In this document: one piece after another, positions 1 to 64,000 of the stretch
How the letters are laid out: each line of letters begins with the position of its first letter
How positions within the stretch are numbered: the first letter of the stretch is position 1
IMG/VR virus record: IMGVR_UViG_3300050014_000823
Location: 62,001 to 126,000 of that record
Strand: one strand, 5' to 3'
Length of the DNA: 64,000 nucleotides
Notes under the pieces: generated by a model
Told to the model about the DNA's origin: nothing
The model's database searches: none
Seen by the model: the letters and a program-made list of their open reading frames with translations, nothing else
Made by a program: the position numbers and the translations under genes

Positions 1-817
1 CAAGACTAACAGGTACTTTATATACGTTTCGTGCAACCCTTGTCATATCTAATGCAAGTTGTCTGCTTACTGTTGTTACTGATGTTAATCCGTCCTTTTC
101 ATAACCATCAGCATCCTGCCAACCATCAAAAACGGCTTTTTGTTTTTCATTTGACAATTCAAACACTAATTGGGTTAAATGCTTTCCATGCGCATACATA
201 CCAAACTGTATCATAAACTCATATAATTCTTGATTAGTGATATGAAATTTAGTACATGTTCTTTCGACTACCTTTGCCGAACTATAACCAGCATTTACTA
301 TATATTTTTCAAGGTTATCTGCATCATCATTTGATGTGCAAATTATTACTCGATGATTATACGAATTCTTTCTACTATTTGGTTTATTTTTATCGGGTTT
401 TCTTTTAGAATTATTAGTCCAACCATCACCAAGATATCGTCCAACCATGTACCAAAACTCAATAGAATGGCTATCGTTGTCGTTTGGTGTGTCGAGAACA
501 TATCCGACATAATCACCCCTTTTTAAATTTTTTGCTTCGACAAAATATGGGTCAGTAAAAAATCTGTCATAACTTCTTCTTTCACGATTAAATTTATGAT
601 ATTGACTTCTTACATAAAATGGATGCTCTGCAGTGGTTTCTAATGCATCTGGTAATCCTTGTGCTCTGACACTATAAATTTCATTGGCTTCCCGTTTCAT
701 TAACGACAAGACTTTCTTATAGTTACCAGTATGTGTTAAAACTGAATCTTCTAATGACACTTCATTTATTTTAACATATCCTCTTTTAGTGGCAACCAAA
801 GTATTTTCAGTAAAACA
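1..817 (-). mobile_element. Intein with LAGLIDADG homing endonuclease, inserted at the methyltransferase PC catalytic motif (partial)
   Basis: Block A CFTENTLVATKRG, block B TTAEHPFY, LAGLIDADG motifs MVGRYLGDGW and VFDGWQDADG. Confidence 0.9.
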
Positions 818-1063
818 GGGGACACCGCCTGTGATGATATCAATTCTGTTTTTCCACTGAGAAAAATCGGTTGTTGTAATGTCTTCATAAGTAATACTGT
901 TTGGGAAGTGCGCTTTCAGCACCTGTAGGCAGAATGGTTTTATCTCACAATGAAATTCGTTGGACCAACCAACTCTTTCAGCAGCCAAATCAAAGCCGCC
1001 AATACCGCTAAAAAGAGAGCCATGTTTTAACCTATTCTTTAAGTCCAAGTTGTTGTGGGTCAT
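1..1063 (-). CDS. dcm: C5 cytosine DNA methyltransferase with intein (partial, runs off window start)
   Basis: Manual translation, absent from ORF track: MTHNNLDLKNRLKHGSLFSGIGGFDLAA (motif I FxGxG) ... CEI ... DIITGGVP, then intein sequence. Confidence 0.92.
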   Translation of the reverse strand, partial: MTHNNLDLKNRLKHGSLFSGIGGFDLAAERVGWSNEFHCEIKPFCLQVLKAHFPNSITYEDITTTDFSQWKNRIDIITGGVPCFTENTLVATKRGYVKINEVSLEDSVLTHTGNYKKVLSLMKREANEIYSVRAQGLPDALETTAEHPFYVRSQYHKFNRERRSYDRFFTDPYFVEAKNLKRGDYVGYVLDTPNDNDSHSIEFWYMVGRYLGDGWTNNSKRKPDKNKPNSRKNSYNHRVIICTSNDDADNLEKYIVNAGYSSAKVVERTCTKFHITNQELYEFMIQFGMYAHGKHLTQLVFELSNEKQKAVFDGWQDADGYEKDGLTSVTTVSRQLALDMTRVARNVYKVPVSL

Positions 1064-1577
1064 AACCTTTTCTGTCTATTAACATGTGACACGTGGGGCA
1101 AAGAATCCATATTTTTTCTGGTGTAGTATTCGCCACAGTTCTCCACGCACCTTTTCTTTTATACTTGGGTTTGTGTGCTATATCTAATACTCTATCTTCT
1201 CCACACGACTCACATTTTTTTGGTAAGTCAGGATATCTTTTATATAATCTTTTTAAATTTCCGTCACTACCGTTTTTATTTTTACTTGTGCTATAATATT
1301 TATCGTATATGTTAGGGTTTTGTTTTAAAAACTTTGCCCTTGATTGTCTCGCACTTTTAATTGCACATTCTTCACCACAGTGTAATGTACCTGCTTTATT
1401 TGGAATAAAATGTGTTCCGCACTGTTTACAAAATCTTCCAATGTCTCGAATTAAACCATCATTCTTCCTTCGTTGTTTTTCTTTACATGCAGGTGAACAA
1501 AATTTTCGTCTTGCTGTTTTCGCAGTATATTCTTTACCACAACAGATACAATATTTAACAACGGTGTTTATGTTCAA
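1032..1577 (-). CDS. HNH-type endonuclease with N-terminal CxxC zinc-ribbon repeats
   Basis: Repeated CxxC..CS motifs; C-terminal CESC..IAH..LCPTCH. Confidence 0.65.
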   Translation of the reverse strand: MNINTVVKYCICCGKEYTAKTARRKFCSPACKEKQRRKNDGLIRDIGRFCKQCGTHFIPNKAGTLHCGEECAIKSARQSRAKFLKQNPNIYDKYYSTSKNKNGSDGNLKRLYKRYPDLPKKCESCGEDRVLDIAHKPKYKRKGAWRTVANTTPEKIWILCPTCHMLIDRKGYDPQQLGLKE

Positions 1578-1591
1578 TTATTTTCACAAAA

Positions 1592-1628
1592 ATAATAAAT
1601 CCTTGCCGATTAAGCAAGGATTATTATT
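1592..1628. terminator. Hairpin, putative terminator
   Basis: AATCCTTGC-CGATTAA-GCAAGGATT inverted repeat between genes. Confidence 0.45.
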
Positions 1629-3055
1629 TAAAATTCAAGAGGATTCCAACAAGCTATGCTGTAGTCAAGTTGAAGTTCTTTCCTGACTCTTTTTTTCTTC
1701 TTACGTGGATAGTTTTTAGTCTTTCTCCACTCAGCAAGAATCTGTTCTTTACGTTCTTCCTGTTGGGTTTTCATGTCATTCAACATTGACATGCCCATCA
1801 TAAGATATGCACCAAGTACCGGACTTATTTGTGAGTTCATATTAACGTTCTTTACTGATTGAATTTACATCGACAAGTTTTTCGAAGGTTGCTTCACCGC
1901 CAGGAAATATGGTGATGTATGCCTGTACTTGGTTTTTATCCGCATATCTGACAAAGTAGTAGTCGTGCATTCCAGTGTTGTCGTGAAAGATTATCCTGTC
2001 ATGTTCTTTAAGTGGCAGGTCTTCGGGATATTCATACTTAATTGAACCCCAAATAAATACGACAAATATGACATACAACCAAAAACTGATGTTTATGGTT
2101 AATGCACAGGCAAGAATCGTCATGAGAATCTTCAACCAATAATACGAATTACTGTAAAGTCTCTTTTCGTTTGCAATGAAGTCTTTCCAAGTCATGTTAC
2201 TCTTTGTTTTTAGTTTCGTTCTTGTAATAGAATAACTTCGGAGTAAGTGTCTGTATAAACTGTCCCAAATAATGAATGACAATTATAAAGGCGAACACGT
2301 GCCAGTAGTTAACATGGACAAACGGAAGTTTCCATGTCGTCAGATAGAGTTCATTTAACTTAGGTGCAAGATAGTTAAATGCAACCATAAGTATAAGGGA
2401 TTCGAAGACAGTATATGTCAACCAAATCCAATTCTTTACGAAAGATAATAACATTCCAATCATAGTTTTAGTATATTGCAAGTTTAATAAATTGCTCAAG
2501 TTTGTCTGCTTCTGTGAAAATATTCACACGGACTTCTCCATCGTTTGAACCAATGACCTTTGTAAATCATTCTTTATCCTTATTAAACTCTACCTTTACT
2601 TCAGGAATTTCTGGTTCCCAACCTTCGGCATCAATGCGATTAACGAAGTCGGAGAACTTAATATCTTCAAGAACCCTGCGGGTTGCATCTAAGATTATAA
2701 CCCTGTCACACCAATAGTATGACCTTTGTGCTGATTTTACCATAGGGTTGCCAAGAGTCCATTCCCTACGACCATACTTGTTAAGCCAAAAATCCTGGTT
2801 GTCGTGTTTAGGTGGAACTACCCAAGCATCAGTATTAATATCGGGTTCGTTTGAAATTTTTTCCGACTTGAGTTCTTCTTTGGCAACGTCCATTATTCTT
2901 TGCAGTAGCATTGAGGCTTCCATAACCAAATCAAAGTTTCTGCTTAATGTGTTTTCACCATCAGTAAACCTGTCACGACAAACCTCATAACGTCTTTCGG
3001 CTTCTTCACGGGAATATCCGGAGATTATCTTAGCCATTTTAATCATGTCTCTCAT
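1628..3055 (-). other. Cluster of four small hypothetical phage ORFs (two membrane-like)
   Basis: Tightly packed ORFs 1628-1840, 1842-2195, 2197-2463, 2567-3055. Confidence 0.65.
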
Positions 3056-3056
3056 A

Positions 3057-3368
3057 TTATTCGTATGTTTCTGCACCAACTTTAATACGGTCTTCTTCCT
3101 TGATTCTTTCAATCTCAAGCTGCTGATAAACTGCATTCAAGGTAGCCATGTCATCCAACTTATAGGTGGTATTGCCTTTGATGTAGTTCTCATATCTCTT
3201 TGGACTGATGTGAAATAATTCACAGAACCTTTTCTTGTCAAGTTTGTATCTTTTGATGATACGCTGTAAGTCACCTGCAATCTGAATTGTTAGTTCCAAA
3301 TAGCGAAATTCGGTTTCGTTCAAGTCCTTCATGAACCTCTGAACTTTTTTACTGTCGAGTCTTTCCAT
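3057..3368 (-). CDS. XRE-like helix-turn-helix protein
   Basis: KLDKKRFCELFHISPKRYENYIKGNTTYKLDD fits an HTH pattern; start reassigned to MERLDS. Confidence 0.55.
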   Translation of the reverse strand: MERLDSKKVQRFMKDLNETEFRYLELTIQIAGDLQRIIKRYKLDKKRFCELFHISPKRYENYIKGNTTYKLDDMATLNAVYQQLEIERIKEEDRIKVGAETYE

Positions 3369-4339
3369 TATTAATAGGGTAAATCTGTTTGTTTGAATAT
3401 TTCGTAAATGCCGAAAACCACCAAAAGTATCACCATGACACTGAAACCAGTAGCATAGTATGTCTGCCAATCCATTGGATTTACAAGTTTTCCACGGAAA
3501 TATGCAATACCAATTGCAATTGCTGGACCAATGTTAAAGAAAACAACTGTAAAGAAAGTCATTTTCAACACTAAATATAAGAATTTCAATTTTTTCATGC
3601 TCCGTATACTCCTACAACTTTTTCTTCGATGACAATATCGTTATTATCCCTCAGAAATCCTAATTCCGTTAAATATTTCTGTTCTTGTATGAAACGAATG
3701 TCGGGTTTGTAAGGTAAGATTGAGCCGAACTTCGTCATAAGCAAGGTATATACTTCCTGCTTGGTTGTTTTATCATACCACTTTGCAAGTACAAAATGAG
3801 TATAGTAATAGATATTACTCAAATGCTGATGTGTAATTTCTTCGGCAGGTATGTGTCTGCCATCCCATGTTGTCCATCCTTTTAACATAGCTATTCTTTT
3901 ATTGAGATTTGTATTTCAACTGGTAGTACAAAAAGATTATCCGTAGTATCTCTGCGAGTAGTCTGACTGTAAATCTTCACATAATAATTCATTGACCTTT
4001 CTGCTTCGTCTTTACTACTGAAAGTCCGGGCATTCTTAATCTGCTCAGTAAAGTATTCACTCTTGGATAAGAATGTCTTTAGCTTGCTATTGTAGATAAC
4101 ATAAGCGGTGTCTTCTTCGGGAGCAGGACTTTCATCAAGCCACTCGAATTTTTTCATGTCAATCTCAAATGGAAGTTGATGATTACCAGTCTTTTCCAGG
4201 TTCAGTTGTTCGACAGCGTATATCTTCATAGATAATGCACCACTTAAAATAATACCGTAGTTGTTTCCAACTGGTCTGAAAATAATGTCTGACCCATCTA
4301 CGGGCATGCGTTCACCTGCGTTTATCCATTTCATAGCCG

Positions 4340-4369
4340 ATTATACGTAAACAAAATTAAAATGTTACA
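4340..4369 (-). promoter_or_regulatory. Phage promoter motif TGTAAC-N18-TATAAT
   Basis: One of 14 equally spaced copies; just upstream of ORF start 4334. Confidence 0.8.
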
Positions 4370-5730
4370 AAAATCAATATAAATCTTCGCTGAAAAGAGT
4401 TTCTTTCTGTTCGGGTATTTGGTTGGCGTAAAATGCTATCTCTGCACCTTCCTTCCTGTCAACAAACCTATTCTTGTTTGTCAAGAAGCCTTGTACGTAT
4501 TCACCTACCTCTGGCGTAACACTTCGTAATCCTGTAATTGATATCATGGTATACATGCAGTGTGGATGTCTGAAACCACAGAAGACCAAGCCTCTGTCAC
4601 AGTTAACAGGCAGAACATTACAGTCAAAGACTTTCTTAAGTACTAAGTCTTTATACCAAATAGCTGCACATAATATTATTTCCATAGTTACCAAATTACA
4701 TCGTCACTTACAACACTAATTGCCCGAATTTTTATTTCAGCATCTTCCTTTTTCTGATTTCTCAGACTACCATCGGAAGTAAGTACACTACCCTTTTCAC
4801 CGAATGTTTGTTTGTATTCGGCATATGCCATTGCTTTACTCGCAGCTTCATTGTAGTCTTTTGCAACCACATACACAGGTGATAATATGTTATTTGCAAA
4901 TGCAAATGACAGGATTCCACCCGATGTTCGTGGTTCTCCAAATTCAACAAAAAACAATTTTCTATCTTCCATATTACATTTTATTTAAGTCTTCAACAAA
5001 GGTTTCTGGTCGCCATATGCCATACTGACCTTCAATCTTTACCCATAAAACCTTATCATCATACCAAATATCCGGGCAAAGCCGGGAGTAATGACCTTTC
5101 TCAATAATGACCTCATCGACAATTACTTTTTGTCCTTCGGTAAAGATTATCTGACCACCAATGGTAAATATTTCACCATTTACAGTTAATGTATCACCTA
5201 CCTTGACCATTAGTCTTCAGGTGTGTCAATTTCACAATAGTGTGTTGGGTGAAACACGTTGGCATTATTATCACCAAGTATACCATTAAACATATTGGCA
5301 AGTGGGTTGTTTTCGTTTGCCCAATGTGGACCTTGAATGTCAATTGATTTCAAGTAACCCGTAGCTACTTTAGTCAACATGTTCGGTCTTTTCTCTGCGA
5401 GTAAGACCGTTACCTTAAAATTCGGTAAGTTATATTTGTCTTCTGCTTCTGTGTTGATTTTAATCCAATTCATTTTCATTTCTTTCATCCCTTAGTATAT
5501 CGTTAAATAACTCTTGTTCGGTAATCGGACGTTCATCGTCTTCACTCTGAGTGTCATCTGGAAGTCCATGATAGTGTGATTTTGAATCATCATCCTGGCT
5601 CACCATTACATCAAAATCGCTGACTGTCTGTTGGTCAGAGTCCTCTTCCATTTTCTGTAATTGATATTCTTCGTGTTCACGCTGATTTGCTTCTTCTTGC
5701 ATCTGTCTTTCGAATTCCCTTTCTTGACGG

Positions 5731-5783
5731 TCTTCCTCAATTTGACGTTCGTCTTCCTCAATTTGACGTTCTTCTTCCTCAAT
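5731..5783. repeat. 21-bp tandem repeat (~2.5 copies) encoding ERQIEED
   Basis: tcttcctcaatttgacgttc(g/t) repeated. Confidence 0.85.
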
Positions 5784-6726
5784 TCTTATTTTAGCTTCTT
5801 CGTCTTTTCTGCCCTGCCAGTAAGCCAAATCTTCTGGTTCATCACTATACTTGTCATGGTCGTAGTCCCTGCGATTATGTTGTGCGTCTTTATGACCAAG
5901 TTTGTTGGCTTCCTGTTCTTCGTCTGTTTCGTAATATCTGCTCATTTTGTGATTGTTATTAATAAAGTTATTTTTCGAAGTCAAAGCCAACAGTGAAGTT
6001 AACTTTTTCGGCTTTAAGTACTTCTTCAATGAAATATCTCATAGAGAGTTCTTTTTTATTCTCCCTATTGACTTTCCAATATTTTCTCTGAATTTTTGCA
6101 CGTTCATTTGAAGTTACCTTGTCCGGATATACGTATTGTACTGCACCAGTACTGTTACAGAACATATTAACATCCCGGTCAGAATAGAACTTAGCTTGGT
6201 ACATGCCATATTCATACCACAAATCAAAGTTTTCTTTGTCGATATGATATACGGTGTCAGTAACTACTTCGTAGTCTTCATCGTAGCCTTCGCCTCTATT
6301 CAATATTATAATTGTACCTCTCATATGTTTTATATCATCTGTGTCAGTTTTGTGCTGCCATATTATTAGTTATTAAAAAATAGTAAATATGCAATCAGTG
6401 TGAAGATGAAGGTAAACAAGAATCTGTACCTTCTCTGTTGACTGTTTTCTTTCTTTATTAAACTCCATACAAGTGTGATTATAAACCACACAATTAAGAA
6501 TGATATGAATCCTGCTCTGTTGTGTATCATCGGTATTGACTGTTAGTTTCACTTACATCAAAGAGTACTGCTTTGATTTCATCCCGTCTCTTTTTCATGT
6601 CTTCGAGATTATTCGTACTCCAACCACCATCTTCGGTACTGATTATCCACTTATTCAAGTATGATAAGTCTTTTCGTAGTTCTGCTATAAGTTTTGCGTT
6701 CATATGAAAATTTGTTGTTACAGGTG

Positions 6727-6756
6727 ATTATACGTAATGTCGGAGAAAATGTTACA
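6727..6756 (-). promoter_or_regulatory. Phage promoter motif TGTAAC-N18-TATAAT
   Basis: attatacgtaatgtcggagaaaatgttaca. Confidence 0.8.
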
Positions 6757-7863
6757 GAAAACTCAGATTATTTTAATCTGCATTGGGTGTAACATCATTA
6801 TCAAGTACTACTCTTCCCGAAGGACTGAACTTAAAACCATCGGGCAGACCATCTGTTTTAGGTGCTTTGGTTGTGGTAGTTGTTGTTGTTAAGAATTTAC
6901 TATTAACTTCAACAAGTTCGACCATCTTAATTGCTTCAACTCTCAATGGGCATTCATCAGGTACACGACCTCTGCTGTTCTGTTGGGTGATAATCATCCT
7001 GTCCCAAACATTCGCTTTAACAAGAAGATGTGGATGTAGGCATTCCATTTCATTTCCTGCATTGCCGAAAAATGGACAACGGTGGTAGCATTCGTCTACC
7101 ACTGTGATTTTTTCGTAGGTTTTCATTATTCTGCCTGTATATAGCGTCTGTTCTCGACAAAAATATTATTTTCTGGGATAAACTTAGTAGTATCTCGATT
7201 GCCGTAGTTGTCACTCCACCAATTTTCAAACTTAAGTTTTACATCAGTTTGAGTACCGGGAGTTAGGTTTTCAAAATTTCCCGACATATCATCCAAAAGT
7301 CCTGCAACAAATGCTTTCCATGCCAATTCTTTGGCAGTTTTCATGAATTTTTTTGCCATTAGTCTTTCTTATTAAGTTCTTCAACGGTCTTTCCGGGACA
7401 ATTATCTGCACGGGCAACCATCATTTCCATTGCTACACGTGCATCAAGATATGCTTTCATGTCGGTCTTTTTCACGCACTCAAAGCCGTGAATGCCAATG
7501 ACAAGGTAACGGCAACACGCATAACCTTGTCCGGCTCTACAACAATTTTTTACTTGGTCATTCATTTGATAATTTCTAAAATTTGTAGTTCACGTGTTCT
7601 TACCCCGTAAGGTTTGAATTCGAATATAATTTCATCGCACTCACTGCATTTGATTTTAGTCACAGCATTAGGTTGAAAACCCATGTAGTTTGAAATGAAG
7701 TTAAAATGACCATTTTTACAATGGTATCTCTCACTTCCACTATTTTCAATAGGAATACAGTTGAACTTAAACAAGAATTTAAGTTCCTCATTAGGGTCGA
7801 GTTGACTGTTTAATTCAGTCAACTCTTTCTCTGTCAATACCTTTGTAATTACTTCGCTCATTG

Positions 7864-8280
7864 TTATAGTGTTCCTTCTGCCTTTGCAGTTACATATGCG
7901 TTTGTTCCCATAGTGGTTTGCTCTTTCCACTTAACGCCATTACGCCAAATTTCAACAGTAACCGTAACATGTGTTAAAACAGATTCTGCGGTTACTCTTA
8001 TATACATACCCTTTGGATACTTACCCCAATCTTTACCAATTGAAAGGGGAGTGTCACAATACATAGATACTGAGCTGCTACCTGAAGGAGTTGTCAACGC
8101 AAGATTTGTTACGTCAGCATTTATAGAACCTCCGTGGTCTTTTGGATTGTCATAGGTGGCTTTGACGATATAGTTAATTGTATCACCACCACCACTACCA
8201 GCACCATCATCTTTGGTACACGAGAAGAACGATGTTACAACGAACATCAGAAGGACAAGCAATAAATTTTTTGTTTTCAT
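7864..8280 (-). CDS. Bacteroidota-type lipoprotein
   Basis: Signal peptide plus lipobox FFSC followed by TKDD. Confidence 0.75.
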   Translation of the reverse strand: MKTKNLLLVLLMFVVTSFFSCTKDDGAGSGGGDTINYIVKATYDNPKDHGGSINADVTNLALTTPSGSSSVSMYCDTPLSIGKDWGKYPKGMYIRVTAESVLTHVTVTVEIWRNGVKWKEQTTMGTNAYVTAKAEGTL

Positions 8281-8293
8281 ATTAAGAATTTAT

Positions 8294-8857
8294 TTAAATT
8301 AATAGTAAGCAACATTGCTTATATTTTTTACCTGACCCACAAGGGCACAGGTCATTACGACCTACATTAATTTGTTTTGGTTCTGGAAATCCTGGTGCTT
8401 CAATGCGTTCAGCTATACCATTAAGGTGATTGACTTCGTGTTGCCAAACCTGTGCATCAAAACCTTTGTAGATTTCACTGAAATGCACATTGCCGAGAAT
8501 GTCAACATATGTGACTTTAACTGCACGACTGCGTTCAGCAACAATGACTTTGCCTTGCCAAGTCAAACAACCTTCACACTTGATTTCCTTAATACCTATG
8601 TATTCATCGATTACAGGATTAATTGCTATTCTCCAAACCTTATCAAATCTGTCTTTATATGCAAAGGCACGTAGCATGAATCTTTCACCATTAAGACTTA
8701 CTTGATTACAAGCCAATCCTGCAGCATTGAGTCTATAATAACAATCATCAATAAATTCTTGAAGTATTAAAACATGTTCTTTAACATAAGCATTTATGTC
8801 ATCAACCTCTGGCACCTTTGGTGTCTGTTCGTTTGGTATGATTTCGAATTTATTCAT
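8294..8857 (-). CDS. def: Peptide deformylase with C-terminal SEC-C motif
   Basis: [20 protein letters not shown]; [18 protein letters not shown]. Confidence 0.93.
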
Positions 8858-9411
8858 ATTAATTATGTCTATCGTGTTTAATAAAAAATTCGTTTACTGT
8901 CATTTCTTTGCCCTGTGCATACTGACCTTTCTCAGTTGCCATAAACTTCTGCAACTCTCTTTTGATTTCACCTTCTGTTGTTGGATTTAAACCTTCACTC
9001 TCAAGATACTTTTCAAATTCACTTCTACATTGATAACAAACATATCCGATGCCATTAACATACGTATCACACATTATCTGTGGACAATCCGGTCTACTAC
9101 AGTTCATTACGCCCATTCTGGTTTCCTTTCTAATATTTCAACGTATTTTTTAAAATACTTATGAAGTTCATCGAGTTCATCCGTCAAGATTTCATACCTC
9201 ATGCTCTTAAGTACCAGCAGGGGATATGGCTGTTTCATTATGTCGGCATGAAGATAGAAATAAGCCTCACCTATACCATTGACACAACAAACCCTTATCT
9301 TATCTTTTATGAAATGAAATTCCCTTTCCTTCGAGGAAGGATGATTATTGTAAATCTCCACATAACCTTTTGGCAATAGCCAACTTGTTATTGTTTTGTA
9401 AAAAATATCTG

Positions 9412-10440
9412 TCATATTTTAATCATATTTAATCCTAAAACCAATGCTTCTTCAAAGGCATCCTCATATTTATCCTTACATTCAGAACTTACACTGCAAT
9501 CAGCAATACATTCTTTTAATGTAACTAAACCATAATATTTAAAACAACCTTCCCGGCTTAATTGGGGAATATAAAATGGTTTGACGTATACTTCAATACC
9601 ATGTACTTCTCTTAACCATTTCGCAAGTACTGACTGTGTTGGTGCATATAAGTATTTATTAGTGCTGAATTTAATACTTCGTAGACTTGTTAAATTTTTA
9701 GTATCCTTATGATATACAAATGAACTTTTGACCTTATTATTAATAATGTCACATATTTCAAAGGATAATATTTCCGATATGTGTATATTTATACTTTCAT
9801 TGTTTATAAAAACACCAGTTTTCTCTAAATTTTCTATTGATTTTACTTTAACTTCCTTATAATGTTCACAACTTATTGTAAAATATTTTACTATTTCTTC
9901 TTTACTTAACTTTCTATCTGAAAATAAAAATTCTTTATGATAATCTTTATTATTTAAAACTTCACATATTTTCGAATCACTAATTTTCAATTGTCTACTA
10001 CATTCGCTTATGGAAGGAAATAAATATTCAATATGATTTTTATCATAAGCAAATAAACATCTGCCCACCTTTTCAGCAAAAATACTTCTTCTTTTTTGAA
10101 TTTCTTCCATAGTTAAATCTTTATATGGATAAGATGCTATTTTGGAAACATTAAATCCGTTATCCGTATATGATTTATAATAATCCATCCAGTATTGCTC
10201 TCTTTCTATTAATTTTTCCTTTTCACAAAATTCCTTTACTTCAAATATAAATCCCTCGAAGCCATGTTTGTTACAAAAATTTTGTAATTTAGGATTAGTG
10301 TGCCGATTATTTTTAAGTTTATTCTTATGACAATAAATTCTTGAATACATATTTATTGAACTTCCTATGTAAACCCTCTCAGTATTTTTATGCTTTATAA
10401 TATAAACACCGGGTTTTCTATCTAAAAAAGGTCTTCCCAT
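9412..10440 (-). CDS. GIY-YIG homing endonuclease fused to the C-terminal part of a conserved phage protein
   Basis: GVYIIK..VYIGSS..R, EREQYW, NUMOD1-like FPSISECSRQL; tail YAPTQSVLAKWLREVH. Confidence 0.85.
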   Translation of the reverse strand: MGRPFLDRKPGVYIIKHKNTERVYIGSSINMYSRIYCHKNKLKNNRHTNPKLQNFCNKHGFEGFIFEVKEFCEKEKLIEREQYWMDYYKSYTDNGFNVSKIASYPYKDLTMEEIQKRRSIFAEKVGRCLFAYDKNHIEYLFPSISECSRQLKISDSKICEVLNNKDYHKEFLFSDRKLSKEEIVKYFTISCEHYKEVKVKSIENLEKTGVFINNESINIHISEILSFEICDIINNKVKSSFVYHKDTKNLTSLRSIKFSTNKYLYAPTQSVLAKWLREVHGIEVYVKPFYIPQLSREGCFKYYGLVTLKECIADCSVSSECKDKYEDAFEEALVLGLNMIKI

Positions 10441-11032
10441 AACATTATTTTATGCTTATGACACAAATATCATGCCAAGATTTCGCAAGTTTTGCTGTTG
10501 CTAGACCTATTTTTGTATCTTCAATTGGTTTTTCCATTATGCTTTTATATGTAAGTGTAATTCCTCTACTACTTGTTTAATTGACATACCTGCCAATTCT
10601 TTAAAATCCTCACGTTTAAGTTTTGGCTGAGTACTAAAGGAACACGCCATACCAATAACATCGGTTTTAATATTGCCATTTGGTCTACTATCCATTAAGT
10701 CAATTGCTGTTGCAAGTAAACGAAATTTTTCTGCAAGACCAACATCTTTTCTTCTATTTCTATTACTTTTCATTGCTTATACTCTCCATTTAAAAGATTC
10801 ATATTAAAAATAGTTGTGTTTAATGCAATACTGAATTCCATTAAAGAGATTTCAGTATAATTAGTGTGTTCAAGAAAACCAACAGGATGTGTGCAAATCA
10901 AACCATTTGAAGTAACAAGAAGGACATCATTTGCTCTTTGATGATAATAAAAATCAACAGACTTATAGCAATTTCCCACAGGTTTACAAGGCTTATTTGA
11001 ATATTTATGTTCTATGACCTTAAACGTTAAAT

Positions 11033-12112
11033 TCATATCAGTTCGTTTTTAATTATTTTCTGTGTACTCCAATGCCCGTGATTATTCTGTACGTGATTTT
11101 TCCGTACATATTTACCACAGACTTTACGAAATTCTGAGTAATGATACTCTCTTGCAAGTCGTACAACATACCGTTCAATTGTTCCGGGGTTGTTCTCCAT
11201 TTTCTTGTTAAGTTCATTAATGAAGTCCATATCCCAAATACCATCATACATAATTGTTGGTGTAACCAATCCCAATAATTCAAACCATTCCTGTGTTTCA
11301 TCCCAATCCAAGCACATGTTTTTCTCATTCCATATACTAAATGCAAGAAAAATTGATTTTAATGCATTGCCATTTGCTTTGGTATAATGTATTGCATGCT
11401 TTGCATACATATTCTCGCCACATAATCTCCAATCTTCCGGAAGTTCGTAACCAATTTGTGCCCATAGATTTTTAACCCAATTTCTTGAAGAATGACTGTC
11501 AGTATCTAATGAACGTGCATGTATGATATCTTTCATCATAGTAGTGTTCTCGCCATCCATTTTTTCCATAATAATTACACGTTGACCTTCGAATATTGAG
11601 ACATCTTCCATCATGCGGTCATCCCTATTCATGCCAGGTGACCAAGGTAGGTGAAAAGTACGATTGTATTTCACCCTATTTGTGAATTGTCCTAATATAT
11701 TACCTTGATTTAATATCTTTTGAACAGAATCATCATTAAAAAGTTCACCTTTTATTCTCGTACCGTTACGTAAAATTTCATTACCCCACTTGTCATATTC
11801 TACGTCTTCATATAAATGTTGTGGTAATACAATTGTTTTAATACCCGCTAATTCTCTGATTCTATCACACGAAAGAATAGTTTGTTCTGCTTCAATATGA
11901 TGAAGTTCGCAAAGCGTTGCCCCGTTATCAATGAAATATCCCTCACCAAATGGTTTAAATAATCTACGTTCAAGTATGTGATGTGCACTTAAATTAACTA
12001 CTTCACCGAATTGGTTGAATTGTGCCTTTTCACCACAAACAATGCATTTGTATCCATCCCTCTTAAGAACAGCATTTCTAAATTCATCCCGTGTTAATTC
12101 GTCTTTCATCAC
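11033..12112 (-). CDS. HNH domain-RNA ligase fusion
   Basis: RDGYKCIVC..AHHILERR..NGATLCELHH; ligase KYNRTFHLPWS, EKMDGEN, GEN, KYVR. Confidence 0.85.
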   Translation of the reverse strand: MMKDELTRDEFRNAVLKRDGYKCIVCGEKAQFNQFGEVVNLSAHHILERRLFKPFGEGYFIDNGATLCELHHIEAEQTILSCDRIRELAGIKTIVLPQHLYEDVEYDKWGNEILRNGTRIKGELFNDDSVQKILNQGNILGQFTNRVKYNRTFHLPWSPGMNRDDRMMEDVSIFEGQRVIIMEKMDGENTTMMKDIIHARSLDTDSHSSRNWVKNLWAQIGYELPEDWRLCGENMYAKHAIHYTKANGNALKSIFLAFSIWNEKNMCLDWDETQEWFELLGLVTPTIMYDGIWDMDFINELNKKMENNPGTIERYVVRLAREYHYSEFRKVCGKYVRKNHVQNNHGHWSTQKIIKNELI

Positions 12113-12117
12113 AATAA

Positions 12118-12960
12118 TTATTTACTAAAATATTCTTTTATATCTCCGGCACAATTATAATCTTTCTCATATATCACATAATATTTTTTCTTAAGAGATT
12201 TACCAATAATTCTTCTATCTTTTCTTGCATGTTTAATATTACAATATATGAAACCAAAAAAATCAGCTACTTCTCTACAGTTATTAAAGGTATGTGCAAT
12301 TTCAAAAGTATTACTATCAAGGACTAATGTTTTGTTTGACTGTATTTTAGATATTTTATCTCGATACTCCTTAGATTTTCGTGACTTTTGAAATTTTTCG
12401 GAACTTATCATCGCCAACCGATTAATTTCAATTTGACTTGCAGACAAAGTAAATCGTTTACCAAACATACCATTATTTTCTCCCTCATTTGCCTTAGATA
12501 TTTTATCTTTTGTTTCTTGAGTAAGAAAATTACGCTTACCACCCAAATCAATGTTGGTTAGTTTGTTACTTTTATAGTATTCAATCCAAAATATTTCTCT
12601 TTCGTCAATATCTTTAATGTCAACTTCTTCAATTAATTCTATTAATATCTTATTAGCAATACCTTCCTTTATTAAACCAAGTATCCAGTTCTCTTTATGT
12701 GTTAATTGTTTATTCAATTTAACACTACGTACAGTTTCGTAAATATGACTTTTTAATCTTTTATTTAAAGTCAATATTGTTTGTCCAATGTATCTAATCT
12801 CATTAGTCATCGGACATTTTAAACAATATATATATCCTTTCATAACCATAAATACTTGTAATGTTATGATAAGTTCTTGGATATTTAAAATAAAGTGATT
12901 CGCACCGTCTCTTTCGAATACGGATTCCCGGAAAATATCTCTACTTAATAGTGTTTTCAT
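12118..12960 (-). CDS. GIY-YIG homing endonuclease (internal start ~12843) with in-frame vestigial RNA-ligase N-terminus
   Basis: GYIYCL..RYIGQT..RL..H, EREIFWI, NUMOD3 GENNGMFGK. Confidence 0.85.
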   Translation of the reverse strand: MKTLLSRDIFRESVFERDGANHFILNIQELIITLQVFMVMKGYIYCLKCPMTNEIRYIGQTILTLNKRLKSHIYETVRSVKLNKQLTHKENWILGLIKEGIANKILIELIEEVDIKDIDEREIFWIEYYKSNKLTNIDLGGKRNFLTQETKDKISKANEGENNGMFGKRFTLSASQIEINRLAMISSEKFQKSRKSKEYRDKISKIQSNKTLVLDSNTFEIAHTFNNCREVADFFGFIYCNIKHARKDRRIIGKSLKKKYYVIYEKDYNCAGDIKEYFSK

Positions 12961-12965
12961 ACGAC

Positions 12966-12995
12966 ATTATACGAATATAAATGGAAAATGTTACA
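12966..12995 (-). promoter_or_regulatory. Phage promoter motif TGTAAC-N18-TATAAT
   Basis: attatacgaatataaatggaaaatgttaca. Confidence 0.8.
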
Positions 12996-13159
12996 GTTTC
13001 AACAATATAAATGATACCAGTCCCTATTATGGACCTCTAAAAGTTCAGGGTGGTGTTCTATGAAATTGTTGATAATTGGAATTGCTTGGTCGTCATCCAT
13101 ATGAAACACTGCACAACGAATATCGTTCAGTAGTTCTTCGAATGTCTGGTCTTCGGGTT

Positions 13160-15651
13160 TCATTTGTTATATTTTTCCACAAGATTAAAAATCTTCTTAG
13201 GTATGCTGAGATTTATCTGAGGATTTCTACTTTGAATCTCAAGCAATTTATTTATCATTGACTTTGATAGCCAACTATAATGTATCTGATTTTGAATGCC
13301 ATTAAGATATGCATGGTCCGAATCTGATAATTTTTCTGGGAAAATTCCTGCGTCATTATCGACAATAGCCTTTTTACAACTACCAAGAATTCCATAGATA
13401 AAATTACTATCTCTGGAAGTACTTACCCGATGAAATGCGTAGATTTTACAAGCACTTTTGTCTTTGAGTCCTTTGTTATTCCTTCCGGTAAGTTCAATAC
13501 GACAGATTTCTGGATTTTCAATCCAATTAAAAATCTCGTCTTTCTTTATAAGATGTTCTATGCGTATCATGAATGATTATACGTAAAGCCGGGAAAAATG
13601 TTACAATTATTCCTCTTTTTTTTCGTGATTTTTTTGATTTTTAATGACCATTATGACGGTCCATGTGAAAAGAAAAGCGAAGATTCCGCAACATATATAA
13701 CCCCAAACTACTTCATTGGGTGCGACAGTGGTTTTGTGTACTCCGTAGACATACACTAACAGGTAGAGAGTATAGATTATCCCTTTCACAATCTTCATCC
13801 ATATTAAGGTTATATATAGAAGTTATTTACATTCCTGGTCTGTTCTGTCTTTAAATACTCATAAATAATTAATCGGCAAGCAATTCCTCAATTGTTTTAC
13901 CACAAATAATGCATTTTCCTCCATCACTTTCAAATTTATGTACGTGATGTGTTGGGTCTTCAACTTTCTCAACAGGAATTTCTATCTTACTATAGTCTTT
14001 ATTTTCGCCCATGCTTAAGTAGTTCAACGTATTTAAATTTCAGCACAATCAAGTCCAGACCTGTAGTTAAACCATCAAATGCAGTTTGTAGTGTATTGTG
14101 ATTTACAGGCGTACAAATTTCTACGTATGCATCAAACTCTCGTTGTTTTTGCTCAACAATTTTCCGCAGTTCTTCTACCTTCATCTTGTAGATATTATCT
14201 GCCCAAGTCTCAATTGAGACTTGTTCGTAGATTGGAGATAGGTCTTCTGTCATGGCTATTTATGTAAAATGTTGACGTTAACAGTATCGTTTAACGGTTT
14301 CACAGTACCCCAAGGACTACTAATCCACACATAGGTACTATCATTAATCGGACGAACTCTGATTGTATCTTTCATTGCATCTGCTTGACCCTGTACGTAA
14401 CCTGCTTCCATAATCATTTTCATTTCCAATAAATGATATTGGACATTGGCAGCTTCTTGTTTCTTCGCAACTTTACTTACATAAACAAGCAGTCCCATAC
14501 AGATTAGAAATCCAATGAACATAAGAATCAACCTGTTTCTTTCGCCCTTTGCAAGTTTTTCCATTACTTTGTAAGTTTCTTAACACCAGTTAATTGTGCA
14601 ACCTTAAGTCCTTCGAACTTAAAATTATACTCAAAAAGTGTTGGATGATTTTTCTGTGCCAGAGCAAGTTCACTCTCGTGATAGCGCACACCTTTGAAAA
14701 TAGGTGAGTTACCAAGGTTGGTACGAACTTCTTTGTCTTCGACAGGTGAGTAAACCTTTACGGGTTCTAATGTAGCTTTGTCCATGTTGCGTATATAAAT
14801 TTAGTTAGCAAACTTACTGTTATTTTATCGGATAATCAAGACTTATTCAAAAAATTGTGGGGAAAAAGTATATGGTCCAAGAAACCCCACGATGTCTGGT
14901 TGCATTTCCCAATCGTAACCGCCACTATAATAATCGTATGAACCCAAGTAACGAAGTTCAACTATCATAATATTAGTTGTCGGGAATACAAACTTTGACA
15001 AGTTTTCTTCTGGTTCGGGTTTAAATGGAGTCTTAGCAAGCAATGCCTTGAAATTAATATCTTTAAACAACTCAACTATGCCCGATTCGCCAAACTCATA
15101 ATCCAACTGATGGTCAACAGGATATATATTAATGAAAATAATCTTCTGTGGTTCACGTACTTCTTCTTGACCTACAAATTGCAAGTATTGTCCTGCATCG
15201 CATAGGTGTCCGTCACCCCGGAGACTATACTCAGGAAGATGGTCAAATACTTCCTTGTGGTTATTATGAACTTTCCATAGTTCAGCAATGAAATTTTCTG
15301 AAATTTCATGCAGCTCTACCGACATTAAACATCTGATTGTTTTTGACATTATCTTGTATATGTTACGAAATAGTAGTGAAATTCTCCATTAACATCGAAT
15401 TGCTTCTCAACCGATTTTTTGACAATAAGTTCATCTGACTCATGCATTCTCAAAGCATCAATGGAAAGCGGTTCGTTCAGTCCCAACAATCCGTTACCTG
15501 AACGTTCCAATATTTTACCAATGATTACACATTCACCATTACGTGTATTGAACAGGCATGAAATATCTTCATCGCCACCTAAGTCCCATTTTTCCTGCTT
15601 ATCTAACTGCACCAATATGTCGTAGATAAAATATTGATTTGTACGTGCCAT
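13160..15651 (-). other. Run of small hypothetical ORFs
   Basis: Packed ORFs 13160-13570, 13607-13798, 13999-14253, 14256-14564, 14564-14785, 14843-15349, 15349-15651. Confidence 0.6.
13576..13605 (-). promoter_or_regulatory. Phage promoter motif TGTAAC-N18-TATAAT
   Basis: attatacgtaaagccgggaaaaatgttaca. Confidence 0.8.
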
Positions 15652-15652
15652 A

Positions 15653-16567
15653 TTATTTAGGTTTTTGCATTATCATACTATAATTATTACCAACAAGTGT
15701 CCCATCAACTGCTCTGAATCCAAGTCTGCTTATGTATTCAAGAAGTTCCATATCAATGTCTACCTCTGTAAGTTGATTGAAGAAGTGAGTATAACCTCTG
15801 CCCTTATTATCCTTTACTCCCCAATATGCTTCATTTTGATTCTGTTTGGTCATGAGGAAACATGAGAATAAGAAGTGACCGCCAGGTTTTAATGCTGAAT
15901 AACCTTGCTTAAAATAATCGAATCGGTCCTTCTGGGAACAATGCTGTAGAACATTTACTGCATAGATTATGTCAAAGTAATTTTCATCCAACAGATAGTC
16001 CGGAATACCACTTTTGTCTATCTCAATAAAGTTTTTATATTTTTTTAATGCCTTTGGTACAGTATAGTCGATACCAATATACTCACATTTGTCATTAATT
16101 TTTTCGAACACATTTCCGTAACCAAAACCGATTTCCAATACTTTTAAAGGTTTAGTGCTTTTCTCAATTCGTTCAAGAAGAAATGGATAGAGTTTCATCA
16201 TTTCACTCATTTGTAGTGTCTGTTCATTGACCTTCTTAATGCTTTTGCTTTCAGCACCACAAATACTAACTAAAGGAAAACTCTGCTTTGCTCTTATCCA
16301 AAATTCCTTATTGTCGATTCTGTTTGGATGAAACCTGTCAACAGCTACGTCCTTCACATATACAACACCTGCATGATTTCCCAAGTCAACCACCCTATCG
16401 TACAATTCTTCCACCATTAGGGTATTAATCATACGAGTGTAACCCTTCGGTACTCCCGGAACTTTCAAATGCACATAGTATTCATTACTTCGAAATTTAA
16501 TGTCATCGAAGAAGTCAAATGAATCTTGAAATGTCATGAACCTATATGCAGCTTTTTCCCTTTTCAT
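15653..16567 (-). CDS. Class I SAM-dependent methyltransferase
   Basis: VLEIGFGYG, YIGID, FDIIYA..VLQH, LKPGG. Confidence 0.85.
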   Translation of the reverse strand: MKREKAAYRFMTFQDSFDFFDDIKFRSNEYYVHLKVPGVPKGYTRMINTLMVEELYDRVVDLGNHAGVVYVKDVAVDRFHPNRIDNKEFWIRAKQSFPLVSICGAESKSIKKVNEQTLQMSEMMKLYPFLLERIEKSTKPLKVLEIGFGYGNVFEKINDKCEYIGIDYTVPKALKKYKNFIEIDKSGIPDYLLDENYFDIIYAVNVLQHCSQKDRFDYFKQGYSALKPGGHFLFSCFLMTKQNQNEAYWGVKDNKGRGYTHFFNQLTEVDIDMELLEYISRLGFRAVDGTLVGNNYSMIMQKPK

Positions 16568-16568
16568 G

Positions 16569-17000
16569 TTAGTATATTGTGATGTATGCTAAGTACATTA
16601 AAACCAAGTGTAATGTGTTATCTGTTGCGGTATAAACCAATGAGGTAAAGCCACCTTCGAGTATGTCATAACGATTAAGGTCGGGTTTTGCCCATGTTTT
16701 CTCAGTAGATTTTCCACTGTCTTTCAGTACATAATCTCTCATACCTTTTCCTTTAATGTAGTGCATGTACTTCTCAGCAAGTGCAAACTTATCAATTGGA
16801 AAGTGTGTTAGATATACTATCAGCATCCAATTAAGGTCGAAGTTCCACATGAATGTGCACACTGCAAGGGTATAAAGCAAACAGTGAATTGTTGCTGATA
16901 ACCACCCAACAAGAGTAGATTTGCTTTTATTTAACGCTAAATATTCGTTTTGAAGAAGATAATCTCCAACCAAATGACCCAATAACATTTGAAACCACAT
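16569..17000 (-). CDS. DUF3307-like membrane protein
   Basis: GHLVGDYLLQ, IHCLLY, THFPID, DNTLH. Confidence 0.75.
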   Translation of the reverse strand: MWFQMLLGHLVGDYLLQNEYLALNKSKSTLVGWLSATIHCLLYTLAVCTFMWNFDLNWMLIVYLTHFPIDKFALAEKYMHYIKGKGMRDYVLKDSGKSTEKTWAKPDLNRYDILEGGFTSLVYTATDNTLHLVLMYLAYITIY

Positions 17001-17005
17001 AATTT

Positions 17006-17737
17006 TTATTTTTTAATAAATTTTGTCCACCCATAATAAGATTTTACACCATTACGATGTAGCTTACTCATTCCTTTCATTCTTAAATCATGTTCAACAC
17101 AAAAATTTGTAAGATTTGTTATGTTTTCATGTACAATTCCTTCTGGACTGATAAAAGAATATGTGTGAGAATAATCTTTCACCCATCCCTTATAATAATA
17201 GATTTCTCCCTTTAATAATAATCCTATTGCACCATTTTCTAATCCATTATCTCTGCAAAATTTTCTGATATTTCTAAAGTCAACAGTTTTATTTTCTGGT
17301 GATATTAGTGTATATGTTTTATTTGCTTTCTCACCCCATGTTTTAGACATCTGTTCCCTAACCGTAGCAGGTATTGTCTTACCCAAATGACTATTTGACA
17401 TTTGTTTTATTGATGCAACACTAAACTGACGACCACTACAATTACCCGCAGTCCAACATATATTATAGTTTAAGTTTGCAGGATAATTCTTTTTTCTGTC
17501 ATCAAGGTATTTCTGTTCTTTAGTCAATATAAATTTATTATCCACATTTTCCAAAACAATAAACTCAAAATTATTTATTCCATGCTTATTATATGCCCTT
17601 TGAAGATGTATATTATGATGATTATTTGCTTTCAAATCTTTCTTATGTCTAATCCAACGAGAGTTACCATTACCAATTGCACTACCAATGTATGTGGCAT
17701 CATTAATTTTATTTACTATAGAATAAACAACTCCCAT
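17006..17737 (-). CDS. GIY-YIG homing endonuclease
   Basis: GVVYSI..YIGSA..RW..H, C-terminal ISPEG..FC repeats. Confidence 0.85.
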   Translation of the reverse strand: MGVVYSIVNKINDATYIGSAIGNGNSRWIRHKKDLKANNHHNIHLQRAYNKHGINNFEFIVLENVDNKFILTKEQKYLDDRKKNYPANLNYNICWTAGNCSGRQFSVASIKQMSNSHLGKTIPATVREQMSKTWGEKANKTYTLISPENKTVDFRNIRKFCRDNGLENGAIGLLLKGEIYYYKGWVKDYSHTYSFISPEGIVHENITNLTNFCVEHDLRMKGMSKLHRNGVKSYYGWTKFIKK

Positions 17738-19222
17738 TTAAATCATTTTGCTATAAATACTCACCAATATACTATTCATCGTTATTATCGGGTTGACTTG
17801 TTAAATGCCAGAAACCACATATGTGACATCTGTAACTTCTTTGTGGGCGCATGTCTTTCTTGCCCATCCTTCTGTTAATCCTCTTGCCATTAACGTACTT
17901 GTGGTGGTTCTTGGCATAGTTGATAACTGCTTGCGCATCTTTAAACGACCTATACTGGATTTTTTCACACTTTGGTCGCTTAACGATTGCCACGGGAACT
18001 TCAACATTGCGTTGAATAATTTCCACGTTTGTGTCGGGAGTCATAGTTTCGGGTAACATAACTAAAGGTCTTTAGCAATATGTCTGATTTCAAACTGTTC
18101 AAATTGTGGTGAACCGCCAACACCAACCGCAAAGCCATCGAAAGGTTTCAACCACTTAATGAAGTCTTCTTCTGAACCTTCAACAACAGCATTGTCGCCT
18201 TCCATCATATGTCCTTCGGAATCATTATCGGCAGGAAACACAACACTAATTTCACCAAAGTTAGCTAATACCTTAATTGTCTTAGGCATTGCCATTTTTA
18301 ATTCTGGGGTTAAGAGTATATTATTTGTCATATTACGTGGAGTTCTTTAACAATTATTACTGTAAGCATCATTATTGACACAACACCATCAGCAAATAAG
18401 TATCTACTGATTTGTTTAGTGAACACACTTCTTTCCATAACATCATCCATTATTTGAAACGCTGTAATGACAGATACTATAAGCACAGCTAATCCTATGT
18501 ACCAATATCCGACAAACATCAGTGCCACTAAGAATAACATATAGGCAATTTCAACAATCACCATCCAAAAATTCTTATCACGCTTTGTTGCTGCAATCCA
18601 ATAGGTTGGAAGCATGAACAATTTCAATAATTCGTATGCTATAAAGCAAAATGTTAAATAAGTAATTAGTTTCATGATTATTATTTTTTACCAAATTTCC
18701 GAGTAATCCAAGCAATTGCCGTATTGAGCCATTTTACTACAACGTTGGGTTTTTTCTCAATTTTCTTTTCTGGTTGCATTGCATTCCAAATATTATCAAG
18801 TTGTTCCAATGTGAACACGCCCCAAGGTAATGCTTTCCTTGATAATACATCAAGAGTAACCAATGTATTAGGTTCGAGTTTGTAGTCCAAATAATAGGTG
18901 TATATTACTGCATTTCTGGGATTTTCCATATATAGCAGTAACATTATAAGTGCACCAAGCGATATTTTAAGGGTCGTGCAAACCTCAACTCGTTTGAGAA
19001 ATACTCGTGATACAAATGAATCGATAATCGGTTCGAAATGCAGGTATAAATCAGAATTCTTATCCAACTTATTGATGTCGATATTGAGATTATCATCTTT
19101 GCTCATAAGAAATGACATAAGAATTTTTGCATCTTCTTCTGTCAATTCCATGCAAGGTTGATTTACCTTAAATGCTTCTATAACTTTATCATCGTAGTTG
19201 TTCATAGTAGTATGTTTTCGTG

Positions 19223-19252
19223 ATTATACGTAAACCAAAGAAAAATGTTACA
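19223..19252 (-). promoter_or_regulatory. Phage promoter motif TGTAAC-N18-TATAAT
   Basis: attatacgtaaaccaaagaaaaatgttaca. Confidence 0.8.
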
Positions 19253-19470
19253 GATTACAGTCTCTTTTTTTCTTAAAAAATGGTTTAAGGTCTTCTTTGG
19301 TAATTTTACCTTGCTCAAGCATAGCTGTAACAAATTGTCTTGATGATACAATATAATTGTTCCTTGCTTGAATTACCTTCTGATATTCTGTACAGAAATT
19401 TTCCAAACGATTGATTTCCTTCTGATGACTTGAATTAGCTTTATCGAAAGGTGTTTTTAATAGCTTACGC

Positions 19471-20193
19471 TTACTGTTTAGGTATGTCATTCTGTTTGAT
19501 TTTAAGGTGTTTATAGTTCCGATAGTAATCCCAATATGCTTTCAACCTTACCTTAATGGTAGGTTCATCTTCGAGTTTATATCTATAATCTATGAAAGGA
19601 AGTATTGTAAAAAAGTACGGTAGATTTGTTCTAACCATTTCACGAGCAATCCTGTCAGCAGCTTCTTCACTCTCATCATTATTAAGTGTTATGGCATAGT
19701 GATGACCAATCTCATGAAAGTATGTTGAGTAGAAGGCAAGTAAACCGAACTTCTGTGCTTCTTCATGACAGAGCAAAATCTTTGGTAGAACAAAGCTATC
19801 TTCCTGTACATTTGTTTCTTCACCTGCAAATTTACAGATATCTCTATATGACTTCCTGTACTTTTTCTCTAACTCTCGGATTTTTCTTAAAGTATTGTCA
19901 CAATTCTTCTGATGTTCCGGGTCACGAGTGTAAACATACATGCCAAGTGCTTCCTTCTTTTCCTCTGTGCCTCCCCTGCCTTTATTAAGTTCTTCGTATG
20001 TCTTATAAAATACAGGAAGATTCTGCTCAGTTGTAATTCTGAGCAGAACATCATCTATCATCTTAATAAGTGCGGGGTGCTGTTCTAATTTAAATCGTAA
20101 AAAGCGTACCTGTAGACCAAGCCATGTGACTTGTAGTAATGCAAATCCCATTGCGCAGAGAAATACTCCGACAAATATGAATAATCCAACCAT
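19471..20193 (-). CDS. Membrane-anchored zincin-like metallopeptidase
   Basis: N-terminal TM; FHEIGHH...EEAAD. Confidence 0.55.
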   Translation of the reverse strand: MVGLFIFVGVFLCAMGFALLQVTWLGLQVRFLRFKLEQHPALIKMIDDVLLRITTEQNLPVFYKTYEELNKGRGGTEEKKEALGMYVYTRDPEHQKNCDNTLRKIRELEKKYRKSYRDICKFAGEETNVQEDSFVLPKILLCHEEAQKFGLLAFYSTYFHEIGHHYAITLNNDESEEAADRIAREMVRTNLPYFFTILPFIDYRYKLEDEPTIKVRLKAYWDYYRNYKHLKIKQNDIPKQ

Positions 20194-20745
20194 TACAGTA
20201 AGCCATTAGCAACATAATGTTCAACAGTAGCATCAAGCGAAGCAATACGAATTACATCAGTATCAACGCCAAAATGATATCGAAGTGGAATGCCTTTATC
20301 AATGCCAAAATTTGCGACCATTTCATCAACGATAAAAATAGCAATACCCCTTTTTCCATAATTGAGCATGTCGTTGATAAGTTCATAATTATCAACAACA
20401 CTGTAACTGTCAACATTAACCCTAATGAGTTTTTCGGGTTTGCCGATTTCAATCACAGGTGCTTTTTTCTGAAACAATCCCGTACTACCGTTTAGCGGTA
20501 GCATAGCATCATACTTGGGATTAATAACATCCTTGTCAACGTCATATGTGAATGTTGGACTGAATACGAAACGCACCTTGTTGATTGGTACATTATTATC
20601 GTGCAATATTCTCCTGTTAAGTTTAACTAAACTCTTCTGATGGTCGGTCAACACATCAGCACCAAAGGTATGTTTCTGATAAACAGTTTTACCTTCGAAA
20701 ACATTAGCTACTTTTCCAAAAATGTATTGCAAGAAGTTCATTGTC

Positions 20746-21297
20746 TTACTGTATTAAATCGTTAAACCATTCGTAGTTGTCTTGTGACTTATCTCCCGTT
20801 AAATTATCACATCGATAGAACTTCAAATAAAGTTCCAAACTGTCAAGTGCATTTAAATCACTTATAAGTTTTTCTGCACGTCTTTTTGCTTTGTACCAAT
20901 CTTCATGTCTTCCACCTGCGGACCAAGCATTGTATGCATCATCATGCAATAAAATAACTTGAAGTACGTTTGTGTCATGGCAAAATTTTTCTGCAAATTT
21001 TTTGGCTATAAAACCATGATGGTTGTCACCTTGTTTCGGGAGATTCTGATTGACTTTGTTCTTGAACGTGTCGTGTGTTATAGCAATCAGTCTGAGGCTC
21101 GTCCTGTCTTCATCGTCTTTAAAAAACTTGTCGATGTTACCGAGGACTTCCTCGATATGATAAATGACTGCTCCTTCGGGGTGTCCTGGTCTGCTCTTTC
21201 CGTAATTTGCTCCAACAATAAATTCTTCGTCTTCACAAATAGCCAGTTCTACTCCACTCTCAGGTTTTATTATTTCTTTAATTTCTTGTTTATTCAT
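20746..21297 (-). CDS. HD-domain phosphohydrolase
   Basis: HPEG..YH, ITHDTFK, HH, LHDD, D. Confidence 0.8.
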   Translation of the reverse strand: MNKQEIKEIIKPESGVELAICEDEEFIVGANYGKSRPGHPEGAVIYHIEEVLGNIDKFFKDDEDRTSLRLIAITHDTFKNKVNQNLPKQGDNHHGFIAKKFAEKFCHDTNVLQVILLHDDAYNAWSAGGRHEDWYKAKRRAEKLISDLNALDSLELYLKFYRCDNLTGDKSQDNYEWFNDLIQ

Positions 21298-22076
21298 TTT
21301 ATTATTTTTATTAATAATTCTCGTGTAAGGTAAAATCTATTAGCCAATACAATGTTTAAATCAGGATGGTCTTTTTTAAAGCATTCAAATTTCTCCATTG
21401 ACCTTTTATATGTGAAGCCTTTAACTTCAAAAATACAGTCATCAGTAAAAAAATCGGGAGTATATGTACTGCCATCGCTTAGTTTATATGTTGTTTTTTC
21501 ATAATCCCAATCAACATGGCATTTATCCAAGTATTGAGCAAATTTTTCTTCCCATTTTGACCTAAAAATAAACATTCTTCCTTTAACATCAATAAAAGTA
21601 ATTGGTTTAACTTTAGGTGGAAGTTTTCCATACTGACCATTTTTATCACCAGATACTTTTTCTCTGATTGTTTGCTTGGATGCTTCCGTGTGATGCCAAT
21701 CATGTGGTGGTATTCTGTTTTTATTGTATTCACTAACTCCCGGTTTTTTAATTCCTAAATTACCAATTCTTATTTTATTTTTTGTTTCATCACTAACAAT
21801 TCGTCCTTCACGAGATTTACAATTCTTTTCACGATATTCTTCATCTTGCCAACGTAATACAACTGCTTTACCAATTTTATCCTTATGTTCTTGGGATAAT
21901 TTTTTATTTTTGGTTTTTAAAGTCATAGATTCGGACCTGCGTTTTCTTTCACTATCCGATATGCATTGTTTTTTACCTGTTAAATAAATATTTCTACATT
22001 CAATCGAACAACAGTATTTTCCTTGACCGAAATAAGATTCATTACAAACATTACATATTCTATGACTTTTTCCCAT
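21294..22076 (-). CDS. NUMOD3 plus PD-(D/E)XK putative homing endonuclease
   Basis: NUMOD3 repeats; RSKWE..YE..YTPDF..EVKG. Confidence 0.75.
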   Translation of the reverse strand: MGKSHRICNVCNESYFGQGKYCCSIECRNIYLTGKKQCISDSERKRRSESMTLKTKNKKLSQEHKDKIGKAVVLRWQDEEYREKNCKSREGRIVSDETKNKIRIGNLGIKKPGVSEYNKNRIPPHDWHHTEASKQTIREKVSGDKNGQYGKLPPKVKPITFIDVKGRMFIFRSKWEEKFAQYLDKCHVDWDYEKTTYKLSDGSTYTPDFFTDDCIFEVKGFTYKRSMEKFECFKKDHPDLNIVLANRFYLTRELLIKIIK

Positions 22077-22078
22077 AA

Positions 22079-22468
22079 CTATAGTGATATTTCAAATCTA
22101 CTTATCATTTTCAGTATTGTTTCATCGGGAACAGAATGTATATTTTTTGTTGACATTCGATTCTCAACTATAATACTAAATACTTTGTAGTTGAAATTTT
22201 GTGCTAATTTCATATATGGTTGCAATTCTCTTTCGGTTGTCAAAGTGTTTGCAACAATAATGCGTGATGCTTGCTTCTTCATGAATCTCCTGCACTTACG
22301 CTGGCACCATGAGTGAGCTGCACCAATCTTAGCGGAATTCCACAAATACATACCGTCACGCACAAAATAATCATCAGCACAACACACCGCTTTAATGCTA
22401 AGTGCCTCTGCCAATGACGATTTTCCACTGCCTGGAACGCCACGAATCAAAAATAATATCTTTTCCAT
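22079..22468 (-). CDS. Polynucleotide kinase-like P-loop protein (AAA_33)
   Basis: IRGVPGSGKS, ADDYF, AHSWC, HSVP. Confidence 0.85.
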   Translation of the reverse strand: MEKILFLIRGVPGSGKSSLAEALSIKAVCCADDYFVRDGMYLWNSAKIGAAHSWCQRKCRRFMKKQASRIIVANTLTTERELQPYMKLAQNFNYKVFSIIVENRMSTKNIHSVPDETILKMISRFEISL

Positions 22469-22474
22469 TGTGCA

Positions 22475-22504
22475 ATTATACGTAAAATAATTTAAAAGGT
22501 TATA
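22475..22504 (-). promoter_or_regulatory. Phage promoter motif (variant TATAAC-N18-TATAAT)
   Basis: attatacgtaaaataatttaaaaggttata. Confidence 0.7.
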
Positions 22505-22744
22505 ATTTATCTCAAAATAAATCTGTCATTGAGTGTTTTTTCCAATGACTCATAAATTTCTGAGTGTTTCTCCCAAAAAATTACAGCCATAAGTAGTTCT
22601 TCCCGAAGTCTACTGGCTTCGGCATCCCAATCTGGTGGTTCTTGCCAATATCCTACAAAGTGAATGACTGTTGTATTATCACTTCCAATATCATCGGGAT
22701 TCTCTGGGTCAACGACCATTATACCATGTGTGAATTTTTCCATT

Positions 22745-23221
22745 TTACTTTAATATTTCACGTACTTCCATTAATGCTTTACCTAAGAGGTTCATACCTC
22801 TCCACTGACTTTCATCGAGAACCCTATCGTCTTCCCAATGTAAACCAATTCCCCATATTATATCATAGGGACTTGCCTCAACAATTATCTTATCTTCTGT
22901 TGATTTAAGTAAGGATTTTAAGTCTTTATTTTGGTCGAACTTGGCATAATTAACATCGACCATAGCATCATATCCTGCAGTCAGCCACTCTTTTTGGTCA
23001 AAGTTTTTAACTTTACGACCTAATTTCTTTACAACACTTGGGGTAGGGCAGGCAAGTATCATACTTGCAGATTGACTGTCGTTGAAATACATTGCTTTTT
23101 CCCACATGAATGCCTGTTCACTGTTCTGAAAAATATGCTCTTTGTATTTGAATGTGCATAAGTGCCAATTGGAGAATTCTGAACCCCAAAAGAATACATG
23201 TGTGTCAGTTATTCTTTCCAT
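22745..23221 (-). CDS. NADAR (YbiA-like) family protein
   Basis: FSNW, SEQAFMWEKA, KKLGR, KFDQN, VEASPYDIIWGIG, GMNLLGKALM. Confidence 0.93.
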   Translation of the reverse strand: MERITDTHVFFWGSEFSNWHLCTFKYKEHIFQNSEQAFMWEKAMYFNDSQSASMILACPTPSVVKKLGRKVKNFDQKEWLTAGYDAMVDVNYAKFDQNKDLKSLLKSTEDKIIVEASPYDIIWGIGLHWEDDRVLDESQWRGMNLLGKALMEVREILK

Positions 23222-23223
23222 GA

Positions 23224-23688
23224 TTAAAATTTTAGTTTAACTCCAATGCCATTTTCATTCATACTTAATCCTGCTTTTCCCATGTTACCAATTCCAGACA
23301 ATTCAAATCCAAATCCAATTAGAGATAATATGCCAGCACCAATATAATAGTTCTTTCTACTACTTGTGAGGTCATTTATTTCTTGAACACTTCTTGCATC
23401 TGTTATTCTTTTTCCATAAGAATCCGAAATTACTAAAGCAAACGCCCCTGAAAATATTTGAAGTCCAACGCCCGTAAAAATTTGATTTTTTGCTTTTATC
23501 AAATAATCCCCCGGTAAAATAGCATTATCGTTTATTGTTGATTTTTGCTTTTCATTAAGATTAGAATTATAAATGTTAATGGGTGGTGTTGTATATGGTT
23601 TAACCGCCTCATACAAATTTATTTGCTGTCCAAAAGAATTTAATGTTAATAGAAACATTGTTGACATTAAAAATAATAATTTTTTCAT
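23224..23688 (-). CDS. Secreted or membrane hypothetical protein
   Basis: Signal peptide MKKLLFLM..SFGQ plus two TM segments. Confidence 0.6.
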   Translation of the reverse strand: MKKLLFLMSTMFLLTLNSFGQQINLYEAVKPYTTPPINIYNSNLNEKQKSTINDNAILPGDYLIKAKNQIFTGVGLQIFSGAFALVISDSYGKRITDARSVQEINDLTSSRKNYYIGAGILSLIGFGFELSGIGNMGKAGLSMNENGIGVKLKF

Positions 23689-23721
23689 AATTTTTAAAAT
23701 TTTAATTAATGTACTTTTTTG

Positions 23722-23751
23722 ATTATACGTAAATAATTTAATAATGTTACA
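23722..23751 (-). promoter_or_regulatory. Phage promoter motif TGTAAC-N18-TATAAT
   Basis: attatacgtaaataatttaataatgttaca. Confidence 0.8.
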
Positions 23752-23806
23752 ATTATAGTACATTTTTTCATAAAATCAAAGTATTTATTGTAAATACGTT
23801 GTCAAT

Positions 23807-23962
23807 ATGAAGAACAAAGAAACAAAAAAAATGTATTCGCTGAGAATACGTAAAGAACAAATAGAATATTTAAAGGAAGTTGCAGATAAGAATTTCACCA
23901 CCGTGACCCAATATATTCTGGATTTAATAAATGCTGATATGAAAATTGGTAAAAATGTATAA
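23807..23962 (+). CDS. Small ribbon-helix-helix-like protein (51 aa)
   Basis: Manual translation MKNKETKKMYSLRIRKEQIEYLKEVADKNFTTVTQYILDLINADMKIGKNV; overlaps the GIY-YIG start. Confidence 0.65.
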   Translation: MKNKETKKMYSLRIRKEQIEYLKEVADKNFTTVTQYILDLINADMKIGKNV

Positions 23963-24647
23963 AATCTGTGGCATATATAAAATAACATCACCGACAGGTA
24001 GAATTTATATTGGGCAATCGAAGGATATTTCTAAAAGAATTGAAACTTATAGAAATGTTCGGTGTGTCAAACAAATTAGATTATATCGGTCAATTATTAA
24101 ACATGGGTGGGATGCTCATATGTTTGAAGTTATTCATGTGTGTGATGAACTAAAACTTAATGATTTGGAAAAACATTACATTAAATTTTATGATTGCTTT
24201 GATACTCTTAATGGATTAAATTTAACGAGTGGCGGTGATTCGCCCATAGTTTCAACTGAAACGAAAATAAGAATTGGTTTAGCAAGTAAAGGAAGAGTAC
24301 CACACAATAAAGGTAAGTCATTATCTGAAAAAACCAAAGAAAAATTAAGTTTGTCACATATAGGACTAACACCACACAATAAGGGTAAAAAAACATCAAT
24401 TCAAACAAAGTTAGTACAAAGTCAATCCCACATGGGTAATAAAAGTAAATTAGGTAGTTATGAACTATATAATCAAGATAATGAATTGATGTATAAGTTC
24501 AGTGATAAATTTAAAAATAAAATGAAAGAATTTGGATTACCCACATATTCTTTCATTAGGTCATATCAAAATAGCATAAAAATAAACAGAGGAATGTATA
24601 AAAATTGGTATGCGATAAAATTATTAGATGTCAATTCTGTTGCATAA
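23955..24647 (+). CDS. GIY-YIG homing endonuclease (NUMOD3), antisense to neighbours
   Basis: CGIYKITSPTGRIYIGQS..R; PHNKGK repeats. Confidence 0.9.
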   Translation: MYKICGIYKITSPTGRIYIGQSKDISKRIETYRNVRCVKQIRLYRSIIKHGWDAHMFEVIHVCDELKLNDLEKHYIKFYDCFDTLNGLNLTSGGDSPIVSTETKIRIGLASKGRVPHNKGKSLSEKTKEKLSLSHIGLTPHNKGKKTSIQTKLVQSQSHMGNKSKLGSYELYNQDNELMYKFSDKFKNKMKEFGLPTYSFIRSYQNSIKINRGMYKNWYAIKLLDVNSVA

Positions 24648-26144
24648 GACAGTAGCTGTCATTGAGGGTCTTGTAATTGCAACATAAAAAATTTGATTTC
24701 TTTCCTTTAGCACCCAATTATTTTCAATGTCGTTGAGCATAACATACACATGGGTGTATGTTGAACCCTGAGATTTATGTCCAGTAATGGCATAACCGTA
24801 GTCTAAGTCTTTCTTAATAATATCTGAATTACCTCTGAGAGTACCATTACGAAACTTATCAATGGTCACCATTATGATGCTTTGTCTGCGGAAGTCATAA
24901 TATTTATTCCAGAGTTTTTTATTTGGTATTGCCATGTCTTTGAAATAATCATGCATTTCAGCATATAGGTGCAGATTGTCATAATCATTCGAATCAACAA
25001 TGAACACGTCAACAAATTTGAACTTGTTATGTGCAAGATTTTCCCTCAACTTAACAGTCCAACCTTTGAGTCCGTAGAAGTTTTCTTCCAAATCGGATTT
25101 CTCCATCACACGGTAGTCTGCGCTGTTTTCAATTATATTATAACGCTGACTTTCACTCATTATGCTTCTGTATGCCATTAGAACATCATTGACTTCAATA
25201 ACATCAGGATTGATATTTTTCAGCAGTTCAATACGAATTATATTATTGGCTGCCATGACGGTTTCATTTCTCCAAGCAATGACCTTTACAAAATCAGTGT
25301 CTTTCTGATATTCTTCATTACTGAACTTCTCCAACATCAACTTGCGAAATTCCCTCTTATTGACTGTGAAGTAAATGCCCTCACCCAAATGATTTATATT
25401 GGACTTCCGGGGGAAACCACCATCAAGTCTATCAAGATTATTTCGTAGTGCATCGTATACAAATGCAAGTGGATTAGTGTCGTTCTGCCTTTCAATCTTG
25501 GTCAGCCAGTGAATTTCAATGTCTTGTTGTGTGAACACCACAGATTCTCTTTCACCTACAGGTGGTATCTGTGCCGGGTCGCCCATGAACAGTACTTTGG
25601 TTCGACTACCAGTTGTCAGTCTCTTAATGAGTTCAAAGAGTTCTTGGTTAATCATTGATGCTTCGTCAATGATAACGATATTATAATCACAAATTTTCGG
25701 AACTGCAATAGGATTGAAAATAGGTGAGTTTGGATTGAATTCATCCAAGTTCACATCCGGACGTAAACCACAAAGAGAATGTAGTGTTTGACCGTCTTCC
25801 CCGGTGGTATTCATAATGACCTTTTTGGCTTTATGTGTTGGTGCACTAACTACAATTCCCCATGAAGTTTCATCTAGTATTTTCTTAATCAATGTTGACT
25901 TACCTGTTCCCGCATAACCCGCTAATGTAAAGAACGTCACACCTTCCTTCTTTATCCACAAGCGAATTTTTCCAACACCATCGTATTGTTCAGTATTGAA
26001 GGTGATTAGTTTGCCTGTGGGAAGCAATAGTTGATTGTCATTCTCAGTAATTGCTCTTACCGGTTTACTGCTGAATAAATCATCAAAGTCCATGTTTTTC
26101 GAGAAATCTCTGAATGGACTTTTAAATGGTTGTTTATAAGACAT
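24624..26144 (-). CDS. dda: Dda/RecD-like SF1B DNA helicase
   Basis: GYAGTGKS, APTHKA, IDEASM, GDPAQIPP, ERQ, YAITGHKSQGST, YVAITR. Confidence 0.9.
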   Translation of the reverse strand: MSYKQPFKSPFRDFSKNMDFDDLFSSKPVRAITENDNQLLLPTGKLITFNTEQYDGVGKIRLWIKKEGVTFFTLAGYAGTGKSTLIKKILDETSWGIVVSAPTHKAKKVIMNTTGEDGQTLHSLCGLRPDVNLDEFNPNSPIFNPIAVPKICDYNIVIIDEASMINQELFELIKRLTTGSRTKVLFMGDPAQIPPVGERESVVFTQQDIEIHWLTKIERQNDTNPLAFVYDALRNNLDRLDGGFPRKSNINHLGEGIYFTVNKREFRKLMLEKFSNEEYQKDTDFVKVIAWRNETVMAANNIIRIELLKNINPDVIEVNDVLMAYRSIMSESQRYNIIENSADYRVMEKSDLEENFYGLKGWTVKLRENLAHNKFKFVDVFIVDSNDYDNLHLYAEMHDYFKDMAIPNKKLWNKYYDFRRQSIIMVTIDKFRNGTLRGNSDIIKKDLDYGYAITGHKSQGSTYTHVYVMLNDIENNWVLKERNQIFYVAITRPSMTATVLCNRIDI

Positions 26145-26385
26145 TACTTCCTTTGTTTGAGTGCCTTAATAAGTGCTTTAAGTGTTCTCAGACTTTTGAA
26201 TTTAATTTCTTCCACGTCATACAATTCAATAGTATAACCACCTTTGACTTTTTCATCATTTGAATTTGAAATCAATATGCCCTTTCCATTAACCTCGAAA
26301 GTGTAGTAATGAAATTTATCACCAAAATCGACATCATTTTGTCTTTTGAAACCTAATTTAAGTAGGTCTTTTGCTTTAATTCTTT

Positions 26386-27003
26386 TCATTTTATTTCTTC
26401 TCTTAATAAGTTACCGAAAAACATTTTGTTGTGAAAAATTACTGCACCCTTAATTGTTTCATCGTGATTGAATGCCCATTCGTAATTTGCATATGTCATG
26501 TAGAATTCTTCGAGTTTCATCCATTTAACAACGGCAGTTTCTTTACAAGTGAATTTTTCAATATCAGCGGGAAATTTATCTGGTTCTTTTGAAAAATCAA
26601 GTACATTGAGATATATGTGAGAGATATTCTGACGTTTATCTTCTGATGGTTTATCTTTAGTCCTGTAAGGTTCGCCACTATTATTAAACAACATGTACTT
26701 TTCGTATTCCGGAAGATATAATGAAGTTTCTTCATAAACCTCACGTATCATTGCTTCATGACGGGTTTCATTAAAGTCCAAATAACCACAAGGAATACCA
26801 TATTTATTTGCTTCATCACGCATAGTATTAGACCTCCGGGTTATAAGAATTTGCATACCTACATTAGTAAATGCAAATACTACACCCACAACAGCAGTTG
26901 CTCTACAAACAAAAAAATCTTGCTGAATTTTTAATCCACATTCATCTGAATAGTAGTACTTCACATGTGCATTCGGCTTATTGTTAAACTTCGGTGCTTC
27001 CAT
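26386..27003 (-). CDS. NUDIX hydrolase
   Basis: PCGYLDFNETRHEAMIREVYEET Nudix box; WAFNH. Confidence 0.9.
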   Translation of the reverse strand: MEAPKFNNKPNAHVKYYYSDECGLKIQQDFFVCRATAVVGVVFAFTNVGMQILITRRSNTMRDEANKYGIPCGYLDFNETRHEAMIREVYEETSLYLPEYEKYMLFNNSGEPYRTKDKPSEDKRQNISHIYLNVLDFSKEPDKFPADIEKFTCKETAVVKWMKLEEFYMTYANYEWAFNHDETIKGAVIFHNKMFFGNLLREEIK

Positions 27004-27079
27004 TTCATATAATTTAATACGACAACAAAAATAGTACTTATTTAATAAAAAACAACTATATTTGTATTTATTATTTTAA

Positions 27080-27679
27080 ATGATGAATAAAATTTGTGGC
27101 ATATATAAAATAACTTCACCTACCAATAAAATTTATATTGGGCAATCTGTTAATATTTACCGGAGAATTAACCATTATGTGAATATTATGTGTATTGACC
27201 AGCCAAAATTGTATCATTCGTTAGTTAAATATGGATGGAATGCACATATTTTTGAAATCATACATGAATGCGAAGCATCTGAATTAAATAATTTGGAGAA
27301 ACATTACATCAAAATTTTTAATAGTTTTAATACTGAACATGGATTAAATTTAACCGATGGTGGTGAGGGTGCAAATGTTACGCAAGAAACAAGAGAAAAA
27401 ATACGATTATGTAAGATAGGTGTTAGCCGACCAACGAGTATGAGAAAAAAATTAAGTAATACAAAAAGAGGAAAACCCCCACATATTAATTGTAGACATA
27501 AACCAAAGGAATATGAAATTTATAACCAAAATAGTGAATTAATTGCTAAAGGTAAATTTAATATAAAAAATAAATTAGCAGAATTACATCTACCTACATA
27601 TAGTTTTTGTAAAACATATAGAGAAAATACAAAAATACGTAAAGGAAAATATAGGAATTGGTTTGTTGTTAAATTATAA
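27080..27679 (+). CDS. GIY-YIG homing endonuclease, paralogue of 23955-24647
   Basis: CGIYKITSPTNKIYIGQS..R; GLNLTDGGEG. Confidence 0.9.
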   Translation: MMNKICGIYKITSPTNKIYIGQSVNIYRRINHYVNIMCIDQPKLYHSLVKYGWNAHIFEIIHECEASELNNLEKHYIKIFNSFNTEHGLNLTDGGEGANVTQETREKIRLCKIGVSRPTSMRKKLSNTKRGKPPHINCRHKPKEYEIYNQNSELIAKGKFNIKNKLAELHLPTYSFCKTYRENTKIRKGKYRNWFVVKL

Positions 27680-28201
27680 CACAACCATTTTTTCTTGTAG
27701 TTTAATTATTTTTTCTTTCAGTGTCCAAATTCTCATTGTGCCAAGCCTGGCGATTTTAAAACATTCTTCCGTTGTCAGTTTCCTTGCATTCTTCCTTCTT
27801 GGTGGCTTCCGTACTTCCTTCACGTATATTCTTCCACCATCCCAACTGGGTCTGTGACAGGTCAGTATCCCGGCTTCCGGTGGTATGAGGTCTTTAACCT
27901 TTTCATACAATGCTTCTGGCATTGCGTAATAAAAGTAAGAAATTCTCCCGCCTCTGTCACCATGATTATGTCCCTTTTTAAAGTCTGCAAGCAAGTCTGA
28001 CTTACTTATTTTTATTTCAATTTCTGTTGCTATTCCTGCTTTCGTAACCACAAACATATCGCATTCATGCATTCCCGGCAATCCCCAACTGATATTCGGT
28101 ACGATAATGTTTATTCTTATTCCAAAATACTTGGCTAACGCCACTTCAATATCAATCGTTTTTATTGGTTTGGGTTTCGCAACTGTCTTTCTTACTGCCA
28201 C
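27674..28201 (-). CDS. MmcB-like PD-(D/E)XK nuclease
   Basis: HECD..EIEIKISKSDLLADFKK..FYYAMP..AGIL. Confidence 0.7.
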   Translation of the reverse strand: MAVRKTVAKPKPIKTIDIEVALAKYFGIRINIIVPNISWGLPGMHECDMFVVTKAGIATEIEIKISKSDLLADFKKGHNHGDRGGRISYFYYAMPEALYEKVKDLIPPEAGILTCHRPSWDGGRIYVKEVRKPPRRKNARKLTTEECFKIARLGTMRIWTLKEKIIKLQEKMVVL

Positions 28202-28215
28202 TTCTCATAATCTTA

Positions 28216-28740
28216 CTATCTTAAGTTATTTTTTCTGTAGTAAGTTATCTTGTATAAGATATTATTCTTACTATTTTGCCAGCCATTTTCATGGTAAACG
28301 GCAAAGTTAGCAAATAATTTGTCAATCGGAAACCTTTTATTACCTTCCGAGATATTTAAATTCACCCAAGTGATAATACACTCATCACAATAATCTATAA
28401 GTGAATCATATACCTGTGCTCCACCCGCAACAAAAATTTTATTAAAATCCAAATTTTTATTATCGAGTATACTGAAAATCATGTCTAAGTTCCTAAATTG
28501 GTAGATACCCGCAAGGTCTTCTATGGGGTGGTGACCATTTAATACTATGTATTCTCTGCCTTCAAATGCTTTTGGCGGTAGGGTTTTATAGGTATTATAC
28601 CCAACGAGTAATATGTTGTCCATAGTAGTATTCCTGAAGTGTTTAAAATCTTCAGGAATTCTCCAAGGCATTTGGTCGCCTATGCCGATAACACCATCCA
28701 CACTTACGGCAGCGATTATAACTAACTTGCAGTATTTCAT
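28216..28740 (-). CDS. folA: Dihydrofolate reductase
   Basis: VIGIGDQMPWRIPEDFKHFR, VGYNTY, GR, AGGAQVY. Confidence 0.92.
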   Translation of the reverse strand: MKYCKLVIIAAVSVDGVIGIGDQMPWRIPEDFKHFRNTTMDNILLVGYNTYKTLPPKAFEGREYIVLNGHHPIEDLAGIYQFRNLDMIFSILDNKNLDFNKIFVAGGAQVYDSLIDYCDECIITWVNLNISEGNKRFPIDKLFANFAVYHENGWQNSKNNILYKITYYRKNNLR

Positions 28741-28847
28741 TTGAATACAAATATGTGTACCAACAAATATAAGATTGCAAGCAAAAACAATATCATACCG
28801 ATTTTTTGTAACTTACTCATCTTAATATTTGTAATTTATTCTTATTT

Positions 28848-29468
28848 TTAAGCCTTCTTCCTATCTTTTATAAGTTCACGTAAGAAGACGTTTTTAATTC
28901 CACCAATAAACCTTACCCATTCTTTGTAATACTCCGGAAACATTTCCTGTTGCTTCTCTGCACTCTGCATTTTAATCATAATGTAGTTTTGTTCGGGCAC
29001 ATTACCTCTTGCTTCTGGATACATCTTAACATCAAAGATATAGTCCACAAAGTCTGGATAGTCCTTTCTGTTAAATACACGTTCATCACAGATAAAGCTA
29101 AGTGCGGTAAGTGCATGATTTAAATCGGGTTCAATCATGAACGCAAATTCAATGTCATTTTCCTGTAATTGGTCGCCAATTAAATTCAAGCTGCCTGCAG
29201 GAATCATTTCAAAGTCACGCTCATCATTCGTTGTACCACCATTAAGAATAACAAAAGTCTCAAATTTCTCCAAGAAATCCCAAACAATATGATTTGGGTC
29301 ATGTCTGCCATACTTCAAACAATGGCGACCAAGCGCATGTCCTGCCTGTATGCCTTGTTGAATTGGACTGATGTTGTACGGTACAAAAAAGTACATACGT
29401 AATTCAAGTACTTCTACTTCACTGTAATTGCTATTATCTCCCATTATTCCTGTGGTTTTTCGTTCCAT
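28848..29468 (-). CDS. Phage peptidyl-tRNA hydrolase (Pth2)-like protein
   Basis: QQGIQAGHA, ILNGG, EPDLNHALTA. Confidence 0.6.
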   Translation of the reverse strand: MERKTTGIMGDNSNYSEVEVLELRMYFFVPYNISPIQQGIQAGHALGRHCLKYGRHDPNHIVWDFLEKFETFVILNGGTTNDERDFEMIPAGSLNLIGDQLQENDIEFAFMIEPDLNHALTALSFICDERVFNRKDYPDFVDYIFDVKMYPEARGNVPEQNYIMIKMQSAEKQQEMFPEYYKEWVRFIGGIKNVFLRELIKDRKKA

Positions 29469-30411
29469 TTATGTTTAGGAAGCATGTCGGTGATATCTTC
29501 CTTTGCTGACATTTTCCTATCGAGTTCATGCCAAGCATCATTTGACATACCATGTTGCCAATCGTGCCAATGTTCGAACCATTTCCAATAGTTACCATCG
29601 GGACGGTTCTTAGCACTTTCCGGGTCAACACCAAACTTACTGAGCTGCTGAACACAATATTCTTGTTGTTCTCTGAGTTCAGCGAGTTCTATTATCATTT
29701 CGGGTGTCATTGGATATCTGCCATGACTTACGTCATGATTAGTTCTCCACAAAATACCGCCAATCATATCAATGAAAAAATATGTGGTTACTTCGTCAAA
29801 TCCTTCGATTTTTGTTTTGTCTTCTGCTTCCATATTATTCTATGTTTTTTATGTATGCATCTTTAACTGCACTGTTTATTATTGTGTCAAATAAATCGTT
29901 TAATTCTTTATCACGACAAGTTTTATCTCTTATCTTTATTCTCAAAGCGAATCTGTCAGTTAATGTAGAGACTGGCACCCATGCAATATGACAATGACTT
30001 TCTTTAAAAACATCATTACGATAAAGCACAAGATATTCCTTTTCGTGAAACCATCTTTTCCTCTGTCTGCCAAACCAAACTGCTTTAAAGGCAAATCCAG
30101 GTACTGCTTCGAGCCAAAACTGTCTTTTTTCAATCTTGAATTCTGGATTGAGACCTACGCTTAAAAAATTCCAAATATGTATTGCCATTGTAGATGTTTT
30201 AACTGATTACAATATCACCTGTCTTAAACAATTCGGTGTTTCTTCGAAGCAGTTCCTCAAATAATGGTTCGCCTTCGCTTTCTACAGCAAATTTACGTGC
30301 TTCATCAAGCGAATAACCGTTGCAGTGCACGAGAATTAATACGTAGTCTGAAAAGGTTTTCAATTTTGCACTTGCTTCGTAACTTTTTTTCTTTATATTG
30401 CTCATGTCTGT

Positions 30412-30606
30412 TTAATTAAATGGTGTTTCAAATGGACTGTCAAACGCTCCGTGAGGATGCGGTGGCTTTGGTGGATGTGGCGGGTGTGGTGGATGATGGG
30501 GATGCGACATCATTACAAGACTTATCGTGTTGTCCAACGCTATTCTTGTTATTGTTGGCTTCACGTAGACTTTTTTCTCGCATTTCTTTTTTATGTTCTT
30601 TTTCAT
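30412..30606 (-). CDS. Small peptide with YxKP leader-like motif and His/Pro-rich tail
   Basis: KKVYVKPTITRIALDNTISLVMMS-HPHHPPHPPHPPKPPHPHG. Confidence 0.55.
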   Translation of the reverse strand: MKKNIKKKCEKKVYVKPTITRIALDNTISLVMMSHPHHPPHPPHPPKPPHPHGAFDSPFETPFN

Positions 30607-30694
30607 GTTTTAATATAAATACCACAAAACCAATACAACCACAAATAACACATATAACAAGTACAAGCAATAGGTCATCAATGGTTTTCATTTG

Positions 30695-30922
30695 TCAATA
30701 ATTATACGGTTCTTCTTCATAAACAGCAACAACAGTTGACCCCCAATATTCAGTGAACTGAACTCTTGAATGGTCGATAAGTGCTTTAGCACCTACGATA
30801 GCTATAAGTACACTGAGGAACGGAATAAAATATTCCCACCAAACGAATTCATGCTTTTTGAAGTAATAGAAAATTCCCGTTACAATAAGGGGAATCAGTA
30901 ATGCTAAATAAACTGTTGGCAT
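30695..30922 (-). pseudogene. Probably truncated phage membrane protein
   Basis: Two TM helices then TEYWGS..YEEEPYNY and an abrupt stop. Confidence 0.35.
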
Positions 30923-30948
30923 AGTCTGAATTTTTAAAGTTATGACTG

Positions 30949-30978
30949 ATTATACGAAATTGTCCCGGAAATGTTACA
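30949..30978 (-). promoter_or_regulatory. Phage promoter motif TGTAAC-N18-TATAAT
   Basis: attatacgaaattgtcccggaaatgttaca. Confidence 0.8.
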
Positions 30979-31759
30979 AATCCGGAACAAAAAAATCAAG
31001 AAATATTTTATCCTGAGTAAAAGTAGGACATTCACTACTTACCCAAACAGTCCTCTGATAGGCTTTTTGTTGCAGTTCTGCTTTAACAAAAGGAGTTTCC
31101 ATTTCACGAACTTCTTTCTTAATAAACCTACCTCTTTTTTGCTGTGGGGTAAAGTCATTCCAGTTGATACCCTTTTGAAATATCATTTCCTGCTGTACGT
31201 TCATGTTCTTGCCGTTGAGTTCTCTGTGGCTGTAAAGTGTCTGAGCAACGCTTGAAATACTGTTGCGAACTGTGTCCTGTTGTCTCCAGATGAAGTAGTT
31301 TTTCACTTCATCGTTTGAAGGAATAGTAAACACCCTTGCATCGAATTCGGCAAGTTTCATATCGGCATAATTAAATCCAATAGTATGTTTTAATTGTCGA
31401 ATTGTTCTTAATTGGTTGAACTTAGCGGTAGCTATACTTGCTGCAACACTGACAACCTTCTGCACGTTACCGTCAAACCAGGCATCAGTACCGATTTCAT
31501 CGAAGTCGGTCATAAGAATACTGATTTCGTCACTCTGAACAAATGCGAATTTAGCACCCTGTATGTTCTTGCAGAGATACATTGCAGCTCCATCCATGTC
31601 AGTCATAAGACCTTCATCGAAAGGTTTTTTCATACCTCTGGTATAAGTGTGAAATGCTTTACCGTCAATACGGATAATGCTATATGACCTACGGGGAAGC
31701 CAAGTCTTTGCTCGGTCCTCATAATAGGATTTCATGCGATTTCCAAGTTCATCAACCAT
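30974..31759 (-). CDS. thg1: tRNA(His) guanylyltransferase Thg1-like protein
   Basis: RIDGKAFH, QSDEIS, FDAR, YFIWRQQD..RNS. Confidence 0.93.
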   Translation of the reverse strand: MVDELGNRMKSYYEDRAKTWLPRRSYSIIRIDGKAFHTYTRGMKKPFDEGLMTDMDGAAMYLCKNIQGAKFAFVQSDEISILMTDFDEIGTDAWFDGNVQKVVSVAASIATAKFNQLRTIRQLKHTIGFNYADMKLAEFDARVFTIPSNDEVKNYFIWRQQDTVRNSISSVAQTLYSHRELNGKNMNVQQEMIFQKGINWNDFTPQQKRGRFIKKEVREMETPFVKAELQQKAYQRTVWVSSECPTFTQDKIFLDFFVPDL

Positions 31760-32289
31760 TTTTCAAAATATTAGTTTATTTTACACGGACACCACTCAGG
31801 TATTGGAGTTTTGTCATGCCATTCAACAAACCCGGCAATTTGACGCTTCGCTTTTTTACATGTCCATTTAAATGGCATTTCAAAGCTATCTGCAGTATAT
31901 ACTCTTTCTGATTCCCAGAAAGGACACTCACTACAGTCTTTAATTTTGATTTTAATTTCAGTTGCCATTGTTTATCAATTTCAGTTTTTCCTGGAGTTCC
32001 TTCTCCATTCTGTCCTTAACTATAAGAGCAAATGTTTCTTTTGAAACACCGTAAAGCGGACACCTTTTAATCTTCTCGAAGTCGATATTACACATACCTC
32101 TTCCGAAGAATTGAGAACTGTAGTCCAAAGGGTCTTCGATTGTTCTACCTGCGCACTTATGCCCATTTATACTGCAGAGGCAATAGTTTTCGCAATCACC
32201 CGAAAGCATGTATTCGTAGTTTTCTTTCGTTAATGCGGGGCATGTTGTCCCGATTTCCGGTACTTCGATTTTCTTCTTTCTCTTTGCCA

Positions 32290-32796
32290 TTATTCGAATA
32301 GATTATATGGTTTATTAACTTTTACTACGCCTACTTTAATATAGTTTTTAATATCAAGTATCTTAGCAACATCTTTTAACTTACAAACAAATACCCGGTC
32401 TTGGTCAAAATCAACTTCTTTAAGTTGATTATCTGCACCGTGATAATTTATTTTTATTCTCGTTAACTTGGGAACAACAAATACAATATATCTTCCCGCA
32501 AGCGAACCTAACTTGTAATATCCTTCGAACCGTTCAATACTAACAGTCAAGTATTCGAGTGTTTTAAAAATATCTTCCATGTTAGAAGGTATTAATATTA
32601 CATTTGCACCACCATGATTAGTGTCTTGAAAAATTGTTGCAGAAGTCTGATTGATTTTCGTACACAATGTTTGATTCCAATCAGTCTGATGCATACTTTC
32701 AGGATACTTACTGTCTTTATATCCTTCATAATCCCATGAAACTAAGGGTATGTGAGTCGATAAAAAGTTTTGTAGTTTACTCATTTTACTCTTCAT
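32290..32796 (-). CDS. Stand-alone fragment resembling the C-terminal half of a T4 gp23-like major capsid protein
   Basis: DWNQTLCTKINQTSATI...GGANVI...IFKTLEY...GSLAGRYIVF. Confidence 0.6.
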   Translation of the reverse strand: MKSKMSKLQNFLSTHIPLVSWDYEGYKDSKYPESMHQTDWNQTLCTKINQTSATIFQDTNHGGANVILIPSNMEDIFKTLEYLTVSIERFEGYYKLGSLAGRYIVFVVPKLTRIKINYHGADNQLKEVDFDQDRVFVCKLKDVAKILDIKNYIKVGVVKVNKPYNLFE

Positions 32797-33829
32797 TTTT
32801 AATCAAGAATTTGTTTGAAATTGCTTTAAAGCTAAGTCTGCCTTGATTTTTAAGTTCGTATCGTACAAATACAACACCCTCACGTTCTGTCTGAGGATTA
32901 AGAGCACTTTTACCTTCTGCGTATGCGAGTATTTCATCAACACTGGCAGGAAGTATGTAATTCCTGTCAAGTATAGGAACTGTCTCAATTTTAAGCGTAT
33001 TGCACAGTTCAATCATTTCTTCGTATGGTAAAAATTCATACCTGTCAATGTCGAACATACGGAAAAACCTTACGGTCTGACCTTTGAGTTTATATTTGTT
33101 CTTCTGAATACCCTCACCAATGATTTCACCCTGCAGACCTAAGTTCCTGCCAAGTACACCAAGTTTTTCCTCAAGAAAGTTCTGACGAGCAAATTTCCAA
33201 AATGAATTACTTGGACTTTCGTAGTATTCCCAATTCCTACCGCAAACACCGAACATACCGTCTTTCCAGAAGAAACTTCCACTGCTACCATCGAGTTTTT
33301 CGGTAGTAACAAATGACTGACCTGCATATTCAACAGGTATATGTGGAAGTATCTGAATACGGTCTTCATCGGTAATCATCATGAATGAAGGAAAACCACC
33401 TTTAGCATCACCCGCAAGTTCTGCAGGGATAGGTGCTTCGTATTTTTCAACACCAAGTTCCTCGCTGACATCAAAACCAACAGGACTGTCAGCTAAGTCA
33501 TGTAAGGTAATTCTTGACCTTTCAAGTTCTTCGATATGCCATTTAGTATTAGCATTGAGTATATCCAACGGAAAACAAATGCCCTGGCTTACTTGCCCTC
33601 TCAAGCGTACTGTTCTGATTCTGTAGTTGTTGTGCTTTAAGAATTCAAATTCCTCACGTTTTGGAACGAGACTATCTATTTCCAGATAGACCACTAATTC
33701 ACCTACATGAAACTGATTTTTCTTAACTACGACTTTCCAGCCAAGAATTTGTGCAACCTCGATTGCTTGTGCATCTGGAATAGGACTAAGATTTAAAATC
33801 CTCTGAATTGTTGCTAATTTTCGTGCCAT
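32786..33829 (-). CDS. RNA ligase (DRB0094/Rnl2-like) with N-terminal OB domain
   Basis: RKLATI..SQG; TDEDRIQ, TEKLDGSS, QGE, REGVV, FKAIS. Confidence 0.92.
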   Translation of the reverse strand: MARKLATIQRILNLSPIPDAQAIEVAQILGWKVVVKKNQFHVGELVVYLEIDSLVPKREEFEFLKHNNYRIRTVRLRGQVSQGICFPLDILNANTKWHIEELERSRITLHDLADSPVGFDVSEELGVEKYEAPIPAELAGDAKGGFPSFMMITDEDRIQILPHIPVEYAGQSFVTTEKLDGSSGSFFWKDGMFGVCGRNWEYYESPSNSFWKFARQNFLEEKLGVLGRNLGLQGEIIGEGIQKNKYKLKGQTVRFFRMFDIDRYEFLPYEEMIELCNTLKIETVPILDRNYILPASVDEILAYAEGKSALNPQTEREGVVFVRYELKNQGRLSFKAISNKFLIKNEE

Positions 33830-34329
33830 TTTATTCTGCTATATAAATGTATGAATCTCTTTCATATTCAAATTTACCACTTTCTTTTGTCGCATCTACT
33901 TGATAATCTTTCACCCGGCTATTATCGGGTTTAACAGGACATTTAACTGCATAATGTATTTGACATCCTGCAATTATTATTTCTCTCTCATTACCGCCAA
34001 TTCTTGCAAACCAATTACTGCTGTTTCTATTGGTTATGACACCCAAGAATTTGTCATCCATTATCACAACTTCTCCCCACGCACTACGATACTGTTTGCC
34101 ATCGGGAGCAATGAACCAATGGTCTGTCGTGATTAAATATTTTCCTGTCATATTCATGGTAATCTCAATATAAATAAACAATCCGATTTATGTATGCCAC
34201 CATAGCAATCACAGTGTTCGCACTTCTTACCCAACGATTGCTTTGCATCTTCTATCGCTATTGCCAATGCAACCCAAGCATCTTCACTGATAGTAACTAC
34301 TTTCTTCTCTTTTTCCATAATAATAAAAT

Positions 34330-34490
34330 TAAAAAACCAGTTCATTTATCCACTGGCAAGTTAGGTTTAGTTGCCAACTTTCCTTTGTGACGGTGCTTCC
34401 TTTATCTGGTATACCAGACCACAAAATTGAGCATGTTATCCGTCATTTCAACACGCAGCTATCGTGTTAGTAATCGAGCGCAAGATAATA
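34330..34490 (-). ncRNA. Putative structured leader RNA ending in an intrinsic terminator
   Basis: Hairpins AACACG/CGTGTT, TGACGG/CCGTCA, TCTGG/CCAGA, TGGCAA/TTGCCA, then CCAGT/ACTGG-TTTTTT. Confidence 0.4.
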
Positions 34491-34532
34491 ATTCGAAAAT
34501 TAATATCCAAGTATTTATATAAAAATTTTCAT

Positions 34533-35360
34533 ATGAAACCAAATTTTAGTGAATCTGAATATCAAAACGCCAAATCAGAAGAATTATTATCTTGTTTATG
34601 TTATTCTTGTAATAACTCATTTAAAACATTTAAAAAAAATATAACCAGAGAATTAAATCACAATATGGAAATAAATAAATTTTGTTCAAAAAAATGTCAA
34701 GGAGTATATTATACTAACAAAAACACTATCAAAACAAAATGTAAATGTTGTAATTCCGAAATGACTATACCATTATCTCAATATAAAAATTCTGAATCGG
34801 GAAATAATTTTTGTTCACGTAGTTGTAACGCAACATATAATAGTCCACAAAGAATTTATAATAGTAGAATCAAAACTAACTGCAAAAATTGTAATAAAGA
34901 AATTAATGTAATATTTTCAGTTCATAAAAAATCAAAATCTGGAAATCATTTTTGTTCACAGTCTTGTGCTGGTACGTATAATAATACGCATAAAACTAAG
35001 GGTAATCGTAGGTCTAAACTTGAAAAATATCTTGAAGAACAATTAATTTTATTATATCCAGATTTGGAGATATTATTTAATGATAAAAATATTATTAATT
35101 CTGAATTAGATATTTATATTTCCGAATTTAAAGTTGCTTTTGAACTTAACGGTATTTTTCATTATGAACCAATATATGGTCAGAAAACATTAGGAAATAT
35201 TCAAAATAATGATAATCGTAAATTTCAAGCATGTTTAGAAAAAAGTATTGAATTATGCATCATAGATACTTCTCAGCAAAAATATTTTAAAGAAGAATCA
35301 TCCCAAAAATATTTGAACATTATTAAAATAATTATTGATAGTAAATTCAAAAAATTTTGA
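34533..35360 (+). CDS. Zinc-ribbon repeat plus Vsr/Hef-like endonuclease
   Basis: CxxC..FCS..C repeats; ELDIY..AFELNGIFHY. Confidence 0.75.
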   Translation: MKPNFSESEYQNAKSEELLSCLCYSCNNSFKTFKKNITRELNHNMEINKFCSKKCQGVYYTNKNTIKTKCKCCNSEMTIPLSQYKNSESGNNFCSRSCNATYNSPQRIYNSRIKTNCKNCNKEINVIFSVHKKSKSGNHFCSQSCAGTYNNTHKTKGNRRSKLEKYLEEQLILLYPDLEILFNDKNIINSELDIYISEFKVAFELNGIFHYEPIYGQKTLGNIQNNDNRKFQACLEKSIELCIIDTSQQKYFKEESSQKYLNIIKIIIDSKFKKF

Positions 35361-35464
35361 GCGCAGTGAGGGATTCGAACCCCCCTGTCCAGTAAATTGG
35401 TGCACCATTTCTTCTGTCAACCACATCTTCCCGATGTGTGCCTTCCCCATTAGACTTACTGCGC
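35360..35464 (-). tRNA. Atypical tRNA-like RNA (anticodon GGA, Ser-like) with very long variable arm
   Basis: Acceptor GCGCAGT/ACTGCGC, D arm GTCT/AGGC, anticodon arm CACAT-CGGGAAG-ATGTG, T arm GGGGG-TTCGAAT-CCCTC. Confidence 0.7.
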
Positions 35465-35473
35465 ATAAAAAAA

Positions 35474-35733
35474 TCTTTCTGACCGTTCCAAGTACGGAAT
35501 AGCTTTTCAGTCCGTTTGTCCATTTGAACGAATTCATTTGGGGTCTGTGTGGGTCTCCGGATGCGCATTGTGAAGAGGCGTGAGTCCCTACTGCTACCTT
35601 TCAGTAAACACCGTCCTCTTGGAAGGACATACAAGGCGACCACAGGTTCAACTGTCAGGAATTTCAAGTGTTTACGGGGACGAATCCCCCTCCCGTGCTT
35701 AAACAACCTTGCTGTTTACCTACAGCAGAAAGA
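35474..35733 (-). ncRNA. Unclassified ~260-nt structured RNA
   Basis: GC-rich; closing stem TCTTTCTG/CAGAAAGA; several internal hairpins; promoter and boxA upstream. Confidence 0.6.
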
Positions 35734-35737
35734 AGTA

Positions 35738-35763
35738 TTTTCAAAGAACATCGTACAAATGTA
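35738..35763 (-). promoter_or_regulatory. Bacteroidota -7 element (TACATTTG) followed by boxA-like GTTCTTTGAAAA
   Basis: Minus strand TACATTTGTACGATGTTCTTTGAAAA. Confidence 0.6.
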
Positions 35764-36152
35764 GTAATTATTCTAACAAGTTCGATATATATTTAATAGT
35801 TTCTTCACATTTTGGTATTTCTTTTTCAATCAACTTCTTCAACTTGCCTTTCAAGTCTTCTTTTTCTTCCTTGAAGTAGAGTTTGAGAAGCGACAGGAGA
35901 TTATACGAAGGTGTGAGTTTGTTGCGAATATCTGCACCAACAGTACTTGAATCTCGTATTTCATACATTTCGAATTCTACAAGTTCAAGGTCATCCAAAT
36001 CAAATTGGTCCGGAAGTGCTTCATACTTTGCATAGTATTCTCTCAAACCTTCCATAGTAGCAGTCAATGGCTGTGTGTGAGGTAGGTTACAAGTATACAT
36101 TATCATGGTATTAGCCATAATATCAATGATGACGAACTCTTTAGGTTCTCTT

Positions 36153-36362
36153 TTAGTTTGTAGTGCCTTGAATTTCATATGGTTGAGTATTTTTGAAAAT
36201 ATAAACATCGTAAATTGCATCACGTAAATGATTCAGTGCTTTTTCCTCAGTTTCACCCTCTGCAATTATTTCCGGGAATTCTTTGAAAAAGGCAGTAAAC
36301 CCACCAATTTTTGGGTCTTCCACAAATATGGGAGTTAATGGTATGGTTACAAGTGCTATCAT
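36153..36362 (-). CDS. HicB-like antitoxin domain protein
   Basis: DPKIGGFTAFFKEFPEIIAEGETEEKALNHLRDAI. Confidence 0.75.
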   Translation of the reverse strand: MIALVTIPLTPIFVEDPKIGGFTAFFKEFPEIIAEGETEEKALNHLRDAIYDVYIFKNTQPYEIQGTTN

Positions 36363-36703
36363 TGTTTGAATGTTATGGTTGTTCTTGTTGTTTTTAAACC
36401 TAATTCAACTGCATGCTTTTTTATTGTGCCGTAAAACGAACTCCAAATAATCTGAACCACATACGCAAATGCATTGTCGCTCTTTGTGGGGTCGTAATGT
36501 ATGCAATGTTTACAAGCTGCAACATATGCCTCTGATTCACAGAGAATTTTTATGTTATCGCTTATGCATTTATACCTTGTCTTTGGCGTTTCAAGCCAAA
36601 CAACTTCCATAAGAAGTCTTTTTAAATCGAGAGTCAGTACATCGGTTGCCCGATAGTTAATTATCTCCATCCGTAATGCGGTGTTTAGTTTATCTGATGT
36701 CAT
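36359..36703 (-). CDS. Short gp55-like sigma-factor region-2 protein
   Basis: HYDPTKSDNAFAYVVQIIWSSF resembles the gp55-family FDP.KS.N.FAY.TQI motif. Confidence 0.55.
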   Translation of the reverse strand: MTSDKLNTALRMEIINYRATDVLTLDLKRLLMEVVWLETPKTRYKCISDNIKILCESEAYVAACKHCIHYDPTKSDNAFAYVVQIIWSSFYGTIKKHAVELGLKTTRTTITFKQ

Positions 36704-37547
36704 GTATTCCTGAGTTTTTTATTATTGGATTTTCTTTGAATTCTTTTATCCTGTCACCCAAACAAATGAGTTGAGCCATCATGAAATCACCATCAACGTT
36801 TTCATCCAAAAGACTGATGATTTTCTTACAAGTCTGTGATAGATTGTCAATGTTTTCTTTGGTAAAAGTCTTTTCCATGTTATTTTATTATTTCTTTTTT
36901 AATTCTGAAACTCTGTCCTGCAACTTTCGCATTGGCTTTCATTTCATCACGTAATTTATGCCCGATTCTCTCACAAGCAATCAGTGCATCAACACAATGC
37001 GACAAATCTTCTTTATACTCTCTGTCACTGACAACCACATTACCTTCCCAAACGTTCCTGCCAGGTTGATTGAAACCTTCAATCATTCGTAGTTCGACAG
37101 TAACAATCAAGTCCTTCAACTCTTTGTCAACGGTATAGTCGAGTTTGTATATTCCCTTTAGAACCATTATTCGCAATTATAACCATTTAACTTATCACAC
37201 ATGTCCTTGGCAGTTTTTTCACCTTCAAGTTCTTCCGTGATAGTCCACCAAAAGAACACACCTTTCTTCTGAACAACATAACGAAGTTCTGAACTATTCC
37301 AAGTATCACGTACTTTTGCATGCACCCTGTACTTTAAATGTCTTTTTTCTTCCATATTAGATATTGTCAATTTTTACCGTAATAAATTCTTTACCGTCTT
37401 CGTACTTACCTGCACTGATAGCATAAAGCATAGTGCCGGGAGTCTTAATGAGTTTCACAATATGGTCCTTGTCGGTAAAGACAGTACCTTTATAATATGT
37501 CTCTTGATAGATGACATTGGTTGCGGGGTCTTTTTTCTTTGCCATGA

Positions 37548-38924
37548 TTATAGTGATGAAGATTCGTTAATTTCAATACACTCAGCCAAAGTATTGGCTA
37601 TAGTTTTATCGTCTCTGAAATGCTTGTAAACAGGGTGTAGTGTGGAATAGTTTCCCTTACTGTCCTGTGAAAGACCACTGCATTTGATTTCAACAATCTT
37701 ACCCATTAACACGCCTTGGTTGGCTGTAATATAGTCCATTTCGTCTTCGTCAATTCCCTGTGGTTTAGTCTTTAACAGACCATCCTCAGATTCAACATTG
37801 AGACTTGATATCAGATGCTCATTTTTAGTTCCTACTGTGCCATAGTTGAAACCGACAACACGTAAGTCCAAGTTCATTTCTTTCTTAACCTTAATCTGGT
37901 ATGAAGGTTTGGTATCTGCCCATACACCGTCCATGCTCTTGACAACAGTTCCTTCACCATTGCGTTTGAGAATTTCTTCGAAGTGTGCCATAACCTCTTC
38001 TAAGGTACTGACTTCTCTTGTCTCAACGACAGATACTGTCTTGAATCCCTGTACAGTGGCGTTCAAATCAGCAAGTCTTTCTTTGTATTTTCTCTTACAG
38101 GTACGGGTGAAGTATTCGTCAACGGTCAAGATATCCCATGCAGTAACACGAATTAAGTCCAATGCTTCCCTGTATGGCAGGTGTTTGGTTTCGAGTTTTA
38201 CTATGTCTTTTCTTGGGTCTTCACCTGCAGCTCTTTTAGTAGCGATGCTTATCAGTGATGAAACAATTCCGTTACTTTCATATCGTGGAAGACCTTCCAT
38301 TGTTAACTCAGCATTAATAACACAATCTTTCAACTGTGATAATTCTGAGAGGAAGTACGGTCCTTCTAAAATTGTTGGTTCACCTTGACGAGATTCCATC
38401 ATAACTTCACCGCCTTGAATAACGATGTTGACGAATCTGCCGTCCATTTTTTCCTGGCTGTAGCACTTGCCTTTAGCCAATAATTTAGTAATAAGTTCCT
38501 TTGAATAAGGTTTACAACCCATGTAACCTGTCTTCTCAATTAAGTCCGGAATGACTTTGTTAATATTACGAGTACCAATATTCATCTTACAGTCTTTTTC
38601 AATGACTCTTTCGATAATATATCTGTCGTCAGGAAGCAGGTTTTCGAGAATTTTCTGTAAATGTTGAATGGCAGCATTACCACTGATTTCTCTTGCACTC
38701 AAAGGTGACAAGGCATCCAATGCCATATCAAGGGTAGTAACATAAAACGGTGTACCGTGATTATATTCGGGAATCTGTTTGATGTAGAACTTAACTCGTT
38801 TAGAGTTAGCCATGTATAGCACACGTACAAGAAGTTCCATATCTTTGTATTTTGAGAGGATGTTCATCTTCTCGTTGGTGCTCGATTCACGGGCAATTTC
38901 GTCAAAAATCTGTTTGATTGTCAT
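37548..38924 (-). CDS. lig: ATP-dependent DNA ligase (T4 gp30-like)
   Basis: EKMDGRF, SRQG, AEL, WD, EGTVVK, KVK, C-terminal OB fold HPVY..RDDK. Confidence 0.92.
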   Translation of the reverse strand: MTIKQIFDEIARESSTNEKMNILSKYKDMELLVRVLYMANSKRVKFYIKQIPEYNHGTPFYVTTLDMALDALSPLSAREISGNAAIQHLQKILENLLPDDRYIIERVIEKDCKMNIGTRNINKVIPDLIEKTGYMGCKPYSKELITKLLAKGKCYSQEKMDGRFVNIVIQGGEVMMESRQGEPTILEGPYFLSELSQLKDCVINAELTMEGLPRYESNGIVSSLISIATKRAAGEDPRKDIVKLETKHLPYREALDLIRVTAWDILTVDEYFTRTCKRKYKERLADLNATVQGFKTVSVVETREVSTLEEVMAHFEEILKRNGEGTVVKSMDGVWADTKPSYQIKVKKEMNLDLRVVGFNYGTVGTKNEHLISSLNVESEDGLLKTKPQGIDEDEMDYITANQGVLMGKIVEIKCSGLSQDSKGNYSTLHPVYKHFRDDKTIANTLAECIEINESSSL

Positions 38925-38947
38925 AATAGTTTCTTTAAGTATATTGT

Positions 38948-38977
38948 ATTATACGTAATTAATTCAAAAAGGTTTCT
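38948..38977 (-). promoter_or_regulatory. Phage promoter motif (degenerate upstream box)
   Basis: attatacgtaattaattcaaaaaggtttct. Confidence 0.6.
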
Positions 38978-39196
38978 AATATTCCCATTTTTTTCCGAGA
39001 ATTTTTCTCGTAATTCCATTACCTGTGCTTCTCAGTAGAATCCAGATAACTAAAAGCGGGAAGAATACTGCTGACAATACTCTCTCGTATTCATTGCTGA
39101 TGTTGATTCCTTCTACTTGGTCAAGTAAGTTGCCAAGCACGATACCTATAAGCAGGTATACGATAATGCCTAAAATAATTAATGTCGTAATCATAG

Positions 39197-39961
39197 TTAA
39201 AAATTTATAAATAAGTATTCTCTGAACCATCTGTGAAACATCTTCGGAAGTATCCGCAAGTCTGCAAAACCATAAAGTCCGCAGGAGAAGAAATCATGTG
39301 CCTCTATAATAAAGGTATCGCCTAAATGGTCCACAAATTTATCAGTATCTTTAATCCCGATATCAAGTGTATAGGCGATTGGCGCATTTTCGTCTTTCTC
39401 ATATTTGGCAATCATTTCCATGAGTATTGGCATATACGGGAATAGTGTGAAGTCACCAGCATAATTCTGTAAACCAACGAGTTTTCCCTCATATACGAAT
39501 GCACGCCATTCACTGTCAATATCAATTGTTTCGGAAATCTGATAATTGCCTTCTGGGACATCAATATCGTCATCAACAATCTGACAAAATCCTTTAATTT
39601 GGTCGTTGGATTTTACGAATTTTTTCCCGACAATTTCTTTTTCTGTGCCATTAAATACAAAGCGTTTTGTGTATTTAAAGTCGAGTAATTCTTCCGGGAT
39701 ATTAATGGGTTCAACAGGGTAGCCATAAAAGTGGTTAATGAACTCTGAGACAAACTCTACCGAACCAATTGGCACATAGCCTTTATGAAATTTTTTGAAC
39801 TCTAATTTTGTGAACTTGCCAGAGTAAAACTCTGTATTAATGAACTTATATTTAATTTCTTTGTTGTTGTGAAACCAATTGCAATATTCAATGGCTTCAA
39901 GTAGCGTAAATGCGAAGTCATGTTTGACCTCTTTAAAACATTTTTGTATTAAGAATTTCAT
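39197..39961 (-). CDS. ATP-grasp protein (DUF4343/R2K-like)
   Basis: PIGSVEFV, FVKS, SEWRAFV, TLDIG, IEAHDFFSCGLYG. Confidence 0.8.
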   Translation of the reverse strand: MKFLIQKCFKEVKHDFAFTLLEAIEYCNWFHNNKEIKYKFINTEFYSGKFTKLEFKKFHKGYVPIGSVEFVSEFINHFYGYPVEPINIPEELLDFKYTKRFVFNGTEKEIVGKKFVKSNDQIKGFCQIVDDDIDVPEGNYQISETIDIDSEWRAFVYEGKLVGLQNYAGDFTLFPYMPILMEMIAKYEKDENAPIAYTLDIGIKDTDKFVDHLGDTFIIEAHDFFSCGLYGFADLRILPKMFHRWFREYLFINF

Positions 39962-40000
39962 ATTTGTATAAATTTTATCACACAAATGTAATGATAAATT

Positions 40001-41131
40001 TTAATTATGCAAGAATCCTTTGTCCGATTCGCTAACTTTAACATTAAATATTCCCAACCAATTAGCTAATTGTGTAGGATAGAGGCTTTGCAACACTCCT
40101 TGTTTCGTTACAGGTATGATACTTTCTTGAACTTGGTCCAGACAAGTGAAAACAATTGTTTTCTTAGAGTCGGGATTATGATACTTATCACACTTTAATG
40201 CATATTTAAGCAGGTCGTAATCCAATACAGACTTTCTGAAAATTCCTTGATATCCTGTGTCAACATTTGTCTCTTTTGGATTTGGAGTAATATAGCTGAT
40301 ATCCATACCCTCATTGGTCATTGGACCATTACCGTGACGTGTCTGATAGGCACGAGTAACATAATAGGTTTCAATAGCTTTATCGGTCAGACCGTTGTTA
40401 CGAATGAATTCCATTGCATTTCTGGAAGTACAGTAGCTTCTCGTGACGTTTGGGAAGAAGCCGTATTGCATATCAAGCAAAATGCCCTGTCCACCTTCAA
40501 AGATTAAGTCACAACCAAATTTGTCGAGTTGTTTGAAACTTTCAACAATATCGTATTTTTCAACAAATTGTGTACAGGCATCAACAAAATTATCGTAGTA
40601 CTGTTGTGCTTTTGAGTTTAATGGAGTCGTATATTTATAATAATTCATGATGGCTTTGAGTTTAGCATCACGAATTACAGGAAATAACAAATCCCGGACA
40701 TACAGATGATAATGGTCTTCGTTTCTCTGAATGGTATTGCCAAAACCTACACCAACAGTACCGTGACCATTGGATAAATCGTGGTTGATGTTCTGTATTA
40801 TATCAAATGGAGTAGTAACCATTGCATTGGCATTGTAATAGACTTTAGGCACAATACCATAATCGACAAGTGCCCGACCTTCCTTAATAACAGCAACAGG
40901 ATTTACGGTGCAATATTCAGTCCAATAAGTCGGTACACCTTTAAGGCTACCACTACCAAAGTTTGAAAATGCATGAAGTAGGTCACCTTCTCGGACAGTA
41001 TGTCCAACTTGATGTCCACCATTGAATCTTACAACTAATGAACCCGAAGGTTGATTCTTGCAAAGCGAATTAACAGTTGCACCTTTACCTTCATCACCAT
41101 ATCCAAGACCGACTACCACCATGATTTTCAT
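40001..41131 (-). CDS. purA: Divergent adenylosuccinate synthetase-like protein
   Basis: GYGDEGKG, RFNGGHQVGHTV, FEGGQGILLD, TRAYQTRHGNGP. Confidence 0.85.
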   Translation of the reverse strand: MKIMVVVGLGYGDEGKGATVNSLCKNQPSGSLVVRFNGGHQVGHTVREGDLLHAFSNFGSGSLKGVPTYWTEYCTVNPVAVIKEGRALVDYGIVPKVYYNANAMVTTPFDIIQNINHDLSNGHGTVGVGFGNTIQRNEDHYHLYVRDLLFPVIRDAKLKAIMNYYKYTTPLNSKAQQYYDNFVDACTQFVEKYDIVESFKQLDKFGCDLIFEGGQGILLDMQYGFFPNVTRSYCTSRNAMEFIRNNGLTDKAIETYYVTRAYQTRHGNGPMTNEGMDISYITPNPKETNVDTGYQGIFRKSVLDYDLLKYALKCDKYHNPDSKKTIVFTCLDQVQESIIPVTKQGVLQSLYPTQLANWLGIFNVKVSESDKGFLHN

Positions 41132-41135
41132 ATTC

Positions 41136-41879
41136 TTATGTTTTTAATTTATATTTCCAAATATATTTACCGGATGTTTTTATTCTTCCTTTTAAACAAG
41201 CACAAATGCTGCTTTTATTAATGTTTAATTTTTTTGATGCTTCAATAATGCCATTCCAATTACGTATAAATTTTTCATTTAAGTCATATTGTGAAATTTT
41301 CACTAATATTTGTTTTCTTTGTTTTTCAATTTCTTTTTTTGTTTTCTTTCTTCCTAATTGCGATTTATTGTGTCCACTAATAAATCTTTTTGAAGATGTA
41401 ATCATACAAATGAAAGATTTTTGACAACCACAAACACAAATTCTTTCTTCACGTGGAATATATCGTGGACTATCTTTGCCTGATTTATGATGACAAATGG
41501 GACAATCACAATCTACTTTATGTCCTCTTTCTTCTGTTGTTTGACCAATATGTGCCAATGACATATTCAATTTTGATTTATCCGTATGTTTCACACCTAA
41601 AGGACTACCTGCAATTTTTGCAAAATTAAATGTTGGAGATAAATTGTCAATCCAATACTGTTCTCTTGTAATTAAATTTTCTTTTTTATCTACAACCTCA
41701 ATAATTTCAAAAATAAATGCATCTTCACCATATTTATTCCAAGAATTTTGAATAAATTGATTTTTATGTTTATTTTTTCTCAAAGAACTAATATGACCCC
41801 ATTTTCGATTTTTAAAATTAACTGCTGAACCAATATAGAAGTCATTTGTTATTAAATTGGTTATTTTATAAATTACCAT
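41136..41879 (-). CDS. GIY-YIG homing endonuclease (NUMOD1)
   Basis: VIYKITN..YIGSA..R, REQYWID, C-terminal NUMOD1. Confidence 0.9.
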   Translation of the reverse strand: MVIYKITNLITNDFYIGSAVNFKNRKWGHISSLRKNKHKNQFIQNSWNKYGEDAFIFEIIEVVDKKENLITREQYWIDNLSPTFNFAKIAGSPLGVKHTDKSKLNMSLAHIGQTTEERGHKVDCDCPICHHKSGKDSPRYIPREERICVCGCQKSFICMITSSKRFISGHNKSQLGRKKTKKEIEKQRKQILVKISQYDLNEKFIRNWNGIIEASKKLNINKSSICACLKGRIKTSGKYIWKYKLKT

Positions 41880-42479
41880 AATACATATATTTCATATAAA
41901 TACTACGGAAATCAAAACCTAACACAATTTAAATATTTTCATATAAACTTATTTCCTCACCATAAAGCCATCAGAATATTTTTCCGAAATTACAGTTATT
42001 AACATTTGAACATCCCTACCACAACATTTTCCACTTTTTAAAGTATTAATAAAATGTTCTACGCCATTTGCATCTACAACTGCTATAATGTTTTCATCTG
42101 AATTAGCATAATCTTCTAAATCACTTGATATTGTTGAATCTTCAAATGCTCCATTATCTGCACATGAAAACATAGTTTGTGAACCAAAATATTCTTGTAG
42201 TTTGGTATCTTTTAATTTACATAAATAATAACCCATATATTATTCTTTTTTAAGTTCAACCATGATTTTACCCGCACGTAATGGGCACTCAGGATGTAAG
42301 TAGGGTTTACTGTGGTAAACAAGATTTTCTGCTTTCTGGTCAAAGTACAGACCATCTTTAACAGCATTGCAGTTTGAGGTTAACATTTCATCCTGTAACT
42401 CGTAGAAAGGACATTCTCTTCCACAAAACTCTACCTTTATAATTTCATTGATAAGTTTGGACATACAATAATTTTCTCG

Positions 42480-42509
42480 ATTATACGTAAATAAAAATAA
42501 AATGTTACA
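42480..42509 (-). promoter_or_regulatory. Phage promoter motif TGTAAC-N18-TATAAT
   Basis: attatacgtaaataaaaataaaatgttaca. Confidence 0.8.
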
Positions 42510-42545
42510 AAAAAAGGGACATATTTTCACATGTCCCTTTTTTTT
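42509..42545 (-). terminator. Intrinsic terminator
   Basis: A7-GGGACAT..ATGTCCC-T8. Confidence 0.8.
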
Positions 42546-42557
42546 GATTAAGCCGGA

Positions 42558-43475
42558 TTAAAGTTTAATTATACCTTCGTCACCTGCTGCAACGATTGTT
42601 GTCGTTACTTTTGCAAGTGCGTTAGTTACCATACCTGCGGTATGTGCATCAAACTTACTCGTAACTGTTTTGATATCAACACCATGCTGTACAGCGATTA
42701 ATGTTGCAATAGTTGCGCAAATTGCGTGGTAATCGTTCAGCACGATAAGCCTTTCGCCAACCATATCATTCCAGTAATTCAGAATCCTTGGGTCGTCACG
42801 ATAAGAACCTTCGTTTACGTGAATGTGGTAAACGTTATAGAGTCTCTGTGCTTCTTCAAGAACCTGTTTGTCGGTAATCTCTTCATCCTGGTTGTAACCC
42901 AAAATGACTTTGAGTCTGTCTGAACTTACACAATCCCAACTTTTTTCGTCACCGATGGTGAAAAGAAAGCCTTTCTGATTACGTTTTTCGAAGCAGTCGA
43001 TTGAGGTATGACGACCTGCAACAAGCCAAGCAAGAAGATATGATTCCCTGTCCTGTGCACCGCCACCACGTTGAAGTGCGATACCTGTCAGCCATTTATC
43101 AAGTTCCTCTGTTCCAGATTCGAATTGACCAACCTGAATCGGAGTATCAATGCAATGATGGTCATTGATTGTGCCGAAAAGAACCTGTGGATGCTGTACA
43201 CCATTGTCAATGATAGTGTTCATGAGGGTCGGAAGTTCGTTTTTAACAACGTCTTCGGGTATTCTACCCATACTTCCGGTATCATCAAGAAATACCATAA
43301 TTGCGAGAGATTCGGGATGAATATCACTGTCACGTGATTCCCTTACTGTAAGATTTACTGGAAGCATGTCGGTATTTGCAGTTTTACTGAAAATATCGTC
43401 AGCATCCTTACTTGCATAACCCTTACTTGAAGACAAGTTGGTGTATGCGTCATCTGACCATTTACTGTAACCCAT
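42558..43475 (-). CDS. vWA-like (MIDAS) domain protein
   Basis: VFLDDTGSMG, GQFES, GGG..ESY, FTIGDE; start MGYSKWS. Confidence 0.8.
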   Translation of the reverse strand: MGYSKWSDDAYTNLSSSKGYASKDADDIFSKTANTDMLPVNLTVRESRDSDIHPESLAIMVFLDDTGSMGRIPEDVVKNELPTLMNTIIDNGVQHPQVLFGTINDHHCIDTPIQVGQFESGTEELDKWLTGIALQRGGGAQDRESYLLAWLVAGRHTSIDCFEKRNQKGFLFTIGDEKSWDCVSSDRLKVILGYNQDEEITDKQVLEEAQRLYNVYHIHVNEGSYRDDPRILNYWNDMVGERLIVLNDYHAICATIATLIAVQHGVDIKTVTSKFDAHTAGMVTNALAKVTTTIVAAGDEGIIKL

Positions 43476-43479
43476 GTGT

Positions 43480-43650
43480 TTACTCTGTTTTAGAGGTTTC
43501 CACGTTATCAGTCGTAACTTCTGTTGCAACTTCTGTTGCTACCTCTGTTTTGACTTCTGTTTCTGCTGTTTTTGCTACTTCAGGTGCAGAATCCTGTGCT
43601 TCAGCCATTTCTTCGAATGACCCAAGATTTGAGAACTTGTCTAATCCCAT
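43480..43650 (-). CDS. 56-aa acidic low-complexity peptide with TEVA repeats
   Basis: Manual translation MGLDKFSNLGSFEEMAEAQDSAPEVAKTAETEVKTEVATEVATEVTTDNVETSKTE. Confidence 0.65.
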   Translation of the reverse strand: MGLDKFSNLGSFEEMAEAQDSAPEVAKTAETEVKTEVATEVATEVTTDNVETSKTE

Positions 43651-43725
43651 GTTTGATAAAAATTAATTGTTAGTACTAAAAATAATTATTTCAAAAAACA
43701 AATGTATATATTAAATTTTAATTTC

Positions 43726-44613
43726 CTACAAATCCAGTGGATAAAAATTCTTCTTGAAGTTATTTGCAAGTAAATCCCGATACTGTTTATAGTCATCTTT
43801 GCCATTCTGATGCTTCGTCAGAAGAAATGTTAAAACTGCTTGATTTACTTCCTTATCCATTTTCAATTTCGTTCCTGCTGCTGATTTATCACCTAACAAA
43901 TATAGTGCAATTTTCTTACAGAGTTCCAAATCAATGTCCTCAGTAGCAATCTTTTTCACAAAAAGGTCGGTAGGATACCACATTTTATACTTGGCACTGA
44001 TGGTTTCGGCTTTCTTGCCTAACTTGGTCATATGATAGAAACTAATCACTATAATACCATGAGTCTCAGGCACTACGAAGACTGTTGTTGGGTTTAATCC
44101 CATATGAGTATAGCCAACTTGACCAAACCACAATGAAATTTCGAACATCCTGGAAAACAGCCAATTAACGTGATGTTGTGGTAATTTCTGTCCTGTTAAG
44201 GGCACTGCACGGTCTTTCAGATTTATTACGAGTTTGTCTTTTTCTAAGACCATACTTTCTGGCAGGTATCTTTTGAAATTGTCTGACGCTTTGTCATGAA
44301 GTGCCATTAAAGTATTGTAATTATTGACTGATTTAGTCAGCAGCTTACGATTGGCATCAGTCACGACATACTCAATGCGCTTTTCGAATACCTTGAATGG
44401 TCCGGTTTCATCAACATAAGGAGTACCATTTTCGATGACATCCTTATAGTGATTCATAATTGCCATTGCGTTGCTTGCGCCACTAAGACTACAAGCATCT
44501 GGGTGAATTAATTTACTGTAACGCAAATAATCCTTTTTCCAATCATCGGTAGAAAAAATGTCTGAGGGTTTCTTTGACTTAATTAGTTTGTCAACGAGTT
44601 CAACGTCTGTCAT
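43726..44613 (-). CDS. J-domain-like (HPD) plus protein-kinase-fold (pseudokinase) protein
   Basis: YSKLIHPD; WLFSRMFE..GYTHMGLNPTTVFVVPETHG. Confidence 0.65.
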   Translation of the reverse strand: MTDVELVDKLIKSKKPSDIFSTDDWKKDYLRYSKLIHPDACSLSGASNAMAIMNHYKDVIENGTPYVDETGPFKVFEKRIEYVVTDANRKLLTKSVNNYNTLMALHDKASDNFKRYLPESMVLEKDKLVINLKDRAVPLTGQKLPQHHVNWLFSRMFEISLWFGQVGYTHMGLNPTTVFVVPETHGIIVISFYHMTKLGKKAETISAKYKMWYPTDLFVKKIATEDIDLELCKKIALYLLGDKSAAGTKLKMDKEVNQAVLTFLLTKHQNGKDDYKQYRDLLANNFKKNFYPLDL

Positions 44614-45209
44614 TATGTTCGCTTTATTGAGTAGTTAAAAAATCTTTCTATTCTATATACTATATTGGGTGTTAGTCCACTATATGCATCACACTGAAAA
44701 AAGTTATATTGTTGCCAGAGCAACATATCCGAGTCATCGTCAATGATTGCATAACGGCTGAATTCGTGGCTGTGTACACCAAACCATTTTTGACAATTAT
44801 CATCCAGCCATTTGTATATTTCAACACCACGTATTCTTTCATTGCAATATCCGGTTTTATCTATTATTGTAAATGTACCGCCACAATAATTGAATATTTC
44901 CTGTAATTCTTCCGGAGTCCAACCACTTCTCATTGATGCTGAGAGGACTACAGCACTGTTGGTTCTTTCACAAAGTCCATTAAGCATGTCCATACGCATC
45001 GGACACATTTCACCTTTATAGTAATCCCACTTAGAAATTTCCTTTGTCTTAAGCATCTTCCGGAGATATTTCTTCACTGTCTTATAGAAAGGTATACCAC
45101 TATATTGTGTCAAGTGTTTATACCTTTCAGTATAAAATAACTGACAATTCAAAACACCATCAACGTCCAAAAACACCAAATTTTGAAATTTATTAAGTTC
45201 TGGTTCCAT
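44613..45209 (-). CDS. HAD domain protein (RNA-repair 'Swiss army knife' type)
   Basis: FLDVDGVLN, VLSASMR, RGVEI, IIDDDSD, GLT. Confidence 0.8.
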   Translation of the reverse strand: MEPELNKFQNLVFLDVDGVLNCQLFYTERYKHLTQYSGIPFYKTVKKYLRKMLKTKEISKWDYYKGEMCPMRMDMLNGLCERTNSAVVLSASMRSGWTPEELQEIFNYCGGTFTIIDKTGYCNERIRGVEIYKWLDDNCQKWFGVHSHEFSRYAIIDDDSDMLLWQQYNFFQCDAYSGLTPNIVYRIERFFNYSIKRT

Positions 45210-46002
45210 TTTTATATATATTATATTTACGCATTAAATAATATTTAAAATTATTGTCACCATAAATGTAATTTAAAAATTTATCTGCACCTTTATATAG
45301 ATACATTTTCCACACATTTGGCTTATTCTTAGAGACTTTGGTTCTTGACAATTCATTAATACCCATATCGGTCAATAAAATACCAATAAAGTCTAACACT
45401 TCTTTGGTTGAAATGAGACTTATTCGCAACTTTCCTTGATTTCGAAAACCAACTGACCCGTCACCATCAAATAATCCCGCAATAAAATAAGAATAATATT
45501 CTTCATCAATCTTAGGAAATTCCAATGCATTGGTTTTATTTGATGTTATGCCCAAATTAATTAAATGTTCTACAAACAACTCATTACCAATTTGAATTGA
45601 ATATCCGGTATATGTTTTATTGGTTCGCTTATCGAAATTAGTTCTTATGCTAATAGCATGTTCTGCACCAATAGCTTTCTTAAAATTTTCAATAACAATT
45701 AAATCTTTTGATATTAATGAAACTTTATTATTACTTTTCTTAATATTGCCATCCGCACAAATAAATCCAAGCCAATATGCTTTATCCGGAGAATTGATTT
45801 CCTTGAAATAGTCTATACTAAGTGCAAGATGACTCATATTCAATCTACTCTTTTTTTGTTTGGAGATACCGTTTCTCATTAAAATTAATCGAATTCCTGG
45901 TTGAGTTCTTCCGTACTTCAATGCAATTGATTTTTGTGACATTGTTTTGGATAATTCAATAATTTCCATTTCCAATGCTTTAGTTGCAGGTCTTGTTGTC
46001 AT
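45193..46002 (-). CDS. LAGLIDADG homing endonuclease
   Basis: AYWLGFICADG and FIAGLFDGDG. Confidence 0.9.
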   Translation of the reverse strand: MTTRPATKALEMEIIELSKTMSQKSIALKYGRTQPGIRLILMRNGISKQKKSRLNMSHLALSIDYFKEINSPDKAYWLGFICADGNIKKSNNKVSLISKDLIVIENFKKAIGAEHAISIRTNFDKRTNKTYTGYSIQIGNELFVEHLINLGITSNKTNALEFPKIDEEYYSYFIAGLFDGDGSVGFRNQGKLRISLISTKEVLDFIGILLTDMGINELSRTKVSKNKPNVWKMYLYKGADKFLNYIYGDNNFKYYLMRKYNIYKNGTRT

Positions 46003-46328
46003 AATAATCTTTTCATATAAATACGTTCCTACATCTAAAAAGATTATATCAGTTCTAATTCTTCGTCAATTTCTAACTGCTGTTCTTCGAAGGTCTCAAC
46101 TTTGCAGCTTTCACCGCAATAACTTTCGAATGTCAGTTGCAGTAATGCACGGAATTCATCGAGTTCAACTTGGTTATCAAAATAGAAATCTCCATCGAGT
46201 TTCCATTCACTGTCTTGAATCCCCACGGACATGTCGCCCGGAAGTTTAATGTAAAACCCAGTGATTTTCTGAATCTTAGATGCGTTCTCTGCAATTTTAT
46301 TGAACTTTTCCATGATTAAATTTTTCTG

Positions 46329-46358
46329 ATTATACGTAAGCGATTGGATAATGTTACA
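46329..46358 (-). promoter_or_regulatory. Phage promoter motif, leftward at the divergence point
   Basis: attatacgtaagcgattggataatgttaca. Confidence 0.8.
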
Positions 46359-46451
46359 AAAATACACAAATAAATTTATAATACAATAATAATTTGCTAA
46401 TGTCAAAAATTTTACTACATTTGTCCTATGAAGTTTACCTGTATATAATAA

Positions 46452-46532
46452 TATGGTATATAAACACGATAAAAGAGAAATATGCAGTTAAAATACGATA
46501 AAATGATTTTATGTACAAAATAAACGATAAAA
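46452..46532 (+). repeat. Three phased direct repeats TATG-N10-ACGATAAAA, 29-bp period
   Basis: ACGATAAAA at 46466, 46495, 46524; TATG at 46452, 46481, 46510. Confidence 0.75.
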
Positions 46533-46534
46533 AT

Positions 46535-46564
46535 TGTAACCTTTTATTTTTAAATTCGTATAAT
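46535..46564 (+). promoter_or_regulatory. Phage promoter motif, rightward at the divergence point
   Basis: tgtaaccttttatttttaaattcgtataat. Confidence 0.8.
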
Positions 46565-47008
46565 GGTGTGAAGTATGGAAGAAATTAGAAAACATATCGA
46601 AGAAAATCTCAACGATGCCAAAAGAGAGTATGATAATATCTACTATCATTATGAGCAAGCCAAGGAAGCCATGCAACGTGCTAAAACGGAAATGGAATCC
46701 CTACAAGAATCATGTGTGAAGGTGAGAAATAAAATGGTATATTTTGAAAAATTATTAAATGAACTAAATGATAATGAAATATGAACGAAGTAGTAAAAAT
46801 TAACGAAGGAGCATGGGTATTGATAGGTTTTGTTGCATTCATTGCAGTTATATTCATATTATTATACATGAATGCTAATGGTGCATTTAAGAATAAAAAC
46901 ACTAAAAGTGCATCAGATGGATTTGCTAAAGAATTTAAAAAAAGACCAGATGAAAAACATCACACGACTTAATTGAAGATACTCAGTATTTATATTAAAT
47001 TTTCAACC

Positions 47009-47650
47009 ATGTACATATATAAAATAACCAATAATATTAACCAAAAAATTTACATCGGGAAACACGCATCCAAAAGAAAGTGTTATTGGGGTTCAGGTAA
47101 ATTAATAAAATTGGCAATTAAAAAACATGGAATAGAAAATTTTACCAAAGAAATTATTGAAACTTGTGACAATGAAGAGCAATTATCAATTCGTGAAATT
47201 TTTTGGATAGAATATTATGGCTCAAGAAACAGATTAATTGGGTATAATATTACAGAGGGTGGTGACGGTAATAAAGCAATATGTAATGGATTTTGGCGTG
47301 ATAAAAAATTGAGTGATGAACATAGAAAAAACATATCTAAGCATCATGCAGATGTCACCGGAGATAAAAATCCAATGTTTGGAAAGACACAAGCTAATTC
47401 GGTAAAAGAGAATTTAAAGAAGATAAAAACCGGTTTAAATTATTCAAACGAAACTAAATTAAAACATTCAAAAAGAACAAAAGGTAGTAATAATCCAAAT
47501 TCCAAGTTAAATGATGTAATTGTATTAAATATAAGAAAAGAATATAGTGATGGAATAAGCACAAATGACCTTGCAAAAAAATATGGTGTAAATAAACCGT
47601 GTATATGGAAAATAGTACACAATTATACTTGGAAACATTTAAAACAATAA
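47009..47650 (+). CDS. GIY-YIG (Seg-like) homing endonuclease
   Basis: YIYKITN..YIGKH..YWGSG, REIFWI, GYNITEGG, NUMOD3 and terminal HTH. Confidence 0.9.
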   Translation: MYIYKITNNINQKIYIGKHASKRKCYWGSGKLIKLAIKKHGIENFTKEIIETCDNEEQLSIREIFWIEYYGSRNRLIGYNITEGGDGNKAICNGFWRDKKLSDEHRKNISKHHADVTGDKNPMFGKTQANSVKENLKKIKTGLNYSNETKLKHSKRTKGSNNPNSKLNDVIVLNIRKEYSDGISTNDLAKKYGVNKPCIWKIVHNYTWKHLKQ

Positions 47651-47652
47651 AT

Positions 47653-48222
47653 ATGAATACAACATTTAAAAATTTAAGAGAAATTGCACGTAAACAATAC
47701 AATGATTCTAATTGTAGTTATGGTGATGGTGAATATATGATTCATATTGATATGGTGAGCGATTTTCTTTTTAATCACATTGCAGTATTTAAAACACTTA
47801 ATGATGCCGAAAACACATTAAATGCATCGCTTTTTCACGATAGCATGGAAGATGCCAAACAAACCTATAACGATATTTGTATGGTTGCAGGTAAAGACGT
47901 TGCCGACATTACATTAGGTGTAACCGATGTACCTGCCGAAAACCGTCTGATGAAGCATTTGCTAACAATGGGTAAAACTGTTCGTGACTATCGTGCAATC
48001 ATACTGAAAATGGCTGATATGTATTCAAATGCCAAGTACAGTAAGCAAAGTGGCAGTACTATGTATGTAAAGTATGTTGCAGAGTACCGCTATCGTAAGC
48101 CAATATTTGAAATGGCATTAAGTTGGTACAAGAACGACCTTAACCAAGAAGTACTTGCTGTCATTTGGAAAGAACTTGACGAAATTCACACACCAGATAA
48201 TTTTGTTCTTAAAACGATATAG
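47653..48222 (+). CDS. HD hydrolase, RelA/SpoT (Mesh1)-like
   Basis: Y..H...V, FHDSMED, VTD, LKMAD..N. Confidence 0.7.
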   Translation: MNTTFKNLREIARKQYNDSNCSYGDGEYMIHIDMVSDFLFNHIAVFKTLNDAENTLNASLFHDSMEDAKQTYNDICMVAGKDVADITLGVTDVPAENRLMKHLLTMGKTVRDYRAIILKMADMYSNAKYSKQSGSTMYVKYVAEYRYRKPIFEMALSWYKNDLNQEVLAVIWKELDEIHTPDNFVLKTI

Positions 48223-48270
48223 GGTATGCCGAAAACCTCATAGAGTAGGCACAATTAATACACATTAAAC

Positions 48271-49290
48271 ATGTTGTTATTTAAAATTTTAGCTTGGCTC
48301 ATATTAATTTATGGGATTGTTGCACTCATCCTGCGCACAGTAAAGGTTGTTAATGAAGTCCCGGATGGTGACAAAGACAGCTACGGCAGACAGAAAACCA
48401 AAAAAGTCAGTGAAAGCATCAAATTGCCATTCGCAATTCCTTCACTTATTTTAGGTTTAATTACTGCTGTTACTCTTGCACTTGTTACAATCGTTGGCGC
48501 ACAGGAAGTTGGCGTTATTACTACCCCGCAGGGAGTCGTAGAACAGCCGTTACACACTGGTTGGCATATGGTGATGCCTTGGAATAAAGTTCATTTTATG
48601 GACAAAACCGTATGGGTATATACTTGTGCACAAGCCATTAAAGAAGGCGCAAAGCCTAATGCAGACGCAATCTGGGCACCGACTAAGGACGGTATTAAGA
48701 TGGGTTTTGACGTATCAGTTTCATGGAGAATTGTCGGTAATGAAGCACCGTGGATTTATCAGAACGTAACTGAGAATGATGGTGGTAATTCAGGTAGATA
48801 TATTTGGCTCGAAGAAAACGTAATCAGACCCAAATTAAAATCCGCTATGGCATTAACAGTATCTAACTACACCCCTATCGAAGCCTACAGTACCAAAAGA
48901 CAGGACATTCAGAACGATATTCTTAATCGTATGATTGCCGAATGTAAGCAGTACAAGTTGCAGATTGACAACGTTGACGTAAGAGAGGTTTACTACAACC
49001 CCGAATACGAAACATCAATCAACAACAAGAAACTTGCAGAACAGGAAGCATTACGTCTTGTGGAAGTTACCAAACAGCGTGAGGAACTTAAGAAACAGGA
49101 AGCCATCAACAAGGATATCGCTATCTTGAAGGCAGAAGGTGAAGCTAAGTCATTACAGATTAAAGGTAACTCAATCTCTAACAACCCGAAGATTATCCAG
49201 CTTGAGTGGGTAAACAAATGGGATGGAAAATTACCTATCTACATGATGGGTGATGCGCAGAGTGTCATGATGAACATGAATAATAAATAG
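48271..49290 (+). CDS. SPFH/prohibitin (band 7) membrane protein
   Basis: TM helices; GWHMVMPW, TKDG, AEGEAKS, KWDGKLP. Confidence 0.9.
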   Translation: MLLFKILAWLILIYGIVALILRTVKVVNEVPDGDKDSYGRQKTKKVSESIKLPFAIPSLILGLITAVTLALVTIVGAQEVGVITTPQGVVEQPLHTGWHMVMPWNKVHFMDKTVWVYTCAQAIKEGAKPNADAIWAPTKDGIKMGFDVSVSWRIVGNEAPWIYQNVTENDGGNSGRYIWLEENVIRPKLKSAMALTVSNYTPIEAYSTKRQDIQNDILNRMIAECKQYKLQIDNVDVREVYYNPEYETSINNKKLAEQEALRLVEVTKQREELKKQEAINKDIAILKAEGEAKSLQIKGNSISNNPKIIQLEWVNKWDGKLPIYMMGDAQSVMMNMNNK

Positions 49291-49306
49291 AGTTTCCCGG
49301 CATAAG

Positions 49307-49338
49307 AAAGAGGATGATGAAAATCACCCTCTTTTTTT
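49307..49338 (+). terminator. Intrinsic terminator
   Basis: AAGAGG..CCTCTT followed by T-tract. Confidence 0.7.
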
Positions 49339-49413
49339 ATGTAAAAATGAGTGAGAATAACGCATTGCTACATTATGAACTCACTCACCCTCTGAAAACA
49401 AAAAAAAATTGTT

Positions 49414-49599
49414 TTAGATGTGTGCACCGCCTAAATAGGCAAAAACCCCAAACACCTTAAGTAGCCAAAGGATAACAGCAATTACTGCAACAATGTTGAA
49501 TATTTGCTTGATTTTTCCATCCATAGGAATGTAGTTGTTGACTGCCCACATGAGAAGTCCAACACAAATTAATACGATTAAAACTGTAAGTACTGGCAT
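49414..49599 (-). CDS. Thivi_2564-like small membrane protein
   Basis: LIVLICVGLLMWAVNNYIPMDGKIKQIFNIVAVIAVILWLL. Confidence 0.75.
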   Translation of the reverse strand: MPVLTVLIVLICVGLLMWAVNNYIPMDGKIKQIFNIVAVIAVILWLLKVFGVFAYLGGAHI

Positions 49600-49603
49600 G
49601 TTT

Positions 49604-49915
49604 TTAATTTTTTATTTTTTTAAAGTTATTTTTGTTGTAGTTCTTCCACCACGAACAATTCCTACTATTACTGCAACGCATGCAATAACAAGAAGAGCGT
49701 GAATTAACCGTTACAATAGAGTCTTTTGGAAATGTTCCATTACCAATGGTTGTCCCACCAAGAACTGGATTTGACGATAATGCTACCGTATATTCCACCT
49801 TTGGTGTAGGGCATATTCCAACGAGTTCGTTGAAATTGTCTTTTTTACATGTGACAAGCATAATCAGTGCAATGAATGACATTGCAATGAATGCCAATAA
49901 TTTTTTTGTTTTCAT
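49604..49915 (-). pseudogene. Deletion-fused remnant: lipoprotein N-terminus plus out-of-frame lmo0937-like C-terminus
   Basis: LVTCKKDNF..GICP..ALSSNP..GGTT; alternative frame 49612-49707 LIHALLVIACVAVIVGIVRG. Confidence 0.55.
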
Positions 49916-50129
49916 TTTTGTGTGTATTAAACTACAATTATTTGTATATTGTGTTGCAGTTGACAGAGATAGAGAAATTGAGCAGGGTATGGATACAACA
50001 TATACTATAAATAGAAAATCGACCAAGATAAAAGTTACATAATTCCGATATAATGTTACATGATTCACACATTTGAAAATTGTTTGCATATTTCAAATTT
50101 ATAATTACCTTTACGCAAAATAATTAAAA

Positions 50130-50693
50130 ATGGAAACCGCAGATACAAAAAGATTAGGTCACGTAATGGTAGACCTTGAAACAATGGGAAACAAAAGTAA
50201 TTCTGTTATTTGCTCACTCGGTGCTGTCGAATTTGACATCAACACAGGTGAACTTGGCAGAGAATTCTACACAAGAGTCGATATGCAATCCTGCCTTGAC
50301 AGAGGCTTAATTGTCAATGCTGATACTATTGAATGGTGGCTCATGCAGAGCGAAAGTGCACGTAAGAAAGTTACAGAAGGTATTGGTAAGAATCTTGCAC
50401 AGGCACTCTATGAATTCAAACTTTATCTCGAACAACTCGGTGCGAACACTGTTCAACTTTGGGGGAATGGTGTACGTTTTGACATGGGTATTCTCGAAGA
50501 TGCTTACAGAGCATGCAACTTAAAAGAACCCTGGAATTTCAGATGCGAAAGAGACGTGAGAACACTTGTTTCTTTTGCTCCAGAAGTAAAAGACCACTTT
50601 CCAAAATTCGGTACTGAGCACAATCCAATTGACGACTGCAAGTATCAAATCGGCTATTGCACAGCGATTTGGCAAAACTTAAAAGGAATTTAA
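50130..50693 (+). CDS. DEDDh 3'-5' exonuclease
   Basis: MVDLETMG, WW, WGNG..FD, RDVRT, HNPIDD. Confidence 0.88.
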   Translation: METADTKRLGHVMVDLETMGNKSNSVICSLGAVEFDINTGELGREFYTRVDMQSCLDRGLIVNADTIEWWLMQSESARKKVTEGIGKNLAQALYEFKLYLEQLGANTVQLWGNGVRFDMGILEDAYRACNLKEPWNFRCERDVRTLVSFAPEVKDHFPKFGTEHNPIDDCKYQIGYCTAIWQNLKGI

Positions 50694-50698
50694 TAATT

Positions 50699-50724
50699 AA
50701 GCAGGAAAATTTTCCTGCTTTTTT
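50699..50724 (+). terminator. Intrinsic terminator
   Basis: AAGCAGGAAA..TTTCCTGCTT-TTTT. Confidence 0.75.
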
Positions 50725-50753
50725 GTAACATTTTCATTTCCTTTACGTATAAT
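50724..50753 (+). promoter_or_regulatory. Phage promoter motif TGTAAC-N18-TATAAT
   Basis: tgtaacattttcatttcctttacgtataat. Confidence 0.8.
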
Positions 50754-50758
50754 CACGC

Positions 50759-51553
50759 ATGGCAAAGAGAAAACCTATAGACCCCGAAGTACGCAAAAAA
50801 GAAATGCTTGAAACAGAGTGTAGAGAAATGCGTGAAATGATTGTTGTTGGTATCTTACCACTCAACCCTACGAGATTTTTCGCTGTTGGCGAAAGAGTAC
50901 AGTGGGGAGCATTGGAAGAAACCTACATCAGACAAATCTTTGAAGGTGGCGTATATTATCTCATTGAAAGTATAAATGTTAAACGTTACAGAGACCAACC
51001 CGGTGAAAATGAAATTCGTTACATGGGATGGATTGACCTTTACAAATACAATCAACGTCAACCCACAAATTTTGCCAAACCCGAAGAACATCGTATAAAT
51101 TATCTCAACTCAGGAATATCTTCATTACTTAATATGGTGTATCATTCGGGAGTTGATTTTAATGTTGACTATCAACGTGACCATGTATGGACTCTCGATG
51201 ACAAGATTGCTTTAATTGACAGTATATTTGGCAATGTTGATATTGGCAAGTTTACGTTTGTTCAGCGTGATTTCCGTGTTGAGGGTAAAATTTATGAGAT
51301 TCTTGACGGTAAGCAAAGACTCTCAACCATTGCAGAATTTGTCGAAGGCAGATTTTTATATCATGGTTATACGTTTGCAGAATTAAGTGGTTATGATAAG
51401 CACAGGTTCGAAGCACACCCAATTTCTTGGGGATATTTGGAAAGACCAACTAAACGTGCTATATTTGAAACCTTTATTAAACTCAACACCTGCGGAAGAC
51501 CGATGAAGAACGAAGATATTGACAAAGTAAAAAAATTATTGGATGAACTCTAA
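50759..51553 (+). CDS. DUF262 (ParB-like/GmrS) domain protein
   Basis: YQRDHVW..LIDSI, ILDGKQRL, FIKLN. Confidence 0.85.
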   Translation: MAKRKPIDPEVRKKEMLETECREMREMIVVGILPLNPTRFFAVGERVQWGALEETYIRQIFEGGVYYLIESINVKRYRDQPGENEIRYMGWIDLYKYNQRQPTNFAKPEEHRINYLNSGISSLLNMVYHSGVDFNVDYQRDHVWTLDDKIALIDSIFGNVDIGKFTFVQRDFRVEGKIYEILDGKQRLSTIAEFVEGRFLYHGYTFAELSGYDKHRFEAHPISWGYLERPTKRAIFETFIKLNTCGRPMKNEDIDKVKKLLDEL

Positions 51554-52025
51554 ACCCACATTCTTCCTTGATATGGATGGCGTTATGGTTACAGAAAGAC
51601 AACTTTTTGACCAAATGCATCCCGAATTTCATTTGAGTTATTTCGACCCAGAATGTGTTCAGATATTAAATGAGATATTGTCAAACTTTACCGACTTCGA
51701 CTTGATTTTATCCAGCGATTATCGGTATAATTACGAATTTGACATCATTAATAAAGCCTTTAAAGAATACGGAGTCAATGGCTTACTTTCCGATATTACC
51801 CCCAATCTATGGGGAGTAAGATATAAAAGCTATCAACAACTTGAAGAATGCCGTGCAGAAGAAATTCTTGCTTATGTCAAAGAGCATGAACTTACAAATT
51901 GGGTCGCAATTGATGACCTAAACCTTTCCCCTTGGATTCCCGATAACTTTGCCAGATGTACCGATTATACTCTGGGCATCAAGCAGAGTGGAGTTAAAGA
52001 TAAAATTCTCAAAATCTTAATTTAA
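51543..52025 (+). CDS. HAD domain protein
   Basis: FLDMDGV, LSSDYR, RAEEI, AIDD. Confidence 0.8.
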   Translation: MNSKPTFFLDMDGVMVTERQLFDQMHPEFHLSYFDPECVQILNEILSNFTDFDLILSSDYRYNYEFDIINKAFKEYGVNGLLSDITPNLWGVRYKSYQQLEECRAEEILAYVKEHELTNWVAIDDLNLSPWIPDNFARCTDYTLGIKQSGVKDKILKILI

Positions 52026-52029
52026 AACA

Positions 52030-52596
52030 ATGAAAAACGAAAAATTGGAACTTTTGTTGAACAAGATGGTCACTTATGAAAAAAGTGAAAAACTTGTGTC
52101 TTTGGTGTTTTCTTATAAGGGTTTCCTTTATAAGAACGGCACAGATTCTTACTACATTAAGGTAGTTGAAACCGAAGTCGGACCTACACAGCCTGGTCAG
52201 ATAATCTATTTGAGCAAGGGTGATGAAGACCTCATTACTTTCGCTGCAAAGCCTAAACTTATGCGAGTAAGTTTAAAATCATGGCACTACAGACTCATGC
52301 AGTTCGTTCTCCGTGATAATACTCCAACACCACGAACCATGCAGAATGGTTGTCCGTATTTCTGGCTGTTGGTACTCTCAATGCTTGCATTACCTTTCGT
52401 ACTGATTGGCAAAGGAATAAAAGGAATTTTCCTTGGTGTTATTGGCATTATCAGATGGTGTCTTAAATCGTTGGTTAACGGTTGGCTCCAGAGTATTGAC
52501 GATGTTATGGCATACGAACTTTACTGGAGAGGTAATTACAGTAGCAATTATGGTGTAGCAATGCCGAAAACCGCTAAGTTATACTTCAAGGGTTAA
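52030..52596 (+). CDS. Hypothetical membrane protein, probably interrupted by an IS607 insertion
   Basis: Ends at GG junction; can be continued in frame at 57331. Confidence 0.5.
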   Translation: MKNEKLELLLNKMVTYEKSEKLVSLVFSYKGFLYKNGTDSYYIKVVETEVGPTQPGQIIYLSKGDEDLITFAAKPKLMRVSLKSWHYRLMQFVLRDNTPTPRTMQNGCPYFWLLVLSMLALPFVLIGKGIKGIFLGVIGIIRWCLKSLVNGWLQSIDDVMAYELYWRGNYSSNYGVAMPKTAKLYFKG

Positions 52597-52688
52597 TCAA
52601 CTGCTACGATAATATTTCACAAAATTATACAAAAATTAATAATAATTAACAAAATTTTTCGTACTTTTACAAAAAATATACTATTTAT

Positions 52689-52904
52689 ATGAAAAAGATT
52701 ATTAAAATTATGGAAAATTTGAAAAACCAATCGTTGAAAGTTGTCCGTGTTGATAAACACGAATTCGAACTTGATAATGGTGATGTGTATCCAATACCTT
52801 TCGAATTGGATGTTGATGAAGATATCAGCGTTGAAGAATTTCAGAAGATTCTGGACTCTTCAAAAGAACTGATGCTAAAGATACTTGAACAGTCAAATGA
52901 ATAA
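52689..52904 (+). CDS. Small acidic protein translationally coupled to tnpA
   Basis: Stop overlaps tnpA ATG (ATGAATAA); preceded by CTATTTAT. Confidence 0.65.
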   Translation: MKKIIKIMENLKNQSLKVVRVDKHEFELDNGDVYPIPFELDVDEDISVEEFQKILDSSKELMLKILEQSNE

Positions 52905-53487
52905 GTTATTATCCATACAACAAGTATCTATGACTCTTGGTGTCACCAAGAAAACATTACGGATATGGGATAACGAAGGTAAACTCATATCAGTTAAAAC
53001 CGTTGGTGGACACCGTAAATACCGTGAAGAAGACATTAATAACTACATGGGTGAACATAGTGTTGAACCAGTGATAACAGGTGTTGCCACATATAGTCGT
53101 GTCAGTTCACATGAACAGAAAACTAAAGGAGATTTGGACAGACAGTCTCAGAGGATTTCTGAGTACTGTGCAAAGAAGAAATACAGCGTGGAACACATTA
53201 TTAAGGATGTTGGGTCTGGACTTTCGGACACCCGTGTTGGTTTTGTTAAACTCGTGGATTTGGTTATTAAGAAAAAAATCAGTAAAATTGTAATCGAAAA
53301 CAAAGACAGGTTAACCAGATTCCAATTCAATCTGATAAAGACATTCTTTAACAGTTATGATGTTGAACTGGAATGTGTGGATAACAACAATATATCCAAT
53401 GAGGAAGAGTTTGTGAACGACATAATGATGCTCATGGCTTCCTTCTCAGGAAAACTCTACGGGAAAATAATAGTAACTAAAATATAG
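52897..53487 (+). CDS. tnpA: IS607 transposase (MerR-HTH serine recombinase), C-terminus truncated
   Basis: TLRIWD..GGHRKY, YSRVSS, DVGSG, KDRLTRF, SGKLYG then abrupt end. Confidence 0.9.
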   Translation: MNKLLSIQQVSMTLGVTKKTLRIWDNEGKLISVKTVGGHRKYREEDINNYMGEHSVEPVITGVATYSRVSSHEQKTKGDLDRQSQRISEYCAKKKYSVEHIIKDVGSGLSDTRVGFVKLVDLVIKKKISKIVIENKDRLTRFQFNLIKTFFNSYDVELECVDNNNISNEEEFVNDIMMLMASFSGKLYGKIIVTKI

Positions 53488-53533
53488 AACAATATTATAC
53501 AAATATAAACTTTGGTATAGTTTTTGTAGTGTT

Positions 53534-54139
53534 ATGTATATGATTGGAATAAAAGAAGCAGCAGAATTACTTGGAATTACTCCCAAAACATTAAGATTAT
53601 GGGAGAAAAACGGTAAAATAACGAGTCATAGGACTGAAGGTCAACATAGAAGATATGTAGTTTCAGAACTTATCGGTAGTCGTGGAGACAAACTATTAAC
53701 AATTGCTTATGCCAGAGTATCAAGTTATGACCAGAAAGATGATTTAAAACGACAAGAATTGGTATTGGAAAGTTATTGTGCGAGTAAAGGATTTGAATTT
53801 GAATTAATTTCTGATTTAGGTTCTGGAATGAACTACAAGAAAAAAGGACTTATCAGATTAATAAAACTGATTTGCAGTAATCAAATTGATAGATTGGTAA
53901 TCACACATAAAGACAGATTATTGAGATTTGGAAGTGAGTTAATTTTTATGCTTTGCGAAATCTTTGCTGTTGAAGTTTGTATAATTAATAGGAGTGAAGA
54001 TAGCACCTTTGAAGAAGATTTAGCCAACGATGTTTTGGAAATTATAACTGTCTTCAGTGCAAGATTATATGGAAGTCGAAGCCATAAAAATAAACAGATA
54101 ATACAACAATTAAAACAGGTAGCCAAAGATTTGAAATGA
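53534..54139 (+). CDS. tnpA: IS607 transposase
   Basis: YARVSS, DLGSG, HKDRLLRFG, FSARLYGSRS. Confidence 0.95.
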   Translation: MYMIGIKEAAELLGITPKTLRLWEKNGKITSHRTEGQHRRYVVSELIGSRGDKLLTIAYARVSSYDQKDDLKRQELVLESYCASKGFEFELISDLGSGMNYKKKGLIRLIKLICSNQIDRLVITHKDRLLRFGSELIFMLCEIFAVEVCIINRSEDSTFEEDLANDVLEIITVFSARLYGSRSHKNKQIIQQLKQVAKDLK

Positions 54140-55311
54140 AGTCAATTAAGGTAAGATTAGAACTAAACAATAAGCAGACTACACTTGCCAATAAACACGC
54201 AGGAGTGGCAAGATATGCTTATAATTGGGGAAAATCTGTCTGTGATTTGGCAATACAAAATAAGGAGCACAGACCAACAGCAATTGATTTACATAAGAAA
54301 TTTGTTAAAGAAGAAAAAACTATTAAGTCTTGGTTGTATGAAGTATCCAAGTGCAGCCCACAACAAGGTTTAAGAAATTTGGATGAAGCATACAAAAGAA
54401 CATTCAAAGTTAAAAGTAGTCATTTTCCTAAGTTCAAAAAGAAAGGACAACACGATAGTTTTTATCTGGAAGGTGCTATCAAAACTAATAGTAATAAAAT
54501 TAAAGTACCTAAGTTTGGTTGGTTAAGATGTTCAGAAACATTACCAGAATGTGAAGTCAAAAATGTTGTTATAAGTAAAACTGCTAATCAATGGTTTATT
54601 GCTTTTAAAATACCATTTGAACCACAGATTACTAATAAGGTGAATGGTGTTGTCGGTGTTGATTTAGGTATTAAAACACTTGCAGTATTGTCAGATGGTA
54701 AAGTATTTGAAGCAGTTAAACCATATAAACGAAACAAACGGAAATTAAAAATACTACAAAGAAGATTAAGTAAGAAACAGAAAGGTAGCCAAAATAGAAA
54801 AAAAGCCTGTGTGAAGATAGCAAAACTACATTACAGGATAGCAAACATTAGAAAAGATACCACACATAAATTAACAACATATTTAAGTAAAAACCACACT
54901 GAATGTGTTATTGAAGACCTTTGTGTTCGTGGAATGAGTAAAAATCACAAATTAGCATCAGCCATATTGGATGGTGGATTTTCAGAGTTCAGAAGACAAT
55001 TAGAATATAAGTGTCAATGGTATGGTTCAACACTAACAATAGTTGATAGATTTTATCCAAGTTCAAAGACTTGTAGTGGATGTGGTAATGTTAAAAAAGA
55101 ACTAAAATTATCTGAAAGAGAATATGTTTGTGAGAATTGCGGATTGGTGATAGATAGAGACCTAAATGCTGCAATTAATTTAAGAAATAAGTCGGTGAGT
55201 TACACCGAATCAGCCTGTGGAGTGCCTAAACAACTTGATACTTTTGTATCTGGTGGCGCAATGAATCAGGAAGTAAATTGCAATGTTCAACATTGTGTAA
55301 GTTTTACGTAA
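54136..55311 (+). CDS. tnpB: RNA-guided endonuclease TnpB
   Basis: RuvC GVDLG, IEDL, DRDLNAA; zinc finger CSGC..CENC. Confidence 0.95.
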   Translation: MKSIKVRLELNNKQTTLANKHAGVARYAYNWGKSVCDLAIQNKEHRPTAIDLHKKFVKEEKTIKSWLYEVSKCSPQQGLRNLDEAYKRTFKVKSSHFPKFKKKGQHDSFYLEGAIKTNSNKIKVPKFGWLRCSETLPECEVKNVVISKTANQWFIAFKIPFEPQITNKVNGVVGVDLGIKTLAVLSDGKVFEAVKPYKRNKRKLKILQRRLSKKQKGSQNRKKACVKIAKLHYRIANIRKDTTHKLTTYLSKNHTECVIEDLCVRGMSKNHKLASAILDGGFSEFRRQLEYKCQWYGSTLTIVDRFYPSSKTCSGCGNVKKELKLSEREYVCENCGLVIDRDLNAAINLRNKSVSYTESACGVPKQLDTFVSGGAMNQEVNCNVQHCVSFT

Positions 55312-55387
55312 CGGTTAAAGGAGTTGATTTAACCGAACCTCAAATTTTTGAATTATTCGAAAAAGAATTATTATAAATTAGTTAATT

Positions 55388-55750
55388 ATGGAAAGACAAA
55401 TTAAATTTAGAGCATGGGACGAAGGTAATAAAATCATGCACAACAACTTTCAATTCATTCGTTCAGGAGAAGAAGGTAATGATTGGATAGTATTCACATC
55501 CGATAAACAAACTCTTAAAGATAAACAGCATCCATTAGAAAATCCTTATTTTCAACAACAATTGAAAATAATGGAATGGTCTGGAATCGAAAACATCTTC
55601 GAAGGAGATATTGTCACATTAGGCGAAATTGATGGAGAGGGTGTAGTTAAATACAATGAAGACAGATTTTATGTTGATTATGGAACTACGCATACAAGAG
55701 TGAGTAAAAATCATAAAGTATTAGGAAATATTTACGAAAAAACTGAATAA
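55388..55750 (+). CDS. YopX-family protein
   Basis: IKFRAWD..IFEGDIV..VLGNIYE. Confidence 0.85.
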   Translation: MERQIKFRAWDEGNKIMHNNFQFIRSGEEGNDWIVFTSDKQTLKDKQHPLENPYFQQQLKIMEWSGIENIFEGDIVTLGEIDGEGVVKYNEDRFYVDYGTTHTRVSKNHKVLGNIYEKTE

Positions 55751-56193
55751 AATGAGTGGAGAAGTAGAATTCGGAAGATGTGATATTTGTAAAGAGGATA
55801 AACCTCTTGAAAGGACATACTATCATTATGACATTAAATGTGAATGTCATTCACCCCGTCATTTTGAATTGGTCAGGCATTGTAAAGATTGTGTTCCAGT
55901 AGAACCTCTTGAAACAACCTTAACTATTAAAATAGAGACATTAAGAATATTATTACACTTGCCGAAACATTAATAATATGAAATCACAATATAAAATAAT
56001 TAAAAAATTTAAACCCACAAAAATAAACGGGATTGATTTTTATTCTGATGTACAGGTGTGGAAAATGATTGATATGGCATACGAACAAATTCGAAACAAA
56101 GAAGAAATATCAGAACCAATGGAATCAGGCGCAGAGTTTTATTGCCCTGATTGTGGTAAAAGTGTTTACAGTTGTGGATGTTAATTTATAAAT

Positions 56194-57327
56194 ATGAAAC
56201 TAATCCGTTCAACCAAATGTAGTCTGAAATTCGCAACAGCGAAGAAGCAGAATGAACTATCGGTCATCTTGAGTGAATACTCGAAGGTTGTTAATATCTT
56301 CATTGACTATTTCTGGTTGAATGCTGATAAAGCAACTAAAGGTGAACTTCTTAAACCAGTTGTTGATATTCCCGAAACATGGTTATCAGCACGACTGAGA
56401 AAAGTAGCAGCCAGAGAAGCAATCGACATGATTAATGCCAGTAAGCAAAGGTGGAAAGAAAAAGCAGTGAAGCCAGTTCATAAAGGTAACAGAATGTATG
56501 TTAGTTGCACCATTGCTGATTTGGTATCCACAAAGAACAACGGATATAAAACCGAAGACAGTTTGAGGTTTGATGCTTGGTTACACATAGCAAGTGTTGG
56601 TAACAAAATGATAATGGACTTACCGATTAAATATCACAAACATTTCAACAAATATAATAACATCGGTAAGAGATTGAATTCATATATCATCACCAAGAAT
56701 TATGTCCAGTTCAGTTTTGAGATAATCACCGAGACAAAAAAGGAAGGTAAACATTGCATCGGTATCGACACTGGAATAAACGCACTGGCAAGTCTTAACA
56801 ACGGCAATCAGTATGGTCTGGACATCAAAGGTTGTATCGAGAGAGTTAAAAGATGTAAGCAGAAGTCCAAAGGTTATTATGTTGCTAAAAGAGCGTTGAA
56901 ACAAAGAATTGATGAAACAGCGAAAGAGATATTAGTAAAAGAAAATCCAGATTTAATTGTTGTTGAACAACTAAAAAAGATGGGATATAAAAGTAAAGCC
57001 AAACGCTTGTTGGCTAAAAATATCAGGCGTTCTATCGGAACTTGGAATTGGAAGTATTGGCTCAAAAGGTTAGAAGCACAATGCGAGATTAACCGTGTTA
57101 GTTTTCGCAGTGTAGCACCTTATTACACCAGTACAACCTGTCCAGTATGTGGTCATTCTGATAGGGGAAATCGACTCGGTGAAGTGTTCTTGTGTCTATC
57201 ATGTGGTCACAAAGACAATGCAGATATAAATGCGGGTAAGAACATTTTGAATCGGTTTCTCACGGGACAATACGGTGCTCGTTACAAGGAAATAAAGGAT
57301 GTGCAAGTTTGTGCAGATTTATTTTAA
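56194..57327 (+). CDS. tnpB: Second, divergent TnpB
   Basis: GIDTG, VVEQL, TSTTCPVC..CLSC..NADINAG. Confidence 0.9.
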   Translation: MKLIRSTKCSLKFATAKKQNELSVILSEYSKVVNIFIDYFWLNADKATKGELLKPVVDIPETWLSARLRKVAAREAIDMINASKQRWKEKAVKPVHKGNRMYVSCTIADLVSTKNNGYKTEDSLRFDAWLHIASVGNKMIMDLPIKYHKHFNKYNNIGKRLNSYIITKNYVQFSFEIITETKKEGKHCIGIDTGINALASLNNGNQYGLDIKGCIERVKRCKQKSKGYYVAKRALKQRIDETAKEILVKENPDLIVVEQLKKMGYKSKAKRLLAKNIRRSIGTWNWKYWLKRLEAQCEINRVSFRSVAPYYTSTTCPVCGHSDRGNRLGEVFLCLSCGHKDNADINAGKNILNRFLTGQYGARYKEIKDVQVCADLF

Positions 57328-57716
57328 CGGTAATGCAGAAGCATTGCTACAAATGCAGAAAATGGGATTAAAAATCGATTTTAATTAAAAAATTATAAAA
57401 TTTTATAATTGTTTACAGTATTTATTGTAAACAATCGTAAAATGGCAAAATATATTAAAGAAACAGCAAGAATTGACGTTAAGTTCATTGACGCAGCGAC
57501 AGAAGAAACTATCCTTGAAGTACCAGACAGAAACTGGATGAATGTGGGTGAGATATTGAGTGCTCGTCACGGAGATATGATACTTCAAGCAAAACTTAAA
57601 GGTAAACGATTACCAAAAAAAGTATTGATTTTGGTACTATCTGAATTGGTTCTGGAAGAATAACGTGTTTTTTAAGTGTTTTAAATGCGCATAGAAGTGA
57701 TTTTATGCGCATTTTT

Positions 57717-57746
57717 TGTAACATTTTTCATCGGTTTACGTATAAT
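57717..57746 (+). promoter_or_regulatory. Phage promoter motif TGTAAC-N18-TATAAT
   Basis: tgtaacatttttcatcggtttacgtataat. Confidence 0.8.
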
Positions 57747-57771
57747 CAGTCATAACTTTAAAATTAATACG

Positions 57772-58755
57772 ATGAAAAAGATTTTAACAATTATGATTTT
57801 TTCGATGCTTTCAGTACTTGCATCAGCACAAATAAAATTGTGGTTCAATAAGATAAGCGAGACTGAAATCAATCCCGACTACAATGGTGGTATTAACACT
57901 ATGGAAGGTTATGTAAGACCATTCATTGATACTTGTGGTATTACCGAATACAATAAAGTTATCGGATTACTTGGTTCTGGCGAAATCGATAAATATATGC
58001 AATATCTTAATGATTTGGGTGAAAGACGATTTGTCAGAGAAGCCAATGAAATTAAAAGTATGTTATGGAACATAAATAAAAGCAAACTGTACTTTATCAG
58101 CAACGATAAACTGTATGTTGTTACATATGACGTTACCGACCACAAGAGTTTATACTTGTTTCGCAGGGATGACGATGGTTGGAAGCCAGCTTCGGATTTA
58201 ATCGCTGTAGATGATTATCAGTTTAAAGAATATATGAAAAGGTTCGAATCTCGTACAACTCGTTGGAATGCTACAGATACTCTATATACTCTTGAAAACC
58301 AATTCTATGGTGAAGTCCGTAAGATTTCCAATGGTTCGGTATTCGTTACGTTCAGTACTGAGATATGGTATCCGAAAGAAAGCAATACATATAACAGCAT
58401 CGCAATATTTGTTCCCGATACAATCACCAAGGAAACTTATCACGTGTCGTTATTTGAACCTGAAAATAAGGCAGGTAAGGCAGTGAAAAACGTTACTTCA
58501 TACTATTGTACTTGGTCGAAAGACTTCAAACCAATATGGCACAAAACAATTGGTACTGTTAAATATCCGATATTGTATGGAACACGTAATACTGATTATA
58601 TGGAGTTTACCGATGGTAATACATTTAAGATTACATATTGGGATGGTAGTAGGGAAAATCCACGTATGACAGGAACAATAAATTTCAAAATTGTGGATTA
58701 CAGTGCTTTTATTGATGCGGTAGGTACTACAATTGTTTTAAACAAACTGAAATGA
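57772..58755 (+). CDS. Secreted hypothetical protein
   Basis: Signal peptide MKKILTIMIFSMLSVLASAQ. Confidence 0.65.
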   Translation: MKKILTIMIFSMLSVLASAQIKLWFNKISETEINPDYNGGINTMEGYVRPFIDTCGITEYNKVIGLLGSGEIDKYMQYLNDLGERRFVREANEIKSMLWNINKSKLYFISNDKLYVVTYDVTDHKSLYLFRRDDDGWKPASDLIAVDDYQFKEYMKRFESRTTRWNATDTLYTLENQFYGEVRKISNGSVFVTFSTEIWYPKESNTYNSIAIFVPDTITKETYHVSLFEPENKAGKAVKNVTSYYCTWSKDFKPIWHKTIGTVKYPILYGTRNTDYMEFTDGNTFKITYWDGSRENPRMTGTINFKIVDYSAFIDAVGTTIVLNKLK

Positions 58756-59234
58756 TGAAAGCCGTACCGTTCATATACACTATGGGTACTGAGAAGTTTC
58801 ATCAGTTTCTCTCTGTAGAGTTTAAAGTAGATATGTTGTACCCTGTGTTTGGTGAGAAGTCTTGTGATAGACTCTTCGATGGTTGGCGTGGAAAGGATAT
58901 GGGTAGCTACTATAAATTCACAAACGAACAGGAGATTGTTCTGGAGTTTTACCCCAATCACTATGACATTTGTAAGAAAGACGGTAGAACTGTTATTAAA
59001 CATAAACTGACGTTTTTACCAAAAAACATCAACGATTTTATAAATGACATGCATCGATATGGGGTAGAACTTCAATGGAGCCAGTGGGTGGATGAACACT
59101 TTGAACCCAAGGATTTCCTGCATAAAGACGACATAAAACCGTACTATGTTGACCTCTTGCATAAACTTGATAAAGACTTTGAATTACAATAACACTTGAT
59201 TTTTAAATAAATTATACTTAGATTTGCATCTACT

Positions 59235-60008
59235 ATGGACAGAAAAAGTTGGGAAATATGGGATGTCTTGAATAACATTACATTTAAGACACAGGGATAC
59301 AGGAAGAACTTTGACCTCATTACTGAGAACGAAAACATCATCAGTGAATACGTTGGGAATATTCTCATGGCAAGATTAAGTGAAAATAAACCCGCATTGA
59401 TTATTGGCGAATACACATTTTCAGTTTGGGACATATCCATGTCGAAGATACTGAAAATTGACTTGAATAAGCTACTTGATGCACACCACATGGTCAATGC
59501 ATACGTAGAGTTGATTAAGATGATAAGAGCAAAGGAAATCAACATTAACGAGTATGATAAGATTGTTCTTATACACAGTTTAGTTGTTCATCCGGAGTTC
59601 AGGAAAATGGGAATAACCGAAGAGTTCATTGAAATGATTTACCGGGATTATCACTTCGATAAAACGGCAATCATCGCAATAGTTCAACCATTCCAAAACA
59701 ACGTTAACGATTTAGACTATTACATGATGCAGAAGACAGTATTGGTCCGCAACGATTATGGTGCACCAAATAGGTCTAACGTATTGCAAGCTGCAGAGTA
59801 TTATTCTCTACAGAAGTTCATCGACAAAACCGATACTGAAATGAACGAATACAAGCTATTTGCAGTGGCAAATAGATGTGGATTCAACAGGATTAATAGT
59901 TCACATTTGTTTTTACTCACCCCGGACACAATACTTGAGAGAATTAAGAAGAAAAAGGAAATAAATAAACATATAGACGAATCATGGGAAAAGGAAGAAA
60001 TAAAATAA
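59235..60008 (+). CDS. GNAT-like acetyltransferase
   Basis: IHSLVVHPEFRKMGI acetyl-CoA motif A. Confidence 0.55.
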   Translation: MDRKSWEIWDVLNNITFKTQGYRKNFDLITENENIISEYVGNILMARLSENKPALIIGEYTFSVWDISMSKILKIDLNKLLDAHHMVNAYVELIKMIRAKEININEYDKIVLIHSLVVHPEFRKMGITEEFIEMIYRDYHFDKTAIIAIVQPFQNNVNDLDYYMMQKTVLVRNDYGAPNRSNVLQAAEYYSLQKFIDKTDTEMNEYKLFAVANRCGFNRINSSHLFLLTPDTILERIKKKKEINKHIDESWEKEEIK

Positions 60009-60488
60009 AAGATTTGGATAGATTTCACTATCACGAAGCACTCGATAGAGCATATATCATTGGTAATATGATAAATGAGCATCTAACAGAGCATCCTGTC
60101 ATCATGAAACACAAGAAATTACGAAAATTAATTAAGGTGGCTGAACAAAATGTAATGGATGTTTATCAGATGATTGGTGGTTTGGATATGAAATTATTTC
60201 CAAACGACTCGGAACAACGTGGTAAGCAATAAGTTGTAGTTTACTTGGTGGCGAAGTATTTATATGAGATAAATAATGGACAGTAATTTAAAAATATCAA
60301 CGGTTTCTCGACAAAAAATCCCTTCAAGAAAGGTAGATATTGTTCAAAATTTGGCTTTGCAAGACTTCGCAACACCCAGGAAAACTCACATTTCTGGGCA
60401 TTTTCATTTAATAACCCCAATAAATATTGAAAATCAGGCTCCTAAGTCACTGATTTTCTGATTAATAACTTTACTAAATTTTACGACT

Positions 60489-61169
60489 ATGAAGAAATTA
60501 TTGTTATTTTTGTTTTTAATGTTTTCGTCCTTTGGATTTACAAGTCTTCCTGTTACCAATGCAGAAAATGGCGACAAGGACGAAATGAGCGAATATTTAA
60601 CGAAACAAATTGAGGATTTAAAAACTCAAATGTATTTACAAAGTTTAATACAATACATTGAACTTGAATCAGAGGTAATAATTCCAAAATATCTTGACAC
60701 TAAGTATGTGGAATTTATTTATAACACTGCAAATCAGAATGGTGTGCCAGTTAGGACTGCATTCAGATTAGTTTTTAAGGAATCGTCTTTTAGAGATACC
60801 GTTACTTCACCAATGGGTGCAGGTGGTCTTATGCAACTAATGCCGGACACTCGCAAATTATATAGAGAGATTCTTCGTACAGATACTCTTAAATTTGATA
60901 AAAATCAAGAGGATATTTATATAGGTATATATATGGTAAAAGACTTATATAATTATTGGGTTGGCAGAGGTAATTCTGTTGGCTATTCTTGGAAGTTGTC
61001 ATTAGCTTCATATAATGCAGGTAAGGGCACTGTAATCTACTATAAAGGAATTCCACCAATAGGTGAGACCACTGATTTCATTGCATTTATACTCAAGGCA
61101 CATTCGAATCCAAGTTTCTATGCAAGCTATTTGAAAAAATACGGTAACGACATAAAAAATCACGCATGA
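60489..61169 (+). CDS. Lytic transglycosylase (SLT domain)
   Basis: Signal peptide; KESSF, SPMGAGGLMQLMP, ASYNAG. Confidence 0.92.
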   Translation: MKKLLLFLFLMFSSFGFTSLPVTNAENGDKDEMSEYLTKQIEDLKTQMYLQSLIQYIELESEVIIPKYLDTKYVEFIYNTANQNGVPVRTAFRLVFKESSFRDTVTSPMGAGGLMQLMPDTRKLYREILRTDTLKFDKNQEDIYIGIYMVKDLYNYWVGRGNSVGYSWKLSLASYNAGKGTVIYYKGIPPIGETTDFIAFILKAHSNPSFYASYLKKYGNDIKNHA

Positions 61170-61484
61170 TAACACACATTAAAGAAGTTCACACAGAGCA
61201 GTACTCTAATGGCAGTAGAACATTGGGAGTACTACTCAATTACGAAGTCACTAATAGTAATGAACATAATGACTTTAAAGAAAGTTTTGTATATATGTTC
61301 AGAGAAACAGAAGACGGTGGTATGTATGTCTTTTTTAACACAATGTTCGATATGTGGAGTTTTATGCTTTACAGTGAAGACAAGATGAAAAGAGCATACA
61401 TGTCAGAAGCCGACTATGATAAACTTTTCGATGCTCCGCACATAGACGGTAAGTTTACGAATAAATTAGTTTGGGTTTAACATA

Positions 61485-61520
61485 AAAACCCCGTCAAATT
61501 AGTGTTTTGACGGGGTTTTT
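61485..61520. terminator. Bidirectional terminator at convergence point
   Basis: AAAAACCCCGTCAAA..TTTGACGGGGTTTTT. Confidence 0.9.
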
Positions 61521-61556
61521 AGCTTATATCTGTGCAATTGCATATGTGTAGACCTT

Positions 61557-62492
61557 TTACCAATTGGTTGGCTCAAAAACTATCCTACGGTCTTCATCAA
61601 AAGCGGTTTCATATCCTTCGGTCCACCAAGCAGTCATTTCTTCCTTATTAAACACCATACAATTTGCACTTAGTTTTCTTGGTAGCCAATAAACAGTTAC
61701 TTTAGTGCCTTCGTCATTTAGTCTTTGTATCTTCTGTAGAAAGTATTCAAATTCAATGTCATATCGCATTGCATTAACGCTTGTAGTAAAATTTTCCAAT
61801 ATGTTGCGTATTTCATAACCCTCATATTTTTCTACAGTATTTGTACGGTGTAATATAACATCAATTTCCTTGTATCCTTTACCCATAATTTGGTCCAAAC
61901 CAACTAAGTCGGTTAAACCACCATCAGACCATAAACCAACATGAAATTTCCCCGAACAGTCTTTCCAAGATTTTTGTACAAGTGTTGTGAAGAATGGAAA
62001 GTTAGCTGAACACCACATCCAGTCTTTAAAATCCTCATAATTTTCTGTTTGTGAACTGAAGTAATGAATCTTCGATGGTTGTTGTGCGTAGTTCTGTGTT
62101 CCTACAAGAATTTCTTTGTTTTGTTGTTTTAGTAAATCAAAAAATTCCTGGGGAAAAAATTTGTCTATTGTTTTTCTCATGGAATTAGATGTACATATGG
62201 TTTTCTCACCCATTATGAACGAAATTAGTATTGGTAACTTCCTTAATTTACCCTCTCGTGATAATGGCGCAGGCTTATACCAATAATTATCAAACACACT
62301 GTTATTAGTCACTGTTGTATAACCTTCTTTGAGTAAATCCCATTCTTTTAAAATTGTCAATGGTGCTAAGAGACTGCCAGTTGAGACACCCACAATAGTA
62401 TCGTAATCGCCATTAATTCTTGCAAGCGTACCACCACCGTAAGCACCCCATGAACCGCCACCCGAAATAACTGCAGCTTTTTTGTTATTCAT
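61557..62492 (-). CDS. Patatin-like phospholipase
   Basis: SGGGSWG, GVSTG, DGG. Confidence 0.9.
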   Translation of the reverse strand: MNNKKAAVISGGGSWGAYGGGTLARINGDYDTIVGVSTGSLLAPLTILKEWDLLKEGYTTVTNNSVFDNYWYKPAPLSREGKLRKLPILISFIMGEKTICTSNSMRKTIDKFFPQEFFDLLKQQNKEILVGTQNYAQQPSKIHYFSSQTENYEDFKDWMWCSANFPFFTTLVQKSWKDCSGKFHVGLWSDGGLTDLVGLDQIMGKGYKEIDVILHRTNTVEKYEGYEIRNILENFTTSVNAMRYDIEFEYFLQKIQRLNDEGTKVTVYWLPRKLSANCMVFNKEEMTAWWTEGYETAFDEDRRIVFEPTNW

Positions 62493-62517
62493 GAGTTTAG
62501 TTTTTTATAAATACAAA

Positions 62518-63078
62518 TTATTGTTTGATTTTTTGCCAGATGCGCAAATGTCTTGTTTCATCCGCAAATATCTTTAAAAATCTATCATCCTTTTCACTTT
62601 CAAATTTCCAACCACATACAATTACATATGCATCAAGTTTCATATTGTCTTCAACTTTTGTTTTTAACACTTTCTGAAGTTCTTCCCGGCAAAATGGCGC
62701 ATAATAATAAATTATGTCATAATCATAGTAATTATTAAAATCCCGAATATCTACATTATAAAAATTAAGTGTTGAATATATTTGTTTTGCAATACCGTAC
62801 AGGACTGGATTTAATTCAATACCTTCTGCAACAAGTCCCATTTGTTCTGCAACACCACACACATTACCAACACCACAACCAATATCTAAGAATTTTTTAC
62901 CAATAAAATTTTCTTTTTTTATACGTTCACAAATTATACCAAGTGTATGAGTAATATACTCAATTGGTGTGGGACAATAATCACAACCAACGTCTTTAAG
63001 GCATGCATCAAAAGCATCAGACGAAATTCTTGTAAAATATTCGTTTATTTTATTCAATATGTAATCGTTCATATCCAT
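62518..63078 (-). CDS. Class I SAM-dependent methyltransferase
   Basis: FLDIGCGVG, GIELN, YDIIYYYAPF. Confidence 0.85.
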   Translation of the reverse strand: MDMNDYILNKINEYFTRISSDAFDACLKDVGCDYCPTPIEYITHTLGIICERIKKENFIGKKFLDIGCGVGNVCGVAEQMGLVAEGIELNPVLYGIAKQIYSTLNFYNVDIRDFNNYYDYDIIYYYAPFCREELQKVLKTKVEDNMKLDAYVIVCGWKFESEKDDRFLKIFADETRHLRIWQKIKQ

Positions 63079-63089
63079 TTTATTATATT

Positions 63090-63989
63090 TTATGCGGGTG
63101 GACTACCACCATAACTTGCTTGGTCGTATGGCGTACCACGACAGAAACTTCCATTTACTGGAGTAACACTTAATATCTGAATTTCTGCAATTGAACTTCC
63201 ACCAAAGGTAGGAATACTTGATGCAAGTGTACAAACCATCCAACAAGAAGCACCATTAATACTTGTAATACACCAAGTACCGCTGCAAGTTTTAGTAAGG
63301 TTTGAAAGTGAACACACGCAATATTGAAAAGCACCATTATATACTGATACCATTGAACTTGTTGCTTTACCCACATTATTACTTAAATACCATTGTAAAC
63401 AAACATTATAACACTCACTACTGATTGGATTTCCTTGAATACAAGCAAGTGCGCAACAACCACCAACACCAGTATCACATGTATATATGTTCTGAAAACA
63501 AACTGGCTTATATGAAGGTGCTGCCGTAGTAGTTGTGGTTGCTGCTATTTGACAAAGACAAATATATTTAACATCAGCACTACAAGCATTTGGTTGTAAA
63601 CTGACATTTTCGGCTCTTGCACCACCAGTATTTGCATAAACACATATTTGTGGATTAACACCTGACGGTGACAATGTTGGAAGTGTTAAAATAGTACTCC
63701 AATATCCACCACCACTTTGATATGCATTGGCAGCTGGACCACATGCAGTAGCACATACAATTCCACCTGCAGCAGGTATGTTAACTATTGTTGTTGGTGT
63801 AACTTGAAAATTATTATATCCATACCAACAACTTGTCATATTTATTGAACCGCCTTTACCTGCGGAAGCACCTAAAGCAAGTAATGATTTAGGTCCGCTT
63901 GTATTAATACACGATGCCAAAGAAATACTACTACAGCCACCTTGCGGTGCAGATAACATTCCCATAGTACCACTACCACACATTGACAT
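63090..63989 (-). CDS. Cys/Gly/Thr-rich putative virion or tail-associated protein
   Basis: 24 Cys in 299 aa, beta-rich, BACON-like ANTGGAR segment, Thr linker. Confidence 0.45.
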   Translation of the reverse strand: MSMCGSGTMGMLSAPQGGCSSISLASCINTSGPKSLLALGASAGKGGSINMTSCWYGYNNFQVTPTTIVNIPAAGGIVCATACGPAANAYQSGGGYWSTILTLPTLSPSGVNPQICVYANTGGARAENVSLQPNACSADVKYICLCQIAATTTTTAAPSYKPVCFQNIYTCDTGVGGCCALACIQGNPISSECYNVCLQWYLSNNVGKATSSMVSVYNGAFQYCVCSLSNLTKTCSGTWCITSINGASCWMVCTLASSIPTFGGSSIAEIQILSVTPVNGSFCRGTPYDQASYGGSPPA

Positions 63990-64000
63990 AATTATTCCTT

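What the first reader, a model, noticed from the sequence alone, without database searches (positions are those of the whole stretch)
4340..57746. Fourteen copies of an invariantly spaced phage promoter TGTAAC-N18-TATAAT (core ACGTATAAT)
Seen at 4340, 6727, 12966, 13576, 19223, 22475, 23722, 30949, 38948, 42480, 46329 (- strand) and 46535, 50724, 57717 (+ strand). Each spans exactly 30 bp, is co-oriented with local genes and lies just upstream of a start codon. It does not match the Bacteroidota TTTG/TAnnTTTG consensus, which also occurs here (35756, 39983, 46416, 59219). Inference: it is read by a phage-encoded sigma factor or RNA polymerase, or by a host ECF sigma.
Basis: partly seen in the sequence, partly recalled or inferred. 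Interest (0 to 1): 0.6.

Follow-up and report, generated by a model that had tools for sequence, protein, structure and literature searches.

The report
ECF-type promoter class of jumbo phage
The repeated 30-bp element is a real promoter class of an uncultivated 299-kb phage of Bacteroidota; it has the architecture read by ECF-type sigma factors, the phage encodes two such sigmas, and nearly the same sequence sits in front of the main sigma-factor gene (rpoD) of many Flavobacteriia.

Summary
All 14 sites are at the stated coordinates: 12 exact and 2 with changes in the -35 box, against 0.02 expected. All are co-oriented with an ORF that starts 5-39 nt downstream.

The window is part of a 299,144-bp peat-metagenome phage with a T4-type capsid gene and no detectable RNA polymerase. 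Genome-wide there are 37-39 sites and none in the reversed-pattern control. All but one lie in the first 120 kb.

The motif is better written TGTAAC(A)TTT-N-TT(A/T)CGTATAAT, that is AAC-N16-CGT, the ECF (group 4) sigma architecture.

The phage encodes two ECF sigmas outside the window, both behind host-type TTTG/TAnnTTTG promoters, and a gp55-like late sigma inside the window. A second, -10-only motif (GTATTTATA) precedes late genes.

Seventeen related phage records carry the same motif. Wherever the first sigma's ortholog was located, the dense site array starts just downstream of it.

Unexpectedly, TGTAAC-N16/17-CGTATAAT is also the conserved single-copy element upstream of rpoD in about 80 Flavobacteriia and Bacteroidia genomes. 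A host sigma of the same specificity therefore probably exists.

Unresolved: which sigma reads the sites (phage sigma-1, phage sigma-2 or a host ECF). No RNA data exist.

The parts
4340..4369 (-). ECF-type promoter (exact). ATG of the 147-aa ORF 3891-4334 lies 5 nt after TATAAT (predicted leaderless).
6727..6756 (-). ECF-type promoter (exact). 58-aa ORF starts 23 nt downstream.
12966..12995 (-). ECF-type promoter (exact, TCGTATAAT). ATG of the 280-aa NUMOD3 protein (12118-12960) lies 5 nt downstream.
13576..13605 (-). ECF-type promoter (exact). ATG of the 136-aa ORF 13160-13570 lies 5 nt downstream.
19223..19252 (-). ECF-type promoter (exact). 174-aa ORF 18681-19205 starts 17 nt downstream.
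22475..22504 (-). ECF-type promoter, -35 variant TATAAC. ATG of the 129-aa AAA_33 kinase-like ORF 22079-22468 lies 6 nt downstream.
23722..23751 (-). ECF-type promoter (exact). By the sequence, the 152-aa ORF 23224-23682 starts 39 nt downstream; one search picked an upstream in-frame ATG at 33 nt.
30949..30978 (-). ECF-type promoter (exact, TCGTATAAT), with a hairpin straddling the -35 box. 75-aa ORF 30695-30922 starts 26 nt downstream.
38948..38977 (-). ECF-type promoter, -35 variant AGAAAC. It is the nearest ECF-type site upstream of a same-strand gene run that starts with ATP-dependent DNA ligase (37548-38924) and includes the gp55-like sigma gene.
42480..42509 (-). ECF-type promoter (exact), preceded by a terminator-like hairpin plus T-run. 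74-aa ORF starts 15 nt downstream.
46329..46358 (-). ECF-type promoter (exact), one of a divergent pair. 89-aa ORF starts 15 nt downstream.
46535..46564 (+). ECF-type promoter (exact, TGTAACC / TCGTATAAT), the other of the divergent pair. 69-aa ORF 46575-46784 starts 10 nt downstream.
50724..50753 (+). ECF-type promoter (exact), preceded by a terminator-like hairpin plus T-run. ATG of the 264-aa GmrSD_N/DUF262 protein (50759-51553) lies 5 nt downstream.
57717..57746 (+). ECF-type promoter (exact), preceded by a hairpin plus T-run. 327-aa ORF (ATG at 57772, ending 58755) starts 25 nt downstream. Its leader is nearly identical to that of the 30949 site.
36359..36703 (-). gp55-like late sigma gene (114 aa). 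It lies downstream of the 38948 site on the same strand and is the presumed reader of the second motif, GTATTTATA.
   Evidence: phrog_234, E 5.6e-9

Best explanation
The 14 elements, and 37-39 genome-wide, are promoters of the ECF (group 4 sigma-70) type. The -35 box is TGTAAC(A)TTT, the spacer is fixed at 16 bp between AAC and CGT, and the -10 box is TT(A/T)CGTATAAT. An A-rich GAAAATA block lies about 18 nt upstream of the -35 box. Transcription is predicted to start 5-7 nt after TATAAT.

These sites form the early-to-middle transcription class of a 299-kb T4-core jumbo phage of a Bacteroidota host. The class drives many small ORFs of unknown function, nucleic-acid enzymes (DNA ligase, SF1 helicase, RNA ligases, homing endonucleases, PurA) and the gp55-like late sigma.

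The phage has no detectable polymerase, so the host core RNA polymerase is redirected to these sites by an ECF sigma. Most likely this is one or both of the two ECF sigmas the phage encodes. Sigma-1 lies at G000 30,929-31,495, at the head of the densest array of sites. Sigma-2 lies at G000 145,850-146,533, in an operon with the primase gene. Both genes sit behind host sigma-A-type promoters.

The implied cascade is: host sigma-A, then phage ECF sigma(s), then the TGTAAC-N16-CGTATAAT class (which includes the gp55-like sigma gene), then the GTATTTATA late class.

Shown here: the motif, its statistics, orientation and conservation; the sigma genes; and their co-occurrence with the motif. Inferred: that the sites are promoters, the start site, which sigma acts, and the temporal order.
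For: Statistics: 12 exact sites against 0.02 expected in the window; 37 against 0 in the reversed-pattern control genome-wide. The mismatch distribution is sharply bimodal: 37 sites at 0-1 mismatch and only 5 at 2.

Position: 37 of 39 sites have an ATG-ORF of at least 45 aa 5-77 nt downstream on the same strand. Eight have the ATG 5-6 nt after TATAAT (binomial p 1e-4), the position expected for +1. Sixteen have it at 23-27 nt.

Conservation outside the positions the pattern fixes: ATTTTC after the -35 box, TTT(A/T) before CGT, C after TATAAT, and the upstream GAAAATA block.

ECF architecture: AAC-N16-CGT is invariant. Both phage sigmas pass TIGR02937 sigma70-ECF (71.7 and 62.8 bits against a cut-off of 42.9) and have only regions 2 and 4.

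No RNA polymerase families were found. A T4 Gp23-type capsid gene is present. This fits the sigma-encoding, polymerase-less group 2 jumbo phages described in PMC7824862.

Host-type promoters lie before sigma-1 (TATATTTG, conserved in relatives) and before the primase-sigma-2 operon (TTTG-N19-TATATTTG).

Relatives: 5 records with sigma-1 orthologs (32-48% identity) carry 5-27 sites against 0-1 in the control. Twelve further records carry 1-33 exact sites against 0. Ten of those 12 encode Sigma70_r2 proteins, and the two without are fragments no more than 28% complete.

Synteny: the dense array starts directly downstream of the sigma-1-type gene in G000, L015, G003, G004, G005, G414 and G416.

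Co-variation: the sigma-1-adjacent array is N17/CGTATAAG in G004 and CGTT(A/T)A in G005. The dispersed sites in those genomes keep N16/CGTATAAT.

The gp55-like sigma gene lies downstream of the 38948 site on the same strand.

Experimental precedent: the sigma gp47 of Salmonella phage 7-11 reads the bipartite promoter GTAAtg-N16-aCTA (PMC8948821).
Against: There is no transcript evidence. Only DNA runs from peat hold this phage.

The same sequence is the conserved upstream element of host rpoD in about 80 Bacteroidota genomes. A host sigma with this specificity therefore probably exists and could read the phage sites without any phage sigma.

Sigma-1 and sigma-2 cannot be told apart. In G000 the array next to sigma-1 and the dispersed sites share one core motif. 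The dispersed class, to which all 14 window sites belong, keeps its -10 box (CGTATAAT/CGTATAwT) in G000, G004 and G005, though its -35 box is looser in G005 (wAAAC). This would fit sigma-2, whose region 4 is nearly invariant, or a host sigma, as well as sigma-1.

Sigma-1's own upstream copy is degenerate (TGTAAC-N16-CGTTAAAG) and its CGT is not conserved in L015. The autoregulation typical of ECF sigmas is therefore not shown.

Gene calls came from a crude longest-ORF procedure.
Confidence: 0.6

Rival explanations
1. The sites are ECF-type promoters, but they are read by a host ECF sigma: the one that reads the conserved TGTAAC-N16/17-CGTATAAT element in front of host rpoD. The phage has copied a host promoter. 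Its own ECF sigmas serve other targets or only reinforce the host factor.
For: The pattern TGTAACATTT-N10-TTWCGTATAAT hit 80 loci in cellular genomes. In 76 of them it lies 26-68 nt (one case 152 nt) upstream of a 287-aa RpoD-type sigma (NCBIfam RpoD E 1e-90). It occurs once per genome; the other hits are at control level. In a 401-genome Bacteroidota sample the six rpoD-linked hits have N17 (4) or N16 (2). A conserved host ECF family (PG0214/GFO_1088) carries TGTAAC-N16-CGTCGTAAT upstream of its own gene in 6 of 6 genomes examined. The dispersed class in the phages keeps CGTATA(A/T)T while the phage sigma-1 diverges to 32% identity.
Against: Every sufficiently complete motif-bearing phage record examined encodes ECF sigmas. 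The arrays start right after the phage sigma gene. The array motif changes between phages (N17/CGTATAAG, CGTTAA), as expected if it tracks a phage factor. ECF sigmas are normally held inactive by anti-sigma factors (general knowledge), which would make them an unreliable resource for a phage. The host of this phage is unknown. The exact motif was seen before rpoD in only about 1.5% of sampled Bacteroidota.
Confidence: 0.25
2. The sites are read by a primary-type sigma through the canonical TATAAT -10 hexamer, with TGTAAC acting as a poor -35 box. They would then be ordinary sigma-70-like early promoters.
For: TATAAT is the canonical sigma-70 -10 hexamer. The element also precedes rpoD itself, so autoregulation by the primary sigma is conceivable.
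Against: Bacteroidota sigma-A uses TTTG/TAnnTTTG (PMC7366714). That consensus is present separately in this phage, including before the sigma genes. The invariant C of AAC and the invariant CG before TATAAT are not sigma-70 determinants. The best TTGACA-like register (TTGTAA) gives a 19-bp spacer. There is no TG extended -10.
Confidence: 0.05
3. The repeats are not primarily promoters. They are recombination or shuffling cassettes, or binding sites of a phage DNA-binding protein.
For: About 9-10 of 37 sites are fused to a terminator-like hairpin, like the PeSL cassettes that mediate shuffling in T4-like phages (PMC4122927). The array lies in a region of many small ORFs of unknown function.
Against: PeSLs are themselves promoters plus terminators, so this does not exclude promoter function. 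Strand concordance with genes is strict (37 of 39 sites have a same-strand ORF downstream). The bipartite spacing is fixed. The ATG sits at the predicted +1. The motif matches a host gene's upstream element.
Confidence: 0.04
4. The sites are read by a phage-encoded RNA polymerase.
For: Some jumbo phages do this (PMC7598289, listed).
Against: No Rpb2_6, Rpb1_2 or T7-type polymerase domains were found in the 91%-complete record. The T7-type control rang nowhere, so that one test is weak. The genome has the T4-type capsid and sigma genes typical of polymerase-less jumbo phages.
Confidence: 0.02

Closest known systems
Late promoters of Salmonella phage 7-11 read by its sigma gp47 (PMC8948821); single-element phiEco32 gp36 promoters
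   Same: A phage-encoded sigma with regions 2 and 4 redirects the host core polymerase to a bipartite promoter, GTAAtg-N16-aCTA. The -35 box is GTAA-like, the spacer is 16 bp, and the start lies 6-9 nt downstream. Early genes use the host primary sigma.
   Different: That phage is a 90-kb podovirus of Enterobacteria with 8 late promoters. Here a 299-kb T4-core phage of Bacteroidota has about 39 early/middle sites, a CGTATAAT -10 box, two ECF sigmas and a separate gp55-like late sigma. Nothing here is tested biochemically.
Bacterial ECF sigma promoters, e.g. Bacillus subtilis SigW TGAAAC-N16-CGTA and SigX TGTAAC-N17-CGAC (consensus quoted from memory, not checked here)
   Same: AAC in the -35 box, CGT in the -10 box, and a rigid 16-17-bp spacer. 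Phage sigma-1 scores on the SigW/SigZ/Sig70_bacteroi1 models.
   Different: No anti-sigma partner was found and no clear autoregulatory copy. The -10 box extends to a full TATAAT. The regulon is a phage genome.
T4 transcription cascade, and the PeSL composite terminator-promoter cassettes of T4-like phages (PMC4122927, PMC2839356)
   Same: A T4-type core (Gp23 capsid, gp55-like late sigma, -10-only late motif). Arrays of small ORFs, each with its own promoter. Some promoters are fused to the preceding terminator hairpin.
   Different: T4 early and PeSL promoters are host sigma-70 promoters, and T4 middle promoters use MotA/AsiA. Here the equivalent class is of ECF type and is presumably served by phage sigmas.
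Conserved rpoD-upstream element of Flavobacteriia/Bacteroidia (found here; no description found in the papers searched)
   Same: The same -35 (TGTAACATTT) and -10 (TTACGTATAAT) boxes, with a spacer of 17 or 16 bp, at promoter distance from the ATG.
   Different: It is single-copy per cellular genome and its reader is unknown. The link to this phage's actual host is unproven.
Promoter motif 2 (PM2) of Bacteroides thetaiotaomicron (PMC7366714; reader still called elusive in PMC11697453)
   Same: A non-sigma-A Bacteroidota promoter with -10 and -30 boxes and an unidentified factor.
   Different: The PM2 sequence could not be retrieved from the text or supplements. Identity with this motif is untested; this is a lead only.

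Membership tests
ECF (group 4 sigma-70) dependent promoter | -35 box containing AAC | tested here: met
   AAC is invariant in 37 of 37 sites, but the search pattern that defined these sites fixes TGTAAC. The independent evidence is the reversed-pattern control of 0 hits and the conservation in relatives.
ECF (group 4 sigma-70) dependent promoter | -10 box containing CGT, 16-17 bp after AAC | tested here: met
   CGT is present in 36 of 37 sites at exactly 16 bp (one site has CAT). Relatives use 16 or 17 bp.
ECF (group 4 sigma-70) dependent promoter | A cognate sigma with only regions 2 and 4 is available | tested here: met
   Two phage genes pass TIGR02937. They co-occur with the motif in 10 of 12 further records, plus G003, G004 and G005.
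ECF (group 4 sigma-70) dependent promoter | Transcription starts about 6-8 nt downstream of the -10 box and depends on that sigma | not testable with these tools
   No RNA runs hold this phage. The only indirect support is an ATG at the predicted +1 in 8 sites.
ECF (group 4 sigma-70) dependent promoter | Autoregulatory copy upstream of the sigma gene | tested here: inconclusive
   Sigma-1 has TGTAAC-N16-CGTTAAAG upstream. The CGT is lost in relative L015. The G005 ortholog has a class-(a) copy upstream.
Bacteroidota sigma-A promoter (TTTG at -33, TAnnTTTG at -7) | TAnnTTTG about 7 nt before the start | tested here: not met
   Absent from the motif. It is present at separate sites in the phage.
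Canonical sigma-70 promoter (TTGACA-N17-TATAAT) | -35 TTGACA at 17 +/- 1 bp from TATAAT | tested here: not met
   TATAAT is present, but the best -35 register (TTGTAA) gives a 19-bp spacer. The invariant C and CG positions are unexplained by this model.
T4-type late promoter (gp55-dependent, -10 only) | A single AT-rich 8-mer with no -35 box | tested here: not met
   The finding's motif is bipartite. The separate GTATTTATA motif fits this family instead.
PeSL-like composite terminator-promoter cassette | A stem-loop terminator fused to an early promoter between small ORFs | tested here: inconclusive
   Strong hairpins (dG <= -11, z <= -3.3) abut or straddle the -35 box at 9 of 37 sites; the rest have none. 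A role in shuffling was not tested.

The most novel reading that the evidence does not exclude
The phage's main early/middle promoter copies the conserved promoter of the host's primary-sigma gene rpoD. On this reading Flavobacteriia and Bacteroidia have an undescribed circuit in which an ECF-type sigma drives rpoD from TGTAAC-N16/17-CGTATAAT. A clade of jumbo phages plugs about 40 genes into that circuit, either by using the host factor or by bringing anti-sigma-free mimics of it. Those mimics would also turn up host rpoD during infection. The motif might be the same as the orphan PM2 promoter class of Bacteroides.
Probability: 0.3. Interest if true: 0.8.

Novelty: new variant of a known kind. 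Interest (0 to 1): 0.62.

Why it matters
Transcription programmes of uncultivated jumbo phages, and of Bacteroidota phages in general, are almost unknown. Here one genome gives a readable three-tier programme: host sigma-A sites, an ECF-type class, and a gp55-type late class, with three phage sigma genes. The programme is shared by at least 17 other records.

The ECF-type promoter is short, rigid and probably independent of the host's main (sigma-A) promoters. With its sigma it could serve as a genetic part for Bacteroidota.

The match to the rpoD upstream element points to a conserved, undescribed control of the primary sigma gene in Flavobacteriia. It also gives a direct way to find the factor: test the phage sigmas and the PG0214-family ECF on that promoter.

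Tried and rejected
RNA evidence: the run search found only five DNA runs from peat and no RNA. Read laying was therefore not used, and start sites could not be mapped.

GenBank phages: there is no nucleotide match. The sigma-1 protein matches crAss-like and Lak phages at no more than 30% identity.

A single-protein locus search for sigma-1 in IMG/VR found nothing. An alignment of homologs was needed.

Several short contigs carrying sigma-1 homologs had no DNA available.

More distant phage ECF loci (20-26% identity) show no enrichment of AAC-N16-CGT within 20 kb.

No second ECF-type class was found in G000 beyond sigma-1's own degenerate copy.

Separating sigma-1 from sigma-2 targets in G000 by flanking positions gave only spacer and leader differences.

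Pattern slip: my long collection pattern had one N too many, giving N17. This used the only genome-contig scan but revealed the rpoD element. The N16 version could then be run only on viral contigs and on a 401-genome sample, where most hits were at control level.

Host reader: a search for a host ECF gene autoregulated by the exact motif in two Winogradskyella genomes (30 of 56 ECF loci examined) found none. BLAST of the phage sigmas against those ECFs gave only 21-34% identity with no preferred family.

The PM2 sequence could not be obtained.

RNA polymerase families were not found. No tRNAs were found in the window or near the two ORF-less sites.

Full report
**1. Observation**

The two remaining sites carry a variant -35 box: TATAAC at 22475 and AGAAAC at 38948. 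Both are recovered at 1-2 mismatches.

Eleven of the 14 sites have ACGTATAAT and three have TCGTATAAT. An extra ACGTATAAT at 34974 has no -35 box and is coding.

All 14 sites point toward an ATG-initiated ORF that starts 5-39 nt downstream on the same strand.

**2. Context**

The window is bases 62,001-126,000 of a 299,144-bp IMG/VR virus record, which CheckV estimates as 91% complete. The only sequencing runs that hold it are DNA runs from peat.

The genome contains:
- a T4 Gp23-type capsid gene (E 2.9e-64);
- no detectable multisubunit or T7-type RNA polymerase (the T7-type control rang nowhere, so that test is weak);
- no use of Shine-Dalgarno sequences (22 of 421 starts against 29 in a control window);
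- about 20 intergenic sites of the Bacteroidota sigma-A type, (T)TTG-N19-21-TAnnTTTG.

This fits the "group 2" jumbo phages, which lack a polymerase but encode sigma factors (PMC7824862). It also fits a Bacteroidota host.

**3. Genome-wide picture of the motif**

At one mismatch or fewer there are 37 sites and none for the reversed pattern. The mismatch distribution is bimodal: 29 sites at 0, 8 at 1, 5 at 2, and 60 at 3. The reversed sequence gives 0, 0, 8 and 58. Two of the 2-mismatch sites look real: G000 41064 and window 38948.

Thirty-six of the 37 sites lie in G000 1-120 kb, and 19 are packed into 31.5-46.3 kb.

Positions that the search pattern leaves free are also conserved: ATTTTC after TGTAAC, TTT(A/T) before CGT, C after TATAAT, and a GAAAATA block 12-18 nt upstream of the -35 box. 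The element is therefore better written as gAAAATA-N11-TGTAACATTTtc-N6-TTT(A/T)CGTATAATc.

Its invariant skeleton, AAC-N16-CGT, is the hallmark of ECF (group 4) sigma promoters. The B. subtilis SigW and SigX consensus sequences I compare it with are quoted from memory.

**4. Evidence that the sites are promoters**

Thirty-seven of 39 sites have an ATG-ORF of at least 45 aa 5-77 nt downstream. The distances are bimodal:
- Eight ORFs start 5-6 nt after TATAAT (binomial p 1e-4). This places the A of the ATG where +1 is expected if G and T of CGT sit at -12 and -11, so these mRNAs are predicted to be leaderless.
- Sixteen ORFs start at 23-27 nt. In the 31-46 kb array these leaders begin with a conserved GTAACCAA(A/T)AC.

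Nine sites have a strong hairpin (dG <= -11, z <= -3.3). In some it lies just upstream with a T-run that abuts TGTAAC. In others it straddles the -35 box, so that the conserved TTT before CGT doubles as the U-tract. These are compact terminator-promoter modules, like the PeSL cassettes of T4-like phages (PMC4122927).

**5. Sigma factors in the phage**

Three sigma-like genes were found.
- **Sigma-1** (G000 30,929-31,495, 188 aa): Sigma70_r2 plus r4_2; TIGR02937 71.7 bits; best subfamily Sig70_bacteroi1.
- **Sigma-2** (G000 145,850-146,533, 227 aa): r2 plus r4 with a long Cys/Ser/Thr-rich linker; overlaps the end of the primase gene.
- **gp55-like protein** (window 36359-36703, minus strand, 114 aa): matches phrog_234 "late sigma transcription factor" at E 5.6e-9.

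Sigma-1 is preceded by TATATTTG. This box is conserved in relatives, with a proper TTTG-N19 in L015 and TATCTTTG in G004. The primase-sigma-2 operon has a perfect TTTG-N19-TATATTTG.

The gp55-like gene is preceded on the same strand by the DNA ligase gene and four small ORFs, and the nearest upstream ECF-type site is at 38948.

Other genes in the window's ECF-site-bearing gene runs (operon membership not established) include an SF1 helicase, two RNA ligases, GIY-YIG and NUMOD endonucleases, adenylosuccinate synthetase, a methyltransferase, a DUF262/GmrSD_N protein, and many small ORFs with no match.

**6. A second motif**

GTATTTAT(A)nn(A)AA is the most enriched upstream 8-mer in the genome: 97 copies, 63 of them within 80 nt of a start. 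The ATG typically lies 14-17 nt downstream, and there is no -35 box.

It dominates the 120-299 kb region of large genes. One copy heads the operon that contains the capsid gene. By analogy with T4 (gp55, TATAAATA) I assign it to the gp55-like sigma. This is inference.

**7. Relatives**

Sigma-1 homologs at 87-31% identity exist in metagenomes.

L015 (sigma-1 48% identical) has the same layout. The sigma gene sits behind TTTG-N19-TATATTTG and is followed by small ORFs, each preceded by TGTAACATT-N-(A/T)CGTATAAC and the GTAACCAAAAC leader. GTATTTATAG sites are also present.

Five records with sigma-1 orthologs carry 5-27 sites, against 0-1 in the control. Twelve further records found through the N16 pattern carry 1-33 exact sites, against 0. 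Ten of those 12 have Sigma70_r2 genes, and the two without are fragments no more than 28% complete.

In G414 and G416 (the latter 321,624 bp, complete, with terminal repeats) the dense array again begins directly downstream of a sigma gene.

G004 and G005 (363 and 366 kb, both complete) each have a sigma-1 and a sigma-2 ortholog and two promoter sub-classes:
- Next to sigma-1: TGTAACCTTT-N17-CGTATAAG in G004, and YGYAACCTT-N16-CGTT(A/T)A in G005.
- Dispersed elsewhere: N16-CGTATAAT in G004, and wAAACAtTT...TTTACGTATAwT in G005. These are often leaderless.

So the array class co-varies with the fast-evolving sigma-1 (32-35% identity between genomes). The dispersed class keeps its -10 box, though its -35 box is looser in G005, and sigma-2's region 4 is nearly invariant.

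In G000 the two classes share one core. They differ only in TGAAAC variants, spacer composition and leaders. All 14 window sites are of the dispersed kind. I therefore cannot say whether sigma-1, sigma-2 or both read them.

**8. The host connection**

Through a slip my long collection pattern had a 17-bp spacer. In the GTDB genome collection it hit 80 loci, almost all in Flavobacteriaceae, with some other Bacteroidia and Chitinophagaceae. The genera include Winogradskyella, Aquimarina, Polaribacter, Galbibacter, Flavobacterium and Capnocytophaga.

In 76 of the 80 the element lies 26-68 nt (one case 152 nt) upstream of a 287-aa protein that begins MRQLKITKQVTNRE. This protein scores as RpoD at E 1e-90.

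The element is single-copy per genome, and one-mismatch hits are at control level. In a sample of 401 Bacteroidota genomes, six have TGTAAC-N16/17-CGTATAAT before rpoD (four N17, two N16). The other hits are chance.

Thus the phage promoter is, box for box, the conserved upstream element of the host primary-sigma gene. A host sigma with this specificity presumably exists.

A candidate is the PG0214/GFO_1088-family ECF. Its genes carry TGTAAC-N16-CGTCGTAAT upstream in six of six genomes examined. The phage sigmas are not close to any particular Winogradskyella ECF (21-34% identity).

I found no description of this rpoD element in the papers searched. The orphan "PM2" promoter class of B. thetaiotaomicron, which has -10 and -30 boxes and a still-elusive reader (PMC7366714, PMC11697453), may be related. 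Its sequence could not be retrieved.

**9. Verdict**

The elements are very probably promoters of the ECF type, forming the early/middle class of a sigma cascade in a T4-core jumbo phage of Bacteroidota.

Reading by phage-encoded ECF sigma(s) is the best-supported mechanism. The evidence is co-occurrence, synteny and co-variation in relatives. A host ECF sigma of identical specificity is a serious rival because of the rpoD match. A phage polymerase and the host primary sigma are unlikely.

Phage sigma cascades and phage ECF-like sigmas with bipartite promoters are known (phage 7-11 gp47, PMC8948821), so this is a new variant of a known kind. The link to the host rpoD promoter is the part that would surprise a specialist and is directly testable.

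Noticed in passing
window 17753-17760(-), 27064-27071(+), 30615-30622(-), 34511-34518(+), 41896-41903(-), 46017-46024(-), 46986-46993(+), 57418-57425(+), 60256-60263(+), 62507-62514(-); genome-wide 97 copies: A second phage-specific motif, GTATTTAT(A)nn(A)AA, with no -35 box. The ATG typically lies 14-17 nt downstream. It dominates the 120-299 kb region of large genes and heads the operon that holds the capsid gene. It is conserved in relatives G004, G005 and L015. It is probably the late promoter class read by the gp55-like sigma. Its core TATTTATA is the reverse complement of the T4 late box TATAAATA (T4 box recalled from memory).
   Followed up: partly
loci L121-L200, L224, L277, L279, L280, L282, L283 (cellular genomes): TGTAACATTT-N9/10-TTACGTATAAT is a conserved single-copy element 26-68 nt upstream of the 287-aa RpoD-type sigma gene in about 80 Flavobacteriia and Bacteroidia genomes. 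Its reader is unknown, and I found no description in the papers searched.
   Followed up: partly
L296-L301 (six flavobacterial genomes): The conserved PG0214/GFO_1088-family ECF sigma genes carry TGTAAC-N16-CGTCGTAAT 60-70 nt upstream of their ATG. This looks like an autoregulatory promoter and makes the family a candidate host reader of the rpoD and phage motif.
   Followed up: partly
window 36359-36703 (-): A 114-aa protein matches the T4 gp55 late-sigma family (phrog_234, E 5.6e-9). It is much shorter than T4 gp55 (about 185 aa, recalled from memory).
   Followed up: partly
G000 31.5-46.3 kb (outside the window); also L015, G004, G005: Array promoters are followed by a conserved A/C-rich leader, GTAACCAA(A/T)AC, that begins about 5 nt after TATAAT. 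It is conserved across relatives. It could be a translation-enhancing, unstructured leader or a regulator binding site.
   Followed up: no
window 46393-46423 (+), 59190-59226 (+), about 35756 (-), about 39983 (-): Host-type (T)TTG-N19-21-TAnnTTTG promoters. At 46393 the ATG follows the -7 box by 4 nt, and the site lies between the divergent ECF-type pair at 46329 and 46535.
   Followed up: partly
window 54136-55311 (+) and 56194-57327 (+); L009:307-993 (+), next to sigma-2: Two full-length TnpB/IS605 OrfB (Cas12f1-like TNB) genes in tandem inside the phage, and a truncated one convergent with sigma-2. Relative L015 has an IS607-like resolvase plus OrfB just upstream of its sigma-1. A recent paper links dCas12f homologs to ECF sigmas in Bacteroidetes (PMC13472631). 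No such link was tested here.
   Followed up: no
L185 (JBAZIW010000001.1, 362,763 bp): The phage record G004 (IMGVR_UViG_3300029288_000055, 362,763 bp) appears in GenBank as a scaffold of a 'Candidatus Paceibacterota' MAG. It is probably a mis-binned jumbo phage genome.
   Followed up: no
G000 37949 (+) and 52287 (-) (outside the window): Two exact promoter copies have no ORF of at least 45 aa within 130 nt downstream. The first is followed by a GC-rich structured stretch. The second has a tandem duplication, ACGTATAATACGTATAAT. These may be non-coding transcripts. ARAGORN found no tRNA near the first site; the second was not scanned.
   Followed up: partly
window 30923-30948 (-) and 57747-57771 (+): The leaders after the 30949 and 57717 promoters are nearly identical (cagtcataactttaaaa...), although the downstream ORFs differ. 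This is consistent with cassette-like duplication of promoter plus leader.
   Followed up: no
window 9412-10440, 11033-12112, 12118-12960, 32786-33829 (all -): A GIY-YIG and a NUMOD3 homing-endonuclease-like gene flank an RNA ligase gene, and a second RNA ligase with a PHA02142 OB-fold lies at 32786-33829. There is also an adenylosuccinate synthetase (40001-41131) and an SPFH/Band 7 protein (48271-49290).
   Followed up: no

What the first reader, a model, noticed from the sequence alone, without database searches (positions are those of the whole stretch)
11033..12960. Endonuclease insertion duplicated the RNA-ligase N-terminus: old start feeds the nuclease, new start rescues the ligase
Seen: the endonuclease ORF begins MKTLLSRDIFRESVFERDG and the downstream ligase begins MKDELTRDEFRNAVLKRDG, which are homologous but diverged. 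The first copy follows the early promoter and is in frame with the GIY-YIG domain, which also has its own GTATTTAT motif and ATG at 12843. Inference: the mobile cassette carries a cleavage-resistant replacement 5' end and could yield two isoforms.
Basis: partly seen in the sequence, partly recalled or inferred. Interest (0 to 1): 0.6.

Follow-up and report, generated by a model that had tools for sequence, protein, structure and literature searches.

The report
Homing endonuclease footprint in ligase gene
A selfish nuclease gene landed in front of a jumbo phage's RNA-ligase gene, brought about 80% of a foreign ligase copy with it, and left the first 21 codons of the old ligase upstream, fused in frame to the nuclease: a natural footprint of how such elements rewrite the genes they target.

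Summary
The ORF at 12960-12118 (- strand) opens with 19-21 codons of a genuine RNA-ligase N-terminus. These codons match HEG-less relatives at 18/19 aa and 59/62 nt. They sit behind the ligase's own consensus promoter, at the syntenic position where the ligase starts in relatives. They run in frame into an I-TevI-like GIY-YIG/NUMOD3 homing endonuclease (HEG) whose family start is ATG 12843.

This is not a duplication. The intact ligase downstream is a mosaic. Nt 1 to about 880 belong to a HEG-associated allele class (93% aa to the nearest HEG+ relative). The last 170 nt or so, like the stranded start, match the resident P0019-type allele (95% aa). The best reading is intronless homing with a long co-conversion tract and an illegitimate left junction.

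The HEG's conserved leader holds an older fossil: 21 nt encoding the ligase motif KYPRTYH. Ligases behind this HEG type never keep that Pro (6/6). The likely homing site is therefore about 400 nt inside the ligase, not at its N-terminus.

Cleavage, resistance and the two isoforms remain untested. This is a new, well-documented variant of a known kind.

The parts
12999..13163 (-). 54-aa ORF (o54), used as a synteny anchor
   Evidence: Its homologue (45% aa) ends 40 nt before the ligase ATG in HEG-less locus L014. Here it ends 38 nt before the stranded start.
12966..12994 (-). Ligase promoter of the phage's consensus class (GTAACA-N17-TATAAT), with ATG 5 nt after the -10 element
   Evidence: The strict pattern has 4 matches against 0.14 expected, and there are 11 consensus copies in the window. 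The same promoter precedes the ligase in L011, L014, L017, L019, L007 and L040.
12899..12960 (-). Remnant of the resident ligase gene: codons 1-21, 62 nt
   Evidence: It matches L011 at 59/62 nt and P0019 at 18/19 aa. In the lake-water variant codon 20 is Gly, as in P0019.
12887..12898 (-). 12-nt spacer between the two fossils
   Evidence: It has no significant match to the ligase. In the frame of the next element it reads Leu-Tyr-Phe ahead of KYP, so it may belong to the older fossil.
12866..12886 (-). Older fossil or possible operator: a 21-nt copy of the ligase site encoding KYPRTYH, at the 5' end of the nuclease's conserved leader
   Evidence: It matches the ligase site at 20/21 nt in L006 and 19/21 nt in L002/L003, with 0/300 shuffles as good. 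The homology stops exactly after the His codon. In L022 the same piece still has its own ATG and reads MEQYYKYPRTYQ-stop.
12840..12869 (-). Leader hairpin whose 3' arm holds the nuclease AUG; it contains AGTATTTAT at 12856-12848
   Evidence: The helix is 11 bp with 89.5% of cells paired and one covarying pair. z-scores are -2.6 to -5.8 in 5 relatives, but only -0.6 here because of two substitutions. The motif occurs 9 times against 1.7 expected.
12118..12843 (-). GIY-YIG/NUMOD3 homing endonuclease, 241-aa form from the family's own start
   Evidence: NUMOD3 hits at E 1.9e-7 and PHROG 5123 (GIY-YIG) at E 1e-4. 5 of 15 family members hit PF01541. Y6, Y18, G20, R29, H33, E83 and N97 are invariant. 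The model has pLDDT 86 and its best folds are the I-TevI catalytic domain, TM 0.65-0.72.
12118..12960 (-). 280-aa fusion ORF: 21 ligase codons, 18 leader codons, then the nuclease
   Evidence: The frame is open throughout. A parallel in-frame fusion with an 8-codon remnant occurs in L017/L018.
12121..12336 (-). C-terminal DNA-binding module of type X, swapped relative to most family members
   Evidence: In alignment A1 this module is shared only with P0135. All other members carry type Y.
11033..12109 (-). Intact RNA ligase (HNH-like N-domain plus PF09414), 358 aa
   Evidence: PF09414 hits at E 2e-23. PHROG 24030 hits at E 3.5e-125, with HNH PHROGs on aa 5-85.
11204..12109 (-). Imported (donor-type) part of the ligase, nt 1 to about 905
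   Evidence: This part is 88-91% nt identical to the HEG+ loci L007, L040 and L017, against 66-69% to L011/L014/L015. The clade has 100/100 support, and AU rejects a resident-type placement at p 2e-8.
11651..11671 (-). Candidate homing site in its altered form (KYNRTFH)
   Evidence: It differs at 7 of 21 nt from the leader copy. All 6 ligases behind this leader type lack the Pro, against 8 of 10 HEG-less loci that keep it.
11033..11203 (-). Resident-type 3' end of the ligase
   Evidence: This part is 95% aa identical to P0019 but 83% to P0002. Informative sites switch from 238:29 to 6:27, max chi-square 97, with 0/2000 permutations as high. The alignment is shown.

Best explanation
A free-standing, I-TevI-like GIY-YIG homing endonuclease gene (HEG) entered this jumbo phage by intronless homing, and the locus is the footprint of that event.

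**Reconstruction (inferred)**
- The resident genome carried a P0019/L011-type HNH-RNA-ligase gene behind its own consensus promoter.
- During co-infection with a phage carrying [leader-HEG-ligase], the resident ligase was broken.
- The likely break point is its KYPRT(Y/F)H|LPWS coding site, about 400 nt into the gene.
- Repair copied the donor leftwards through the donor ligase 5' part, the HEG and its leader.
- On the right, the exchange resolved by homologous crossover in the first well-conserved stretch, at ligase nt 880-905.
- On the left there was no usable homology. After resection, the end was joined illegitimately at nt 62 of the resident gene.

**Result (shown)**
- The order is: resident promoter, resident codons 1-21, HEG leader, HEG, donor ligase nt 1 to about 880, resident ligase 3' end.

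**Consequences (inferred)**
- The ligase stays intact and now carries an altered site (KYN instead of KYP), presumably immune to the HEG.
- HEG and ligase are co-transcribed from the old ligase promoter.
- The HEG can be translated as a 280-aa fusion from the old, possibly leaderless start.
- It may also be translated as the 241-aa form from ATG 12843, whose sequestering hairpin is weakened in this genome.
For: **The remnant is the resident start, in place**
- It matches P0019 at 18/19 aa and L011 at 59/62 nt.
- The same promoter precedes the ligase in relatives, and o54 gives the same synteny as in L014.

**The ligase is a mosaic**
- Max chi-square is 76-97, with 0/2000 permutations as high.
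- The 5' part is 93% aa to P0002. The 3' part is 95% to P0019 against 83% to P0002.
- The 5' clade of HEG+ ligases has 100/100 support. That clade dissolves in the 3' part, AU p 0.029.
- The switch is visible in the alignment.
- P0019 is the best match of both the remnant and the 3' end.

**The HEG is polymorphic at this site**
- HEG-less relatives have one start joined to the ligase.
- HEG+ relatives: L007/8, L017/18, L019, L040.

**The architecture recurs**
- L017 has an 8-codon remnant in frame, and L019 has 5 codons followed by a stop.
- In L022 an old short-ligase start is still intact ahead of the HEG.

**Evidence for the target site**
- The 21-nt ligase-site copy in the leader.
- Pro is lost in 6/6 ligases behind this leader, against kept in 8/10 HEG-less loci.
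- 84 of 105 scorable homologues have KYP.

**The family is ligase-linked**
- Every locus with a full-length HEG relative and enough flank has a ligase beside it.

**The HEG looks active**
- The catalytic residues are invariant and the fold is I-TevI-like.

**Precedent**
- One-sided homing with illegitimate junctions and long resection has been shown experimentally in T4 (review PMC2988022).
Against: - No cleavage data exist, so the homing site is inferred from footprints and a correlation that is not corrected for phylogeny.
- HEG-less L009 and L010 also carry KYN. They could be the source lineage or could have lost the HEG.
- The window's HEG has a different C-terminal DNA-binding module (type X) from the relatives that define the leader/site pattern. 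Its specificity may therefore differ.
- The nearest HEG+ ligases (L007, L040) carry a nuclease only about 37% identical, so the actual donor has not been found.
- Tree tests on the 171-nt 3' part are marginal: WIN+L007 held together gives p 0.07.
- All four HEG+ ligases switch at the same place. That fits a homology-limited crossover zone, but also fits a single old event followed by exchange at the 3' end.
- L017 and the window have the same 7-codon spacing between RD and the leader. One shared event followed by a 30-nt deletion cannot be excluded.
Confidence: 0.75

Rival explanations
1. The promoter, remnant, nuclease and ligase 5' part travel together as one cassette. On this view the stranded start was imported, and is not the resident's own start left in place.
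For: - L017/L018 show the same order, with identical 7-codon spacing between RD and the leader.
- The consensus promoter recurs 11 times in the window and could serve as a recombination site.
Against: - The remnant sits exactly where the ligase starts in L014-type synteny, 38 nt after o54 here against 40 nt there.
- The remnant and the ligase 3' end both match P0019 best.
- The neighbouring genes are closest to the L011/L015 group, not to the HEG+ genomes.
- L017's remnant lies in a different, L006/L002-like upstream context, and its sequence fits that background.
Confidence: 0.13
2. The ligase 5' end was tandemly duplicated in place (by slippage or unequal crossover), and the nuclease later inserted between the copies.
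For: Two homologous N-termini lie on the same strand about 850 nt apart.
Against: - The copies share only 30/57 nt, with a pattern typical of long protein-level divergence.
- Each copy is far closer to a different ligase lineage: 59/62 nt to L011, and 88-91% nt to L007/L040/L017.
- No HEG-less relative has two copies.
Confidence: 0.03
3. The window's ligase is vertically inherited, and the apparent mosaic reflects rate differences or recombination in the comparison genomes. The remnant would then be an unrelated leftover.
For: - The 3' end is the most conserved part of the gene in all homologues.
- The AU test for WIN+L007 on the 3' part is not significant, p 0.07.
Against: - In the 3' part the window is closer to L011/L014/L015 (85% nt) than to L007 (76%). 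In the 5' part the order is reversed, 66-69% against 90%.
- No single tree with rate variation gives that reversal.
- The site-pattern test gives 0/2000 permutations as high.
- All four HEG+ ligases have mutually discordant 3' ends.
Confidence: 0.06
4. The arrangement is a metagenome assembly chimera joining two phage strains.
For: The record is a metagenome-assembled virus, and a second ligase-bearing contig is present in the same runs.
Against: - Single contigs of 47 kb and 36 kb span the region at even depth in two runs. These may be the source of the DNA, so they are not independent.
- A lake-water run from another study holds a 94% variant across the remnant-nuclease junction.
- Analogous junctions occur in JGI and Logan assemblies of L017/L018.
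Confidence: 0.02

Closest known systems
Free-standing GIY-YIG Seg endonucleases of phage T4 (SegB, SegE, SegF, SegG): intronless homing
   Same: The nuclease gene lies beside its target gene, not in an intron. It is present or absent at a fixed site among related phages, and flanking markers are co-converted over hundreds of bp (reviews and papers PMC2988022, PMC2330249).
   Different: The target here is an RNA-ligase gene in uncultured jumbo phages. The tract boundary and the left junction are preserved as sequence fossils. The nuclease ORF is fused to the target's old start. Cleavage was not shown.
I-TevI (td intron endonuclease of T4)
   Same: It has a modular GIY-YIG catalytic domain, a linker (NUMOD3) and a C-terminal DNA-binding domain, and it is the best structural match. 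It is regulated by a hairpin that hides the initiation region, and it binds an operator resembling its homing site in its own promoter.
   Different: There is no intron here (Rfam negative). The hairpin buries the AUG itself, with no Shine-Dalgarno sequence visible. An operator role for the 21-nt ligase-site copy is only a hypothesis.
One-sided homing by illegitimate double-strand-break repair (Parker, Belisle and Belfort 1999, as summarised in PMC2988022)
   Same: Homology on one side only, long resection, and a junction without homology on the other side. This is exactly the geometry inferred here.
   Different: That was a laboratory construct with the td intron. This would be a natural product, fixed in a phage lineage and seen at two nested levels.
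Genes split by homing endonucleases: mobE in nrdA of phage Aeh1, mobA in T4 gene 60/39
   Same: A nuclease gene is inserted inside a conserved coding region. The second nuclease of this window (9412-10440) does just that to a neighbouring gene.
   Different: At the ligase, the gene is not split. A complete replacement copy follows the nuclease, and only a 21-codon stub is left.
Nuclease genes at boundaries of genetic exchange between phages (PMC10448857)
   Same: The nuclease gene marks a mosaic boundary between otherwise diverged genomes (abstract).
   Different: Here both ends of one exchange tract can be mapped to within a few tens of bases.

Membership tests
GIY-YIG homing endonuclease (I-TevI/Seg type) | GIY-(10-11 aa)-YIG motifs with the conserved Arg, Glu and Asn of the catalytic domain | tested here: met
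   Y6, Y18, G20, R29, H33, E83 and N97 are invariant in A1. PHROG 5123 hits at E 1e-4. 5 of 15 family members hit PF01541, best E 7.6e-9, though the window's own protein is below the Pfam threshold. The top PDB folds are the I-TevI catalytic domain, TM 0.65-0.72.
GIY-YIG homing endonuclease (I-TevI/Seg type) | Modular linker and C-terminal DNA-binding domain | tested here: met
   NUMOD3 hits at E 1.9e-7 in the window protein and in 15/15 family members. The C-terminal module is helical. Modules A/B and X/Y are shuffled among relatives.
GIY-YIG homing endonuclease (I-TevI/Seg type) | Presence/absence polymorphism at one site among related genomes, with co-conversion of flanks | tested here: met
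   HEG+ and HEG-less loci share the same promoter and ligase. The ligase is mosaic.
GIY-YIG homing endonuclease (I-TevI/Seg type) | Site-specific cleavage of the nuclease-less allele and immunity of the nuclease-bearing allele | not testable with these tools
   Only indirect evidence is available: the 21-nt copy of the site in the leader and the loss of Pro in linked ligases.
Intron-encoded homing endonuclease (group I intron) | A self-splicing ribozyme around the nuclease ORF | tested here: not met
   No intron family was found in 9000-14500 at E up to 1. The downstream ligase ORF is complete in itself.
Target-site duplication by a transposable element | Short, identical direct repeats flanking the insert | tested here: not met
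   The two copies share 30/57 nt and belong to different allele lineages.
Hairpin-regulated T4-type homing endonuclease genes (I-TevI-III, segB, mobE of Aeh1) | A stable RNA hairpin hiding the translation start, plus an internal late promoter that frees it | tested here: inconclusive
   The hairpin over the AUG is strong in 5 relatives (z -2.6 to -5.8) with one covarying pair, but weak in the window at z -0.6. AGTATTTAT in the loop is enriched in the window, 9 against 1.7 expected, and often precedes ORFs. Its promoter role is untested.
RNA ligase PF09414 with N-terminal HNH-like domain | Nucleotidyl-transferase domain match, intact KxDG motif, and HNH-type Cys/His pattern at the N-terminus | tested here: met
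   PF09414 hits at E 2e-23. PHROG 24030 hits at E 3.5e-125, with HNH PHROGs on aa 5-85. The motif EKMDGEN is present. No solved relative was found by sequence.

The most novel reading that the evidence does not exclude
This nuclease family may use the fossils of its own invasions as working parts.

- The 21-nt copy of the sensitive ligase site at the head of its leader is kept under selection. It is more conserved than the nuclease's coding DNA.
- That copy could serve as an operator or homing-site mimic for autoregulation, as known only for I-TevI.
- In this phage the element may have gone one step further and captured the target gene's possibly leaderless promoter and start codon.
- The nuclease would then be made as a fusion that bypasses its own hairpin-repressed AUG, which has begun to decay here.

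If so, serial 'start capture' would be a general route by which free-standing homing endonucleases acquire expression signals in new hosts.
Probability: 0.2. Interest if true: 0.65.

Novelty: new variant of a known kind. Interest (0 to 1): 0.55.

Why it matters
Homing endonucleases are thought to drive much of the mosaicism of phage genomes. The individual events are almost never visible, because clean homologous repair leaves no scar.

Here both ends of one event are preserved:
- an illegitimate left junction at nt 62 of the resident gene;
- a homologous right crossover at nt 880-905.

An older footprint of the same kind is embedded in the element's leader.

This matters for three reasons:
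- It gives a natural counterpart to the one-sided homing seen so far only in engineered T4 crosses.
- It points to a precise, testable homing site (the KYPRT(Y/F)H|LPWS coding DNA) for an undescribed, ligase-linked GIY-YIG family that is widespread in freshwater, peat and sediment phages.
- It shows how such an element can take over its target's promoter and start codon.

Tried and rejected
- **Group I intron around the nuclease:** Rfam found nothing.
- **Close relatives in the phage collection:** megablast found nothing, and the best cultured-phage ligases are only about 50% identical.
- **Sequence search of PDB:** no hit for the ligase or for the nuclease profile. Foldseek E-values for I-TevI are weak (0.03), although I-TevI ranks first.
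- **Homing site in the first 57 nt of the ligase:** among 10 HEG-less genes, synonymous-site conservation there is not unusual, 0.57 against about 0.5 elsewhere. This idea was dropped in favour of the KYP site.
- **Remnant continuing into the AHHII region after an internal deletion:** the 24-nt piece after codon 19 has no significant match anywhere in the ligase.
- **Leader similarity to the AHHII coding region:** 12/14 nt, judged to be chance.
- **Microhomology at the left junction:** the donor's sequence there is unknown, so this was not pursued.
- **Tree-based proof of the mosaic on the 171-nt 3' part:** marginal only, AU p 0.029 / 0.12 / 0.07. The claim rests on the site-pattern test.
- **RNA evidence for transcripts or isoforms:** no RNA run holds the stretch, and all runs laid are contigs, so starts and strands cannot be read.
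Full report
**What is there**

All genes discussed lie on the - strand. The window is part of a 299-kb IMG/VR virus record, 91% complete by CheckV. Peat metagenomes hold it.

Reading downstream, the locus contains:
- a 54-aa ORF, o54 (13163-12999);
- a promoter (12994-12966);
- a 280-aa ORF (12960-12118);
- 8 nt of spacer;
- a 358-aa ORF (12109-11033).

The 358-aa protein is an RNA ligase. It hits PF09414 at E 2e-23 and PHROG 24030 at E 3.5e-125, and aa 5-85 form an HNH-like domain.

The 280-aa protein has three parts: 19-21 residues of ligase N-terminus, 18 residues read from a leader, and a GIY-YIG/NUMOD3 nuclease.
- NUMOD3 hits at E 1.9e-7, and PHROG 5123 (GIY-YIG homing endonuclease) at E 1e-4.
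- 5 of 15 family members hit PF01541.
- The catalytic Tyr, Arg, His, Glu and Asn positions are invariant.
- The AlphaFold model has pLDDT 86, and its best PDB folds are the I-TevI catalytic domain.

No intron RNA family is present. No terminator-like site lies between the promoter and the end of the ligase.

**Check of the observation**

The two N-termini share 11/19 aa and 30/57 nt. Second codon positions are the most conserved and third positions the least. They therefore diverged long ago while both were coding.

The upstream copy is a real ligase start.
- Among 120 homologues its best match is P0019, at 18/19 aa.
- The DNA is 59/62 identical to the ligase start of locus L011, which encodes P0019.
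- Homology ends at 12899.
- Only this window has two copies of the motif. 22 other loci have one.

**The stranded start is in its original place**

- In HEG-less L014, the homologue of o54 ends 40 nt before the ligase ATG. Here o54 ends 38 nt before ATG 12960.
- The intervening promoter belongs to a consensus class with 11 copies in the window. The strict pattern has 4 matches against 0.14 expected.
- The same promoter precedes the ligase in L011, L014, L017, L019, L007 and L040.
- In four window copies, this one included, the ATG follows the -10 element by exactly 5 nt. That geometry is compatible with a leaderless message. This is inference.

**The ligase is a mosaic**

- The nearest ligases (L007/8, L040, L017/18) are 91-94% identical in protein, and all have a GIY-YIG gene directly upstream.
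- Over nt 1 to about 880, the window is 88-91% nt identical to them and 66-69% to L011/L014/L015.
- Over the last 170 nt or so, it is 76-85% to them and 85% to L011/L014/L015.
- In protein, the 5' part is 93% to P0002. The 3' part is 95% to P0019 and 83% to P0002.
- Informative sites switch from 238:29 to 6:27 at window 11233-11203. Max chi-square is 97, and 0 of 2000 permutations reach it. The switch is plain in the alignment.
- Trees give a 100/100 clade of the four HEG+ ligases on the 5' part. Placing the window with the resident type there is rejected at p 2e-8.
- On the 171-nt 3' part the clade is gone, with AU p 0.029 for the four held together. Tests for the window alone are marginal, p 0.07-0.12.
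- The flanking genes of the window are closest to the L011/L015 group, not to L007.
- The same allele, P0019, is the best match of both the stranded start and the 3' end.

Taken together, a P0019-type resident gene had codons from about 21 to about 295 replaced by [leader-nuclease-donor ligase codons 1 to about 295].

**Relatives with and without the nuclease**

HEG+ loci keep the ligase promoter, followed by remnants of different length:
- 8 codons in frame in L017/L018, where the annotated protein begins METLLDRD;
- 5 codons and a stop in L019;
- about 3 codons in L007/L040.

L017's upstream context is L006/L002-like, so its remnant too seems to be in place. The window and L017 share a 7-codon spacing between RD and the leader. 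I cannot exclude one common event followed by a 30-nt deletion.

A lake-water run holds a 94% variant spanning 12608-12962. There codon 20 is Gly, as in P0019.

**An older fossil, and the likely target**

The nuclease start is preceded in seven loci by a conserved 45-nt leader.
- Its first 21 nt (window 12886-12866) are a copy of the ligase DNA encoding KYPRTYH. It matches L006 at 20/21 nt and L002/L003 at 19/21 nt, at ligase nt 400-425, with 0/300 shuffles as good.
- The homology stops exactly after the His codon. The ligase continues with LPWS, and the leader continues with its hairpin.
- In L022 the piece still has its own ATG and reads MEQYYKYPRTYQ-stop. The real short ligase after the nuclease starts MTTYYKYQRTLHLPWS. 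This is the same 'old start, nuclease, new start' architecture, one level older.
- KYPRT(Y/F)H|LPWSPG is the most conserved stretch of the protein, with aa identity 0.94.
- Ligases behind this leader type never keep the Pro. They carry N, N, A, S, K or Q (6 of 6), against Pro in 8 of 10 HEG-less loci (Fisher p about 0.004, not corrected for phylogeny). Among scorable homologues, 84 of 105 have KYP.

I infer that this site is the homing site and that the altered site confers immunity. This explains why at least 430 nt of ligase must travel with the nuclease.

The common end of the tract, near nt 880, falls at the first well-conserved stretch beyond a strongly diverged region.

**Regulation**

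- The leader is more conserved (73-95%) than the nuclease's coding DNA (65-73%) among distant cassettes. It is therefore functional.
- It folds into an 11-bp hairpin whose 3' arm contains the AUG. Across the alignment 89.5% of cells are paired, with one covarying C-G/U-A pair. z-scores are -2.6 to -5.8 in five loci.
- In the window two substitutions weaken it (z -0.6). One of them creates an extra in-frame ATG at 12849.
- The loop motif AGTATTTAT is enriched in the window, 9 against 1.7 expected, and often lies 13-20 nt before ORF starts.
- This resembles the hairpin-plus-late-promoter control of T4 nuclease genes, and I-TevI's operator that mimics its homing site (PMC2988022). Function here is untested.

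**Mechanism and comparison with known systems**

The geometry has three elements: a homologous crossover on one side, an illegitimate junction after long resection on the other, and a nuclease gene beside a resistant allele of its target. This matches intronless homing by T4 Seg endonucleases and the one-sided, illegitimate repair shown with the td intron.

The locus meets the sequence- and fold-level criteria of a free-standing GIY-YIG homing endonuclease. Cleavage specificity could not be tested. It is neither an intron element nor a transposon-type target duplication.

**Novelty and score**

I found no paper describing ligase-linked GIY-YIG elements or such nested remnants. The kind of element and the repair route are known.

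What is new:
- the target gene;
- the preserved junctions;
- the reuse of a target fragment as a conserved leader;
- the in-frame capture of the target's start.

I rate it a new variant of a known kind, with interest 0.55.

Noticed in passing
window 9412-10537 (- strand): A second GIY-YIG nuclease (342 aa, 9412-10440) splits a neighbouring gene. A 30-aa ORF (10537-10445) keeps the first 19 aa of the L011 159-aa protein (86% identity). The last 83 aa of the nuclease ORF are that protein's residues 77-159 (77% identity; PHROG 12005). This is a nuclease fused in frame to the 3' part of its host gene.
   Followed up: partly
window, 11 sites, e.g. 4346, 6733, 12972, 13582, 19229, 23728, 42486, 46335 (-); 50747, 57740 (+): There is a strongly conserved promoter-like consensus (T-rich, GTAACATTTT, about 9 nt, TTACGTATAATC). 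In four copies an ATG follows the -10 element by exactly 5 nt, which suggests leaderless messages.
   Followed up: partly
window 9651, 17761, 23780, 34510, 41904, 46985, 57417, 60255: AGTATTTAT occurs 9 times against 1.7 expected. Most copies lie 13-20 nt upstream of an ATG, so this may be a second promoter class of the phage.
   Followed up: partly
window 12118-12843 compared with L007:4264-5004, L017, L019, L020:2224-2997: The nuclease family shuffles modules. Catalytic domain type A or B combines with DNA-binding domain type X or Y in all four ways: window A+X, L017/L019 A+Y, L007/L040 B+Y, L020 B+X. L007 and L019 are near-identical genomes that differ by the catalytic module.
   Followed up: partly
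loci L020-L024, L031, L033-L038, L043-L045, L059: Full-length relatives of the nuclease are almost always next to an RNA-ligase gene, in every orientation: upstream, downstream, divergent and convergent. This includes short ligases that lack the HNH domain.
   Followed up: partly
window 10770-11036 (- strand): An 88-aa ORF overlaps the ligase stop (ATGA) and sits between the ligase and the 78-aa ORF that directly follows the ligase in L007. Its only homologue among the loci lies elsewhere, upstream of the ligase in L006. This is another small insertion at the locus.
   Followed up: no
window 11975-12050 (ligase aa 20-45): The nuclease-linked ligases of the window's clade (window, L007, L017, L019, L040; also L045) carry a loop about 10 aa longer between the CxxC and HH motifs of the HNH-like domain than all HEG-less relatives. 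L023 is nuclease-linked with the short loop, so the link is not absolute.
   Followed up: partly
window 11038-11495, runs X1 and X2: The same peat runs contain a 1305-nt contig of a second, diverged ligase-bearing phage at similar or higher depth. Potential recombination partners therefore co-occur in the sample.
   Followed up: no

What the first reader, a model, noticed from the sequence alone, without database searches (positions are those of the whole stretch)
32290..32796. Stand-alone mini major-capsid fragment in the early region: possible decoy
Seen: 168-aa ORF with WNQTL.TKINQ.SA.I...GGAN.I...IF..LEY...G.LAGRY, which I recognise as resembling the C-terminal (axial domain) part of gp23-like capsid proteins of large phages. 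It lacks the rest of the fold and is far from structural genes. Established: several defence systems (CapRel, Lit) sense capsid protein. Inference: a capsid mimic that titrates a sensor or modulates assembly.
Basis: partly seen in the sequence, partly recalled or inferred. Interest (0 to 1): 0.65.

Follow-up and report, generated by a model that had tools for sequence, protein, structure and literature searches.

The report
Stand-alone capsid-domain gene beside RNA ligase
A 299-kb peat phage carries a small, well-conserved gene copied from the core-forming end of its own major capsid protein and kept next to RNA-repair genes, so a capsid piece has been put to a new, still untested use, possibly as a mimic of the capsid surface that bacterial immune sensors read.

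Summary
Window 32290-32796 (-) encodes a 168-aa protein. Residues 21-109 are 42% identical (E 9e-20) to residues 385-479 of the phage's own 557-aa gp23-type major capsid protein (MCP), which lies 198 kb away. Profile-profile probability is 99.8%. A confident AF2 model (pLDDT 86) matches only HK97-fold capsid proteins, best T4 gp23 residues 299-521 (Z 10.4): the end of the spine helix, the axial (A) domain and some P-domain strands. The N-arm, E-loop, insertion domain and most of the P domain are missing.

It is not a decaying fragment. There are 23 intact homologues (43-81% identity, full length), and dN/dS is about 0.27 (0.14 on the capsid-like helix). The family has one origin from this lineage's MCP, with a long stem branch followed by slow change.

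It sits in a non-structural block, tightly packed between an RNA ligase (three ligase types across loci) and a Thg1-like enzyme. A complete relative lacks both the ligase and the mini-gene.

The function is untested. My best guess (about 0.3) is a mimic of the capsomer-forming A-domain surface that works against capsid-sensing defences. Rivals are an RNA-repair accessory and a capsid-assembly accessory. I found no described precedent.

The parts
32290..32796 (-). Mini-capsid gene: a 168-aa stand-alone paralogue of the C-terminal third of the phage's own gp23-type MCP. An alternative start ATG lies at 32784.
   Evidence: ORF; 42% identity, E 9e-20 to own MCP aa 385-479; 23 full-length homologues; AF2 pLDDT 86; fold hits are all HK97-fold MCPs, best T4 gp23 Z 10.4; dN/dS 0.27.
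32431..32745 (-). aa 18-122: the part whose capsid origin is detectable by sequence. It runs from the last turn of the spine helix through the long A-domain helix, the GGAN turn, the short helix and the G-R-Y loop strands.
   Evidence: hhalign A1 vs A2: 99.8%, E 4e-29, mini 18-122 to MCP 382-492.
32602..32688 (-). aa 37-65: the QxDWNQTLxTKINQTSAxI helix plus the GGAN turn. It is the most constrained segment and is nearly identical in the MCP family and the mini family.
   Evidence: 20 of the 26 positions that are at least 90% conserved and identical in both families lie here (16 in aa 37-55, plus GGAN 62-65); pooled dN/dS 0.14; the MCP segment 385-479 is also the best-conserved part of the MCP (78% vs 58% identity).
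32488..32496 (-). G101-R102-Y103 loop. R102 is invariant and aligns with MCP R472 and T4 gp23 K420.
   Evidence: Alignment chain; the K420R gp24-bypass mutation lies at the intracapsomer interface in the A domain (PMC9546572); invariance.
32786..33829 (-). RNA ligase (N-terminal PHA02142 OB domain plus RNA_ligase nucleotidyltransferase). Its last 11 nt overlap the start of the mini-gene.
   Evidence: Pfam 1.8e-32 and 5.8e-22; phrog_968 8.8e-74; an RNA ligase lies upstream of the mini-gene in 11 of 13 distinct loci for which DNA was held (directly in 9, with one ORF between in L097 and L098), and in a further context known from its gene table only; three ligase types.
31958..32290 (-). 110-aa Cys-rich ORF. 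Its ATG overlaps the mini-gene stop (TAATG). It has homologues in the same position in three other loci.
   Evidence: orf110 in WIN, L006, L112; a 107-aa ORF in the P0009 contig; no Pfam or PHROG match.
31771..31968 (-). 65-aa CxxC-containing ORF (phrog_29585), downstream of the mini-gene in 8 distinct loci.
   Evidence: 1.5e-15.
30974..31759 (-). Thg1-like 3'-5' nucleotidyltransferase (repair of tRNA 5' ends), the downstream end of the conserved gene string.
   Evidence: Pfam Thg1 1e-26; phrog_4717 5.3e-82; found downstream of the mini-gene in WIN, L089, L090, L091/L113, L096, L097 and L098.
33831..34181 (-). 116-aa conserved ORF of unknown function (phrog_22562), upstream of the ligase. It forms the upstream edge of the syntenic string.
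   Evidence: 9.9e-36; orf116up in WIN, L006, L089.

Best explanation
What it is (shown, about 0.95). The gene is a domesticated partial duplicate of this phage lineage's own gp23-type major capsid gene. Only the C-terminal third was kept: the last turns of the spine helix, the whole axial (A) domain and a few P-domain strands. These are compacted into a 168-aa soluble protein that cannot build a shell, because it has no N-arm, E-loop, insertion domain or most of the P domain. After one duplication it diverged quickly, and it has since evolved slowly under purifying selection. It is packed with almost no spacing, and is therefore probably co-transcribed, between an RNA ligase and a Thg1-like tRNA-repair enzyme in a non-structural block of replication, nucleotide-metabolism and RNA-repair genes.

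How it most likely works (inferred, about 0.3). It is a molecular mimic of the capsomer-forming face of the MCP A domain. The long DWNQTL..KINQ.SA.I helix, the GGAN turn and the G-R-Y loop are held almost unchanged in both the MCP and the mini-protein, while about half of the other MCP-conserved positions have been released. Made together with the non-structural genes, the mini-protein would occupy a host protein that recognises that face of monomeric MCP, for example an Avs7/8/10-type sensor. Because it lacks the rest of the fold, it would not supply the full surface needed to switch the sensor on. It would therefore blunt capsid-triggered abortive defence, while the neighbouring ligase and Thg1 repair the tRNA damage such defences cause. 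Binding to any host protein, the timing of expression and the lack of activation are all inferred and none is shown.
For: Identity and fold:
- (E 9e-20; hhalign 99.8%).
- (pLDDT 86; only HK97-fold or Gp23 hits; T4 gp23 299-521, Z 10.4; Atlas TM 0.67 to clusters that are 100% PF07068).

Functional, not decaying:
- 23 intact full-length homologues.
- Pairwise dN/dS 0.13-0.33, like the neighbouring Thg1 gene.
- Pooled dN/dS 0.27: 0.14 on aa 37-65 and 0.19 on the family-specific termini.

Origin:
- Rooted tree: minis monophyletic at 100/100; minis plus this lineage's MCPs group at 100/100 against three outgroup gp23-type MCPs; stem branch 3.15 substitutions per site.
- No other MCP piece in the genome.

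Selective retention of one surface:
- Of 64 MCP positions that are at least 90% conserved in the aligned region, 26 are identical and conserved in the minis. Sixteen of these lie in aa 37-55, and the rest include GGAN and G97/G101/R102/V105/P109. Another 35 positions are relaxed.
- Invariant polar residues Q42, T46, N49 and Q50, with A53, fall on the helix face opposite the hydrophobic stripe W40-L44-I48-I55. This is my own helical-wheel reasoning on the sequence.
- R102 aligns with T4 K420, an intracapsomer-interface residue (PMC9546572).

Target class exists:
- MCPs also trigger CapRel, Thoeris and other systems.

Context:
- The block is non-structural: HAD-SAK, R2K ATP-grasp, DNA ligase, RNA ligase, Thg1, DHFR, NUDIX, PIF1-type helicase, NADAR.
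- Such RNA-repair genes in gp23-type jumbo phages are read as conflict genes (PMC7824862).
- The mini-gene is dispensable for this capsid type: the complete 345-kb relative G001 has the MCP but no mini-gene.
Against: - No binding partner was identified.
- There are no expression or timing data: no RNA runs hold the locus, and promoter scans were uninformative.
- The host and its defences are unknown (peat metagenome).
- A fragment that carries the sensed epitope might activate a sensor rather than block it.
- The conserved helix residues might simply be needed for the A-domain fold.
- The very tight and recurrent linkage to an RNA ligase, with co-absence of both genes in G001, is explained at least as directly by a role in RNA ligation or repair.
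- The termini, including the mini-specific invariant residues H15, P17, C138 and G156, are as constrained as the capsid-like part. That suggests a function beyond mimicry.
- No published precedent for a capsid-fragment decoy was found.
Confidence: 0.3

Rival explanations
1. RNA-repair accessory. The capsid A-domain scaffold was exapted as a partner of the adjacent RNA ligase, or of the ligase/Thg1 tRNA-repair pathway. It might act as a substrate adaptor, an activator or a regulator, much as Archease assists RtcB (my own knowledge, an analogy only). Under this reading the retained capsid residues are only fold determinants.
For: - An RNA ligase lies upstream, with overlapping or abutting stop and start codons, in 11 of 13 distinct loci for which DNA was held (directly in 9).
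- The linkage persists across three ligase types. It also persists when a homing endonuclease (L097) or an extra ORF (L098) has been inserted.
- A Thg1-like gene lies downstream in 7 loci.
- The complete relative G001 keeps HAD-SAK, DNA ligase and Thg1 but lacks both the RNA ligase and the mini-gene.
- Family-specific termini with invariant H15, P17, C138 and G156 are under strong constraint.
Against: - No capsid-fold domain is known in RNA repair.
- Net charge is not conserved (pI 5.1-9.1), which argues against generic RNA binding.
- Mini-proteins that are 70-81% identical sit next to non-orthologous ligase types (pN about 0.5 between types). That is awkward for a co-evolved physical complex.
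- The strongest constraint lies on the residues shared with the MCP.
- L008 has a mini-gene without a ligase or Thg1 nearby.
- The second RNA ligase in the genome has no mini-like neighbour.
Confidence: 0.25
2. Capsid-assembly accessory. The mini-protein docks on the MCP through the native A-domain to A-domain (penton/hexon-forming) contact. It could shield or chaperone MCP monomers, bias the choice between pentamers and hexamers, or cap capsomers.
For: - It retains the A-domain helix and the G-R-Y loop, whose T4 counterpart K420 sits at the intracapsomer interface and controls pentamer formation.
- The genome has only one full-length Gp23-family gene, so no gp24-like vertex paralogue was detected.
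Against: - The gene is in a non-structural operon 198 kb from the MCP.
- The complete relative G001 has a 54-60% identical MCP and no mini-gene, so the mini-protein is not needed for this capsid type.
- The co-fold of MCP with the mini-protein gave no verdict, which is not evidence either way.
- About half of the MCP-conserved positions are relaxed in the mini family.
Confidence: 0.13
3. Weapon against other phages. An MCP fragment made ahead of the late genes acts as a dominant-negative poison of capsid assembly by related co-infecting phages. The phage's own MCP would be resistant. This resembles capsid-derived restriction factors such as Fv1 in mammals (my own knowledge, an analogy only).
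For: - It retains the capsomer-interface elements that are near-invariant across the whole MCP clade.
- It is confined to a sub-clade.
- It lies in a non-structural block.
Against: - The retained surface is identical in the phage's own MCP, so there is no evident basis for self-resistance.
- There is no direct evidence.
Confidence: 0.07
4. Non-functional leftover: a fragment of a second capsid gene, or a by-product of recombination near homing endonucleases, drifting neutrally.
For: - Homing endonuclease genes are frequent around the locus, so ectopic duplication is plausible as the origin.
Against: - There are 24 distinct intact proteins of 156-185 aa at 43-81% identity.
- dN/dS is 0.13-0.33.
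- Synteny is conserved.
- The predicted fold is confident and compact.
Confidence: 0.02

Closest known systems
T4 gp23 / Pfam PF07068 (Gp23-type HK97-fold major capsid protein), including this phage's own MCP
   Same: Homologous in sequence (42% identity to own MCP aa 385-479; hhalign 99.8%) and in predicted structure (T4 gp23 299-521, Z 10.4). The A-domain helix, the GGAN turn and the G-R-Y loop are conserved.
   Different: It is only 168 aa. It has no N-arm, E-loop, insertion domain, most of the spine helix or most of the P domain, so it cannot form a shell. It lies in a non-structural operon. Its Pfam score is below the gathering cut-off. The N-terminal 17 and C-terminal 46 residues have no detectable sequence similarity to the MCP.
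T4 gp24 vertex protein (a full-length MCP paralogue)
   Same: It is also the product of a capsid-gene duplication followed by specialisation. The mini-protein model also aligns to it (1yue, Z 8.3).
   Different: gp24 keeps the whole fold and is a structural component of the vertices. The mini-protein is a partial copy with no evidence of a structural role.
Targets of capsid-sensing defence proteins (Avs7/Avs8/Avs10, Dsr1; also CapRel, Lit, Thoeris)
   Same: The mini-protein carries the part of the MCP (the penton/hexon-forming A-domain region) that Avs7, Avs8 and Avs10 are reported to bind on monomeric MCP.
   Different: No interaction was tested and the host is unknown. Lit and CapRel are described as detecting MCP through short sequence motifs; from my own recall, unchecked here, T4's Gol peptide lies N-terminal to the region copied here. 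No phage-encoded capsid decoy has been described in the papers I could search.
Phage anti-defence proteins that work by mimicry or sequestration (Ocr-type DNA mimics, Tad/Acb sponges, TifA)
   Same: The proposed logic is the same: a small phage protein occupies a host defence component.
   Different: Those proteins mimic DNA, bind signalling nucleotides or bind toxins. None is derived from the phage's own structural protein.
Pyrococcus furiosus PF0899 (PDB 2pk8), a 94-aa stand-alone protein
   Same: It is the only non-capsid entry among the top structural matches (Z 7.3, 88 of 94 residues aligned to model 36-162). This shows that an A-domain-like alpha/beta unit can exist on its own.
   Different: There is no detectable sequence relationship, its function is unknown, and the Z score is in the range the tool warns may reflect only a common arrangement.
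Satellite-encoded capsid redirectors (P4 Sid, SaPI CpmB, PLE TcaP)
   Same: They are small accessory proteins that act on HK97-fold capsid assembly, which makes them a model for the assembly-accessory rival.
   Different: They are not derived from the MCP, are encoded by satellites, and bind capsid exteriors or act as scaffolds.

Membership tests
Gp23-type major capsid protein family (PF07068) | Statistically significant sequence homology to family members | tested here: met
   E 9e-20 to own MCP; hhalign 99.8%, E 4e-29; 21 of 24 family members hit PF07068 on their own, best E 1.1e-6.
Gp23-type major capsid protein family (PF07068) | Score above Pfam's curated gathering cut-off (24.4 bits) | tested here: not met
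   17.4 bits, E 0.0031, covering only profile positions 220-296 of 376.
Gp23-type major capsid protein family (PF07068) | Complete HK97 fold (N-arm, E-loop, P domain with spine helix, A domain) able to form capsomers | tested here: not met
   168 aa; the model aligns only to gp23 299-521, gp24 207-422 and HK97 gp5 216-383; no complementary fragment exists in the genome.
Gp23-type major capsid protein family (PF07068) | Virion shell component encoded in the structural or late module | tested here: not met
   The gene context is non-structural. Virion composition itself cannot be tested here.
Stand-alone HK97 A-domain derivative (descriptive class) | Predicted fold superimposes on the A domain (plus adjoining strands) of solved MCPs over most of its length | tested here: met
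   131 of 168 residues aligned to T4 gp23, Z 10.4, rmsd 3.8; P1 MCP Z 9.8; 48 of the top 50 rows are HK97-fold capsid or encapsulin shell proteins; the exceptions are the uncharacterised PF0899 (2pk8) and BB3626 (3bjq); Foldseek top hits are all MCPs; Atlas TM 0.67.
Pseudogene or decaying fragment | Neutral evolution (dN/dS near 1), disrupted frames, patchy conservation | tested here: not met
   dN/dS 0.13-0.33, pooled 0.27; 24 intact homologues.
Anti-defence decoy or mimic of a capsid-sensor ligand | Binds a host sensor of the MCP without activating it, and rescues phage from that defence | not testable with these tools
   The host and its defence repertoire are unknown. There is only circumstantial support.
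Anti-defence decoy or mimic of a capsid-sensor ligand | Expressed before or independently of the late structural genes | tested here: inconclusive
   Gene content of the block suggests pre-late expression. There are no RNA runs and no discriminating promoter motif.
Capsid-assembly accessory that binds the MCP | Physical interaction with the MCP | tested here: inconclusive
   The co-fold of MCP and mini-protein scored 0.00 and was returned as 'no answer'.
RNA-ligase accessory subunit | Conserved gene linkage with the ligase | tested here: met
   A ligase lies upstream in 11 of 13 distinct loci for which DNA was held, directly in 9; three ligase types; both genes absent from G001.
RNA-ligase accessory subunit | Physical or functional interaction with the ligase or RNA | not tested
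pI is not conserved.

The most novel reading that the evidence does not exclude
Some jumbo phages have turned the core-forming domain of their own capsid protein into a stand-alone immune antagonist. In this reading it is a self-derived decoy that occupies bacterial pattern-recognition receptors (Avs7/8/10-like or others) that read the A-domain interface of monomeric capsid protein. It would be inherited as one cassette with RNA ligase and Thg1 tRNA-repair enzymes that undo the damage those defences cause. This would be the first counter-defence protein known to be built by copying the very epitope that the host senses.
Probability: 0.25. Interest if true: 0.9.

Novelty: new variant of a known kind. 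Interest (0 to 1): 0.62.

Why it matters
Major capsid proteins are among the commonest triggers of bacterial anti-phage immunity. Phages cannot easily mutate the surfaces that build capsomers. A phage gene that reproduces only that surface, is kept under purifying selection, and lies outside the structural module is a concrete candidate for one way phages might cope with such sensing.

Whatever the function turns out to be, this is a clean case of a viral shell protein being partly duplicated and given a new role: one origin, a burst of change, then constraint. Its persistent linkage to RNA ligases of three types gives a testable lead on phage RNA-repair cassettes.

The family is absent from 50,697 deposited phage genomes and is known only from metagenomes. 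It is easily overlooked, being annotated at best as a weak Gp23 hit.

Tried and rejected
- Co-fold of the mini-protein with its own MCP (complex prediction): score 0.00, returned as 'no answer'. It is not evidence for or against binding.
- Profile of the family against PDB sequences: only noise (E at least 0.3). T4 gp23 is too distant for sequence alone, and the link came from structure.
- Language-model look-alike search: scores at or below 0.90 with few shared features, so uninformative.
- Sigma-70 promoter and terminator scan: counts equal the shuffled expectation.
- T4-type late-promoter motif TATAAATA across the whole genome: not enriched at structural genes and absent upstream of the MCP, so it gives no handle on timing.
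- Sequencing runs: only DNA runs from peat and sediment, none on record as RNA.
- Single-sequence scan of IMG/VR: nothing found. The alignment-based scan returned mostly full-length MCP genes, and only L009 was a true mini-gene. The metagenome scan added few new loci.
- Literature searches for a capsid decoy or a truncated MCP paralogue, and for PF0899 (which hit only Pfam-number look-alikes): no precedent found.
- A first tree included a mis-extracted ORF (L080). I dropped it and rebuilt the tree with outgroups.
- Programmed frameshift fusion of the ligase and the mini-protein: considered and rejected, because the junction geometry differs among loci (11-nt overlap, 4-nt overlap, 1-nt overlap, 1-nt gap).
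- The large representative-protein search was not run, because the protein was not left open and the operators flagged its cost.
Full report
**1. The observation**

The window is part of a 299,144-bp IMG/VR virus record (window = C1:62001-126000, CheckV completeness 91%). The DNA is held in peat metagenome runs. The start overlaps the last 11 nt of the upstream gene. A second ATG (M5, at 32784) lies two bases after that gene's stop. The ORF's own stop overlaps the next start (TAATG).

**2. It is a copy of part of the phage's own capsid gene**

- Pfam Gp23 matches weakly on its own (E 0.003, 17.4 bits against a cut-off of 24.4; aa 40-109 to profile 220-296 of 376).
- tblastn against 50,697 deposited phage genomes finds no full-length homologue. 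It finds only weak hits, and the five in annotated records fall on annotated major capsid genes (the sixth record, LR756508, has no annotation).
- In the phage's own genome, the one full-length Gp23-family gene (C1:292205-293875, 557 aa, Pfam E 2.9e-64) matches the mini-protein at 42-43% identity: aa 21-109 to 385-479, E 9e-20.
- Nothing else in the genome resembles any part of the MCP. This is therefore a stand-alone domain gene and not one half of a broken second capsid gene.
- Alignments of 24 mini-proteins (A1) and 17 MCPs (A2) compare at 99.8% probability, E 4e-29, mini 18-122 to MCP 382-492.

**3. Which part of the capsid protein**

- AlphaFold2 with the family alignment gives a confident model (pLDDT 86, pTM 0.82). 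It has a short helix, a 27-residue helix, a short helix and a run of beta-strands.
- Foldseek against the PDB returns HK97-fold capsid proteins in its first 29 rows (phage P1, T4 gp23 and gp24, lambda gpE, and others).
- The exhaustive VIA search puts T4 gp23 first (Z 10.4, rmsd 3.8, 131 residues, model 1-163 to gp23 299-521). Next come the P1 MCP (Z 9.8) and gp24 (207-422, Z 8.3). HK97 gp5 aligns over 216-383.
- BFVD and the ESM Atlas again return Gp23 proteins: BFVD's ten best matches that carry a name are capsid or head-vertex proteins, and both Atlas clusters are 100% PF07068 (TM 0.67, 139 residues).
- Published landmarks for gp23 place residues 292-307 in the spine helix, 381, 387 and 420 in the A domain, 455 in the P-domain sheet and 486-502 in the A-P linker (PMC9546572).
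- On those landmarks, the mini-protein starts at the end of the spine helix and contains the whole axial domain plus adjoining P-domain strands. It lacks the N-arm, E-loop, insertion domain and most of the P domain.

**4. It is a functional gene family**

- A word-indexed search of 5.8 billion proteins found 23 other proteins of 156-185 aa. They are 43-81% identical and cover the whole length.
- Invariant residues occur in the capsid-like part (W21, W40, N41, T43, K47-Q50, A53, I55, G62, G63, G97, G101, R102, P109). They also occur in the family-specific ends (L8, L12, H15, P17, C138, G156).
- Nei-Gojobori dN/dS for unsaturated pairs is 0.13-0.33. The adjacent RNA ligase gives 0.07-0.13 and Thg1 gives 0.09-0.25.
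- Pooled over 26 pairs, dN/dS is 0.27 overall, 0.14 for aa 37-65 and 0.19 for the termini. Neutral decay is excluded.

**5. Origin**

[quoted passage not shown] It was rooted with the MCPs of Microcystis phage Mel-JY01, Flavobacterium phage immuto and an uncultured 484-kb phage.

- The mini-proteins are monophyletic (100/100).
- They group with this lineage's own MCP clade (100/100) to the exclusion of the outgroups.
- The stem branch is 3.15 substitutions per site, while most branches inside the family are 0.03-0.4.
- This points to one duplication of this lineage's MCP, a burst of divergence, and then conservation. Whether the minis nest inside the MCP clade or sit beside it is unresolved.
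- The gene is confined to a sub-clade. A complete 345-kb relative with terminal repeats (G001) has the MCP but no mini-gene.

**6. What was kept and what was released**

- MCP segment 385-479 is the best-conserved part of the MCP (78% identity against 58% over the full length).
- Of 64 MCP positions that are at least 90% conserved within the aligned 105 columns, 26 are conserved and identical in the mini family, 35 are relaxed and 3 are switched.
- The retained positions cluster. Sixteen lie in aa 37-55 (QxDWNQTLxTKINQTSAxI). The others are GGAN 62-65, L80 and Y82, G97, G101, R102, V105 and P109, plus W21 and G25 at the N-terminal end of the aligned region.
- On a helical wheel (my own reasoning from the sequence), W40, L44, I48 and I55 form the hydrophobic stripe. 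Q42, T46, N49, Q50 and A53 lie on the opposite face and are invariant or nearly so in both families. That pattern fits a conserved contact surface better than a buried core.
- Chaining the HMMER alignment of the MCP to T4 gp23* with the BLAST alignment gives three correspondences: T4 N381 to MCP E436 to mini N72; A387 to D442 to K78; K420 to R472 to R102.
- These three T4 residues are the sites of the gp24-bypass mutations and lie at the interface between neighbouring subunits in the capsomer (PMC9546572). R102 is invariant.

**7. Context**

- The gene lies in a long co-directional block with no structural genes among the ORFs scanned. The block holds HAD 'Swiss-army-knife RNA repair' domain, adenylosuccinate synthetase, R2K ATP-grasp, DNA ligase, RNA ligase, the mini-gene, Thg1-like, DHFR, NUDIX, a PIF1-type helicase, NADAR and HD genes, with homing endonucleases scattered through it.
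- In 11 of the 13 distinct mini-gene loci for which DNA was held, an RNA ligase lies upstream (directly in 9), with stop and start overlapping or abutting. A further context, seen only as a gene table (the P0009 contig), has the same ligase-to-mini order.
- The ligase comes in three types: 347 aa with an OB domain, 287 aa, and a 337-aa type. The linkage survives insertion of an endonuclease VII gene (L097) or an extra ORF (L098).
- A 65-aa CxxC ORF follows in 8 distinct loci and Thg1 in 7.
- G001, which lacks the mini-gene, keeps HAD-SAK, DNA ligase and Thg1 but also lacks the adjacent RNA ligase.
- Thg1 and RNA ligases in gp23-type jumbo phages are interpreted as repair of tRNA damaged in host-phage conflict (PMC7824862).

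**8. Mechanism**

Nothing here measures function. Three readings fit the data.

(a) Mimic of the A-domain capsomer-forming surface acting on a host MCP-binding protein.
- MCPs also trigger CapRel (which attacks tRNA 3' ends), Thoeris and other systems.
- A fragment that offers only that surface could compete with the MCP without providing the full surface these sensors envelop.
- A cassette that pairs such a mimic with tRNA-repair enzymes would also explain the synteny.

(b) An accessory of the RNA ligase or of tRNA repair. This is the most direct reading of the linkage. It is weakened by non-conserved charge (pI 5.1-9.1), by very similar mini-proteins sitting beside non-orthologous ligases, and by the strongest constraint lying on MCP-shared residues.

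(c) A capsid-assembly accessory. This is weakened by the gene's location and by its absence from G001.

I rank (a) at about 0.3, (b) at about 0.25 and (c) at about 0.13. Inter-phage interference gets about 0.07 and a neutral remnant about 0.02. The remainder is for something not yet imagined. The co-fold of MCP and mini-protein returned no verdict.

**9. Novelty**

The fold and the parent family are well known, and full-length MCP paralogues such as gp24 are known. I found no description of a conserved family consisting only of the A-domain end of an MCP, under purifying selection and embedded in an RNA-repair operon. It was absent from the papers I could search, from Pfam and PHROGs as a family of its own, and from deposited phage genomes. 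I therefore file it as a new variant of a known kind, with function open.

Noticed in passing
window 11033-12112 (-): A second, different RNA ligase (359 aa, phrog_24030, E 3.5e-125) whose N-terminal stretch resembles HNH endonucleases. The phage therefore carries at least two RNA ligases, and only one is paired with the mini-capsid gene.
   Followed up: partly
window 54136-55311 (+) and 56194-57327 (+): Two ORFs that match phrog_506 'transposase' (E 1e-116 and 4e-27). They lie close together on the plus strand after the strand switch at about 46 kb.
   Followed up: no
window 30412-30606 (-): A 64-aa ORF with a His/Pro-rich tract (HPHHPPHPPHPPKPPHPH) just downstream of the Thg1-like gene, with overlapping ORFs on both strands. 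It is unclear whether it is a real gene.
   Followed up: no
window 34464-35360 (+): A lone plus-strand 298-aa ORF inside the minus-strand block. It has repeated Cys-rich units (weak zf-FCS hit) and may be a mobile endonuclease-type insertion.
   Followed up: no
window 9412-10440 (-), 21294-22076 (-), 41136-41879 (-), 45193-46002 (-): Four homing-endonuclease-like genes (GIY-YIG, endonuclease I/NUMOD3, GIY-YIG/NUMOD1, LAGLIDADG) in 37 kb. Related loci carry endonuclease VII, GIY-YIG or LAGLIDADG genes at different points around the ligase/mini/Thg1 string. In L097 an endonuclease VII gene sits between a ligase remnant and the mini-gene.
   Followed up: partly
window 22745-23221 (-), 44613-45209 (-), 39197-39985 (-), 15653-16567 (-): NADAR, HAD-SAK (RNA-repair-type HAD), R2K ATP-grasp and tRNA-methyltransferase-like genes. 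Together with the ligases and Thg1, they suggest an unusually rich repertoire for RNA repair and ADP-ribose processing.
   Followed up: no
G000:C1 whole genome (MCP at 292205-293875): Only one full-length Gp23-family gene is detectable, so there is no separate gp24-like vertex paralogue. The MCP natively has Arg at the position where T4's K420R mutation lets gp23 build pentamers.
   Followed up: partly
mini-protein aa 15, 17, 138, 148, 151, 156 (window about 32329-32754): The mini family has invariant or near-invariant residues with no MCP counterpart (H15, P17, C138, D148, N151, G156). Whether His, Cys and Asp come together in space could not be checked, because model coordinates are not exposed.
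   Followed up: no
L089 8075-10425; L091 4987-6924; L097 2671-4614: Related phages carry a PRPP-synthetase-like gene plus a NAMPT pair (NAD salvage), or an FtsH-like AAA/M41 protease, a few kb downstream of the mini-gene. The window's phage has neither at the equivalent place.
   Followed up: no
window ~46000: GC skew and AT skew change sign at about 46 kb and again at about 62 kb, coinciding with switches in coding strand.
   Followed up: no
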